DNA of 64,000 nucleotides from Chiloscyllium plagiosum. Taxonomy: Eukaryota. Both the position numbers and the translations under genes were made by a program. The stretch lies in NCBI RefSeq assembly GCF_004010195.1, contig NC_057718.1, positions 45,362,717-45,426,716 on the forward strand. Reading direction: 5' to 3'. The notes beneath the pieces were generated by a model, which worked only from the letters and a program-made list of their open reading frames with translations, was not told where the DNA came from and searched no databases. This document shows, one piece after another, positions 1 to 64,000 of this stretch (the first letter of the stretch is position 1; the number at the start of each line of letters is the position of its first letter).

Positions 1-740
1 CCTTGAATCCCAGATTCTACTCTGGGACTCCATTTATGGATCTGTGGAGTCTCACTAATTCTGCAAAAGTGTAGCCTGATATCTTTCATGGGAAACAAAG
101 TTTTAATTTTTTTTTAAAATGGGTATTAAAGGCATTGACAACTGTTTCAGCATTGTTTTAATTTCTCGTCTTTCCCTTTCACCTTTTTTCTTCTACCTTT
201 CAGTGAATTAATCCAGGTAACCTAAAAATGTGTGATTGCTGATCTACTTTTCAGCACCTAAATCAGGGAGCAGCTTTTTCCTTCAAATCTCACCTTCCTC
301 CAGAGGTTTACTTGAAGGGTTAATTTTAAACTCAGACCCATTAGGTTAAATGTCATTGAAGCAAATAGGGAGGAGCATTGGGTCATTAACACAACAAAGC
401 CAGTACCACAATGTCAATGGCACTGGATCAATCTTCATACATTTCCTCGGGGTCCTCCTTCCTTCCCCTGCCCTTCAAGCTATGTATAATCAATTGTGTA
501 TGTCCCTCTCTCTAATGGAGAGGAATGCCTATGGTTATTTGTGGACTGTGGCTAATAATTTACCTAATCCTGTGTTTCAAAATGTTTAAAATGTTTTTAT
601 TGTCCCATTGCACTCCACACAAGTCACACATGCAACTAACTCAGCTTCTCTTGAGATGTAAACAATTTGTCTGAAAAATTACTATTTGTTCATTATTTGG
701 AGGTGCCAGTGTTGGACTGGGGTTGGCAAAGTTAAAAATC

Positions 741-860
741 CAGGGCTTATGCCCGAAACGTCGATTCTCCTGTTCCCTGGATGCTGCCCGACCTGCTGCG
801 CTTTTCCCGCAACACATTTTCAGCTCTGATCTCCAGCATCTGCAGACCTCACTTTCTCCT
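741..860 (+). mobile_element. 5'-truncated PLE 3' end nested in another PLE
   Basis: Perfect 14 bp TSD caaagttaaaaatc at 727-740 and 861-874; near-identical to 10681-10765. Confidence 0.9.
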
Positions 861-913
861 CAAAGTTAAAAATCACACAACACCGGGTTATAGTCCAATA
901 GGTTTATTTGTGG

Positions 914-948
914 CACTAGCTTTCGAAGCATTGCTCCTTCCTCAGGTG
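914..948 (-). ncRNA. Minimal type I hammerhead ribozyme motif
   Basis: Minus strand reads CAC-CUGAGGA-A-GGAGCAAUGCUUC-GAAA-GCUA-GUG. Confidence 0.75.
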
Positions 949-2267
949 GTTGTGAAGCAGGACCATAAGACATAGAATTTATAGTAAAAGATTACAGTGT
1001 CATGCAACTGAAATGATATGTTGAGCAAAACTAAATTCAGTCTTTCATCTTTTAGAATGGATTTGTTAGTTTTGGTTTTTTAATATTTAAATCCCAGAAC
1101 TTCTTTTACGTCGCATTCTCAAGATAGCTTTAAGTTTTATTACAAAAGATGTCATATCTCAGCTCAGACAATGCATTAAATGTGTGAGGTTAAAGTCTGC
1201 CTGTCTCCCAATCTTGATTCAGACTGGTTCTAAAGTGGAATTTTCACAATATTACATGGATTGACTGCCTGTAGGTTATGTATTTTTTGAGCAAAATAGG
1301 ATGTATATGCAAATATAATTCTGCAAATATAAATTCACCCCATAAACGTGTGTGTGTGTGCACAGGAGAGAGAGAGAGACAGAGTGAATGTGTGTGTGTG
1401 AATGTGAGTACATGTGAGAGAGTGTGTACTTGCGAGTGTGCAAGCTTGGCAAAGTATATGTATGCATGTGTTGAGGTATAAGCTTGTGAGAGGGTACGTG
1501 CATGGGTGAATGTGTGGGGACAATGGGCATCAACACAAAGTGGCCGAGCAGAGACTGATAGCCAAGTTTGGTACCCATGAGGATGGCCTCAAGCGGGTTC
1601 ATGTCACACTACAGGTGACCCCACTGCACTATTTCCCCTCTCCCTCTCTTCTCACTCTCTCTCCTCACTCTCTCACTTTCTCTCACACACACACTTACTT
1701 TCTCACACACTTGTGCAGATCCTCTCTCATATGTACACATGTACACCCCCATACTCACATCCACACAGGCACCTCTCTCAGGCTTATACCCCATCACATC
1801 CACACACATCCTTTACCAAGCTTGTACACATGAAGCATACTCTCACATGCACTCATGCGCACGCACACGTTTATGGGGTGAATTTATATTTGCAGAATTA
1901 TATTTGCGTATACATCCTATTTTGCTCAAAAAAATACATAACCTACAGGCAGTGAATCCATGTAATATTGTGTAAATTCCATTTTAGAACCAGTCTGAGT
2001 CAAAATTGGGAGACAGGCAGACTTTAACCTCACCCCTTTAATGCATTGTTTGAGCTGAGATATGACATCTTATGTTATAAAACTTAAAGCTATCCTGAGA
2101 ATGTGACTTAAAGAAGTTCTGGGATTTATGTATTAATGAACCGAAACTAACAAACCTATTCTAAAAGATGAAAAACTTAATCTAGTTTTGCTCAATATAT
2201 CATTTCAGCTGCATGACACCATAATCTTTTGCTATAAGTTCTATGTTTTATGATCCTGTTTCAGAAT

Positions 2268-2302
2268 CACCTGATGAAGAAGCAGCGCTTCGAAAGCTAG
2301 TG
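2268..2302 (+). ncRNA. Minimal type I hammerhead ribozyme motif
   Basis: CAC-CUGAUGA-A-GAAGC-AGC-GCUUC-GAAA-GCUA-GUG: intact core, 5 bp stem II, stem I CAC/GUG, predicted CUA cleavage triplet. Confidence 0.8.
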
Positions 2303-3609
2303 CCACCAAATAAACCTGTTGGACTATAAACTGGTGTTGTGTGATTTTTAACTTTATTTAATCATTCACTCATTTTGCCGTGTGAGGGGCAGATATTACA
2401 CAGGTTCTTGCAGGGTAGACAACCTATATCCCCACGTTCCTGTCCACGTTAATGTATTAAATGTTGTTGTAATAACATGTTATTTCAATTACTCTTTGAA
2501 ATAATGCCAGAAACATCTCTCTTTATGATGTTGAAATAAGTGGGACGGTTTAAACACAATTTGTTCCATTTAAAACATGCATCCCTAAAGAACTTTGGGG
2601 AAGGTAGGATTGTTTGTGGGTGTTTACAGATGTGTAAGTCGTTACTATAGTGATTCTGTCTGTGTGACATCCTCTACAATGCTGACACAGTGTCTCAACA
2701 ATTTCAAAATATAATTGTTACACAATTGTTTTATATTAGATTGACGTCTTATGAATTACTAGCATTTTGTATTAAAATTTTGCTAGAAGCACCTTGTGAT
2801 TCACTTCTAAACTAATTTTTTCTTGGGTTTTTTCAATGCCAACTCATTCTGGAACCTCACCCAAATGATCATTAATTATGACCTTCAACAAGAAGTATCA
2901 AAATGGCAAGCTGGAGTTCAAGCTTCAAAGCCATTTTAACCAGTACACTATTGGGATGTACTGTGTGATGACAGCGATGCTTTAATCAGCAGAGACCAAG
3001 AAAGAATGGAAGTAACAGACAAGGGAAATGTTACAAATACACTGGTTGGAAGTAATGGAAGTAGAGAATGAGAAAGATGCAGAACATTGGACATGAGAGA
3101 AGAGCAAACATAGAGGTATACAGAGTAATTCAGAAAGGAGACAGCAATGGAGGAAACAGCCAGAATGGAAGAAAAGTGGGGATGGTTATAGGTTTGGAAT
3201 AGTAAAGTGCTATTTGTGTTGACTTTTTTTTTAAAAATAAACAGAATTAAAGTAACATCCTATCAGTCTTTCATTGGTTACCAAGCCAAATGGATCTTGT
3301 CTGTGAATATAGTTGAGAACTAATGTCCTTTACAGTGTATAATAAGAGGGTACAGAACTATCACAGAAAAACCTGATGTTGTTCTTTCCAATATTTCAAA
3401 CAAGCAGATTTTCTAGCACAAGATATTGGCAGTTACTGGACAGCACAGAAATATTACTTGTTTATTTGTTTCTCCTTTCCACGAGTCAGTAGCATTCTGA
3501 ACAAATGTAATTTCATAACTTATTTTTCCAATTAACTTTATGAACAATTGAACTTGAAGCCTTTCAGGTCTGTCTGTCACACCACATAGTCAAATTAGAC
3601 ATTTACTCT

Positions 3610-3740
3610 AAGTTATGAATGGGCAGGGAGCAGAGGGATACAGCCCCTTAGAAAATAGGCAGCAGTTTAGATGAAGGATCTGGATCGGCGCAGGGTTGGA
3701 GGGCCGAAGGGCCTGTTTCTCTGCTGTAATCTTCCATGTT
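3610..3740 (+). mobile_element. CR1-type LINE 3' UTR fragment
   Basis: gggttggagggccgaagggcctgtttctctgctgta resembles the other CR1 tails in the window. Confidence 0.6.
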
Positions 3741-3899
3741 CTTTTCTATTTTCTTTGTTATTCTTTAATTAATACCACAAAGTGAAACAACTGCTGATTC
3801 ACAAATAGCAAATTCTACCCCTTATATTGGAATATGCATTTGGCAAATTTAAGCTGGTTGGAGTGTACTTCAGTCAAAGTATAGGCTCGGTGAGACTGT

Positions 3900-4472
3900 A
3901 AGAAGTGTGAATAGGAGTGGAACTTGCTGGACTTGTGTAAGATAGTAGTTCAGCCTTAGCTGGAATATTATACACTGTTCTGAGCACAGGAAGATTGTGA
4001 ACACGTTAGAGAAGATGCAGGAAAACTTCACAAGAATGTTTCTCGAGACGAGAAACTACAGTTGGGAAGATGAATTGGAAAGGTTAGGACTGTTTTCCTT
4101 GGAGAGGGGAGGGCTAAGAGAAAATTTTATAGAAGCTATCAAAACCATGAGGAAAGTAGATGAAGGAAAATGTTCTCACTCATTAAAGGATTGAGTGGGA
4201 AGGGGCGCAGATTTCGAGTAATTTGCAAATGAAGCAAATGTGATGTGAGAACACTTTTTCGTACAAGTGGTTTGGATCTGCTTTGCATTCCTGTAACTGT
4301 AATGTAAGTAACTCAGTGAGATGTTCAGGCATTATTGATTATTTGAATTAATGGAATGTGCAGGTTACAGGGGAAAGGTAGGAGAATAGCATTAAGCCAT
4401 AACGCCCATTTGGAGAGCCAGTGCAGACACGCTGGGAAAATGGCCTCCTTCTACATCATAATGTTGTGATTG
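3900..4472 (+). mobile_element. CR1 LINE 3' fragment
   Basis: LEKMQENFTRM...LERLGLFSLERGGLRENFIEAIK is a degraded CR1 ORF2 C-terminus, followed by a 3' UTR. Confidence 0.85.
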
Positions 4473-4948
4473 AGTTTGCTAACACAAACTGGCCATCATG
4501 CCTCCAGCATCTAAAGTTTTTTTGGGTTTTTTAAAAATTAAGCATTACCTTTTGAGAGTGCTTATTTGTTTTGACTGTGTGAGAAATTGGACGTTTGCAG
4601 GGGTAGATTGAATAAAATTTGCGTAATGTGGAGATAGGCAACATTGCCAGAAGCAGTTGAACTGTGGAGAAGTTAATGGTAATGAGTGGGGCAAGTACTT
4701 ACCTTGATTGAAGATACAAGGTAAGTGATGAAGGATTGGAATATCAGCAGGAAATGATAGGCTCTAGAGAATTTTGCGTTAGCGACTTTCGTGCAAGAAA
4801 ATATTAGGATGGGGTGCAAGTGTGAAAGATGGAGCTTCAGCCATTAAGGTGAAGAGAATGATGAACAAATAAGTCACGAGAAAAGTTGAAAGTCGTGTAC
4901 AGTTCAAATAGCTGGATTGGAATTTGTGCAAGTTTGAGAACTTCACAT

Positions 4949-5975
4949 GTCATCTGTAGCTCAATTGGCAGCAATCTTGTGGATGAGTCAGAAGGTTATA
5001 GATTCAAGTCCACTCTCAGGGGCAGAATTTGATGCCCTCCGCTTGGGTGATTTTAGTGATGGGTGGGTTAGATCCTGCGACTGTCCCACATTTACCCCAT
5101 ATCAGTCTGTGATGGAGAGATTTGTGGGTGGTGTTCCACCCTGCTTCCAATTGAGGCCGTAAAGTGGGTATTAATTGCTGAATTAAGCCCCAGACTCTAT
5201 GGCTGCTGGTACTAATCTAGCAGTGGGTTAGTGAATCTCTCTGAGGGACGCCTAAGCAGCAAACCCTAGCACTTAATACCACCTGGCGTTGGATCCTGAG
5301 CCATCCTCTCTCTTGTAAACCCCTGCCTTTTGGTTTCCCTCTCCTGCAATTACTAACCTGTGAACCTCTGCAGTTATAATTTTGAAAGAGCAGAAATCAC
5401 CACTTTCTGGGAGCTGTTGTATTGCAACAAAGAATTAGCAGCTGCCAATGGATGGATCATCTGCCTTGATTCCAGAGAAGGCCCTCTGTTGCCCAGTGAA
5501 GTGTCGGATTGCCTCATTCTGTGAAGTCATTAAGTGCAACATGGGACTCTAGCCAACACTCCAGCTGGCTGGCAAGATTTGCTTACGTGAAATGCCACCT
5601 TAAGAATTAAATATAAAAATCAAGTCAACACCCCAGTGATGTACTGAGAGAGTGCTGCACTGTTTGAGGTCTTGTCCTTCAAGTGTTACCTTAACCTGGG
5701 TCCCACTGCTCTCTCAAGTACATGTAACAGATCCAAAGACACCATTTTTAACAAGTGTAAGGTTGTTGGCCAATATTTATCCTTGAGTCAGCCTTCTCAA
5801 AAAACACACAAGCTGATAATTATACCATTTCTGTACATAGGCGTACGCAGTGCCCATATTGGCTACTGTGTCTCCTACATTACAAATGGTGACAATGCTT
5901 CAAAAGTACTGAATTGACTGTAAAGCATTTTGGAACATCCTTAGGTTGTAACAAGTGCTACCCAAATGCAAGTCT
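4949..5975 (+). mobile_element. Deu-domain-like tRNA SINE split by a ~570 bp insertion (about 5019-5585)
   Basis: tRNA-like head (tagctcaattgg...gattcaagtcc) at 4949-5018; body gtactgagagagtgctgcactgt...ggccaatatttatcc and L2-like tail at about 5600-5975. Confidence 0.65.
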
Positions 5976-6204
5976 CACTTTTTAATTCCCCCCCCACCAT
6001 GTGAAAGTTTCTTTCCAAAAGAAGTGGGATGAAACCAAGCAGCAGGTAGTGCTCTAAAATAAGGGGGAGCAACAAAATACAAAGAATTGGATTAGTGTTC
6101 TCCACTATAGGCAGAGCTGAACTTGTGCCAGTTGTCTAACTCTGGGCCAGTTGTCTAACTCCATTTTCTTGTAGAGAAGTGATTGGGGCCAGCAGAATGA
6201 CATG

Positions 6205-6372
6205 CAGTGCTCAAAGTTTGGGAGAAGATTTGTAGCTCGGGTGCTCATTGTTGTGGTTCTGTTTGCCGAGCTGGGAATTTGTGTTGCAGACGTTTCATCC
6301 CCTGTCTAGGTGACATCCTCAGTGCTTGGGAGCCTCCTGTGAAGCGCTTCTGTGATAATTCCTCCAGCATTT
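6205..6372 (-). mobile_element. PLE pLTR fragment (separate family)
   Basis: CpG-retaining segment that carries a hammerhead motif; boundaries approximate. Confidence 0.65.
6285..6325 (-). ncRNA. Minimal type I hammerhead ribozyme motif
   Basis: Minus strand reads GCA-CUGAGGA-U-GUCACC-UAGACA-GGGGAU-GAAA-CGUC-UGC; stem I GCA/UGC, stem II with one mismatch. Confidence 0.75.
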
Positions 6373-6994
6373 AATGCTAGCTGACAGTTACCCTTATTAA
6401 GAGCTCAGTTGTGGCGAACTAGAATTTTCCAGTCTGCTTCCAAGTTCCATATTTGCAGAGACCAGATGAGGTATCTAAACACCAGTAGGCCAGGCTTAAA
6501 GATAAAGGCAATGAGGAGCAGCTCATTCTTAACTTCTGTGCCTGGCTGCTGAAATTGTTCTTTGGTTAAAAGTTTAAGCAAATTTAAGAGAGGTGCTGTT
6601 CTTTTTGAGAACCCTGTGCCCTCCTTACCTTCCATTACAGCCTGACATTCCTCTCAAGTTAGAAGACCTCTCTTGGCCATCCAACTCTGAGACCCCAACT
6701 GCCTTCCTTAATTGGATGTAGAATCTGTCTTCTTACCAGTTAAAAGCATAGCCTTGTTAAAATCCCAATGAATGACTTTTCTCCCATAATGGGAAGTTGG
6801 GCAAGCCCTGGAAAATTTCCCCATCTCTCTCTCCTATTGCCAAAGAGAAATCTAACCCTGAAAGTGGAAATAAAAATACTTAAGTGTAGAAAGTGAAACA
6901 TTGAAACAGGACTAAAATGGAAATGACATTGCAGTTCATACCGCCTCTTTAGTGTTGATAAAAATCTCCCTGCCTTGTGGGTGCCTTTGTATAT

Positions 6995-7690
6995 ATTCAG
7001 ACAGGTGATAGAAAGCTTCTTCAAAGAGATAGGTTTTAAGGAGCAATCCAAGGATGATAAGTTTTAGCGAGAGAATGCCAAGTTTAGTGTCCAGAAAGCT
7101 AATAGCACAACTATTGATAGAGCAGTGTCATAGAGAATACACTGAAGTCCTAACTGAGGAATGCAGAGAACTCAGAGGTGGTCAGATGGAAGAGGTTATG
7201 GAGATGAGGTTATTGAGGAAGTTTGAATGCAAGAAGGAGAACTGTAACATGTGTTGCATTGCTGGAGTACAGCAGTGATTGGCGAGTGGGACTTGAAACA
7301 AGTTTCAATGTAAGGAACAGAGTTTTAGATAAGCTCACCATGCTATGGTCAATGAAAAGCCCAATCACGAGGGTGTTGGAAAAGGTCTGGCTGTAGGTGA
7401 AAGAGCAGAGATGGAGATGGAAGTAGGCAGTTATAGTGTTTGAGAGCATTTGTCATCAGAAACTCAGCTCAATGTCATGTCGGGTGCCAAGGCTACAAAC
7501 CATTTGATTCAGCCTCTCGTCAGTGACCAGAATGAGGGATGAAGTCAGAGGTGAAGGGTTTAAAATACTGATCTTCACCATACTGAATGAGAGGAAATGT
7601 CTACTCTGCTGAGACTAAATGTGAGCTAAACGATCACGATCTGTTTGAGCACAATGGGGGTGAAAGAGGTAATGGTTGAAAACAATACAT
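6995..7690 (-). mobile_element. Old L2-type LINE fragment
   Basis: Purine-rich decayed sequence resembling 58130-59040. Confidence 0.45.
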
Positions 7691-9411
7691 TGTGCCATTA
7701 AGAAAGTCCATATAATGGAAGCAAGAAGTTTAGAGAGAAAAATGTAACTGGATTGACTTGAAAACAAATGCTAGAGAAACGCATAGCAGCTGTGATTTAG
7801 AAGTGGAAACACTGAACCCAGGAATTAAAAGAAAACCGACGTTTGCTTGCAAGCTTGAAACACTAGTAGCCAGTTTTGAGAAAGGAGAAAATAAAAATCA
7901 AGAATAGTAAGAAAGTATAGAATGAGGGAAAGACAAGCACAAAGAAATAAGAAAAAACAAATGTCAGGAATAAGAATAATAGAAGCTACTGTGATAGATG
8001 CAGACTTCGATAACTGCAACAGATTGGAGGTCACAGCTGAAATACCCAACTTACATATGAAGGTGAAACCCAAGTCCAAGTCCTTGCAAACAAAGAATGC
8101 ATTTAACCTTGCACAGGTAGATTTTAGCGTCTGTTTGCACCCAGCATTACATAAAAAGCTTTACCTTTTTAAAATCTGATATTAACTGCTTCCAACAGTT
8201 CTTGCATCAATTAAAAACAATCTCAGGCTGATAATGTGATCCTATAAAAATAAATTAGAAGCGCATGACTGTGCTACCTGTTAATGTGTTTAGATAATGG
8301 AGTAAGATTACATAAAGAATTCACAGGGAATGAGTTGGAAATACTTTAATGGATTGCATAATAAAACACCAGAAAGGAACCTTTCAAATGGAACTATATT
8401 TATTTACAATTAAGGTCCCAGAGTAGTCAGAGTAGTCTAACTTTATGTAGAATCACAAAAGTGTAGCCAACGTAATCCTATCTGTATCTTAACGTAAGTA
8501 TGTTCTACCAACTGTCTGCCAAAATCAGCAGCAACAATATTTTTAGGTCACCAATATCTTCCTACACTTACCTAATGAAATGTTACCATTACCCTACATC
8601 AAAGCTTCAGTCAATCAGCCCAGCACTGGCTCAGGATTTTGTTTTCTAGTACAGTATTTGAGGTGGGGGAGGGGGGAAGGAAAATCAGCATTTAGGAGCT
8701 GACTATGATATGTCCCATTAAACTTTTGCCTTTAACCATTTTTCCATGAGTGCTGGTAAAATGTTGGCTGTGGGGTAAAAGTCAAATGCTGTGGCTGACT
8801 TAGCCAGAGTGCTGATGGGACATACTGTAAGATATAATTGACATCAATAAGCCTTGTAGTAGATATCGTCAAAAGGAATTTCCAATGCCTTAAAGTTTGG
8901 CTGACTTGTAATACGAAAAATGAACTATTGCCAGATTTCTAATAGTTTCAGCTAATTGTATTTTGGTTATTAGTTTCTGGGAGACAACTGGCTATGAAGC
9001 TGACTTTTTACCATTATTATCCACTGAGGCAAGAAGTCTCAAATATATAGGGTGAATAGTTTTTGGGGCAGCATTTCCATTCTCCTTAAACAGCAGAAAA
9101 GCGTGTTAAAGAGCAATGAGGCTCCCTTGTTCTTAAAGAGGCCTGAGGAGGTGGCAACAGGAAATGAGTGGGAAGACCTTGCAGTTGAGAAAGGAATGCA
9201 GTCAGTACAGAAGTAAGTCTCGTTTGGACAAGTGAGGGAGAGCATGTTAGGTCAGAGGGGAGTTGATGTAGCACAGAAAGTTACAACATCATCCTATTTC
9301 TATCTCTGACTTAGATATATCTTAAAAGGTAGAACAAGGTCTCGAATAAAAAGAAGGCTCAAAAGACCCAATTTAGTTATTCTTTAAATTTCCAAAGAGC
9401 ATCACCGTCAA

Positions 9412-9752
9412 GGGGAGGTGGCAGCCTTGTCATATTATTGCTGGACTGTTAATCCTGGTATCCAAGTATTGTTCTGGGGGCCCAGGTTTGAATCCTGCGT
9501 GGGCAGGTGATGGAATATAATTTCAATTTAAAAATGATCTGGAATTTACAGTCTAGTGATCACCATGAGTCCATTGCCATTGTTGAACCCATCTGGTTCA
9601 CTAATGTCTTTTTAGGGAAGGGAACTGCCATCCTTATCTGATCTGGCCTACATGTGAGTCCAGACTCACAGCAATGTGGTTGACTCTTAACTGCCCTCTG
9701 GACAATTAGGATGAGCAATAAATGCTGGCCCAGCCAGCAATACACTCATCCT
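9412..9752 (+). mobile_element. tRNA-derived SINE with LINE-like tail
   Basis: B-box-like ggtttgaatcc, body catctggttcactaatgtc...ggcctacatgtga, tail gcaataaatgctggcccagccagc; related copies near 41845, 48855 and 35340. Confidence 0.75.
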
Positions 9753-10120
9753 TCCATAATGTTGCTGATGATTGAGAATAGACTGATGGACTGGCAATTG
9801 ATCGGGTTAAATTTGCTTCAGTTTTTGTGGACAGAACATATCTGAGCAGTTTTCCATATTATCTAGTAGCTGCCCTGGAACAGTTTGGCTTGGGATACAG
9901 TTAGTTCTGGAGCACAATTCATTGGTACTACTGCTGAGTCCAAAGCCTTTGGAGTATTCAGTGCCTTCGGCCATTTTGTAATATCATGTGGAATGAATTG
10001 AATGGGCTGAAGGCTGGCATCTGTGATACTAGCAACCTGAGGAGGAGGCCAAGATGGGATCATTTCCTTAGAACAGCTGACTGAACATGATTGTAAATGT
10101 TCAGCCTGTCTTTGTCTTGA
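9753..10120 (-). mobile_element. CR1/L2-clade LINE fragment
   Basis: Reverse complement resembles 39620-40230 (e.g. KALDS...CAPEL...LFQGSY). Confidence 0.65.
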
Positions 10121-10148
10121 AATTGCAAACTGGGGCTGTGTATAAATT

Positions 10149-10761
10149 CACCTGCACCTCCACAGATATCATCTATTGCATCCGCTGCACCCGATGTGGC
10201 CCTCTCTATATTGGGGAGACAGGCCGCCTACTTTCGGAACATTTCAGAGAACACCTCTGGGACACCCGGACCAACCAACCCAACCACCCCGTAGCCCAAC
10301 ACTTTAACTCCCCCTCCCACTCCACCAAGGACATGCAGGTCCTTGGACTCCTCCACCGCCAGACCATGGCAACACGACGGTTGGAGGAAGAGCGCCTCAT
10401 CTTCTGCCTGGGAACCCTCCAACCACGAGGGATGAACTCAGATTTCTCCAGTTTCCTCATTTCCCCTCCCCCCACCTTGTCTCAGTCAAATCCCTCGAAC
10501 TCAGCACCGCCTTCCTAACCTGTAATCCTCTTCCTGACCTCTCCGCCCCCACCTCACTCCGGCCTATCACCCTCACCTTGACCTCCCTCCACCTATCGCA
10601 TTTCCAACGCCCCTCCCCCAAGTCCCTCCTCCCTACCTTTTATTTTAGCCTGCTGGACAAACTTTCCTCATTCCTGAAGAAGGGCTTATGCCCGAAACGT
10701 CGATTCTCCTGTTCCTTGGATGCTGCCTGACCTGCTGCGCTTTTCCAGCAACACATTTTCA
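10149..10761 (+). mobile_element. Young 5'-truncated Penelope-like element (GIY-YIG end plus pLTR)
   Basis: Open frame FTCTSTDIIYCIRCTRCGPLYIGETGRLLSEHFREH...RRLEEERLIFCLGTLQPRGMN; perfect 14 bp TSD gctgtgtataaatt at 10135-10148 and 10762-10775. Confidence 0.93.
10671..10704 (+). ncRNA. Minimal type I hammerhead ribozyme motif
   Basis: UUC-CUGAAGA-A-GGGC-UUAU-GCCC-GAAA-CGUC-GAU; intact core, GUC triplet, weak stem I. Confidence 0.8.
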
Positions 10762-11407
10762 GCTGTGTATAAATTAGGCCATACAAAGAGAACAAAAAAT
10801 ATGTAATAAACAGGTTATTCTGCACTCAGTTTTCCTTGTAGTGTACAATTTAAAGACACTTTAAAAAAAAATTGTTGAACTTGACTTTTGCCCATTGGAC
10901 AGTTCGCGGGGTAAACCTGTAGAAAGAGAGTACATGAAAATACTAAAAATTGTAATCACAGTTCATTTGAAATCCTGCTCACCAGTTCATTAGTTGAAAT
11001 AACTGAGATTGTTTTGAGAAATATGCAAGATTTTGGCTTCTACTTTGAAGGAAGTCAGTTTCTGCCTGGTATTGTCACTGTTTTCATGTCTTTATCACAT
11101 GAAGAACCAATCTGCTCAGTGATGCATCAGAAATTACTCTATTTCTGGAAAGTAAAGAGAATCTTGTATATAATCTGCTCTTGATTTAAAACCCTTTAAA
11201 TTATCCAGAGATTATTTTTTCAGCAGTAGATTATTTCTTTGTTGTGTCATTGCATATTTACTTCAAATTATTTAATTTCATGAGGAAATGACTTCAAATT
11301 AATACAAATAAACTATATGTTGTGAATCTTTTTGTTTTCCTGTTTAGTGATTCTTAGGGTTGTGGAAATACTTGGTTGACATATAACTCTCTTGTTTCTT
11401 CCACCAG

Positions 11408-11577
11408 ACTCATTATTTTGGACTGTGGTTCCTCAGTAAGACTCAACAGGGTCGATGGGTGGAGCTAGAAAAAGCCCTGAAAAAACAACTAGACAAATTT
11501 GCCAATGAGCCTCTCCTCTTCTTTGGAGTGATGTTCTACGTGCCCAGTGTCTCGAGACTTCAGCAAGAAGTCACAAG
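11408..11577 (+). CDS. PTPN14: PTPN14 internal coding exon, FERM domain (170 bp)
   Basis: Acceptor tttcttccaccag, donor ag|gtacag. Translates [56 protein letters not shown](R), matching the PTPN14 FERM N-lobe as recalled. Ends in phase 2. Confidence 0.95.
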
Positions 11578-12429
11578 GTACAGAAAACTAACAAGCATTT
11601 TTCTCCTAGTATCCCATAAATTGAGACAGAAATGATCTTAAGGAAGAATTCCGAGGTTTCAGAATTTTTCATCCCTCAAAAGTATACAATTTGTGAGATA
11701 AAAAGATAACTGTGAATACTAAAGTAAAAGTTTTAAAATGCTTGAAATTACAAACATTTCTTCATTTTACTGACATTTTAGTGCAAGATCTTTTATCAAT
11801 CTGTTTCAGGGTCAAATTTAAAACGCAATGTTTTTTTCTCTTCTGAATATTGAATGATTTGCTGTACATTTCAAAAACATCAATGGAACATCTATTTTAG
11901 TAGTGCTGTTGCATACATGCTGTTGAACAAGTATTAATGCAGCAAGCAAATCGGACAAGAGAGGAATATGTGTGACATGGAGGAAATTACGTGGGCTGTG
12001 TTTGAATGTGAGGAGTTAGGTAATAAGGTGAAGTGTTGAGGATAGGAGTTAGTTTCCAATGTGTGCATTTACGATGATGTAAACTAAAACACTTGGATGC
12101 GTAGTTCTTTTGCATCTTTGGTATATTTACTTTTCAAATATATTTACTTTCCTGTCTCTTTTCAAATTAAATCATACTTTAAAAGCATCTGATGAAGGGA
12201 AATTTCAGATAGTATTTCATGTTGGATGCACTTTTGGATTTTTGAACATTTCAAGTGTTTGTGTATAAAATGCAACATTTTGAAACATTCACAGTAAATT
12301 CAAGTGGTCATGCATGATTTCAATAACTCTTAAAATTCTGTTACACTACTGAGATTTACAAAGTATTTGTGTTTAGGCCTAGCTGCTCTTTCTCAATATT
12401 TATGGTTCACATAATCCTCTTCGTACATT

Positions 12430-12800
12430 TCTTCATCCAACCTTTTAAGTCAGAACCCTTCTACTGTGTTTTTCATTTGGCTTGCCTCAAATGCTTGAAT
12501 GTTATTTGCCTCATCTACTCCATATTGTATAGTAAGGTCCACACTCTAACTCCGCCCTGGGTAAAGAAGTTTCTCTGAAATTGCTTGTTGAATTATCTTC
12601 TTTTTATTTATTCTACTTATCTTTTTTTCATAACTCCTAGATTTAGATTACCCTACAAGTAGAACCATTTTCTCTGCTTGACCAAACAGGTTCCCCATAA
12701 TTTTAAACTCATCTATTAAGTGATTACCCCAACCATCTATTCCCTCAATAAAAGATCCCCTGCCTGTTCAATGTTTCCTGGTAGTTTGCTGCTTCTCCAA
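12430..12800 (-). mobile_element. Old CR1 3' fragment
   Basis: Degenerate similarity to 15368-15770. Confidence 0.5.
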
Positions 12801-13465
12801 ACTGGGATCATCTACATAGCTTCAAAAAACAGTCTGCAGTCTTAAAAGTGGTTGATGATTTGAAGATTACAATGATTGACACTACAAATTAAATCAGTCA
12901 GTAGCTCAACTGTCCATTATAAATAAATGGCAATTTCTTCACTGCTTATGTTTTAATTACCAACTCTGACTGCCTTTAAAGCTAGTACCTTAGGCACTTG
13001 TCTCATGATTTCATTTAATGTCTTCAGCAGGCAGAGTAATGAGAGGAAACTCACCTAAAAGCCCAAAATAATGAACTAGAGATTTGATTTTGAACTAGCC
13101 TTGGGTAATTCTTCAGCTGCAGAATACTGTTCTGTCTAACTGATCAGAAGTGCCGATTTGCGTGGAATGTTTAACAATTTGATGGAGTGGTTTGTCTCAG
13201 AGAGCCCTGAATTGGCTAACAAAGAGATTAGGATTGATTCAGAATTCAGCACAAGTAACAGAGTTTGAAGTTTGAAGCATGTTCCCATCTGCTTTATTGT
13301 TTAAAGAACTATCCATTAGCTATTCTGTCCTCGAGGCCAGAAGTTTACAAGAGCTCAGGACATTCCACTTCTGGGATAGATGTCAGATCCAAGCCTGCCC
13401 AGTTGAACAGTTGGATACCAGAGTAAAAGTACTGGCTGCAATCTTGTAAGAAACTATGAATGGGA

Positions 13466-13850
13466 TGATCAGAATTGAGGCCTGGTCTGAAAACTTGCAA
13501 CTCGCCAGTATCAGGTAGGGCACAATCGAGGTTACCACTGTCAAGGATCAGAAAGTACGAGAGGGCACTTTCACTCTGAGATTCTTTTTATTGGTAGGGT
13601 TAACCAGACAAGCCCCAGCAAATGGAACATTGAAGTATTGCTAGAATATTGCTGGTAGCAACTTATAATGGTGGCTAATTGTCCAATTCACTGAATTAAT
13701 TGGCTGTCCGGTAGATTGGCATCTACCCAGCTACCCTTTCTAATCACCTATGGTGATGGGAACATGTCAGGCATCTCTCCCCTCTGTTGCTGTTTTACAA
13801 ACCTTTTTTTCTCCTAGCCCATCGCAAGAAGGCTAGTAAAATTCTGACCG
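13466..13850. mobile_element. Putative non-autonomous DNA transposon
   Basis: Imperfect terminal inverted repeat gatcagaatt ... aattctgacc around a GC-richer body. Confidence 0.4.
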
Positions 13851-13959
13851 ATAGCTCAACTTCATCTATCTCAACATGATTCTTTTTCTTTTAGTGTTTT
13901 TTTTTCCTTCTTCTGAAACAATTCATTGCAATGGTTCCATTCTTCTAGTTCCAGCGCTT

Positions 13960-14260
13960 TCTAAACAGAACTGGAGTAGAATGTTGTGAGACACTGGGAG
14001 AGTTCTTGTTTCTTTCTCTCAGTAGTGCTGCAGTAGCTTTTAGTGTCCAATTAAACCACTGGAACAGATAAATGAGGCTTTGGTTTAATGTCTCATCTGA
14101 AAGTTTGATCTGTTAATATACATTACAGTTAATTGCTTTTAATGACTGCCTGTGGTGGACCAAAGTAGGTCTGTTATGACAACTCAGCCTGTATTTGAAT
14201 ACTGAAGTGGAGCTTCAACATAAGAATACAGATGCGACCATTGAACCAAGTTAATATAAA
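13960..14260 (-). mobile_element. Degraded Deu-domain-like SINE
   Basis: ggctttggtttaatgtctcatctgaaag and flanks resemble the reverse complement of the Deu-type body. Confidence 0.45.
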
Positions 14261-14762
14261 TCATCTGAGGTTTTGTATTTCTGCTCAAATATTGTAGCTG
14301 AGCTGACAGGTTTCACCCACATCTGGAAACACAAATGTTTCCTCCTCCAATTCCCTTGATCTTGAAAGAATCTATTAAATCAGAACGAGTGGGTTGAAAA
14401 TATTGTGGTAAACTCAAACTGCCTTGTAACTTGGTTGTCATGTATTAAAAGGCAATTTTCTCCAAAGGTTAGATTATCCACACAACCAGTTTCCAGTTGG
14501 CATTTTAACTGTCCAAGAATTAAATCTTAACAGGCCTTCCAAATTGAGACCTAGTTCCATTCAAGAACAACAACAACAATTTACATTTATGGAAGACCAT
14601 TACTGTAGCATTGTATCCCAATGGCTGCACAGACACACGGAAAAAGTGATGTTGAGTCAATGTTAGGGATATTACATGTGGTTGTTCAGACAGATAGGTT
14701 TTCTACTAGGCAGGTTTCTCATTTCCATTTGGAACAAAAAATTCTAATCTTGTACAACAACA

Positions 14763-15018
14763 TATTTAAGGTGAGAGGTTAGAGATTTAAAAAACACGAG
14801 GGGCAAATCTTTGATATAGAGTGTGATTTGCATGTGGAGTGAACTTCCTGAGGAAGTGGTACAGTTACAACATTTAAAAGACATTTGGATAAGTACATGA
14901 ATAGGAAGTGTTTAGAAGGATGGGCTAGGAGCACACAGGTAGGACTAGTTTAGATTGGGATTATCTGCAGCATGGACTGGTTGAACCAAAAGGTGTGTTT
15001 CCGTACTGTGTGACTCTA
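14763..15018 (+). mobile_element. CR1 LINE 3' end
   Basis: Similar to 58485-58767 and 23800-24372. Confidence 0.85.
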
Positions 15019-15367
15019 GCTAGCTTAAACTTGAATCAACTTCCACAATGTGGATGCTGGAGAGATCCAAGCACATTGCACACTGCCCCATCAAACCTAA
15101 CAATTATTGATCAGCTGATTAAGAGTTTCAAATGAAATCAATCTCAGAACAAAGAATCATAAAATAGCCAGTGGAATGCATTCTCCACTGCTGACACCTC
15201 TCTGGGCAGGATACTTAATGGCATTATAAAAGTCACACTGCTTAATTTGCAACATTGTAATCACTTTTATTTAGTTATGTGTTTCTAATGTTTTAGTATC
15301 CAGAATACTCACTGACAATGGTAAATGGATTTTACAACATCAGAAATTTATTTAAATATTTCTGTTG

Positions 15368-15770
15368 TTATAGAGATGTACAGTACAGAAACAGACCTTT
15401 GGTCCAACTCATCCATGCTGACCAGATATCCTAAATTGATGTAGTCCTATTTGCCAGCACCTGTCCCATATCCCTCTCAACCCTTTCTATTCATACACCC
15501 ATCCAAATGCCTCTTAAATATTGTCATTGTACCAGCTTCCACTATTTCTTCTGGCAGCTCATTTCATACATGCACCACCCTCTCTGTGAAGAAAAATTGC
15601 CCCATTGGTCCCTTTTAAACCTTTCCCCTCTCACATTAAACCTATGCTCTCTAGTTTTAGACTCGCCTACTCCAGGGAAAAGGCCTTGTCTATTTAGCAT
15701 ATCCATGCCCCTCATGATTTTATAAACCTCCTATAAGGTCACCCCTCAGCCTCCAACTCTCCAGGAAAAA
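15368..15770 (-). mobile_element. CR1 LINE 3' end
   Basis: Reverse complement of the same CR1 3' end family; inverted relative to 14763-15018. Confidence 0.85.
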
Positions 15771-16928
15771 CGATTGTGTTAAGAAGTTTACAAACGTGTA
15801 ACACTAATGCTGAGAAAACTTTGTATCTCCTTGACTGCTACCAAAATAGTTCAATATTTGTTTTTTAAGTAATGAGTATATGGCAAAATATTATTTTACC
15901 AGTGTCAGCTTCACTAACCACCCACACTGCACCCTAAAAGGTTTTGGGATGTTTGATCACGGTACATGGAAACTGTGAATTCTGAATGAGCTCACATTAG
16001 AAAGATTTTGTTGTTCTAAATGTAAAAACAAAGTCTTTCCTACTACATCATGCAGAAGAGTTGAATATTTATTGTTCAATAACTTACAAGGAAAGGTTTT
16101 TACTCAAGGGGAAAAGAAGTTTTAAATTCCAACGTTATCAACTTTCTGTCTTCCAATGAAAGATTCACTGTTCCTTTTGTGTCTATTTTGTCAACAGATT
16201 AACATTTTTAGCTGAAGGAAATAAAGTTACTTCAACGTTAGTGTAGTGACTGCTACCACCACATTATGTTGATTTTGTAAGTCAGCTCACTTCATTACTA
16301 ACACATGTACTGCTGCATCCATTTATTAGTCATCATACGCAGATGATTTGCTAAATCATTGCAACTCAGACACATTGTGTTAGGTTTTTCTTCATGCCTT
16401 TGGAGGATGGGATAGTAAGGGAAGACCATTCTGGTGAAGTGGCCTTTTTCATTTACCCTTTATCCTGACATTGGAGTCCTACAGTGTTTGCAATAATCAA
16501 TACTTGTGTCAATACAAATTATTTATGTGGGTCTGATGTGAAATATTTATCTTCCATGGAAAACAATTTGCAATAAGCAAGGCATTGCTGGTAGAAGTAA
16601 GAAAGTGAAAGTGTTGAAGACCATCCATGTAGGTAAAATTCTGAGAATCATATCTGATTATCTGTAACTTCACATTCCACTAAGACAATGCGGAAACATT
16701 GTTTCAGGATTAATGCCTTTAATTTTGAGTTTAGCAGTATTACTTTGTGGCAAGGATGTCCTTGACATATTCACCTTTAGGTTGAAAAGGAAGCTCAAGA
16801 GGTGGAGCAGAGGTTGCCTGACAGGCCACAAACCATAGACATTGGTAGGCATTCACTCAGAGATAGCCACACTTCTGGGACAACAAAGCCTTTTGAATGT
16901 AGCCATCAGTGTCTCAGAATACTATGTT

Positions 16929-17070
16929 GAAAGCAAAAACTGATGGAGAGTCATCTAGACTCAAAATAATAGCTTATTCTCTCTCCACTGATACTGCCTG
17001 ACCCGCTGTGATTTCCATGACTTTTTGTTTTGGGTACAGATTCCAGCACCTGCAGTAATTTGCTCTTAGG
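16929..17070 (+). mobile_element. PLE 3' fragment with decayed hammerhead
   Basis: TSD atactatgtt at 16919-16928 and 17071-17080; ctgatgg-a-gagtc-atcta-gactc-aaaa has a mutated core. Confidence 0.7.
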
Positions 17071-20000
17071 ATACTATGTTTCTCATGGGGGCCAAACAAA
17101 ATTATTCTGCTGACTGATGGGAAATTGGTAAAGGACACACTGCTTTATTGATGGTTGCTTTCTTGAGAATGAGGTTCTATTAGGAGAGCATTTACAGCTT
17201 TGTCTTAAGTTGCTACCTGCATTACAAATGCCTGATGCTGATATTGGTTGCTTTAAACTGAAACTGTCAGCTAGAGAATGGAACAGTCTCAAAAGTCATT
17301 GTTGATTTTCTTTCTCCAAAGGAGAAATAAACATTAATAGGTTACACAGTTATCCGCATTTATAGACATAATCAGCCAGTCATCCACTTAGCAAAAAGAC
17401 TCAGGATGCAAATGATCCAAGAGCCAGCCTTTCCAAGGTTATACGCCCATGGCAGCAAGGCCCACAAAGCAAATTATAATCTCAAAAGAGAAATATTTAT
17501 AGTAAATGTGCATTTCCTCCTCCAGCTTAATATTTCAGCACACCATACTAGTTTCCTCCCATTACTACAGCTCATTTCTGTTTCTCACTGAGAGCAAGAT
17601 TGTTCTGTCAGTTCTAAATTCCAAACCATATAGAATATATTTTTTTCAACAAATATCTGTTGTCAACACAGGCTACTTCCAACAAGCTTTAGAGAAAATA
17701 GATAAAGGCTGTATATTTTGTTATCAAAGTCAAAAGCAACAGTTTGGTGAAATTTCAAATCTATAGGGATCTCTTGATTCAGTATCAAAAATACCTTCTC
17801 TTTCCACTGCTGTAAAGAAACAAAAGATCTTAATCATACATGAAAGTTGGTGATTATGTAAAAGCTTTTGTAATTGATTGGGATCTATTGACTATACCAC
17901 CAATGTTACTGAAAGAACTAGAAAGAACATACAAACAACTCAAGGGCACTAGCAGGCATCAGAATATAGGAACAAAATTCAATTCTGCAGATATGAAGAG
18001 ATAGTTTTCATGAATTCAGTAGAATGACTTGCCGGTCATATTTTCTCTTATTTTGAATTCAGATTACAAGACCTATTGATTTCTGTTCAGCCTGAATGAA
18101 TAATGCAGCACTCGGTGGATTATACAACAGCAGCGTGTTTTTCTGTGTCATTTTATTAGAGCCTTGTTAGTAATGAGACCTCATCGGCATTCGTATTTAC
18201 ACCTTGTAAATATCATCAGTTCAAAATCATCAAGATGTTTTGAAATGCGCAACCAATTTAAACAGAAAACACAGGAATGAATACATTTTTTCACATCCCT
18301 TCAGATTAATTTGTTTTCAATCCATTTCTTGAGATGAAGCTTCCCTACGTGAGCTAATTCACAGAATTACAGAAATATTACAGCCCACAAGGTGGCCCCT
18401 CACCCATCACGTTTGCAGCAGCGCTAAAGATAAGCATCATGAACTAGTGCCTTTCTCCTGCCTTTTCTCCATATCTTTTGCACATCATTTCTAACACGCT
18501 TCCAGGCGGGGCATTCCAGATTAGTTGGAAGGAGAAGATTGATGGTACATTGTCCAGTTACTTCCACTAAGAATATAAGTTGATCTAAATTTGAAAAATA
18601 CTTCTTAATGAAGCCCTTGGTCCTGAATTTGTCAAACCACTACTTTCTTGAGAGAAACATAAACTAATGTTTTTGCCAAAAACATACATTTTGAAGTTCA
18701 AGTTGAACTTCTGCCACTTTTCCTGAACTTTTGCATATTCACATTTAATATATGCCTGTAAGTTTCTTAGTTCAACAATATGTTTAATGCAACTGCTTTA
18801 AAATCTTCTATTCACTAGAGATGCTCATCAACTCATAAGTTGTGTAAAAGTGATATGAGATCTACTTTATTGGAAATTCTAATTTATCTGTTTCATAAAG
18901 ATTACAGTTTAAAATTAGTTTAACTATTGAGGGAGCAGAAGTTTTCACAAAATTGTAAGACTGGTAAAAAAAAGTTGGTGCCTTATTTTCATGGATGCTG
19001 ACCTGCTTTATATGAAATAATTGCTTCTGAATATTCTTAGACGCTTTTCTAGCCCCTACTATCCAACACGCTATTCTGATCACGATGAGAGAAAATCAAG
19101 AAAAGGTCCAGTTAAACATCGCTAAACATCTCAAGAATTTCTCCTGCTGCCAGACTGTAAATTTAAAAGCTGTAGTTGAATGTTAACACAATCATGAGTG
19201 TTGTGCAGGAGTTTAAAAGAAACATTTGTGTGGAGGCCCTTATGAGGTTGAAAATCTTGGAAGAATTTGGCATTAAGTTTAGCAGAGCAATATGTGAAAT
19301 TCTTGGGTTATGAGGTGTTACAGCTCTTGTCTTATCTGTTTTACAAGTTACCACTGAGTTAACACATTCAGTTCTTCTGCAGATGTCAAATTATATTATC
19401 AAATAATGTACACTAAAGCATGAAAACACAACTAGAGTTGAACTAGTTTGTTGGGCTAGTTTGCAGAAATGTGTAATTATATTTGAGGAGATACATTTTA
19501 ATTTAGTTTGTAAGCAATTTCCTCTGCAGATGGTAAACTTATACTGTAGAGATGGGCAAACATTTTGACCATAGGGTGGCATCTGGATGTGTAAATTTTA
19601 TGGGGTGATGGCCATACATCCCAATAAAGTAACACTTAGGTACAAATAACCATACAACCTTACATAATTTATACTATTATAATAATGAATTATGTGCTAT
19701 AATGAAAACAAATTTGCACTCTTGGCACACCCTGTTGGCTTCATGTGAACAATGCAGTTGGTTACTTTTTTTTAACACCTTTATAGTGCCATCAAAGTTC
19801 TCTCCAAATTCTTATTGACCTAAGTACATAATTAGCAAACCAGATTGGGATATCGCTTTCATTTAGAGACAATTAGTTATATGTAGATTACATGTACTGA
19901 CTCTGCAAGCATGGGGACAAGATGAGGAGGCAGATCTCCTCCATGAACTCTGAAGCCAGTACAGGAAATGAACCTGAGCCATTGGACATCATTCTTCATC

Positions 20001-20277
20001 AGTCTGACTTGTATACTTGCAGCATTTTTTATTTTTATTTCAGATTTCCAGCATTTGTCTTGCCAATCATTTACAATATAGTGTTGCAGGAATCACCAAA
20101 GGAACAGCAGTATAGAGAAAAACAAAACGTGGAGACACCAAAAGGCACATTTTATGGGGAGCATGACAACATGTATTATAATTCGTAGAATTGGACCTTA
20201 ATGATCCCACGGCCCATTTAAATTCTCCAAGTTCATCTGTGTATTGCCCTAATCCTGTTAGGGACTCACTCTTAATT

Positions 20278-20404
20278 TAAAACCAAAATACTGTGGATGC
20301 TGCAAATCTAAATTAAGAACAAAGAAACTCAGCAGACCTGGCAGCATCCATGAGGAGAGAAAAAGAGTTAACATTTCGAATGCTGTATGACTGTTCTTTG
20401 AAAT
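20278..20404 (-). mobile_element. PLE 3' fragment with decayed hammerhead
   Basis: Reverse complement resembles 45175-45310 and 48225-48350. Confidence 0.6.
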
Positions 20405-21149
20405 ATTTTGGAGCTTGCATTCCTGAACACCTGAAAGGAAGAAAAAAAGTTTATTAAAGTGTCAAATGAGATGAATAGAGTCATAATACTGAAATGAGAC
20501 TGGGAACAGCTGAATGAGAGCGAGAAAGGTCCAGAGTGTGCATGTGGCAGTGCATGACATCTCAGGTTGCATTTGTTGTCCTTCTAAAAGTTTGAAGTTC
20601 TGCTGTGCTTTTCACAGGAAGGAAATATTTTTCAGCTTTAATTTTCGGTTGCGGATAAGCAGCTTATCTCAGAGATTCCCATCACAAAATGTTAACACCA
20701 TGTTTGCTTATGGAGATCTTCAGTCATTCATAGTTTTGGATTTATTGCAGAATGCAGCATTTATGTTTAGATATTTCAATCCTGAATATAATAGTTTAAA
20801 GCTACCAGCCGTGTTGTTATTCTTGGTGTAGGTGTCTGTTCCAAGCTGCAATATCCATTGATTGTTGTGGTGGTGCACATCTGCCCACAGTTGATGTCAC
20901 TGTTCTTCACTGTTGTCAGTTAATGTCTCCTTAGTGTGAATATTGAGTTTTGGAGTCCTCATTTCATCCTCCAAGCAGAACTTTAAGTGCTATACTCAAC
21001 TTTTGTATCTGGCTACCTCACCATACAAAAAAATACTGTCTGCCATCCAGCCAATGTTCCTGAACCAGCAAAGTCACTGCTATTTGATAAGTGCGAATAT
21101 ACTTGAGAAATTTGCCACTGAAAAAAAATTAGTGTTTTCATCCTTCCAT

Positions 21150-21510
21150 GAGATTAAACATTCACCTACTCCACCATTGACACACTGCCAGATGTACTCT
21201 GGCTACTCATCAAGTTCCTTCAACAGCACATTCCAAATCTAAAGCCACCTGGAAAGAAAAAGGCAAAAGGTTCATGGGAACACCTTTACCAGAGATTCCT
21301 CTCCAAGTCTGACACCATTCTGACTTTTGTAGCTATATCACTATTCTTTCACTGGGTCAAGATCCAAGAACTTCCTTCCAAACAGCACTGTGGGTATATC
21401 TACATAGATTGCAGTGGTTCACCAAAGCAGCTCACCACTACTTTTTGAACAGCAATTAAGAATTTGGAGTAAATGTTCATTGATATCTTCATCTTGTGAA
21501 CAATATTTAA
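21150..21510 (+). mobile_element. CR1/L2-clade LINE 3' end
   Basis: Similar to 41330-41715 and 51150-51560. Confidence 0.65.
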
Positions 21511-22904
21511 AAGCCCAGAATGCACTCAAACAGTGAAGTTAAAATTGTTTTGTTGCTTTTCTTGATGATTGTAAGTCTTTCATGTTTCACAGCCATACCA
21601 AAACGTTGCAGAGAACATGTATCTCAGAAAGCAACATCTTGGTCCTAGGAGCCAGTTTGATGTTATTCTTTGCATGTTTCATGAGTTGGCTAAAGGTGGT
21701 ACCTGCTTTACCTATATATGTGTGTCATGTTGTGAATCAAGACATTAATATAATTGTCACTATGGATCCATTTCCAGACGGATCAGTAGTATGGTATTTA
21801 AACTGACGAAGAGTAGACATGGGACACTTTGTCTCATAACTATGGCTTCCAGGATTCTTATTATGAAAGAGAACAAATTACAGGCATGGGAGAGAAAATT
21901 CAGGAATCATTTGTAAGCAAGATTCAGGAATGCGCAACTAGTGCTACATCATCAGGATAGTTGGAATCTTACTAGTACCATATTAATGTCATACTGATTA
22001 CAAGCTGTTTCATCTCATGTATGACAAGAGATGAATGAACCTCAAATTTGGAAGGAGTGCCAACATTTTATTTGGAAATATCAACTTGCATTTGTGTAAA
22101 AGCTTTTATTCCAATTTTGGGTGAATTGTACCAAATAAGGCTGCAGGAGGATATTGTACTCCTAACTTGCAGATTAATTTCCCATCTCATATTTATAAGC
22201 AAATCCAATAGAGCTAGATGGATATTATACTGCCCCGAGCTAAAGCCATACAGTAGCAAATGCATTGATCTACAAATGCCCATTCTTCACTTTGTAAGTG
22301 CATGCTTTGAGAAGGCTTTGCGAGAACAGACACCTTGTTGGTTAGTCCTCCAGAATTGGGTAGTCTCAATGGTGTTGAGACAGTCTCAATACTAGTGAGA
22401 CTGTTTTTGCCTTGCAGTTGTTCATGGTTGTTACTGTTTCCTGCTCTTCACAAAAGTGATAAGCATGTGTTATAGCTAAAGTTCTGCTTAAACTGCTGTA
22501 AATATAATTAGAAAGCATCAGTGTTTAGTGCTGTACCATGAGGTTAACTTTCAATTGCTGATGGACATTATTCATCTAAGAACAAGTCACTAAAAGTTGA
22601 AAAATGGGGTGAGGGTGCCTGTCCTGTTAATGCCCTAGATTCGTCTGTTGTCATTTTGAGATGGATTGCAAATAGCACATCTGTCTGTCTGTGTGCAAAA
22701 GGATGTGGTTTAATTATGCTGAAGTTTGAAGGTATTGAGTAGCTTAACCATTGGTCCTTGAGTTAAAAACTAAAAATATAATAGATAAGTGTTTTGTTTA
22801 AATATATATGGTGTCAGGAGGAGAAAGAGTCCTCAGCAGAAGTCGAGTTTGGTACCTGTAACTCCCCTGCATTTAGATGGGGATCAAAACTGAAATCTGA
22901 AACT

Positions 22905-24372
22905 GAATGTTTGAAATGGACTTTAGCAAGACCTTTGACAAGGTTCTGCATTATGGATTAGTTTGTGAAGTTAGATCACATAGAATTCAGGGAGACCTTG
23001 CCAATTGGATACAAAGTTGGCTTGACAGTAGGAGACAGAGGGTGGTGGTGAAGGGTTGTTTTTGTTTTGGACTGGAGGCCATTGATCAGAGATGTTCCCC
23101 AGGAATCAGTGTTGGTCCACTGTTGTTTGTCATTTATGGTAAACACTTTGGATGAGAATATAAGAAGTATGGTGAGTAGTTTGCAAAAGTTTGCGGTAAA
23201 AACCAAAATTGCTTGTATGGAAGACAGTAGGGAATGTTATCTAAGATTACAAAGGGATCTTGATGATTTGGGCCAAGGAGTGACAGATGGAGTTTAATTT
23301 AGGTAAATGTGAGGTGTTGCATTTTGGTAAGATGAACAAGGACAGGATTAGACAGTTAATGGTAGGGCTGTGGGAAGTGTTGTAGAACAGAGGGACATAG
23401 CGGTTCAGGTACACAGTTCATTGAAAGTTGCCTTATAGAGAGCAGTAAAGAAGGTGTTTAGCACGCTCAATTGCTCAGACCATTGAGTATAGGAGTTAGG
23501 ACATCTTGTTGTAGTTGTATAGGACATGGGTGAGGCCACTTTTAGAGTACTGTGTAAAGTTCTGGTCACCTGTCTATAGGAAGGACATTATTAAATTGGA
23601 GAAAAGATTTCCCAGGATTTTATGGGAAATGGAGAGTTTGAGTTGGAAGGAAAGGCTGGATAAGCTGGGACTTTTCTCACTGGAGCGTAGGACGTTGAGT
23701 GATTTTATAGAGGTTTATAAAATCATGAGGGGGCATAAATAGGTGAGTAGCAAAGGTCTTTTCCCTGGAATTGGAGAGTTCAAAACTTGAGGGAATAATT
23801 TCAAGGTGAGATGAGAAACATTCAAAAAGGACGTGTGAGGCAGCTTTTTTTCACAAAGGGGTGTTTCATACATGGAAAGAACTGCCAGTGGAAGTGGTAG
23901 AATGCAAGTACAGTACAACATTTAACAGGCATTAGAATCCCTACTGTGTGGAAACAGGCCCTTCGGCCCCACCAGTCCTCCGAAGAGTATCCCACTCTGA
24001 CCCATTCCCCTACATTTTACTCATGCACCTACCCTACACATCCCTGAACACTATGGACAATTTTAGCATGGCCAACACATCTAGCCTGGACATCTTTGGA
24101 TTGTGGGAGGAAACCAGAGCACCCGGAGGAAACCCATGCATACACAGGGAGAATGTGCACACTCCACACAGATGGTCACCCAAGGCTGGAATCAAACCTG
24201 GTTCCTGGTGCTAACCACTGTGCCACCCCTTGAATAGCTACTTGAAAAGGAAAGGTTTAGAGGTATATGGGCTAAATGCAGGCAAATGGAATTAGTTTAG
24301 TTTAGGAAATCTGGTTAGTATGGACAAAATGGACTGAAGAGTCTGTCTCTTGCTGTGTAACTATAACTCTAA
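22905..24372 (+). mobile_element. CR1 LINE 3' half (RT remnant) interrupted by a SINE
   Basis: MDFSKTFDKVLH, VPQESVL, YRTWVRPLLEYCVKFWSP...LGLFSLERR; frameshifted. Confidence 0.92.
23933..24229 (-). mobile_element. HE1/V-SINE-like tRNA SINE
   Basis: Minus strand starts ggggtggcacagtggttagc, carries gggtttcctccgggtgctctggtttcctcccaca and ends in a CR1-like tail. Confidence 0.85.
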
Positions 24373-25999
24373 ATCTTCGTGTTAAATGGGTAAATGCAAT
24401 CGCTATTTTGCATTTTTGAGGTCCCACAAATGGTCATGAGATGAACATCCAGTTAGTTTGCTTAGTTGAATTATGATAACTATCCCTTGAAGTGGTTTCA
24501 TGAATTATTAATGTTCAGTTTATTACCTGATTTTCATATTTACCAAACATGCTATTTATTCAGCTCCAGCCAATTAATCAACAGTGATTTTTTCCATCAC
24601 AATATATGATTAATTATGATTTTGTATGGTTATAATATCAGTTTTTTAATTCATTTTATTGTTAGACAGTTAATGTTATTCTGTACTTCATGTGTTAACC
24701 ATTTGAATAATTGGGAATCTCGATGTGGCTCATTCATTATTATGTTTGGTATTTTCTACTGAAATTAATGCATGTGGCCACCACAAATGGCTAGTCAGCA
24801 ATTTATATTGGACAACACTGAGTTCAGTCATTCAAGAGAATTGATGAAGTAGTTAGAACAAATTTGATCTCATTGGTTGCAGGCCTACAGTACCTTTTCA
24901 TTCGGATATTACCCTCACTAATGTATAATATGTGAACAAAGTGTCCAGAATGTGTTTAATTGGATGAAACCCTTCAACTTATTTGAGTGTTTTCGACAAT
25001 CAAAAACCTGTCTAGTTCAGTAATTTTGGTAAGGGACAATTATGGCAGAAAGTTTTTCCATATTTAAAAAAAAGCATTGAGATTATCTCTGAGAACTCAT
25101 TGGGTTTACTTACTGAATAAGTGAACCATACAGATTAGGAATATGTTTGTATAGAATTAACTGCAATGATATTGGGGTAAAGAGAGGGCAATCATCAAAG
25201 TTCTTCTCTTGGATACTATTCGCCAAATTTAGCTGGATGTGCTGGACGAGGACTTGAGATAAAGTCTTGATTGGCTTGGTTGTCAAACCAAAATTGAGGA
25301 GCCCATTAACCACAATCGAGTGCTGTCAGCTTACTTAATAACATGTTCCACATTTTAATGATAGAAGTCTGGTTCAGAACTGTCTACAGTAAAATCAGGA
25401 AAATCATCATGCTGGTTTTTCATTATATAGCACTCAAGGACATTGCCAAAGCTGATTATTATTAGTTCCAGCAGGAAGAATTTCCCTTCAAAGAATTGTT
25501 CAGCAAAATTGTTTTTTTTTATGAGTGCTTACATTATTATGACTGATTACTATTTGAAACCAGTATCTCTTGCACTTATTTTAAGAAGCTCTAGTGTTAT
25601 ATGAAAAGGTTGTCACTACCTTGGGTGTTGCAATTGGGCAGCAGAAGCAGTCTGATCCCGAATTGTGCTTCCACAGGCATGACCACTGGAACAGATGAGG
25701 AAATTCTTTTTCCTCTTGCCCTACATCTACCCCAACCATTCTAAATTTTATTGACTTGGTTAGATACCCCATTCTCTAATGCTGAAAGTACCTTTGCAGC
25801 AACATTTTTACATTGTTGTGTTTCTGCCTTCTTTCCTGTCTGTTCCTACTGATTTTTTAATGTTGTTTGATATGATTTACACTCCACTTATTTTGCTGTC
25901 GGTAGTATTGCCAAGATTGAAATTTCATTAACTGGGAAGTTGTGATCAGAAATCCATACCTTTAGAGTTAAGTGACATTTTCTACTTTGGTAAAAGAAT

Positions 26000-26690
26000 A
26001 GGAGATCATAATATTTAAAAATGCTGATATACAGAGGAATTTAGTTGATTTTGTTTACAACTCCCACTATATTTACAAACAGACACAGAAAATAATTATG
26101 AAGGCAAATGGTATGCAAGTCTTTGCAGGATAAAAATTAGAACCTGTTGTTGCTATTACATAAGGCTCTGGTACAGCTGCACCTTGATGTCTGTATGGAT
26201 TTGATCTCTTTGCCAAAGAAGGACATGCTTGCCTTGGATAGGCTACACCAATGGAGCATTGGATTCATTCCTAGACTGAGAGGATTGCCTTATGAGGAAA
26301 GATTATGCAAAACTGTCCTATATTCTCTGAAGTTCAGAAGAATGAGAGGTTCTCATTGTAACATAAACATTTTTTTAGAGGAAGGTAAGGCAAGTTCTAA
26401 GAGGCTGCTTATCCTAGCTAGAGGGTCATAGGACAAGGAGGTAAGTTTTAAGGCAGGGATGAGGAGGAATTTCTTCACTTAGATGATTTTGGTATTTGGA
26501 ATACAATATTCCAGAGGACTGTGGTTGCTCAATTGTGGATATATTCAAAACTTGATTCGATACTTTTTGGACACTTGAGGCAATCAAGAGATTTTGGAAT
26601 TGGGAGGAAACGTGGAGCTGAACAGTGATGATCTTATCGAACAGTGACACAATCTCAAGATAATATATAACAAACTCCTGTTTCTTATGC
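26000..26690 (+). mobile_element. CR1 LINE 3' fragment
   Basis: IPRLRGLPYEERLCKTVLYSLKFRRMRG motif followed by a 3' UTR. Confidence 0.8.
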
Positions 26691-26832
26691 TTTGTGCTCA
26701 AAAGTAGAATGTAGCTGCACTCGAGATCTATCCTTTCCTGTTATCCTCATTTTTCATCAAACTAATATTTGCATACGACTAAACAATTGCTATCAGCATC
26801 AATATGATCACACCACTATCTCTATCCCTCCA

Positions 26833-26900
26833 TGATTCGGAGATGCCGGTGTTGGACTGGGATGTACAAAGTTGCTGGTGTTGTGTGATTTTTAACTTTG
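26833..26900. mobile_element. 68 bp fold-back PLE terminus
   Basis: Perfect 12 bp TSD tctatccctcca at 26821-26832 and 26901-26912; content matches 698-733 joined to 2331-2355. Confidence 0.85.
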
Positions 26901-27766
26901 TCTATCCCTCCAGGTTTAGGACTCTGTGATAATTTTATCCATTTTCCCATCACGCTGTCACCTGGTCTCCCTTTATCAGGCACTTTCTTATGCAAGTATA
27001 GAACCTACAGCACTTAGTCATCACAGTCTCAGCACTGCAAGGTTCCAAATACACTTGGATGAGACATCATTATGCTTGCATTTATTCCAGTGCTCACTTT
27101 GCAGTCTGCTTACTGGGCTTTGTACTTCGTAACGTCTGCCCAACAATTGCCTTTTGTCCTTCTTAGGTGCTCAAAAATCAGCATGAGAGACATTTGCAGT
27201 AGAGCTTTTTGAATTTTTGTGTAAGATATGAGGAAAAGTATTATCAATATGCTTTGATTAGAGGGTGCTTTGCTTGGATTTTGAAAGGATGCATTGTTGG
27301 ACTAAAGATTGTTTTGTGATAGGCACTTCAACAATGTCACAGAAATAAACTAATGAGTGTTGAATTTACTTAGGATGTGTTAAGGAGGAGGCTGTAGTGA
27401 AGCATATTTGTTGCTTAACAGGAACAAGGACATAGAGCTGTTGACTGCTAGTATCAATAAAATAGGGACTAAAATAAAGATTGGTTCACTGCCAAAAGAA
27501 AGTGAGAAATGTTTATTGTCTGTTAAGGAATGCAATAAAAGTGCCAATAAGGTTTCTGTAAATCTGCAACTAAACCCTGAATAAACAAAGTTTATGAAGA
27601 GTTTTAAGGAGAAATGCATTCAATACCCGTTTTCACCTAAAACACTCATAATTATTATCTATTCAAGATTTAAATTCTACACATAACACTTCTCCTCAAA
27701 AATATTCTATTAGAGTTTAGGAAATGTAAAGATAGTATGGTGCTCTAGTTGCACCATTCAATATTA

Positions 27767-27965
27767 GGGACTGGTTAGCTCACTTGGCTGGACAGCTGGT
27801 TTGTGATGTAGAGTGACATCAATTCTCACACTGGCTGAGGTTACCCATTGAAAGGGTTTCCTTCTCAACCTCTCCCCTCACTTGGTGACTCTCAGATTAA
27901 ACCACCATCAGTCATCTCTAATGAGTCTCCTATGGTCTGCTAAGACAATGATGTCTTTATTTACA
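27767..27965 (+). mobile_element. tRNA-derived SINE (another family)
   Basis: Head gggactggttagctcacttggctgg; an inverted relative lies at about 44430-44610. Confidence 0.65.
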
Positions 27966-28045
27966 GTAATCCTAATTGGATAGTGAAAAGGTAGACACTG
28001 TACATTCTCTGAAATGTGGGGAATGGTGAAGGGAAAGACTATCTA

Positions 28046-28212
28046 CAGAGGAACCTCGATTATTCGAATGACACGGGTATTTGTTCAGCTAATCAGATGT
28101 TCAATAATCGAATGCCGGATAATGCAGTTTAGTCAAGCATCAGGACTTTGCGACCTTGGCTGGATAATCCAAAATTCGGATAAGCGAATGCCGGATAATC
28201 GAGGTTCCTCTG
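28046..28212. mobile_element. Tigger/pogo-like MITE
   Basis: TA target duplication; perfect 18 bp TIR cagaggaacctcgattat / ataatcgaggttcctctg; internal subterminal repeats. Confidence 0.9.
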
Positions 28213-29029
28213 TATACAAAGCTATTTTCTTTGTTCTTCTTCCAAGTAACATTTACTTACTGGGTCACTGTAATGTATTTTCAACCTGTTGAAATGACAG
28301 GACCACAAACTGGTCTGGCAGCTGTTGATGGCTGGGGCAGGTTTTGCAAGAGCTCTTTATTTGACCCTTGACATAAACCGCATACTTTCAAATTCACAAG
28401 TTAAAGAGTGGGGGCAAGTGGGATGGTGCATCAACTCTGTCAACTTTTCTAATCAACCTGTTCAGAGATGTTATTCAGAGTTGGATCTTGAATCCGGGTC
28501 TCCTAGTCCGGATGAACGGACACTACCACTGCATCACAAGCGGGCCCTCAATTGTGTCAAAGGAATAACCCCTACTTAAAGTAACCTAACATGGATTACA
28601 GTGGTTGAAGTGGGAATGGATTTTTGAGGCTGCAGCAATCACAGTAATAAAGGGGAGATGCTGATGCCTCTGGCCCTTCACTTTTGCCCAGAGGCTATGC
28701 TGAACCTGCAGTGAGTTGATCTTTCCCAGTAGGAACGAGGGAAAGGAGAACCTTTCTAATTAAGCACATGTGAATGGAAGTGAGGTTAGTCCAAGTTGGA
28801 GTGAGTATATCATCAGGATCTCTGCAGTTTGGGAAAACCAGCTCTGTGGCAAATTTCAGTTGGGTGTCCCCACACACTGACTTTCTCCTGCACAGCACTC
28901 TTTGAAACATACAAACTTTGCTACTTCAGTCATTCTTCACTCTTGAAGTACTTCACAAACAGAGTGACACTTATTTTGTTATGTGTCCTCCTTCTATTCC
29001 CCTCTCTCTCAGCCATATGCCGTATGCTC

Positions 29030-29260
29030 TGGGAGGGGTTACTGGGGCATTTGACCTTGCTGTGAGAGACATTGGCAAAACTTCCGCACCTGGCCCTCTG
29101 GACACACAACCTGATTCTGAAGCTGCAGATATCTGCAATAGTCTGCATGAAAACCTGAGCTGCCTGAAGCTGTTAAGCTTAAACATGTTAAGAGAGCTTT
29201 GCCTCTGCCTGTCGACCCTGTCTTTGGCATCTCACTGCCTTGGAGCTGGGTCTGTATTCA
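29030..29260 (-). pseudogene. PIF/Harbinger transposase N-terminal remnant
   Basis: Frameshifted RVDRQRQSSLNM...FRQLRFS...TIADICS...SRGPGAEVLPMSL resembles a Harbinger transposase N-terminus. Confidence 0.55.
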
Positions 29261-31159
29261 ACCACTCTATCTTGTGAAGTGGCATATGGCTACGTGAAAA
29301 GTTGGCTTTGCTTCTGCTGTCGGTGTTACTGTTCCTAATACTGTATGTCTAAGGCTCAAGGTGTTGCAGCATAAACTGCTCCTATGCCACAGTGAAGTCT
29401 GGCAGAAAAGTCCTGCCACTGCAGTTAAATAAAGTGCACAGCAAGTGAAATGAATTCTAAGAAGTTGGTGATCACCTGCCGAGCAGATAAACACAGTGAC
29501 TGAAGGAGTGTTGTGGGCAGCAGCTTCTCTATTTCATTGGTCAACGTCTTTTCACCTGTTACTTGAAGTATCTCTTTCTGCTCTGCACTTGCCCGTTGAC
29601 ATTGGTAAGTTGCTAACAGCTCAGGATTTAACTCTGTTGGCTTTTAATGCCAGAAACTTTGATTGAAAACCGAAATTAATGAGTTATTTGAACGTTGAAA
29701 TGGCTGCCCAGCATTTGCAGAAGTTTTCCTCACTGTCCTTCAGACCCACCCAGGTAAAGCCAGAGGCAAGATATCTTGCGATGGACAGATAGCTGAGACA
29801 ATTGTTGAAACAATGAGCTGGCATGTTGCGAATGGACTGCCATTTTGCCAACAGCCTCTTGCTCTGTCTACAGCTTGCTACTCACAAGAGATAATAAGCA
29901 CAGAGCAGGAGGTCAGGACACCATGAGGTGAATGCGTAGTTTAAACTTTGAAGCATACGAACTGGCAATCGTCAGGTCATCTGTCCAATAAGGTTCACAT
30001 ATAGATGCATTTTATCTGCAACAGAGCCACTGGATCAAGCTGGGCGGGAGGGATTTTCAAACGGTCACATCAGCATTATCGTGCTTACACCTTGCTAAGC
30101 TTCTTCCTGTTCCATCAGATAACGAGCAGCACAGTCTTCACAAAGGGACTATTGGCTGCCCTACACATGAGGAATTTTGGTACTACTTCCCATCCACAGT
30201 CCGATTTCAGATAACTAACAAGGAAGCAGCCCACTAGTTAGCTGCCCCCATAAAGTTAAATCGATGAAAGGTGTAATGTCAAGGCTGGAAATGGCCCCTA
30301 CATCGGCTTCTCAATGCTCGTTCCAAAACAAAGCCCTTTGTTTTCCCCTCTTCAGCACAGTGATACCAAGTTAATGGATAAACAGAAATAGAATGGAGGT
30401 TTTCCAGGTGCAATTAGTAAGCTGTCATTTTTTAAAAGCAGCTGCAGTTGTGAAATAAGTTAAGCAGGGGAAAGCTTGATAGTTGAAAGGACTGTTTCAA
30501 AATGTTGTGTTAGCAGATGACTATATTTTTGTCTCATTCCATATGGAGTTTGTAAATGCATGGCTAAATATTTGGACTAGCTTGACATTGCAAGTACAGT
30601 GTTGTTCATAACATTGTTCCTGTACCCACTGCTGACATTAGTGTTGAATTTATTGCTGAAAATATATTGTGTTTTGGCTAGTACAGTTTCTTGTTTGTTA
30701 AAATTCGAGCCAAAAACGGAGAATATTTCCTGAGCCTTGCTGTAACACAGCAACCTACAAATTTAACAATAATGGTTCACAGTGCAGTTTGCAAGTAAAA
30801 CTGAATACTGTATTGCATTTTTCCCAATATCTTCAGCCCCAAATATTTCAAAGGCATAGGGGTCTCAGCAACATGGGCTGTAGTGAGATTTGTGGCTGAA
30901 CTGAATGAGACATCCGGAGAAGCCATCATTTACCCTTTTCATAAACAGCAATATTTTAGTTCCATCTCATATCTTTTCCATGTGCCAGTAGCTTATGCAG
31001 TAAACATATGGCATGGTCTGCAAACAAGCAGTGAGGTCTCAAAGTCTCGGGGAATGAATAGTCTTCACAGAAATCAATGGAAATGGTTGTCAGTCAAGGG
31101 GTTGCAGAGAAACTGGTCAAAGTCATGGTCTGGCATCTGGTTGGCCTGAATCCGGTCAG

Positions 31160-31790
31160 GGTAGTCTGTTCTTTGGCAGTTTGGGGAGTAGATCCCCGTC
31201 AGTATTGTGGCTCCAGTAGTGCCAGTCGCTAAGGTCTAACACTGTCAAGCAAATGCACAAACACTGTACGCGTCTGGGCACTTCTCATCTGGATCTGTGT
31301 AGTCAGGTCACTTGAGGGTGGACCTTGAACAGTCCATCAAGGCTATCAATGAGACTGAGGAGAAAGGTGGATGGGGGTTGGTAGGACTATGGGCAGGCGT
31401 TACCATGAGAATGAGACTCAGAAGTTATTCTTCGGCAGTGAGGGCAGCAAGCTGTGGTGAAGGGATGATGACATTTGTATTGGAAGTAGCAGGATCTGCA
31501 AGGGAAAGTATAGTAAAGCGGGTCTTGGAAGGGGTTAATGCAGAAGGGAGGGTTGTCTACGGTGAGGAGCAATCCTGGCCTCTGGAGACAGTTAATGACC
31601 ACACCTGGCACAATCAGTTTGGATGGTTCGGACTGGGTGGGAAGGGCGAGCAAGAGTAGGTACCTAGACAGTTTGGGTTGGGAGGTGGGATGGAGCGATG
31701 TGAAGCTTGTGGACTTTACAGGATGGGCTACACTGAAAGGGATGGCACTCACTGACACATTTATGTTAAAGGCTGCAAGCCACTAGTCAA
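31160..31790 (-). mobile_element. L2-type LINE endonuclease-region remnant
   Basis: Pyrimidine-rich minus strand with decayed AP-endonuclease-like wording; no intact ORF. Confidence 0.45.
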
Positions 31791-32291
31791 GGAGCATTCA
31801 CTGTTGCCTTCCATCCTCCTGAAATCAAAGTGAGTGGGATAAGATGACCTGTTAGGGTGAGGGGCTGCATGACCCACCAATGATGGGGCTTTTTAAAGGA
31901 AAGCACTTGCAGGGTCCTATTGCCAAGCCATCCTAAAGCACTGGCCTGTTCTGCATGTTGCTGTCCCTGCCTAGACACTGCTGGACAACTCATTGACAGC
32001 TATACCCTTAGGCACAGAGGCTCTGGAGTAATAGGGATGTTGCACAAGGAGGTCAAAGGTGAGAGCATGATGCAATGCCATATATATGCATTATTCATAT
32101 TCCTTCCACTTGATGCCACCAGCTCTTTAGTGCAGACCTCCAGCCATGGGAGCCTCATCTATGGCCATGAATGATGCTGGATGAACATCAAGATATATGG
32201 TTAAGGCACGTTTAGTTATTGAAAGATTCACAATTCTCTCTCCCCCCCCAAATACCACCACCAACCCCACCTTCCCTCTCTCTCCATCTCT

Positions 32292-32296
<5 letters not shown>

Positions 32297-32322
<26 letters not shown>
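32297..32322 (+). repeat. (CT)n microsatellite
   Basis: Direct reading. Confidence 0.9.
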
Positions 32323-32499
32323 TTATGTCTCACTTTCGGTCTCCCTGTACTGCGTGGAGTCAGGAGCCAATACAGAGGCCACACAGGATCAATGCTGGAG
32401 GTTGGACAGAGTTAGTCTGAGTGAGGGAAGATGGCAGAGTACAAGCCCTGGTGGGAGATGGATACTGAAGCAGACATACTGAGTGTGTAGTAGCATGTA

Positions 32500-32737
32500 A
32501 AAGATTGTGGGACTTAGTCTTGGCAGTGGAGAAGGTCATTGACCTTCCTTTGATGGTATTGATCATTTCTCTGTAGCCCAGAAACCACACTGACTCATGT
32601 GGCAACCGCTAACTGGGCTTCCAGGATGTGGTGGTGGAAACTTTTCCGATGATCCTCTGGGAAGAGGGCTCCTCTCCACTGCAAATCTCTAGGTTCCTGT
32701 CAGAGAATTGTGGTGCCATCTTCCCTTTCTCTGCCAT
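32500..32737 (-). pseudogene. Harbinger-associated Myb/SANT-like gene remnant
   Basis: Minus strand MAEKGKMAPQFSDRNLEI then, after frameshifts, RKVNDLL; pattern of NAIF1/MSANTD-like domains. Confidence 0.65.
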
Positions 32738-34324
32738 GTTCCAGCTCAGGCTGTTAATGAGTATGGCACATCCAGAATGGCAGTGCTCGTGCAGCTACGT
32801 AGTGGCCTTTTAAAGGTTTCTTGGTTGCAAGGGAGGCGTGTCTTCGGGCAGGTATCCTCTGAGTGGCATGTGGTAGGCTGGGTCTGGAGCTGGACTTAAG
32901 AGATGCCTTGGGGTTGAGGTGGGTTAGTAAAGTGGCAAGTTTGATAAGATATAGTGGGAGAACTCACCAGGCCTCACAATGAAAATCCTCTTTTCAAAAA
33001 AAACACAATACAACTTGGACTTACAATGCTCAGTGCTGTGTTACAGTTGTTCGTAAGATGTATGTTGTGAGTTGATTATATCTAAACGTTTAACAAAAAT
33101 GCATCAGGTCAAAGTTTGCAGGTAGGCTATTGCACTTAATGTGCTGGTATTAGCTCTCAAAGACCATATGTAGGGGGTGCTTTGCAACTGAACTTGTTCA
33201 AGGAAAATCCCTTAAATTCAATGTCAGTCCCTTGACAGTGTGTATATTACTGCCACCCCTCCGTTAGGCACCAACTGAGAAGGCAGCAGACGTTCTGTGT
33301 TTGGAATGACTGATGGAGAAGTGAATCTCTAGGGCTCCCTTTGTGGAAGGAATGTTGTGTTTTGGACAGGCCTCAGCAAGGGTCTGACACTTGTACTAGC
33401 TTGCAGTGTGGTGAGAGAGAGACAGGTGTGCAGAAACACATGGTCGAGGGCTTCTGTTAGAGAAAGGGCTACTTTGTTTGTGAATGTTTTTATGCCTTTA
33501 GAATTGAGTGGGTAAAATACTTTTCCAGTCTGAATCGTGTTAAGAGACCAACGTGGCCCAATCCATCAAACAAGAAGTGCATTTAACTGTTGCGCTGTTC
33601 TAAGTAAAACTATTCAGCTTTCATGATGCACGTATTCTTACTTTCTGGTATATTAGTGCAGGGGCAACCTCTAGAAATAATCTTTTCAAACACAAGGGAA
33701 ATGATAAGGAAATTGTGTTATGCATAGCTAATTTTCAATTCAGTGTAAGACATGTGCACAGCTGACTGTGTTGGGAAGTTAACTTTATCCTTGTTCTAAT
33801 TTGAGAAAGCACTCTCCATGGCAGATGTCATTGCTGGGTGTTTTGCTATTTTGCAAGGTGAAGGTGTTGCAGGTGCTAAAGTACCTTTAACATAACGTTT
33901 CCGCTGAATATTTAATGAAAAAAAATGTCAGCACCTCGAGGAGCTTTAGAGTTTTATTCTCAAATTCACCGATGTATCAGCACAAATAAAATTTGTAAAA
34001 AAATTAATTTTGTAAAAGGGAAATTTGTACAAGCTGAGTAACCATTTCGAATAATCTAGCACAGCTTGTTAAAGACAGGCTAGCAACTTTCCAAAAGGAA
34101 GTTTGAAAAATATATGTGCATACAAGCCTATGATCAGGTTTGCTGCTTTACAATGGCCAGTCAGGTTCAATGCTGCTTTTATTACATGGATTTCAGAATT
34201 TATAATCATTGTTTTGAAGATCATACTTATTGGAAATGCTAACATCATGGTTGTCACTGGACCAGCAATCCAGAGTTGAGTTTGAGCCCCAACACAGCAG
34301 TTCTAGACTTTAAATTGAGTTAAT

Positions 34325-35310
34325 TCAGCACCATTCACAACTCATTCAGATATTGAAGCAGTCCTTTTCAAAATACAAAATTATCTAGACAAAATCCCGG
34401 CTTCAGCCGATAAGTGGCAAGTAACATTGTCTGGCACTTAGTGTGTCTTGAAATACCATCTCCAACAAAAGCGAATTAACTATATCACCTTGACATTCAG
34501 TGGCATGACTGTCCCTGATTTCACCACCATCCCCCTCCCCTTTCTACATTGTCTGTGTTACTATTGATTGACCACAGACTGGACTGGATCAGCCAGAAAA
34601 ATACTGTGGCTACAAAGAAAATCAGAAGCTAGAAATTGTGAGATGAGTAACTGCAGCACAAAGCAGCCAGCCTGATTGGTACCCCATCCACAGCCTTAAG
34701 GATTGACTCACTGTCCCATCAATGTACAGTGGCAAACATGTGTACCATCTGCAAAATGAGCTGAGACAATTTACTTAGGCTCCTTCAACAAAACCGTCTA
34801 AATCTGTAAACTCCACCACTCAAAGAAAATCAGCAAATACATTGGAACCCCTTCACCTGTAAATTCCCTTCCAAGCTACACACTATCGTGACCTGAACAA
34901 TGTCATCACTCCTTCACTGTCACGAGGTCAGAATTCTGACATCACTTCTCAGCAGCATGGAATACACAAGTTCAAGAAGGAGGTTCATCACCAAAGACAA
35001 ATAGTGACAGACAATAAATGCTAGTTTAGATTAGATTAGATTAGATTACTTACAGTGTGGAAACAGGCCCTTCAGCCCAACAAGTCCACACCGACCCTCC
35101 GAAGAGCAACCCACCCAGATCCATTTCCCTACATTTACCCCTTCACCTAACACTATGGGCAATTTAGCATGGCCAACTCACCTAACCTGCACATCTTTGG
35201 ACTGTGGGAGGAAACCGGAGCACCCGGAGGAAACCCACGCAGACACGGGGAGAATGTGCAAACTCCACACAGACTCCACACAGTAGTGATGCCTATAACC
35301 CATGAGCAAA
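34325..35310 (+). mobile_element. CR1/L2-clade LINE 3' part
   Basis: gataagtggcaagtaacatt (DKWQVT) shared with 40955; tail interrupted by a SINE. Confidence 0.75.
35026..35284 (-). mobile_element. Young HE1/V-SINE-like element with (TTAGA)n tail
   Basis: CpG-retaining copy of the 23933-24229 family. Confidence 0.88.
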
Positions 35311-36589
35311 TTTTTTTTTAAAAAGTTTGAAATCAAAAATCTTAGCAATGGTGATCACAAAATGCCCATTTGTCATAATAACTCAGTTGGATCACTAATG
35401 TTCTTTCAGAGAAGGAAACTTATTGTCCAATTGATGTGGCCTTTTTGTAACTGCTGACCCACAGCAGTATGGTTGATTCTTTAACTGCCCTCTGAAGTAA
35501 GTCAGAGCAAGTCCAACAGTTAAAACTAAGCAATCTATGAGAAATGATAATCCACATGACTGCAGTGGTTCAGAAGATGTCTCAACTTCTGAATTAATAG
35601 AAAAAATCTTTTAAAAACCTTGTTGTTGCATCTTGGAATTAATGCTTGGTGTTATTTAAAGTTGAAATCCTAAACCCAAAGGCATTGTCTATGGCATGCA
35701 GAAGCAAGTACTGACAGAATGTAGTGGTGTATGAGCATACTGTGGCTTAATTATCAGCATACCAAAATACATCCATCAGTTGCATTAAAGAGAAAAACAA
35801 AAATGTTTTTTACTATGGAAAATTTGAGTTTTCAAAGGAATTATTGTGAGAACTGAGGAAACACAATGAATTTTCTAGAGGTTTGGAGTAATGTCTTCTC
35901 CCAATACCTTATTAGTGTATTAACTATCTTTTGGTGGCAGTGAATATTTGTTTATCTGAAGACAAAAATAATTTAACCTGGAAGAATCAAAATCAGTAGA
36001 TGTTAAAAATTCAGGCAAATGTTTAATTCTCTTTTTAATTAGAGTGGAGCTATATCTTCATTTTCCCTGAACTTTCAGCAGTTGAGATTTGAATTTTCTG
36101 TTAGCTGGAGTTTGTAAATGAATTAAAGTAGGCTGCTGCTAGAACACACTAGCTTAATTTTCATTAGCATTGCTATGAAAAGTGGACACACCTTTGAAAG
36201 ACTCAACAGGAGTCTACTTAGTTGTCTTTAAACCTTTGGGCATGACCACTCCCTCTAACATTACTCTGTTCACCACCCCTGATTTATAGTCCAAACCTAT
36301 TTTAATTAATACTGACACAGTACAAGGATTCCTTGAAGTGGATACCGTATTGAGGTTACTACTGTTGAATATTGGGAGAACTTAGTTTGCACATCAAACT
36401 ATTAGGTACTTGCGAGTTTTGTTGCTGGTTTCCTTCTAATGACACTTGCGAAGGAATTCCCATCTTTTATTAGTTTACAACATTAGTCCTGAAGTTTCCA
36501 AGTCATGCATCAGGATAGTTGATTGGTCATCACTGCTGTCTCCTGATATTCATCATAATAGCTCATGATTCCAGTGAGTCTTTTCCATG

Positions 36590-36790
36590 CACTATGTGAA
36601 AAGCCCATTATGAGAAGGCACATGCAACTGTAATAAGAATGATGGAAAAGATTATTGAACATTGTGAAGTTTAGTTGTTAGGAATTGGACATAACTGCTG
36701 GAGCTATGCAGTACAGTTCTGCTAGAGTTTCTAGAATCACCACAGCTTGCTACCTTCTGCATAATATTGTAATGAAGAAAGAATTATACC
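36590..36790 (+). pseudogene. PIF/Harbinger transposase C-terminal remnant
   Basis: From 36685: LDITAGAMQYSSARVSRITTACYLLHNIVMKKEL, matching the HARBI1-type LD..GG.LQY...AC..LHN pattern. Confidence 0.75.
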
Positions 36791-37185
36791 TTTCAGAAGG
36801 TGAAAGGATTGGTTTAACATTGAAAAGGTTTCTCTGCTTCACATGTGAAAGGTGTGTATGAGAGAGAGAGAGAAAATGGAGATTGCTGAAAAGGGTGACA
36901 TGTTGTCAAGGATTTTCATCTTGAGCACATCAGTGCAAATGGAAGAATATCAAATTTGAAATTATCCCTAAAATCTTATTCCTGTGAATCACCTTTCTGT
37001 CAAAAGTGCCTCCACCAATACATGTGCAAGGGAGATGAGCCTTGCACTGCTGACACCATGGTTTCTATCTGACCGTGTTTAAAACTGTCCCCTGTTTTTA
37101 AATAGCTACAGCATATTGAGCACTGCACTATTTAATTTCCCTTATATGCAGTGGCAGTAAACCTATGAGTAGTAGTATTACCACT

Positions 37186-37395
37186 ACCTATCGCACTGTC
37201 AGCTACCTTCCCCCCAGCCCCACCCCCTTCCCATTTATCTCACCACCCCTTTGGCTCACAGCCTCATTCCTGATGAAGGGCTTTTGCCCGAAACATCAAT
37301 TCTCCTGCTCCTCAGATGCTACCTGACCTGCTGTGCTTTTCCAGCACCACACTCTTGACTCTAATCTCCAGCATCTGCAGTCCTCACTTTTGCCC
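37186..37395 (+). mobile_element. PLE pLTR fragment
   Basis: Perfect 12 bp TSD agtattaccact at 37174-37185 and 37396-37407; related to 10590-10761. Confidence 0.9.
37267..37300 (+). ncRNA. Minimal hammerhead ribozyme motif (stem III mutated)
   Basis: CUGAUGA-A-GGGC-UUUU-GCCC-GAAA-CAUC-AAU; CGUCG has decayed to CAUCA. Confidence 0.65.
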
Positions 37396-39856
37396 AGTAT
37401 TACCACTCCAGCTTGTTCTGTCCAGCAAGTTACAAACTTGAGAGGAAAACAGGTTGAATGAGTGCCCCGTTTGGCACTAGTTGTTTGAAAGGAGTAAAAT
37501 TGAGCCCAGTTACATTCTTATACAATTGGGTATAGAAGCAAGTTTGTTGAATAATTAGGCAAGAGTGATCATAGTAATAGATTGCCATTATTACATTAAC
37601 TAAAAGCTGAAATGAGAATCCATTATAATTTCAAATCTTCAGAAAGGCTAACATTACTCAAGTTTGGGAAAACTTCAATCATATCACTCCCATTGAATTA
37701 GGCTGGGATAGTTCCAGTCCCTTAAAAAATATGAATACAGGCATAGTCCTACAAATCCAGCATGCTTGTAAATGAGACAGTGGCGGATTTGGATATACAT
37801 CATTTATATTTGGGTAGTTTGGGCCAAGGTCAATTTGAGTCACCTTGTGGTGGGGTGGGGTTAACTGTGACTTGGAGTGTGGAGAGTGGCAAACCTGTAA
37901 CCAGTCTGAAACCACACCAATGCAATACTTAACTGGATTGTTCAGGTTTGTTATTTCTTTTAAATTTTATTTAATTAAAAATTGGTGCATTGAATACTAT
38001 AAAAATGTCAGGTTCTCAGACACTGCTAGGTAACCCTATTTGAGGTATCTTAGCTGTACCTTTTATAAAAAAGCATATTACAGTAAAAGGAGGCCACGTA
38101 TATCTCTTCGTCTAGAATTTCCTTCGTTAAATTTAATGCTGAGACTTGTGCCAAAGGAAACCTGAGGCTAAATTTCCTGCAAAGCATATTTGCCTACAAG
38201 ACATTAAATTCTGTATTAAAGTAAGCGCAACCTCAGTGTCAGCAATAGAGGTAACAGTGATGGACTGCTGTTGTCTTCCTTGACATCTCACTCTGTCTCT
38301 GCTGCTTCTCTTTCCCCGTTTTCATTATTATGTAGACCGAAGCATTTCACTTAGACCATACTAGTTGCTTAGTTCTTTGAAAGTGCAGGGATGATGGTGA
38401 CCAGAAAAAGTTCAGATATGTCAAAATTCATTACACTTTGGTTAAAAATAGAAAAGGTTTCAGTCACAAAACATCAGTGAATATAATGATGTTAAAAACG
38501 CTATCAAACTGTGTTACGTACAGTGTTACACCTAAAATATGAGTGTACATGTGTGCAAGCAAATTCTTGAATTTGTACCAGTAAAGTCATGCAAGTTGCA
38601 TTTTTGCCTGAGCAAAGTGTAATGTTATGTTAGTGACCAAGAGAAGCTTTAGGCAAACATGTATGGAGGTAAAGCAAAAGTTTAAAGAAACTCACATGTA
38701 GCGGCACAAAGTGGTATTGACAGAACTGGGAAACTGTGCTTTCCCAGTAGTTAATAAATAGACCTAAGGAGCAAGTTTTCAGTTTGTGCAATGAATATGG
38801 ATTTGCAGCTGCATACCTTCATAAGAGCACTGGTCAGCTCACAATTAAGGCAGAGAAAATAGGATACAGAATTCATTAGCGGGGAGCTACAAATTTATAG
38901 AAATTGTGGCCAATGTGGTGGGCTATCTCAGGAAGCTTTATGATAGTTCTACTACTGACCAAATTGGCCAAGACTAATATACATAGTTTGTAGACTGGGT
39001 TTATAGCAGTGGTGAGGAAACCAAAAATAATGAGAAACCTACTTTGAACATGCTCACAAAACTGTTGTCATAGATGTCTCTGTTAATGACAATGTTGGTA
39101 GGAGAGACCATGAAATGAAATGAAAGGAAATGAATCCTCATCTTCACATTGAGGATCCCCTCCATCATGTTGTGAGACAATGTCACTGTGCTCAGTCGGA
39201 TAGATTCAGAACAAATCTAGTAACTCAAAACTGGACATACATGAGGCACTGTGGACCATTAGCAACAGATTTGCATTCAACGACAGTCTGGAGCCATTGC
39301 CACCAAGCTAGGAGATCAACCGTGTTCAAGCAAAAGTGCAGGAGCTTCACCCGGCATAGAAATGGAGTGTCCGACTTGTGTAACTACGACAAAGGATAAC
39401 TTGCACACTAAACAGCACAAGCAACATGCATTGGGCAAGGATCGGCAATCCCACAATCAAAAGCAGTTCTGCACACTTGATTGTGAATGGTGATAGATAA
39501 TTAAACAATCAACAGGGGGAGCAAGTTCCATAAATATCCCCATCCTCAGTGAAGAGCAAAGCCCAGCGTATCCAATGTAAAAGATAAGACAGAAATATTT
39601 GCATCCATATCCGGAAGGAAATGCCAAGGTTATGATCCAATTTGACCTCCTCCTAAATGTCCCAGCATCAGAGATGCTAGTCTACAGCCAAGTTAATTCA
39701 CATGACATCAAGAAATATCTGATACTAGGTACTGCAAAGGCTTCAGACAGCATTCCAACAAGAATACTGAAGGCTTGTACTCCAGAACTACTGTTCCTGG
39801 CCAACCTGTTCCAATACAGCTACAACACTGGCAGGTATTGACAGTGTTTAAAATTG

Positions 39857-40071
39857 GAAGGAGAAAGTGAGGACTGCATATGCTGGAGATCAGAGTCAAA
39901 CAGTGTGGTGCTGGAAAAGCACAGCTGGTCAGGCAGCATCCGATGATTAGGAGAGTCAACGTTTTGAGCGTATTCCTGATGAAGAGCTTATGTTTGAAAT
40001 GTCAACTCTCTGCTCCTCAAATGTTGCCTGACCGGCTGTGCTTTTCCAGCACCATACTTTTTGATTCTGAA
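39857..40071. mobile_element. Fold-back PLE pLTR with central decayed hammerhead
   Basis: TSD tgtttaaaattg (39845-39856) / tgttgaaaattg (40072-40083); inverted arms tggtgctggaaaagcacagc / gctgtgcttttccagcacca; CUGAUGA at 39976. Confidence 0.85.
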
Positions 40072-40379
40072 TGTTGAAAATTGTCTAGGCATGCCCCATA
40101 TAGAAAAAGCAGGACTTATCCAATCCAGTCAGTTATTGCCCTGCCCTTCTCAATCATCACCAACATGACAGAAAAGGTTGTTGACTGTGCTATGAAATGG
40201 CAGTCCTCCAGCAATAATCTGCTTCTTGATATTGTATTTGCTGTGGCCACACAACTGCTGGCCTCTTTACAGTTTGCATCCAAACATGGATGAAAGAGTT
40301 AAACTCCAGAAGTAACAGCGACTTGCATTTGACATCATGGCAGCACTTAACTAAATAGACTATCAAGAAACTGGAGTTA

Positions 40380-40698
40380 GTAGCCAACAAAATCAAAGAC
40401 CTCTTCCACCCCGGTTGTAATCTCTTCCACCCTCTTCCATCTGGCAGAACATACAAAAGTTTGAAAACACGTAACAACAGATTCAAGAATAGCTTCTTCC
40501 CCATTGTTATCAGACTCTCATGCATTAGAGTCAATCTTTCTCTGCACCTCACTGTCGCTGTAACACTGTATTTTGCATTCTGTTCTCATTGCCCTGATGT
40601 ACTTTATGAAAGGTTTGATTTGTCTGGATAGAATGCAAAGCAAAACGTTTCACTGTATCATTGTACATGTCACAATGATAATTCAAATCAAATCAAAA
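40380..40698 (+). mobile_element. Rex1/Babar-type LINE 3' end
   Basis: HPGCNLFHPLPSGRTYKSLKTRNNRFKNSFFPIVIRL followed by a (TCAAA)n tail. Confidence 0.8.
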
Positions 40699-41834
40699 TA
40701 AGTGGGGACTGGGGAGAAAGCTCTCCATATCTGGCAAAGGAAAATCATTATGTTGTTGGAGATCAGTCATCTCATTCCTAGATATAACTGCAGGAGTTCC
40801 TCAGGGTAATATCCTGGATTCACCTCTTTCAGCTGCTTCATCAATGACTTTCCCACCATCCTAAAGTCAGAAGTAATTACGTTCACATGCTTTCAAATAT
40901 TGAAGATGTTTTTGTCTGTAGCAGCAAGTACCAGCAAACATTCAGGCTTGGACTAATAAGTGGCAAGTAACATTTGCACCATACAATGGCAGACACTGAT
41001 CAGTTCACGAGAGAATTTAGTCATCTCCTTTTGATGATCAGTGTATTGCCATCATTGAATCCCTTACCAATCATTATCATTTTCTTGGGGAATATCGTTG
41101 ACCAGAAACTGAACTTGCCATATAAATACAGTGTAGACTAAGAACACTGTAGCAACTGACTTGCCTCCTGTCTCACCAGTGCATGTCCATCAACACAATC
41201 CACAAGGCACAAGCCAGGAATATGATCAAATACTCTCCATTTGCCCGAATTGGAGCAGCTCCAACAACATTCAAGAAGCTCAATATCATCCTGAACAAAG
41301 CAGCCCATTTGACTGGCACCCCATTCAAAAACTTGAACATTCACTCCCTTCAGCACTGATGCACAGTGGCAATTGTGAGTACCATCTACAAGATGTACTG
41401 CCCATAACTCACCCAGGCTCCTTTGCCAGCATTTTGCAAACCTGTGACCTCTACCACAAAGAAAGACAAGAGCAGGAGATGCATAGGAATGCCACCACCT
41501 GCGAGTTTCTATCCATAAATCATCCTGACTTGGAACTATATTCCGGTCACTGGATCAAAATCCTGGAACTCTCTTCCTAACGACACTGCAGATGTAGTTA
41601 CACTGCAATGACTGCGGCAGTTCCGACAACCCACCCTATCTTCTCCAAGGCAATTAGCAATGCGCATTAAATGTTTGCCCAGCCAAAGATGCCCAAACCT
41701 CATGAATGAATTCGAAAAGGTTAAATGCTGCTTCAGCTAGAATGAGCATTGTGATGAAGTATACCTGTTAGCTTTCTTGAGTAAATGTGTTTGCAGTTTG
41801 AGGTGGTGCCCTGCTGCCTTTGTCCTTTTTCCAG

Positions 41835-42182
41835 AGGAGGTGATGGCCTAGTGGCATTATCACTAGATATTAATCCAGAGTGACCCAGGACATGTTCAGG
41901 GGAGTCGGATTCAAGTACTGCCATGGCAGATGATGAAAGTCAAATTCGATGAGAATCTGGAATTAAGACTCTATAATGGTGACCATGAAATCATTGTCCA
42001 TTGCTGTTTAATGACATCTGATGCACTAATGTCCTTTGGGAAAGGCAATCTGCCATCCTTACCTAGTCTGGCCTACATTTGACTCTAGACCCACAGCAAC
42101 CTGGTTGACTTTCAACTCCTCTCTGGGCAATCCATGATGCTATAAATGCAGAGATGCCCACAACCCATGAATGAATTTTTAA
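41835..42182 (+). mobile_element. tRNA-derived SINE
   Basis: Same family as 9412-9752. Confidence 0.75.
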
Positions 42183-44429
42183 AAATGTACAGGGACTTCT
42201 CTCCAGCTGACCTATTATTGACAAGAACAGGATCACCAACCAGTTTTCTTCCAGGTTATGGTGTGTGTTTACATGCATGATGCTTGCTATTGGAAGCTAA
42301 CCTGCCCCATACTTCAGGTCAATATTTCTTCATCTCGCAGTTGTCCAGTCACTTGGAGATTTGGAAGTGTAACGGAGGCTGCAACTTCTTTTTTCCCCTC
42401 CTCTCGCATATTGCACAATAATTTTACTTTTCAACACCTGAAGTTAAATGTAAAGTGAAATGAATTTTGATTAAAGGAAAAACTTGTACAAAGTGACTTC
42501 AATGATTCCCTCCTTTGAAGGTTTATTTATGCCCAGTCAGCAGTTTGAAGTGATATTAAAGCTGTAAAGTTAAAGAGCTGGTATCAGCAGACTAATGAAA
42601 GCTGGAACGCATGTTGTCCCACAGTGTAAGAGCGAAGAAGCCTCCCAGCTATGGATACATTCCGCAATTCCCATCCCCCACCTCTGTTTGCCTTATGAGG
42701 AGGAGGACGATGAGATCCATGTAATTACAGCTTTGTTCAGGCATGTTATCAGAACCTTGTCAATCATGTATGTAAACACTAACCAAGGACATCATCCTTA
42801 AACCAAGATTCTGATTAGCAGTTCAAACACCCAGCGCTTTGTTTGGGCTGTCTTGTGTACATTTTAAATACTTCACATTCAGTATGTTATAATGGCCACT
42901 TATTACTTTTATGAGTTTTTTTTTACTTTGTGTTTAAGGGATACTTGTTAATGTGTTCTAATCTGTGTCAAATGGCTATAGGCTCAGACATTTTAATGGT
43001 GGTGAAGTTTTCTATGTTTGCCACTATTACTCTGAAACTGACAACAACTCCTGGCGTATGCAGTTGTTCAATAAAATTTGGAAATCCAGAAGTTGTTGTC
43101 ATTAGTTCCTTGTTTTCCAACCGGGAAAACATTTTGACACCCTCCCAGATGGAGATCTTAGAAATCACTTATTTTGAAATGAACTTCACACATGCTGTTT
43201 GTCACCAAAATGCAAAGGAAAAGGTTAACATTTATTGAAACATACTGGAATTTTAACAGCATTATAAGTCATAATTATTTTTCAACAGCCTCTCTGGCCC
43301 TGAAAAAAACTGATTTTACACTGTGATGTGTCAAATATCCTCACTGTGACAAAAAAAATTGATTTTTAAAAAAACTTTACTTTGAAGTAGATGATATCTG
43401 TTTCCGTGTTAGTCCCATACATATGTCCCAGTCCTATGTTGCTACTTCTAAAATGATTAAAGAGTGAAGGATAATCAGTGCACTTCTACTTCCTGATCCT
43501 GAGCCCTCACCCTCTAACTACCCACCCAGCCCCCCGAAACACTGTTCATGAAATGAACTTAATGATAGAAAAGTTGAGATCCATGCCAGAGACATTGTTG
43601 GATTTTTGAGGGTTGGTGTCAACCTTGATCATAAGTTCTGGTTCTCAATTCATTTCTGTGTTCAGGGAATATTGTTGTTTAAGCGAATCAGTTGAAATAA
43701 GCACTAAAATAATATTACTTAAGTAGAAAAATTGGATGGTGTTAGTATCTAAGAACGGTGTAATTAAACTCAAATGATTCAGGAGTTTTAATAGATTTTA
43801 CCCTCAACATATGCAATGCTACAGAACAGAAATTAACAAAGAAATGAGTACAGGCCAAAGAATGGATATATTTATCAAAAGAAATTATGGACAAATCAAA
43901 TAACACTCTAGTTAAACTGTTCATATAGATATTCGTACATTGGAAGTAGTCCTGAGAATCATAATTGTAATTCCTATTGTCTGAGACATAGAATTTTTGT
44001 TTAATAGCAGAGAAAATGTGATTTAGGAGATTTTATAGAAGCATATAAGATGTTAAACAACAAAAAAGAGGTTGAAAACCCAAAAAAATGTGATTTTATG
44101 AAATTTTAATTAACAGTCATTAGTTAATATAAATAATCATGATATTTTTCAAATCTGGTAGATCGTCTTGACCTGAAATATTTCCACTGACCAGATGCTG
44201 ACCTGCTGAGTATTTCCAGCAGCTTTTCTTTTTATTTTGGAATTCCAACATCACCACTATTTGGCTTTTGGTCACCAAAGTCTCCTCCAGGTCCCACTAC
44301 CTTGTGGGACATCCTGCCTCACATGCTGAACAGCATGGATTGATAATTGGCCAGTTAAGTCATGTAAAGACCCATGGCAGAAATTCACAATCTTGAGTAG
44401 ACATCAAAATGAGCTGACAGAAGTGAAAA

Positions 44430-44610
44430 TTGCTATGCTCACAGAGGACCAAAGATGACTGGTTAAATATGAGGGCCACCACGCCTCAGGAAAGGTTGAG
44501 AATTTGGGCCTTCAAGGTGACCTCAGCTGGTGCAGAAACTGAACTGTGCTGTTGGGATCATTCAGTATTACAAACCAGCCAACCTGCCAACTGAAATAAC
44601 CAAATCCTCC
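44430..44610 (-). mobile_element. tRNA-derived SINE
   Basis: Reverse complement resembles 27767-27965. Confidence 0.6.
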
Positions 44611-45173
44611 ATCTTCATATTGCACATTTTAATTCTGCAGGGTTCCTTAGCAATGGTGTCCTTTTGAATGCTTTCTCCTTTTGATGCAATAAACAGTCAC
44701 AAAGATGAAATTCTGTTCGAATGCATCCTGAATTTGGCATCCTTTAGATTCATAGAATCCCTACAGTGCAAATAGAAGCAATTTGGCCCATCATGTCTAC
44801 ACCGACCCTCTGAAGACCAACTAAAATACCCTGCTCGAAGCAAAATCAGCAAACTTCCCTTAACCTTTCATCTTACTCTATTTCCTCTCAGATGCACACA
44901 CCCCACCTTAAATCCTACCGCTTCCTATGGCTTTGAATTGGATGAAGACAGTGCCTCATTTAGCTTTTAGCAGAGGTTAGCTGATATATATGGCTGGAAA
45001 TTTCATGCAATATATGATTTGTTAAAATGAAAAGCTATCACCTATTATTCAATAATTTCTGAATATACTAATAGACAATACAGTGCAGTTTTGTGTATAA
45101 ATAATGGAAGAATAACTGAGAGAAATTGTGCTGGCTTAAGTCTTGGATTTCAGTAAATGGAAGGCAGTGCTGC

Positions 45174-45310
45174 ATTCTGACAAAGGGTCACTGGACTCGA
45201 AACATTAACTGTGGTTGTTCTTTCTACAGATGGTGCCAGACCAGTTGAGTGTCTCCAGCACTTTGTTTTTGTTTCAGATTTCCAGGAACCACAGTTCTTT
45301 GTTTTATTTT
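45174..45310 (+). mobile_element. PLE 3' fragment with variant hammerhead
   Basis: CUGACAA-A-GGGUC-ACUG-GACUC-GAAA-CAUUA; core G8 position is A. Confidence 0.65.
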
Positions 45311-45548
45311 TGCGTAACTAACACATGGACTGACAATCCTGCAACTTGGTAGTATTTGTATTGTAATTGTTCTGTATTTTTTAAAAAATGAATGTGTTAG
45401 TGCCACACTATGGTATGTAAAGTAATTCTTAGTGATAACAATCAGTGAAAGCACATTTCTAAAGGAACAATAGTGTTTAGCAACAACATGTTACAGCATA
45501 AGGTGGCTCTTTGTTTGGTCTTGGCAAGCAACCATCAACATAACTGTA

Positions 45549-45754
45549 CAGTCGGTTCTGATATAACGCGATAGTCCCATGCGTTATAAGAAAGTCGTGC
45601 AATAGCCACACCATTTAAACTAATGGAGCCGGAATTGCATTATAGCCAATACAGGTAAAGAAAGTTCATATTCTATAAATAACAATCTAAATTCTTCAAT
45701 CATGTTTAAAGCCAATTCGCATTGAAGAAACACACTTTATAGCAGAACTGACTG
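45549..45754. mobile_element. Tigger/pogo-like MITE (second family)
   Basis: TA flanks; TIR cagtcggttctgatataa / ttatagcagaactgactg. Confidence 0.85.
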
Positions 45755-46641
45755 TATCTCCGTGTAAATGGTCTCACTGTTTAAAAATTAGATCTGAACA
45801 TTGGACTTATTACAAATATTAGTGTAGCTTTGTGGAGAAAATATCTTTCTTCCAATATTGTTTTAAAACTTGTTTGGTGGTAAATATTTATTGACAACCG
45901 GAGTCCATTTGTTTATCCAATATCCTCAGGTAATAAACCTTTATATTAACATGTGGAAAACAGCATTTTTGTCCCCCTTTGATGTTCCTCCTAATTGTTG
46001 AGAAATTCTTTTGAAGCAGGTGACTTGTGCTCAGGCTAGCAATGGTCTGCTACCTTGACAAAGTTGATTGATTTATTTACTTGTTGTCATGTGTATCGAA
46101 GTACAGTGAAAAACTTTGTTCACAAGACAGACAGGTCATAGTAAGCAAGGATGTACAGCTCTTCAGGCATTGTTCATGCTTGGAATACCATTTAATTGTA
46201 TGTGTTGGGAAATGAGGTTGAAATTAACATTGAGCTAAATATCCCCTTGTCCATTTCTCTCTATAAAGTTTACATGTTCCTGCACATATAAAGTTCACAA
46301 GCGGGAGCCCCATGTCTTTCTTCCTCCAATAAATGCCACTTGTGTTGAAACACATGTTAAGGTCAGTTTCCCAAAATAACTGAGTTTAAAAGTACCTTGA
46401 TTGCTCATTTCTTTGCATTGCAGACTGAACCACATGGAAACTCTTAAATGCACACAGTTTCCTTGCTTTATTCTTTGCTGGTTTTCATTACGAATCTATT
46501 GGTCTCCACAACCAAGAGTTGTCCAAAGTAAAATTGCAAATTGTCGCGTGTCTAATTTTGTATTTAGGAGATGGTATTTAATTTACGCAATAAAATGGGT
46601 CGATACCACTTTATGAAAATGTTCTCTATTCATTATTTTAG

Positions 46642-46739
46642 GTATCAGTATTACCTGCAAGTAAAGAAAGATGTGCTTGATGGACGGCTTCCTTGTACAT
46701 TAGAGCAAGGCATTCGGCTAGCTGGTTTAGCTGTGCAAG
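46642..46739 (+). CDS. PTPN14: PTPN14 internal coding exon, FERM domain (98 bp)
   Basis: Acceptor cattattttag, donor g|gtaagt. (R)[32 protein letters not shown](A); the first G completes the AG codon left by the previous exon. Confidence 0.95.
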
Positions 46740-48224
46740 GTAAGTGTACAATGGCAGAGTCTTTGTCTTTCTGTTTATGCTGCTCTGGGAAACTGTTGCT
46801 CTTGTGTATACTCTGAACTTTAGTCACACAGCAAGGCAAATGTGACTTTGATATCTGTGAATGTAGTCACAGGACTTCTTTTAACTCAGGACCACCATCA
46901 CCTTGAAAACCAGTTCAGGTGATGAACTCTCAGTGAAACAAATTACTTTGTAAGAGCTAGAACTGACACACTGTTCCAAAGACTAGTGTTTGTTATTATA
47001 TACTCCATTTATTGGTACAAGACCAGCCATTGAATAAATGATCAATAACACAACATTATGGACCACATGGGCTGGATTAATTGCTGGCGGACTTCCAGAA
47101 GGACATCCTAGCTACCAGTTGGAGGTCAGCAGCTCTCTGCTACATGTCTCAGTAACCGTGACTTGGAATGGTAAGATGCCTGGAAGGAGGAAGAAACATG
47201 GTTGCCCCCACTCAAGGAAAATCCCAGGTTGTGATGTGGGCAGATGAGCAGATACCAGCGAGGGTCTTGTTGATGGGGTGGGAGGACGGTGGTGGGCAAG
47301 GAAAACCTGTTGGGGAAAGGTCTCAGATTGACACAAGGGACCCAGGAAGGAGATAACCCCCCACCCCTTGCACTGATCAGCATCTTGCAGGGTTAACCTA
47401 GCTGGCTGTACGTTGGACACCAACCTTTCATGTCACGTGTTAATTCTGGGTTGTGTCAGAAAAAGGCCCTTAGGTGGCCACTAACTGAACCAATTGGAGC
47501 CTCAATTCAGACTTGGGTGAATGAGCAGCAGACTTTCCAAATTTATGGGTTTGGATAGCTCGTAAAATTCACTTCACCTTCTGGATGCTTGATTTTTTTC
47601 CCTAGTGTGCATTCTTCCTGTGTATACCTCTGCTGTAAATGGTGGCAGTCTGCTGTAGTAGAGGCATTCACTCTACTCAGCATACCTATGGGTACAGTCA
47701 CATATATGTTTTCCTGTTTCTAGTTCCCTTTCAGTAAATATTGAAGGGAAATTTGGGTTAATTTTCTTACTTCCTAGCTCAGTCACTCTATACATTTATA
47801 CTGCCATGTTTACACTTGGCCTATACCAAGAATCAAATCTCAGATTCACTTCCTGTGGAAACATATTTATTAAACAATCTACCTCCCACATTTGTGACTT
47901 CAGGAGGAATGTGGGATGTTGTCCACTATAAATGTTGATGAAAACTTCATCTAAAACCTGCAGGTACTTTTACATTTCTAAAGCAATCCTGAGAGGTTTC
48001 TGCCATCAATTGTCCTATTCAATGTGGCTTTGTTCTTCAATTTTTTTTGAAGATGTATTGAGATTTAGTTCTGTTGGTGGACATAAACAAGCAGCTTCAA
48101 TCATATATCAGTTCTGGCATTGCCATTTTCCTGGAAATAAATCTAGACAAGTCGGTGTGGATTTGTTGGGCCGAATGTCCTGTTTGCACACTGTAGAGAT
48201 TCAGTGATTCTATCTGTATAAAAA

Positions 48225-48352
48225 TTCTGAAGAAGAGTCATGGTAGACTCAGAGTCTCTGTCTTTCTCAACAGGTGCTGCCATATTCACTCAACTCCTCC
48301 TCTGCCTTCTGTATTTTTATTTCAGATCGCCAGTATCTGTAGTATTTTTTTG
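48225..48352 (+). mobile_element. PLE 3' fragment with truncated hammerhead
   Basis: CUGAAGA-A-GAGUC-AUGGUA-GACUC with GAAA lost; tail resembles 45230-45310. Confidence 0.6.
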
Positions 48353-48854
48353 TCAAGGTAAAAGTGTTTGCATGTTTGGCAGATCCTTCTCTTCCTCCAT
48401 ATTGGCACATTACCATGAATTGCGGCATTTGTCCCTTCATAAATTTCTACGCTTTCAGTTCTTTGAAGCATTGAGTGACCACACTTGCATTCTTAAAGGC
48501 TGCTCTGTTTTACTAGCCTGCTACTGTTTTTCATTTCGAGCATCAGTAGTTTGTCCTCATCCTAGAGAAGAGGCTTCCTCATTCTTTAGAGAACAGTAAA
48601 ATCTTTATTTACATGTAGATATACATATCACTGGATATAGCTCTCTAGTACAGTGCTTCAGTGCTGCTCTATTACATGCTTCACTCTTCCCTGCTCTCTC
48701 CTGCTCTTCTGATCTCAGTATTATGACAACTTACATCATCACTATTAGCATAATCACATCTAATTATATTACACTACTGTCCACGGACAGTTACTGTTCA
48801 GGCTATCTGAAATAGAAGGGATATTCTGGTGAAATAGTAAGAGTATAAAAAAAG

Positions 48855-50445
48855 GGTGCTGACTCAGTGTTAATGTCACTGGTCAAGTAATCCATATCCC
48901 CCTTCTAATGCTCTTGGAACGTTAGGCATGCTGGTCTTATTTCTACTGCAGTTTAGAATAGTGAGGGGTGACTTGATTGAAGACTATAAATTTCCGAAAG
49001 ATCTTGGCGAAGTAAGTGTGGATAGATCCAGAGCTAGACGACACTATTTTGAGTTAGCGGTCATCCTTGTAGATGTATGAGTTTGGAATTCTTTGCCTTT
49101 GAAGGCAGTGGAGCGGAATCACTGAATATTTTTAAGAACTGGATAGATATATTCTTGTTAAGTAGTGGAATCAAAAGTTATCAGGATAGATGTGGATGTG
49201 GAAATGCAAAACACAAACCGATCAACCATGATCTTATTAAATGGAAGAGCAGGGTTGAGAGGGTAAATGCCTACTTCTGTTCCTACTTTGTATGATTGTG
49301 TGGGTTTGAATCCCATCATGGCAGATAGTGAAATTTTAATTCAATTAAAATTTGGAGATAAAAGCTCTATAAACGGTGACCATGTAATCATTGTTTAAAA
49401 AGCTAAATGCTTTATTAATGCCTTTCAGAGAAGGAAATCTGGTGTCCTTTCTTGGTCTGGCCTACATGTGAGTTGAGACCCATACAAACATGATTGACTC
49501 TTTTGAGTTGAATAGCCTTTACTGTCACATGCACTCAATGAGTGCAGTGAAAAGTGTATAATGTTGCCTCGCAGCGCCATCTCTGGTACAGTGTACCAAG
49601 GTATTTGATAGTTTAAGTTGTTACAGAGGTACAGAGTAAAAAATAAATAACGTAGCTGAGCATGGGCAGTGCGTTTAAAAGTCAAGAATGATAATAAAGA
49701 AACTATAAAGGACGTAAGTTTTAGAAGTTCTAGTCTCTTCCAACGTAAGTCTGTGTCCAGCTGGCTGCCAAACATGAGGCAATACCACCTTCACTTGCTG
49801 TCTATCCAAACTCTAACTCGTCCCGCTGCTGCCGGGACCTCAGCCCATGACGGCCTGCTGCTGCTGGGACTCCATGCTGCCAAGATGTCGGCCCATGATG
49901 GCCTAGTGCCACCGGGACTCCGTGCTGCCACTGGTACCTTGGCTGGGGATAGCCTGCTGCTGCCAGGACTCCATGCTGCCACCGGGACTCTGTGCTGCTG
50001 CCAGGACCTCAGCCGGTGATGGCCTGCTGCTGCCGGGACCTCAGCCCTTGATTGCCTGAAGATAATGTGGGTCACGGCCTGCTGACCACCTGCTCAGTGT
50101 TCGGCCGCAGCTCGTTGTCCAGCCCATTCTCTCCATTGACTGCTGCTGCCTCACCAGCCCACTTTTGCTGCTGAACTGGCCCACTCTTGATTCATTGCTG
50201 TCACTCCAAACCACGTTTGGTCCACTGTCGCTGCAGGACACAACCCACGATGCGTTTCCCAGTTGCACCCCGATTCCTTAGGTCGGGGATAGTTCAAAAG
50301 TGGGGGCAGTGAGGGAAACAAAATTTGAGAAGAGAGAAGAAGGAAAAGGAAGGGAACTGGGGAGCAGAGTGGAGCTCCAAATGGAGTGACTTACCTGCTG
50401 CCTTCTTAGCACCACCATGAAATGGTCTCGCAAGCAACTCAGGTG
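48855..50445. mobile_element. Nested cluster: SINE split by a CR1 fragment (about 48921-49295) and a ~900 bp GC-rich element (about 49513-50420)
   Basis: SINE pieces at 48855-48920, 49296-49505 and 50421-50445 join into the 9412/35340 family. Confidence 0.65.
49825..50047 (+). repeat. GC-rich degenerate minisatellite
   Basis: Recurring gctgctgccgggacctcagcc and ggcctgctgctgcc...gggactccatgctgcc units. Confidence 0.8.
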
Positions 50446-50519
50446 AGATTGGTATCAAAGCAGGATTTGACCAAATAGGGTTTCAAGGAGCCCGAGCAAA
50501 CTAAGTTCTGTCGAAATCA

Positions 50520-51560
50520 AAGAGAAAACCCAGCTGTTTGGAGTTGTACCTGACACATAGGAAATTGATTGTGGTTGTAAGCAGGTTATCATCTCAGTCC
50601 AAGGACATCAGAAAAAGATAATGTCCTAAGCCCAATTATCACCAGCTGCTTAATGACTGACCTTCCTTCCATCTTAAAATCAGAAGTAGGACTGGTGTTG
50701 ATATTTACAAAGTTCTGAACCATTCATGACATCTCCGATACTTAAGCTGCCTGTCTCCTTATGCAGCAAGACCTGGAAAGCATCCAGGTGTGTGCTGATA
50801 AATAATGTTACCTGGCTCTTGTATGAGTGAATATCTATCTCCAATAAAAGAGAATCTAAGCATAATTGAATGCATTATTGTCACTAAATGCCCCTATCAA
50901 CGTTCTGGGAGTTCCCATTAACCAGAAACTGTAAATACCATGGCTACAAGGTCAGGTCAGAGACTAGGAATTCTGCAATGAATAACTCGCCATCTGTTTG
51001 CCAAAGCTTGTCGACCATCTGCAAAGTACAAGTCAGGAGTGTGATGGAATACTTTTCACTTGGCAGGGTGGGTGCACTTCTAGCAATGCTGATGAAGCTC
51101 AGAATGGACACCATTCAGAACAAAGCAGACTATTTGATTGGCACACTGACCACCATCTTTAACATTCACTTCCTTCACCACCGATGCACAGTGGTAGTCA
51201 TGCATGCCACCAACAAAATGCACTGCAGCAACTCAGCAAGGCCCCTTTGACAGTACCTTTGAAACCCACAACACTTACAACCTAGAAGGGCAAATGTAAC
51301 AAATGCACATCAAATGCACATCAATACCACCTGGGTGTTCTCTTTAAAGTTACACACCATCCTGATTTGGAGCTGTCACTGTTCCTTCATTGTTCCTTGT
51401 TCAAACTCCTGAAAATCCCTTCCTAACAACTGTGTGCATGTCTCTATCACCCAAAGACTGCAGTGATTTCAGAATGCAACTCACCAATACATTCATTGGT
51501 GGCAATTAGAGGGAGACCAAAAATGCTGTGCAAAGCAGCAATGCTCATATCACATATCCA
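50520..51560 (+). mobile_element. CR1/L2-clade LINE 3' part
   Basis: LSTICKVQVRSVMEYFSL...DTIQNKADYLIG; same family as 39010-41715. Confidence 0.8.
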
Positions 51561-53029
51561 ATTTTAAAAATTCTGAAAGAAACCTCCAACTTGTGTACAA
51601 AGTATGTTTTTTCAGGGTTTCCTTATTCTGTGCCATAAATCAATAATTAGACTTTAGCTGTACTAAATTTCAAGGAAGAGATTTTGTGGTTAAAGGAATA
51701 CATTGACTGGACACAAACATTTTTGCCCAGATTTTCCAATGAAATTGGCGACGGCAGATAATAGATCATTTTTGGAAAGTTTATTTTGCCACAGAATCTT
51801 GCAACCAGTAAAAGTGTATTGGATAATCAGAATTACAGTTTTAGCCTTATTCAAATCTGTTCTTGCATGTGGCAGGGATTTGTACTGACAAGGAAATCAT
51901 GCAAAATTACTCTTGTAGATTGATATCTGATATAAATTATATTAGGCCATAGCCATTGCTTTTTCCAAGCTTATGAGGTGGAACATGTGGTGAATAAGCC
52001 AAACAGTGTTTACAATCCCTTGAATTTACAAGTGCCTTTTTGAGGGATGAAATCCAATTGTAATGAATTGAATTCCTGGCACCTACAAAGTGTGAAACTG
52101 GTGTGTAGGTGTGAAGAGACTCTGGAATGTGCACTGCAGCTGTGTTGAGTCTTAGGAAATTTCAGAATCTGGTTTATTGGTTGTGGAACAAGAGCTGCAT
52201 TTGTTAAGATGGTTTATATGAGGCTATTTTGCAGAATATATTTGAAGATGTGGTAAAATGTAAGCAGTAATAAACCAGTTTTAGATTCAGTATGTTTAAA
52301 CACTTAAAGTTACCAGTGTTCCCGACAAAGTTGATGGACTTGCTGCTGGAGTGTAATTGTGACAGCATTTTAGTCAGACATGCTAATATTATTAGAAAGC
52401 ACCAATTTCAATGGGAAATGTCTTATCCATACCATGAATAAATCTATTACAAGTGTATAGTTACTTAACAAACATCGAGCACCATGCAGTGCAAATCTTC
52501 GCAGCCATTCTCTTTCACCAAAGATTAGAATTCCACATTAATTGATTAGGCACAGTATATCTTAATAAAGCTTCTAAATTTGTGTCCAATAATTTTGAGC
52601 AGCACATTGACTTATCAGAGTAAGCACTAAGATTGTTGATTTTACATTTGCCCTTATTCTGCTATGCAAATGCAACTGGATGGTCTGAGTCCTTTGCTCT
52701 GTCTTGTTGGTATTGCTCTTTATTGTTTGGACATGCTTTCCTCTGCTGCCTTGGTACAGTTATTCAAATTAGTTGAGCTGACTATGATAACTGCTCCCCT
52801 TTCTCAACAAAGTTGCGGGTGTTTGCATGATGAATTTTCAATGATGTTGCATACTATTTTAGCAGGTGGCCAATAAGCAGTAACCAAAGAAAGCACGTCC
52901 ACATAGTAATCATCTTGCTGAATGAACAAATATACAAAAGCACATGTATCATGTATATATGGCTGTGAAGATGACATGCTTGATGACTTTGTCACTTTTA
53001 CACATTCGAATCCTTTGGCAGCCCCTCAG

Positions 53030-53740
53030 AGTTAAGAATGACGTACTTCCACTGCAGGGATGGCAGTTCTGCGATCGCTGATTAGTCCAATCCTAGAGAC
53101 ACAGATTCTACCGCAGGTACTGATTGAGGAGGCGGGTGAGTGGGATACTCTGGATTCAGCACAATCTTTCCGCTGCTTCTGTTTGACCTCCACTCGATGC
53201 CGTTCGAAGTAGTTGGCAGCTTTATGGATGCTTCTCCAATTCATGCACTCTAGGGCAAGTGATTCTCAATGTATAAGTGGGAATGTTGCATTTGCACAGG
53301 GATGCTGTCAGGGTGTCCTTGTAATGTTTCCTCTGTCCTTCTCATGATTGCTTGCCATTGTGGAGTTTGGAGTGGAGCATTTGTTTAGGGAGTCTTATGT
53401 TGGGCGTGCAAACAGTGTGGCCCGACCATCACAGTTGGTCATGGGCGACTAGTGCTTCTTTACTGAATATTTTGGCCTGGGAGAGGATGCTCATCTTGGT
53501 ACACCTATCCTGTCAGTGGATTTGTAGGATTTAACAAAGGCACTGCTGGTGATACCTCTCCAGAGATTTAATGTGTCTGCTGTACATGGTCCAGGTTTCT
53601 GATATATACAGGAGGCTGCTCTGTCAACCATGAACTTGGTTCTGGGTTTGAGGTCTCAGAATTTGGACACTGTTCCTCATATGTCCAACAGTTGCACTGG
53701 TGCATTGAAGTCAATATTGGATTCCATCATCAATGTCACA
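53030..53740 (-). mobile_element. RTE-clade LINE 3' fragment
   Basis: C-terminal TCGRICVSRIGLISDRRT is a decayed RTE-type zinc finger; upstream RT-tail remnants. Confidence 0.8.
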
Positions 53741-54696
53741 TTATTTACACATTGTCAGGCAAAAATGCAATTTCCATGTTTGGATTTTAGTTAGCATGTC
53801 ACTTTGGGCAGCAATGGCTCTCAACATTGTTCACAACCTATGACTCCCTCACACTACACAGTGTTTCGCACCCAATCATTAACCCATCAACAGTCTCTTA
53901 TCAATCATGACTCTAAAATTATTAACAGCTTCATCTCCCCATCGTACACTTAGCACTGCTACAAGCCTTACACACACATCCCACAACTTGTACATAGCCA
54001 GCTGATCAATCATAACAACCGCATTATTCACACATATTGCACAACATTCATTCCTTTCTTATAAAACAATGTGGCACGTGCAGAAGCAGGAAGGGACATC
54101 ATGGAAGTAAATATGATTAAGCCAATGCCTCTGGTTCGACCATAATCACAAAAGATGACAGTGTTTTCCTACTCGGTACTCCTCTTCTGACTTACAAGTT
54201 GCAGATGGTGAAAGTCTGCACTTCTTGTTTCCCTCCACATAAACTCATCATTACCCTAATTTGAAGCTTTTTCATGAAGATGTCGAAGACCTTCAGTCCA
54301 GCCAAGTCACGATGGAAGAATTGAAGACAGTGAAGATGAAGAAGCCACATCATCTATGCACTCACTCTCAGCCACCAGCTCAGATATTGATGTTGCATGT
54401 ACTTTAAAGGCTGTCTTTGAGCCAGATCTTGATGTGATGACATATTGGTGTGAGTTGCATGTAGGCAAACAGGGTACAGGATGGCATGGCAATATTCTTT
54501 TTAGTGTGGTAGTGGTGGCCAATTGCATTAGTGTACCTGCAGACCATTCGTGGTGCAGTGTCTGATGATCTCTGATTCAGCTTCCAGTGTAGCACTGCCA
54601 AACTCTTTTTCATATCATTGCAGAGTGGAGCAATGGATTGACATCATGCAAGGTTAGTCTTCTGCTGCACAAACTCAGACTGCTCTTTGGAAGCTT

Positions 54697-54899
54697 TAGA
54701 ATCATAGAATCCCTTCAGTATGGAAGCAGGCCAATTGACCCATTGAGTCCACACCGCCCCTCCAAAGTGCATCCCACCCAGACCCACCCCATACTCTATC
54801 CCTGTAACCCTGCATTCCACATGGCTAATCTACCTAGCTTACACATCCCTGGACACTATGACCAATTTAGCATGGCCAGTCCGCCTAACCTGCACATTC
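54697..54899 (-). mobile_element. HE1/V-SINE-like 3' fragment
   Basis: Matches 23933-24100. Confidence 0.8.
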
Positions 54900-55539
54900 T
54901 GCTGTTATTGTACCTGCAGATACCACTGTACATGGGGCTTGCAGAGTATAACAGCAATCCAGCAATCTTCCCTCCAAGTTGTTGGGATTGCTGAGGCTGC
55001 ACCCCAGGCTTGATGGTGCTCAAACCTACTGTCTTCTCTTCGGATACTGCTGTTTATCTACCCTTTACTGCAACTGCAGCAGTTCCCTGCAGTAGCCTGT
55101 CACTGCTGCCAGGAAGGTATAAGCTGAAACTTTCTAGGCTCACAGCAGCTCAAAGCCATTCTTTAAAGCCATCTTCAGTCTGCTCCACACTGCATAGCAA
55201 CACTAGGACAGGTAAAGGCACTTGCATGTGTGGCATTAAGGAAATATATGTGGGTGATTAATTGACATTTTGCAAAGAAATGTCATGGTTTGATTTATGA
55301 ACTTTGCTTGAAATATTTATTTTGTGGTGGCTTTGTGGCTGAACTACACCATCTCAAATAATCCAAGCAGAATAAACATGATTTAAACACTGTAATTCTA
55401 CACTATTACATTTCGCACGGCAGTGGAGCTTTTATTCTATGCTCGCTTCTTTTTAAGTATGCACCGGAGTCATGAACGAAGTTGTCAAAGTGAAGCCCAG
55501 TAGCATGTGCATGTTTGAGTTGGCAAAAGCCATTAGCAC

Positions 55540-55965
55540 AGTAAAATAGAGCAGATCGAAAGCATCGTGAATATTTTCAGGATAATTGAGCTTTAACCTG
55601 CATGATATGCTGCTCCTGGTAAGTCACCAACTGAAACATGGGAAGTTGGACTCCTATTGGTTGTGGTACATCTCAGAGCTGTCTTGTGGTGCCCACAATA
55701 TAATGTATATACAATGAATGGCCTTCTGCAGCCTGGGGAAGCCTGCAATCCTGGGAAAGCCTCATGCTTAGACCCATACTATATTCCAATAAGAGAAAAT
55801 GAAACAATTTTAACTCTCTCTTGGAATATAGAGCTTCAGCTACTTTCTGTATGAAGCAGTGGACTGCAGACTGGGAGATGTTGCTTATGTCATTGGTTGA
55901 AGCCTGATTGGAGCCATATTCATCAAGGTTCATGATCACAGTTACTTTCACAGCTACTGGCAAAG
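55540..55965 (-). pseudogene. PIF/Harbinger DDE transposase remnant
   Basis: MPVAVKVTV...ISNISQSAVHCFIQKVAEALYSK, RIAGFPRLQKAIHCIYI...AP, QLV...QHIMQV...YPENIHDAF; colinear with HARBI1-type motifs, with frameshifts and stops. Confidence 0.88.
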
Positions 55966-57194
55966 CCAGTTTTGTCCTGCTGCGAGGCTGTAGTTGTGGT
56001 TGTGGCAGATATCAAGTTTCCATAAAGACGTTTTTAGTGAAGTAGAGTAATTTAATAGCCTGTTTGAGGCTGGAGTTGAGGTAGAAGAATTGCTCACTGA
56101 ACCACCTGTATTGATGGCCTGCTGAGAGCCCAATTTCCACCACCTCCATCTCTTCCTTTGCCTTCTTACAGCAGTTTTTCTGCTCTGTGATGCCACTGTC
56201 AACTCTACTGTTATGCTATAGTCCAAGGCTAACGCATACTACGGCGCGTAGGTCTGAATGCAAATAGACAAAATCCTTGATATCAGGGCCCACAATAGGT
56301 CCCATCTCAGTCTCTTCAAACTTCCAAACATGTAAAAGAACTGTGAAAACCATCACAAGCATGTACAATTTCACTATGAGCCAGTAAAAATGAATTAGCA
56401 ACTGACTTGAAGGTAGTTAATAATCCCTTTCAAATAGTGTTGGAACCATTTCCTGATTCTAAATGGTTGTTTAGCTGTGTGTAGTTAAAATATGTTAGCC
56501 AGAAGCTAACTTCAAATTATACATACTGGCACCAAAATCAACTTTTAATAATGATTGGCACCAGGGTCTGCCTAGTTTGCATATTTCTGCTAGATTTACA
56601 CATCATAATCATCTGACTGGAATAGTATCAGATGTAGCTCACACCAATAGCGCAATGCTGACCATGGACACTATGTTATGAGCAAAATGATGCTTGTAGT
56701 GCCAGAAATCCTAGAAATGTACTTGAGTATCTTACATGCCATTTCTAAACATGTAAGACATCTGTACACATGTATTTTAGAGCATTACTGATTGTGATTC
56801 TGACTGATGTTTTAAATTTGCCAGTTCGTCTAATTATAGCAGTTTAACTGCCAACCCAATGAAGATTGAATAAATCAGTAAAGAAAAGGAGAGTTACCTA
56901 GAAGCTTTCAGACCTGTTGGGTTCAGGTGCGTATTAGCCTTACCAAGTGAACAAGTAGAAGAACTATTAAAACTTAAATTAGCAGTAGGGGAGTCATTAC
57001 TTGCATCCGACCAACTTATGATTTGAAATCTTTTCATTGTCAGTTGCAAAATGGTTTATGCTCTCAAATGTTATATAATTAGGAAAATCTTAGTGTCCAA
57101 GCCAGAATGAATTATGAATTTTTTTTTAACAAAAGGGACAACCTAATAGCAGCAATAAGAATAATTATTGCCCATTTTTTATCTTTTCTCGTAG

Positions 57195-57262
57195 CTGATT
57201 TTGGAGATTATGGACAGTATGAATCCCAGGATTTCCTCCAGGAATATGTTTTGTTCCCAATG
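57195..57262 (+). CDS. PTPN14: PTPN14 internal coding exon, FERM domain (68 bp)
   Basis: Acceptor ttttctcgtag, donor atg|gtaagt. (A)DFGDYGQYESQDFLQEYVLFPM; in phase with the previous exon. Confidence 0.95.
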
Positions 57263-58129
57263 GTAAGTGAAATGAATATAAGCTATATGAAATATATAGA
57301 TCATAAATTGTATTGATTAAAGATTTATGGTTATGTAATGAAAAATATTTTTATGTCTAACCCTCCCTGGGATCATAAAAGTTCATAAATGAAGGCATCT
57401 CTATAATATTGACCCAAATAGACTCACAGTATATCGGTATATTTCAACATAGTCCTGAAGTTTCATCACACGACTTCCAAACACTTAGCCAAGTCAACCA
57501 ATCTTTTCTTTCCTAATTTTAGGTGTTTCCATCTTCTCAAAGAAATGCTTTCACAAAATATTGAGAGAAACCCTTTTTTTTAGTGCCCTACAATTTTTCA
57601 GCCGGCAATTTCAAGGAGATCAATTCATAAGGCCTTAATTCAGGACAATTGAGAAGGGTTAGAAACCTTAAACTTATATCAGGGTCACTGTCAGGATTAT
57701 GTCATATTTAATTCATTCAGATCTACGAGCCCACCATTTATATTTAAGATTATCTGACAATTCCCCTTACACACCAACAGTATTCTGATATCAACATAAT
57801 GGAAGATAGTGGTTCTGGGGAATAAAGTCAACCATGAGACTGTTTGATCATTTTAAATATGCTGTTTCTTTTTATTAGATTATGAGCTATTTCTGTGTCA
57901 TGGGCCTTTTCCTCCAAAGCACTGGACAGGAATTGCCTAGATTTATTTAGGATGAATGCCATCAGCACAGAGAGCCAACTTTCATTCAGTTTCTTGGGAC
58001 CGGATTCAAATTGAGTCCCAAAGTGAAAAAAAAGTAACTTCCTAAACAATGAACTTATTTTCTAAATTTATTTTAATAGTTTCAGCAAATGGCCAATATG
58101 CAGAAATTGGGCTTTCTGCAATAACATGC

Positions 58130-59040
58130 ATTTCTAAACACCTTCAATACAATAAAATATGCCAAGGGACTTCACAAAAGCTTTAGGAAACAAACTGTGC
58201 AGAAGGAGAGTATAACACAGGTGGAGAGGTGTAGAGAGAGCTTTGACAGATGAAGACATCAACACTGTTGGTGGAACAAATAAAATTGGCAATGCTATAA
58301 AGACAAGAACTAGCAGAGCAAAGATATCTTTGAGGTTTGTTTGAGGAGATTTCAAAGATTGGGAAGATGAGGCCATGGAGAAATTGGAAAACATGGATAC
58401 ACATTTTAAAATAGAAGTATTGTTTAGCTGAAAGTCAACACAGGTTAACTTGCACAGGGCTGATAAATGAACAGAACTTGGTGCCAGGGTTGAGGGTGAG
58501 AGGGAAAAGATATAAATGAGACCTAAGGGGCAACTTTTTCACACAGAAGGTGGTACTGGTATGGAATGAGCTGCCAGAGGAAGTGGTGGAGGCTGGTACA
58601 ATTGCAGCATTTAAGAGACATTTGGATGGGTATACGAATAGGAAAGGTTTGGAGGGATATGGGCTGGGTGCTGGCAGGTGGGACTAGATTGGGTTGGGAT
58701 ACCTGGTCGGCATGGACGTGTTGGACCGAAGGGTCTGTTTCTATGCTGTATATCTCTATGACTCTCTGAAGTTTATGGAGGGTAGAACGTGGAATGCCAA
58801 CCAGAAGTCAATTGGGGCAGTCAAGCCTAGAAGTTAAAATGACATGAAATGAGGATTTCAACAGCAGATGAGCTGAGGTAGAATGGAGTTGCGTGATGTT
58901 ATGCAAGCAATCTTCATGATGACATGTTATTGGAAGTTCAGCTTGGCATCAAGTATAGGTTGCAAATATTCAACTGGTTGAAGAAAGGGCTGGGCGGAGG
59001 AAGGAAATGGTAAGCAAAGTTAAGGATCACGTGATGGGAC
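58130..59040 (-). mobile_element. L2-type LINE 3' fragment interrupted by CR1
   Basis: L2-like tail near 58125-58180 and purine-rich body. Confidence 0.6.
58485..58767 (+). mobile_element. Young CR1 3' end
   Basis: tggaatgagctgccagaggaagtggtggaggctggtaca...ggaccgaagggtctgtttc; CpGs retained. Confidence 0.9.
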
Positions 59041-59079
59041 TGTGACATTAATTCTTGACCAATATGTAGCTTTAGACAT

Positions 59080-60315
59080 GATTAACTATCCTATCCAGCT
59101 GGGTGAGCTTGCTCTCACCTGGTTTCATTTCTAGATAGCTACCATATCAAAAGCATCACTTCCAATTATTGCTCCTCTTGTTTCCAATTGATTACTTTTA
59201 GTGTCACCCAAGAATCTGTTTCTCCATTGAAATTTTCTCCATTTGAAATATTGAGAGAGCTAAAATCGTTGTTTTCAACGTACATTTCAAATTCTCTTTT
59301 CTAGTTATCAGCTCCATCCCTCTCCCTGGCAAATGTCTGGAAACTAAACCACACTGTGTCATTTTGACCTCATGAATTTTCAACCATTTTCAGACTTTCA
59401 CTAAGACTGCCTATTTCTATCTTTTTAACATTGCTTAACCCCCCAGCCCCTACATTTCTCAGCCTATGATGTTTATTTGTACATAGGATAGTAGAATCAT
59501 TATTATTGCTGCTGAAATCCTGAGGTGATTGGCCATACTGAATGGTTTTATGCTCCTGGTTTATGTGCTACGTTCTAGCCTGCCTATGTAAAATCCTCCA
59601 AAGCTCTGTTTCCTAACACTACCAGGTCCCATCAATAGGATCAACTATTGATGGGACCTGCTCTTGGTCAAGCAACATCACAGAATCCCTACAGTGTGGA
59701 AGCAGGTCATCTGGCCCATTGAGACCCTTTGAAGAGCATCCCACCCAGGCCTACCCACCCGAATCTATTCCTTTTAACTCTGCATTTACCATGGCTAATC
59801 CACATAATCAACACCTCATTTGGACTGTGGGAGGAAACCGGAGCACTGAAGGAAACCCATGCAGATAAAGAGAGAATATGCAGACTCTGCACAGTCACCC
59901 AAAGAGATCCCTCATAATTTCAAAATTCTCACCCATGTTTTAATATTTATCCATGGTTCCAATTCTCCGTTTCCCTGTAACTTCCTCCCCTCCCATAACG
60001 ATCCAAGGTATTTATACGTATCTAATTATGGCCGTTTCACCTTCTCCAGTTTAATCGCTCCACTCCTGGTAGAAACTATGTTTTGGTTGCATCAGTTCTA
60101 TGCTGATGGGTTCACTCTTTACAGTCCTGTGCCTTGTTTTCTGAATTTAAGTCACTCTTTTTGAAACCTAACTCCTCCACCAGTTATTTGGTTCTCTGGC
60201 CCTGCACTACCTTTTATGATTTGGTATCATACATTTTGTTTCATAATGCTGCTGTGAAGCACCTTAGATATATCATTACATTAAACGTGGTATATCAATC
60301 CAATGTTAGTGTTAT
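59080..60315 (+). mobile_element. L2-type LINE remnants
   Basis: agtgtcacccaagaatctgt (degraded GVPQGS) and tail gctgtgaagcaccttagat...gttagttgtta. Confidence 0.55.
59681..59900 (-). mobile_element. HE1/V-SINE-like fragment
   Basis: Matches 35050-35275. Confidence 0.8.
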
Positions 60316-61189
60316 AAGCTAAAACTCTAAACTGAGGAACCTACTTAATGTAATTAAACATAACTGACTCAAAATATTCTGCATTTCTAACTCCATGAAC
60401 CTGGGAAAGCAACTGAGTTTCACCATGGTTTGTAGATTGTAGGCTTTGCCTCAAAAACATAATTGTCTAATGCTGTTTTGATACAGGACAGGCAACTTGC
60501 CTTGTTTAACCATGTGACATAGCTTAAGGAATTAACTTTGGCTCATAAAAGCAGACTCTTTGAAAAAAGGTCATCATGATTTCTTGTACTGAAGAAATTA
60601 TTGGCCTGCTGATGTACAGTCATTAGAGGTATGAACAGAAAGCTAGCTGCCTGTGTTGTGAAATAGACTGAGAATAGTGAACATTCCCTAGTATTGCTCA
60701 TTTTTGTCAGGGCTATGAAACCAACAAATAGAAAGAAAATTGCAGATAATTTTCCTTTGAATAAGACTCCAGTACTATTTGGTTATAGAACAGCATTGGA
60801 AATGGGATAGTATTATGGAGGTGATGAACCCAGAGAATTACCATGTAAATAAAGCTAACTTTTGATTTAAACAAATCTGAAGCTTCAGGCATTCTGAGGA
60901 ACCATGCAGTGCAGTATTAAAATGCTTAACACAGTAAATCATTTATGGAAATGTAGCCTGATCTTTTAGGCTCTGGATCAGTTTGTACTTGGACAGATCT
61001 TGTAACCTCAGTTGTTACATTTGTAAGAGGAACATTTCTAAAGACTTAATCTTCATATATTGTGTATCATATCAAATAATGCTATACAAACAACAGCATT
61101 TGCAACAGTTTTTTTCACTCCATCATTGAGTAAAGAGAGTATAAGTACACAAATCATGACACTTTGAAACATTGTATTTTCATGTTTTT

Positions 61190-61550
61190 ATTTAATCAAA
61201 CCATGTGCTAAGATTTATTTTTAGAGGGATAGAATTCAAAAGCAAAGACTTACATTAAACATGAGCCTAACCAAGGTTAGGCCGCACCTGGTGTATCAAA
61301 TACATTTTTGATTTCCATATTATTAAAAAAAGATATAAAGGAACTGGAGAGAGTGCAGAATATGTTTACAAGGATGATGTCAAGAAAAGATTAACAGGCT
61401 GTGTCTGCTTCCTTCAGAATAGACCGGGGTGAGGAGTGAGGATTTTATAAATTAGATTCAGATACAATGTTTTCATTTGTGGGGAAGAGCAAAGATAGAG
61501 GTCATTAATAAGACAGTAACAAAAAAATTAAAGAATTCAAAAAAACTCAT
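61190..61550 (+). mobile_element. Old CR1 3' fragment
   Basis: VRPHL...KKDIKELERVQNMFTRMM motif. Confidence 0.7.
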
Positions 61551-61802
61551 TTTACTTCATCATGGGGTCTGTAGCTGAGTATGGTACCTTGAGAGCTCAT
61601 TTGCAGCTTGCAACTTTTATTAGCCAGTTGTCAGTCTTGGGAAAAAAAAGTATGGATACAATTTTTGAGACTGGCAATGCAAAGAACTAAAAACTAACAC
61701 CATTCTCCTGTGGGAGTCAAAGGCTAATAATTTTGCATTTCAACTTTTCAAATGTTTTTAATGATACAGCATTATACTTCAAATGGATGTGTTCATGTCA
61801 TG

Positions 61803-64000
61803 TGTAGTGATTGTAATGAGGTCAGCCAAGTCTAGAATGAGTTTTCTGATTGGACCTGATTAACAGCCCCACTCAGGGAGCCCTGGCTGATAGATTTAAC
61901 TGATCCATTTAACTGATCCAGTTCCCTCCAAACCAGCTCTCAGAGGCTCCGTTCACTCTGAGAGCTGACTTGGAGGGAACTGGATCAGTGTCAAGTGCTC
62001 TCCGTGTGTAAATAAAGGATGACTTGGTGAGAGGATACTGGCCTCTATGGAGTCATGTCAGTGGCAACAAGATTAAAGCACACTCCTGAAGAAATTCGCT
62101 CACAGCAATCATCTCTGAGTTCGGGTAAGCATTTCTGGCGTCATGCCTTTATTTGTGAAGTTTGACTCATTCAATCCTGCCATCAACTACTGGGCCAAGT
62201 ATGTGGAAATTTTTCTGGGCAAATTACATTGGGACAGATTAAAAATAATGAGTAATTCTCCTGACTGTTTGTGGACCCGCAGCTCTTTGGGTAATGAAGA
62301 ACCTAACTCTCTCTGAGTGACCAGATACTAAAACTTTTCAAGAGTTGATCATTTAGTTAAGGATTATTATGACCCCAAACTGCCTCTAATTTGGACATGC
62401 TATTGATTTAATTCAACAATTCGAGAACCAGGGGAATCCATATTGGGATTTTTGACTATGTTAACATGACTAGCAGAGATAGGTGACTTTGATTTAACTC
62501 TTAATGAGATGCTAAGAGACAATTTGCTATATGACAGTAATTATATAACCATGCAAAAGTACCCACTAGCTGAAGCCCAACTGGACTGGCTTTGTCATTG
62601 GAAAATGCCGCAAATTGAGCATATGAGTTGCGGTGTAATCCGATAGAAGTGGATACCCTCGCCAGGCGGGCTGAGCTGTGGAACACCACTTGAGTGAAGG
62701 CAATTGCATAGTTTCACTCAGTACATATTCTAAACAGAGGGACTCTAGGTCAGCCCACAACAAAACCCTGAAACAAAGCCAAACCTCAGCCAAATGTTTC
62801 AATATTTCTTAAGGATCCAGGCATGCTTTTTTAGTTGCTGCTGATATGTGAACCTGAGACAGCAAAAGAGCCCAACTTGACCTAAATTGAGTAAGATATC
62901 TCCTGGGCTGGTATTCAGGAGAGTACACACCTTGAAAAGTCCACCTACATCTGGTTTGCAACAGTTAAATTGCATAGCAACATCCAAATTAGAATCAGTC
63001 AAAACAAACCTCTGGTTAAATAGTCATCTGGTTCTAATGGAGGTTAATACCAGTTTCAGTGATCGTAGAACCAATCTTTAACAATGTTCATTCTGGATTC
63101 CAACCCTTGGGTTTGCAGAAGACCTTGGCTCGACTAAGAATCTATACTGAGGACCCTTCACAAATTAAGGGTACAGCTTTGATTACAGTCTCTTATGCGA
63201 AGCAGCTGGTTTAGTTACCACTGATTGTAATGAAGGTAAATGAGGTAAATTAGTTGAGAAAGATTCACCTAGATTGGCTCAACATTTTTCAATTAGAAAA
63301 GGCTGCCTGACTAGCTAAGTACTGGGCGTTTCTTCAGGAACGTCTAGGGAGTATCAAAGGAGCCAAGGCTACCTTGCCTGTTGACCAGGAAGCAATTCCA
63401 TGATTCTGCAAGGCCTGCCTAGTGCCATTTGCCTTGTGGGCAAAAGTAAAGGCAGAAATCAGAAGGCTGGCAAGCAAAGGAATCATCAAACCAGTTTGCA
63501 AAATGGGCAGCGTTGGTCGTACCGATTTATGAAGCTTGACAAGTTGATTTGCCTTTGTGTGGATTTTAAACATACAGTAAACTGCTGGCTAAATACCCAG
63601 TCCCTGGCATAGAGGATTTATATGAAAAGCTGGCAGACAGAATGTCCTTCATGAAGCTGGACATGAGCCATGCGTACTTGCAATTGTAATTAAATAATGA
63701 GTCCTGTAGGTATGCTGCAGTTCATACCCAAAAGGGTTTTGTACCGATGTACAACACTGCCATTTGATGTATCATCGGCCTGTGCAATTTTTCAATGAAC
63801 GATAAAGAATATTTTACAATGTCTACCCCATGTTGCCATTTATCCAAATGGTGTGCTAATAACAGGGAAGACTAATAAGGAGCACTTAGAGAACTCAGAC
63901 ATAGTCTTCAGACGTTTCTCCCTGGTGGACATAAGCCTTAGAAGTGAAAGGTATGTGTTCCAGGCACCCCTGGTCAGCCCACGTGACAAGACCGGATTAC
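61803..64000 (+). mobile_element. Gypsy-type LTR retrotransposon, 5' LTR plus decayed gag-pol (runs off the window)
   Basis: LTR TG...CA at about 61803-62060 with aataaa; PBS-like tggcaacaag at 62062; gag start MPLFVKFDSFNP at 62143; RT remnant FMKLDMSHAYLQL near 63650; many stops. Confidence 0.88.

Follow-up and report, generated by a model that had tools for sequence, protein, structure and literature searches.

PTPN14 and the relics in its introns

The 64,000-nucleotide window, by which we mean the whole stretch of DNA analysed, comes from a cartilaginous fish and is crossed on the plus strand by PTPN14, whose first coding exon lies about 20.7 kb upstream of the window start, and the sites discussed here are intronic. 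The original prediction was that these introns carry minimal type I hammerheads from the pLTRs of at least four families of Penelope-like elements (PLEs), and profiles, core anatomy and gene call agree with it. We took 40 other loci of the same genome to make family profiles, and with these we found pLTR relics of PLE families beneath all 11 named sites, with four or five families represented among them. The relics, minimal hammerheads (min-HHRs) and exons are distributed as follows.

690-740, minus: family B pLTR end and tail, the 741 insertion now lying between it and its arm
741-860, plus: family A pLTR stub, 5'-truncated at stem II; keeps GAAA-CGUC, lacks CUGANGA
862-1356, minus: inverted arm of a family B fold-back, 497 bp, 90.7% complementary to 1860-2355
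914-948, minus: intact min-HHR, family B, antisense to PTPN14, C3 at 945
1510-2355, plus: family B 3' fragment, endonuclease-like remnant followed by pLTR arm
2268-2302, plus: intact min-HHR, family B, sense, C3 at 2271, predicted cut between 2299 and 2300
6195-6362, minus: family C pLTR relic, antisense, with a min-HHR at 6286-6325, C3 at 6322
10149-10761, plus: family A 3'-terminal PLE fragment, GIY-YIG endonuclease remnant followed by pLTR
10672-10703, plus: intact min-HHR, family A, sense, C3 at 10674
11408-11577, plus: PTPN14 exon (FERM_N)
16939-17069, plus: family D2 pLTR relic; core decayed, with A9, G12 and stem III lost
20274-20398, minus: family D-type pLTR relic, 5' core gone
37186-37395, plus: family A pLTR stub with a 12-bp duplication (37174-37185 / 37396-37407)
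39859-40071, both strands: short family A fold-back, minus arm 39859-39970, plus arm 39953-40071
45174-45307, plus: family D1 pLTR relic; core decayed, with G8 and stem III lost
46642-46739, plus: PTPN14 exon (FERM_M)
48219-48347, plus: family D-type pLTR relic, GAAA box gone; weak profile match, E about 1e-3
57194-57261, plus: PTPN14 exon

At the level of sequence, the endonuclease remnant, target-site duplications and fold-backs establish a PLE origin. A GIY-YIG remnant at 10144-10485 lies directly 5' of the 10674 core; Pfam gave no match on this family A endonuclease remnant of the window itself, and its identification comes from the domains of family A relatives, which bear RVT_1 and GIY-YIG. 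A target-site duplication of 14 bp (10135-10148 / 10762-10775) brackets the 10149-10761 fragment. The 741 stub interrupts the inverted arm of family B, and a direct repeat of 14 bp (727-740 / 861-874) lies on either side of it. The region at about 1530-1600 resembles a PLE endonuclease C-terminus by eye, with no Pfam match, and families B-D, which no search linked to a protein, were placed in the PLEs by anatomy and cross-matching profiles only.

Anatomy and decay of the hammerhead cores

All 11 of the motifs originally listed lie in real pLTR relics, but a complete minimal hammerhead is present at only four of them, with C3 at 945(-), 2271(+), 6322(-) and 10674(+), two sense and two antisense to PTPN14. 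The two other cores first listed as intact, with C3 at 37270(+) and 39976(+), are not so: two CpG-type changes break stem III (now C-A) and stem I of the former, and the latter, likewise without stem I, has decayed and in the predicted fold lies inside its own hairpin. Core bases have been lost at 16940, about 20370, 45177 and 48227. The coordinates first assigned to the sites mark the lower-numbered end of each motif rather than C3.

CUGANGA followed by one extra base, stem II and GAAA occurs at six sites, compared with a mean of 0.37 and a maximum of 4 in 300 dinucleotide shuffles; four of them additionally have the stem III pair, UH and a stem I of 2 bp or more (mean 0.003, maximum 1, same shuffles). 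In each of the four families the extra base between A9 and 10.1 is unpaired, either A or U. A canonical hammerhead descriptor lacking it matched only 39976 among the named sites, and thus the motifs require a one-base insertion after A9. A scan with hammerhead models, proposed earlier as a check, did not recover the motifs: at E<=10, Rfam returned seven weak unrelated matches and no hammerhead. The 10.1-11.1 pair is G-C in 945, 2271, 10674 and 37270, and G-U in 6322 and 39976. There is no helix III loop, the palindromic 15.1-16.1 being ACGU in families A, C and D and AGCU in family B, and helix I is UC/GA (A), CAC/GUG (B), GCA/UGC (C) or at most 4-6 bp in some D copies. The stem II variants named in the original prediction (GAAGC/GCUUC, GGGC/GCCC, GUCACC/GGGGAU, GAGUC/GACUC) were correct; their sequences differ by family and pairing is kept. 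In the individual cores, 945(-) combines stem I CAC/GUG, stem II GGAGC/GCUUC and the AGCU palindrome, with a predicted cut between 917 and 916; 6322(-) has stem I GCA/UGC and the G10.1-U11.1 wobble; and 10674(+) has a stem I of 2 bp, stem II GGGC/GCCC and the ACGU palindrome, its predicted cut between 10701 and 10702 leaving the next exon 706 nt downstream.

The putative hammerheads described here have the anatomy of the published min-HHR (PMC4209133): shared features are the type I form, the lack of a helix III loop, a palindromic 15.2-16.2, the base inserted after A9 and before 10.1, the G10.1-C11.1 pair, the presence of several consensus families in one genome, mostly as single truncated copies, and opposite-strand pairs, about 100-700 bp apart there and with a median spacing of 362 bp here. 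The shark stems are shorter than those of schistosomes (stem I 2-4 bp, 4-6 in some D; stem II 4-6 bp), and the shark genome has about tenfold more copies than the 4,000-9,000 given for coelacanth and Xenopus, counts obtained by different search methods (PMC4209133). Sharks are absent from the excerpted main text of that paper, the supplements of which may list them, and our literature search, which covered journals outside subscription, found no study of shark PLE hammerheads.

EN+ PLEs of the Neptune/Nematis type are known for an inverted 5'-truncated pLTR and a 30-40 bp tail (PMC8557442), and the fold-back insertions tailed at one end at 690-2355 and 39859-40071 are alike; in contrast to those elements, the window holds 3' fragments only, with no RT. 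A feature of the Neptune/Nematis clade, to which family A may belong, was seen by eye in the family A relatives P0122 and P0123, in a part that is absent from the window copy. The Anolis element PAc (Poseidon), which has been assayed, carries a vertebrate PLE pLTR hammerhead of this minimal kind (PMC11167929). Amniote intronic hammerheads such as RECK share the type I form, the intronic position and a probable retroelement origin; each of them is conserved at one orthologous site, and they are drawn with tertiary contacts, whereas the shark motifs are minimal, exist in many copies and are either young or in decay (PMC6155905). With helix III absent and a stem I of 2-3 bp, the window motifs indeed lack the canonical helices I-III with tertiary contacts of the RECK type. 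Animal non-LTR retrozymes also consist of PLE-derived sequence with a hammerhead, but as head-to-tail tandem repeats (bioRxiv 10.64898/2026.07.22.740005); no tandem array spans any hammerhead motif in the window.

How do the cores decay? In family A, 20 scored positions held 191 CpG transitions, at six of them, compared with 110 other substitutions, and 106 of 167 copies carried at least one CpG transition; most core damage in this family is CpG decay. Non-CpG core damage is not higher in sense (25/852) than in antisense copies (33/799). In family A, core positions vary less (3-4%) than flank positions (6%), a difference that counts against inertness but for which base composition, subfamily structure or the way in which the profiles were ascertained may be the cause.

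Folding, abundance and orientation

Are the intact copies in a position to cleave? Single min-HHRs have been reported not to cleave, and dimers and trimers to cleave at a low level (Cervera and De la Pena 2014, PMC4209133). Inside the window there is no intact core pair of the same family and strand. The 2271(+) copy is predicted to be locked in a fold-back with the upstream antisense arm, which holds the 914-948 copy and is 94% paired; its nearest intact sense family B partner lies 3.1 kb upstream, beyond the window, and is itself within a fold-back. For 10674(+), with only 2 bp of stem I, folding predicts a stem I probability of at most 0.012, and no intact partner is nearby: its same-family sense neighbours are the truncated 741 stub, 9.9 kb away, and the decayed 37270. 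In each of the four intact copies, the active dimer is predicted to be 9-11 kcal/mol less stable than the most favourable alternative dimer, a gap that, like the other folding energies, ignores tertiary contacts and proteins. The view of the locus as a set of potential cleavage sites in a pre-mRNA is thus hard to maintain, since seven of the 11 no longer have a complete hammerhead and the predictions leave the two intact sense copies either shielded or without a partner.

Of four sequencing runs compared with 9800-12200, run X19 gave 1,780 reads, 95% of them running into unlike sequence and therefore from other copies; read starts and ends did not pile up, including between 10701 and 10702, in this fragmented polyA single-cell library, which is blind to 5'-OH ends. 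Run X20 gave 0 reads over the same interval. For PAc, no RNA-seq reads were reported to start or stop at its cleavage site (PMC11167929).

Genome-wide, the four core patterns matched exactly 97,632 times (A 70,555; B 15,971; C 10,513; D 593) and reversed-pattern controls 0 times. From these counts 1.76 exact cores are expected per 64 kb; the window has four, arising from three insertions. A sample of 32 strand-known gene bodies (1,807,267 bases, window included) contains 18.7 relics and 3.3 intact cores per 64 kb, compared with 11-12 and four in the window, which therefore is not the dense set it had been taken for.

Orientation gave a similar answer. The motifs had been described as mostly sense, which is the case for eight of 11 when decayed copies are counted (two-sided binomial p = 0.23) and not for the intact ones (two of four). 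The supposed sense bias of intact cores is absent from the 32 gene bodies, where 47 are sense and 46 antisense (ratio 95% interval 0.67-1.57), a result with which a sense depletion of up to about one third remains compatible; without PTPN14 the counts are 41 and 43. Neither all relics (242 sense, 268 antisense, p = 0.27) nor the intact share (47/160 sense, 46/185 antisense, p = 0.39) differs by strand, family A exact cores number 19 sense and 14 antisense (17.9 expected per strand), and control repeats in the same gene bodies show no skew (96/98, 23/29, 2/4, 73/91). All families together show no strand bias. A core-spanning antisense partner is present for 46 of the 93 intact cores, and such inverted pairs force strand symmetry and so dilute the orientation test.

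Probably inert remnants and the readings set against them

We consider it highly probable that the sites are 3'-end PLE remnants with a known minimal hammerhead, that their density is ordinary and their orientation mixed, and that they are likely inert toward host pre-mRNA. Because all three stems covary between families, the motif would have been kept by selection on the transposon. Its likely role is the processing of tandem PLE transcripts in dimeric form, in which the element's protein may assist. A lone truncated insertion would have no adjacent partner and a stem I of just 2-3 bp, and would often be trapped by its own inverted arm before decaying neutrally. In PAc, cleavage by the hammerhead is dispensable for insertion in vitro (PMC11167929).

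A different reading, for family C above all, is that pre-mRNA cleavage, by trans dimers or with the help of PLE protein, is harmful enough for counter-selection, so that unshielded sense copies are purged and shielded, arm-paired ones are tolerated and survive. Unshielded family C cores numbered four sense and 18 antisense in the first sample (p = 0.004; pooled 5/18, p = 0.011), core-spanning copies 12 and 29 (p = 0.012), and shielded cores eight and 11. This family has a G/C-rich 3-bp stem I and a long stem II, the Anolis PAc hammerhead is on record as cleaving only when protein is added (PMC11167929), and Xenopus retrozymes are reported to be under-represented in introns, which we count against inertness (bioRxiv 10.64898/2026.07.22.740005). 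However, the shielded/unshielded split is post hoc, with eight cells tested, and an independent DST-like sample of 110 kb yielded one sense and no antisense family C copy, a single core-spanning copy and too few to judge. The skew is also larger among decayed (2/11) than intact (3/7) copies, it does not occur in families A and B, and folding predicts no greater stability for the active dimer of family C than for theirs. A preference in insertion, or signals for splicing or polyadenylation, could yield the same skew, and the family C copy in the window, being antisense, is unable to cut PTPN14 RNA. We regard such counter-selection as unlikely. If true, it would be genomic evidence for in vivo activity of a metazoan PLE hammerhead and for its neutralisation by fold-back insertion and CpG decay.

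Far less probable still is a co-option of the 10674 copy to tune PTPN14 splicing or transcript level in the manner of amniote intronic hammerheads. Its core is intact, sense, without an inverted partner and near the 3' splice site, 706 nt from the exon, and domesticated intronic hammerheads are known (PMC6155905). Yet it is a young truncated insertion with an intact target-site duplication and 92% identity over 551 nt to another copy, one of the 70,555 exact family A cores, with same-family sense neighbours that are truncated or decayed, and the canonical domesticated motifs differ from its form without helix III and with a 2-bp stem I. Chance matches to a short pattern, a reading with which the lack of Rfam hammerhead matches would agree, are refuted by the shuffles (four strict matches, mean 0.003) and the genome-wide counts (tens of thousands of family copies, reversed controls 0), and an endonuclease remnant lies directly 5' of 10674.

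For PTPN14, then, the hammerhead relics are very probably of no consequence. About 10^5 exact cores reside in one vertebrate genome, several per long gene and sense as often as antisense, and this equality suggests that PLE min-hammerheads standing alone do no harm in pre-mRNA, a quantified negative result that bears on the role of PLE hammerheads.

Hammerhead cores and the elements that carry them

The canonical hammerhead descriptor missed nearly all of the named sites in the window because each has an additional base inserted after A9, ahead of stem II, and an Rfam search of the window returned no match for these motifs. Once the extra base was allowed, both core boxes and stem II were found at six sites, four of which also keep the stem III pair, UH and a stem I of at least 2 bp (strict core). 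In dinucleotide shuffles of the window (n = 300), the loose descriptor matched 0.37 times on average (maximum 4) and the strict one 0.003 times (maximum 1).

Features of the window (sites named by C3 position)
945 (-): family B, strict core
2271 (+): family B, strict core
6322 (-): family C, strict core
10674 (+): family A, strict core
37270 (+): family A, core boxes and stem II
39976 (+): family A, core boxes and stem II
741: defective, truncated
16940: defective, some core bases absent
about 20370: defective, some core bases absent
45177: defective, some core bases absent
48227: defective, some core bases absent
727-874: nested insertion, family A stub within the pLTR end of the family B fold-back
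862-2355: inverted repeat (497 bp, 91%) in the pre-mRNA, predicted long dsRNA and possible A-to-I editing substrate
26824-26907: previously unlisted core-less pLTR fragment, family B tail containing a small inversion
44191-44265: previously unlisted core-less pLTR fragment, D/A-type 3' remnant
11578-46641: PTPN14 intron of 35 kb separating two FERM exons
49825-50083: GC-rich minisatellite-like array of GCTGCTGCC units
52836-52926 (+): weak C/D-box-like Rfam match on the intron sense strand (snoZ30a, 25.8 bits against a cut-off of 80, E = 0.088), probably due to chance
61912-61989: inverted repeat (34 bp, 94%, 10-nt loop) outside the hammerhead families

Profiles of pLTR families A, B, C, D1 and D2, built from 40 other loci, recovered all 11 named sites, together with an inverted arm at 39859-39970 that had not been listed. 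The original prediction of about ten hammerheads holds for the elements, but the strict core is complete at only four. Its statement that stem II differs between families and still pairs was borne out. Indeed, we observed covariation between families in all three stems: stem II (GGGC/GCCC, GGAGC/GCUCC, GUCACC/GGGGAC, GGGUC/GACCC, GAGUC/GACUC), stem III (ACGU or AGCU) and stem I (UC/GA, CAC/GUG, GCA/UGC), which suggests that the motif has been under selection on the transposon.

The insertion that carries the 10674 core at its end spans 613 nt (10149-10761) and is flanked by a 14-bp target-site duplication. Over its 5' part it shares 53-89% identity with the C-terminal ends of four proteins, all with GIY-YIG and two with RVT_1; by its sequence, the insertion comprises the last part of a PLE ORF and, after it, the pLTR. 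A single fold-back (497 bp, 90.7%) holds 945 in one arm and 2271 in the other; its left arm is interrupted by a family A stub between 14-bp repeats, which makes the A copy the more recent insertion. The 37270 copy shows a 12-bp duplication and the 39976 copy a short fold-back. Inverted, 5'-truncated pLTRs bearing a tail are described for PLEs in passages of one study (PMC8557442).

The positions required in family A contain three CpGs (11.1-12, 15.2-16.2 and 17-1.1). Among 167 aligned copies (20 scored positions), 42 were unchanged, 46 carried CpG transitions only, 60 CpG plus other changes and 19 other changes only. The CpG pattern, visible at 37270 and 39976, likely reflects methylation-driven deamination.

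Host gene, density and orientation

Three exons of the host gene were first located by short peptide motifs. Pfam found FERM_N and FERM_M on the window exons, and the peptide encoded by the first of them matches PTPN14-like proteins from two cartilaginous fishes at 100% identity; the closest solved relative, PTPN21, aligns with many more substitutions. A tblastn search with the query protein P0003 mapped residues 1-64 to a position ~20.7 kb upstream of the window, found three exons inside it and traced the remainder, through the PTP domain, across the next 70 kb, all on the + strand. Every motif is therefore intronic, as predicted, and + is sense.

Is the window unusually rich in such cores? 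Genome-wide (3.56 Gb), exact cores numbered 70,555 (A), 15,971 (B), 10,513 (C) and 593 (D), split evenly between both contig strands, with 0 matches for reversed-pattern controls. These counts predict 1.76 cores per 64 kb against 4 in the window; the patterns for B and C had been designed so that they match the window's own copies, and two of the four cores belong to one insertion. We also sampled 32 gene bodies (1,807,267 bases, 60,992 N, window included), their strand set by Pfam exon matches on the same strand; nested antisense genes may be present. Per 64 kb, these gene bodies contain 3.3 intact cores and 18.7 pLTR relics, with 0-8 and 7-28 across 15 full bins; the window's 4 and 11-12 do not make the dense set that had been claimed.

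Nor is the predicted sense orientation upheld: intact cores were 47 sense and 46 antisense (ratio interval 0.67-1.57), 41 and 43 with PTPN14 removed, and 21 and 26 when unshielded, i.e. not paired with their own inverted arm. All relics divided 242 to 268, the intact share was 47/160 sense versus 46/185 antisense, and family A core damage showed no excess in sense copies. Against a no-bias reading, core-spanning family C copies were 12 sense and 29 antisense (p = 0.012), and 4 and 18 when unshielded (p = 0.004), a split picked post hoc out of 8 cells. In an independent sample of 110 kb there were 1 sense and 0 antisense unshielded copies (pooled 5/18, p = 0.011). The skew, greater among decayed copies, is a lead only. 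Inspection by eye of the 32 gene bodies showed that, where a family C inverted pair has one arm truncated, the arm with the core runs antisense in nearly all cases (~8 to 0); the single such pair in the new sample had the reverse orientation.

Predicted folding and relation to known hammerheads

In the case of 2271(+), the upstream antisense arm is transcribed before the sense arm and is predicted to pair with 94% of the latter, core included; the nearest intact family B sense neighbour, 3.1 kb upstream and beyond the window, lies within its own fold-back. Fold-backs are common, as 58 of 93 intact cores in the sampled gene bodies have an opposite-strand family match within 3 kb, upstream in 53 of the 58. 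Another family B fold-back, with 75% identity to that in the window, lies ~700-1430 nt before the window (8573-9290 of L048, the stretch reaching upstream); its sense core matches the strict descriptor, but stem II is weakened and the core is predicted to lie in a duplex.

At 10674(+), stem II is predicted to form (p >= 0.88) and stem I is not (p <= 0.012). Its family A sense-strand neighbours are truncated or decayed, and, judged from the sequences, pairing it with a family B core in a dimer would leave mismatches in stems I and III. In calculations confined to nearest-neighbour energies, the active-dimer fold of all four intact copies is 9-11 kcal/mol less favourable than the best alternative dimer and shows no advantage over two monomers.

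The anatomy of the motifs shows every sequence feature of the minimal hammerhead of PLE pLTRs (PMC4209133), and membership tests place them outside both tandem retrozymes and canonical domesticated intronic hammerheads. Since our literature search found no study of shark PLE hammerheads, these families may be previously undescribed representatives of a kind already known. In summary, the motifs are real, their kind is known and the locus is ordinary.
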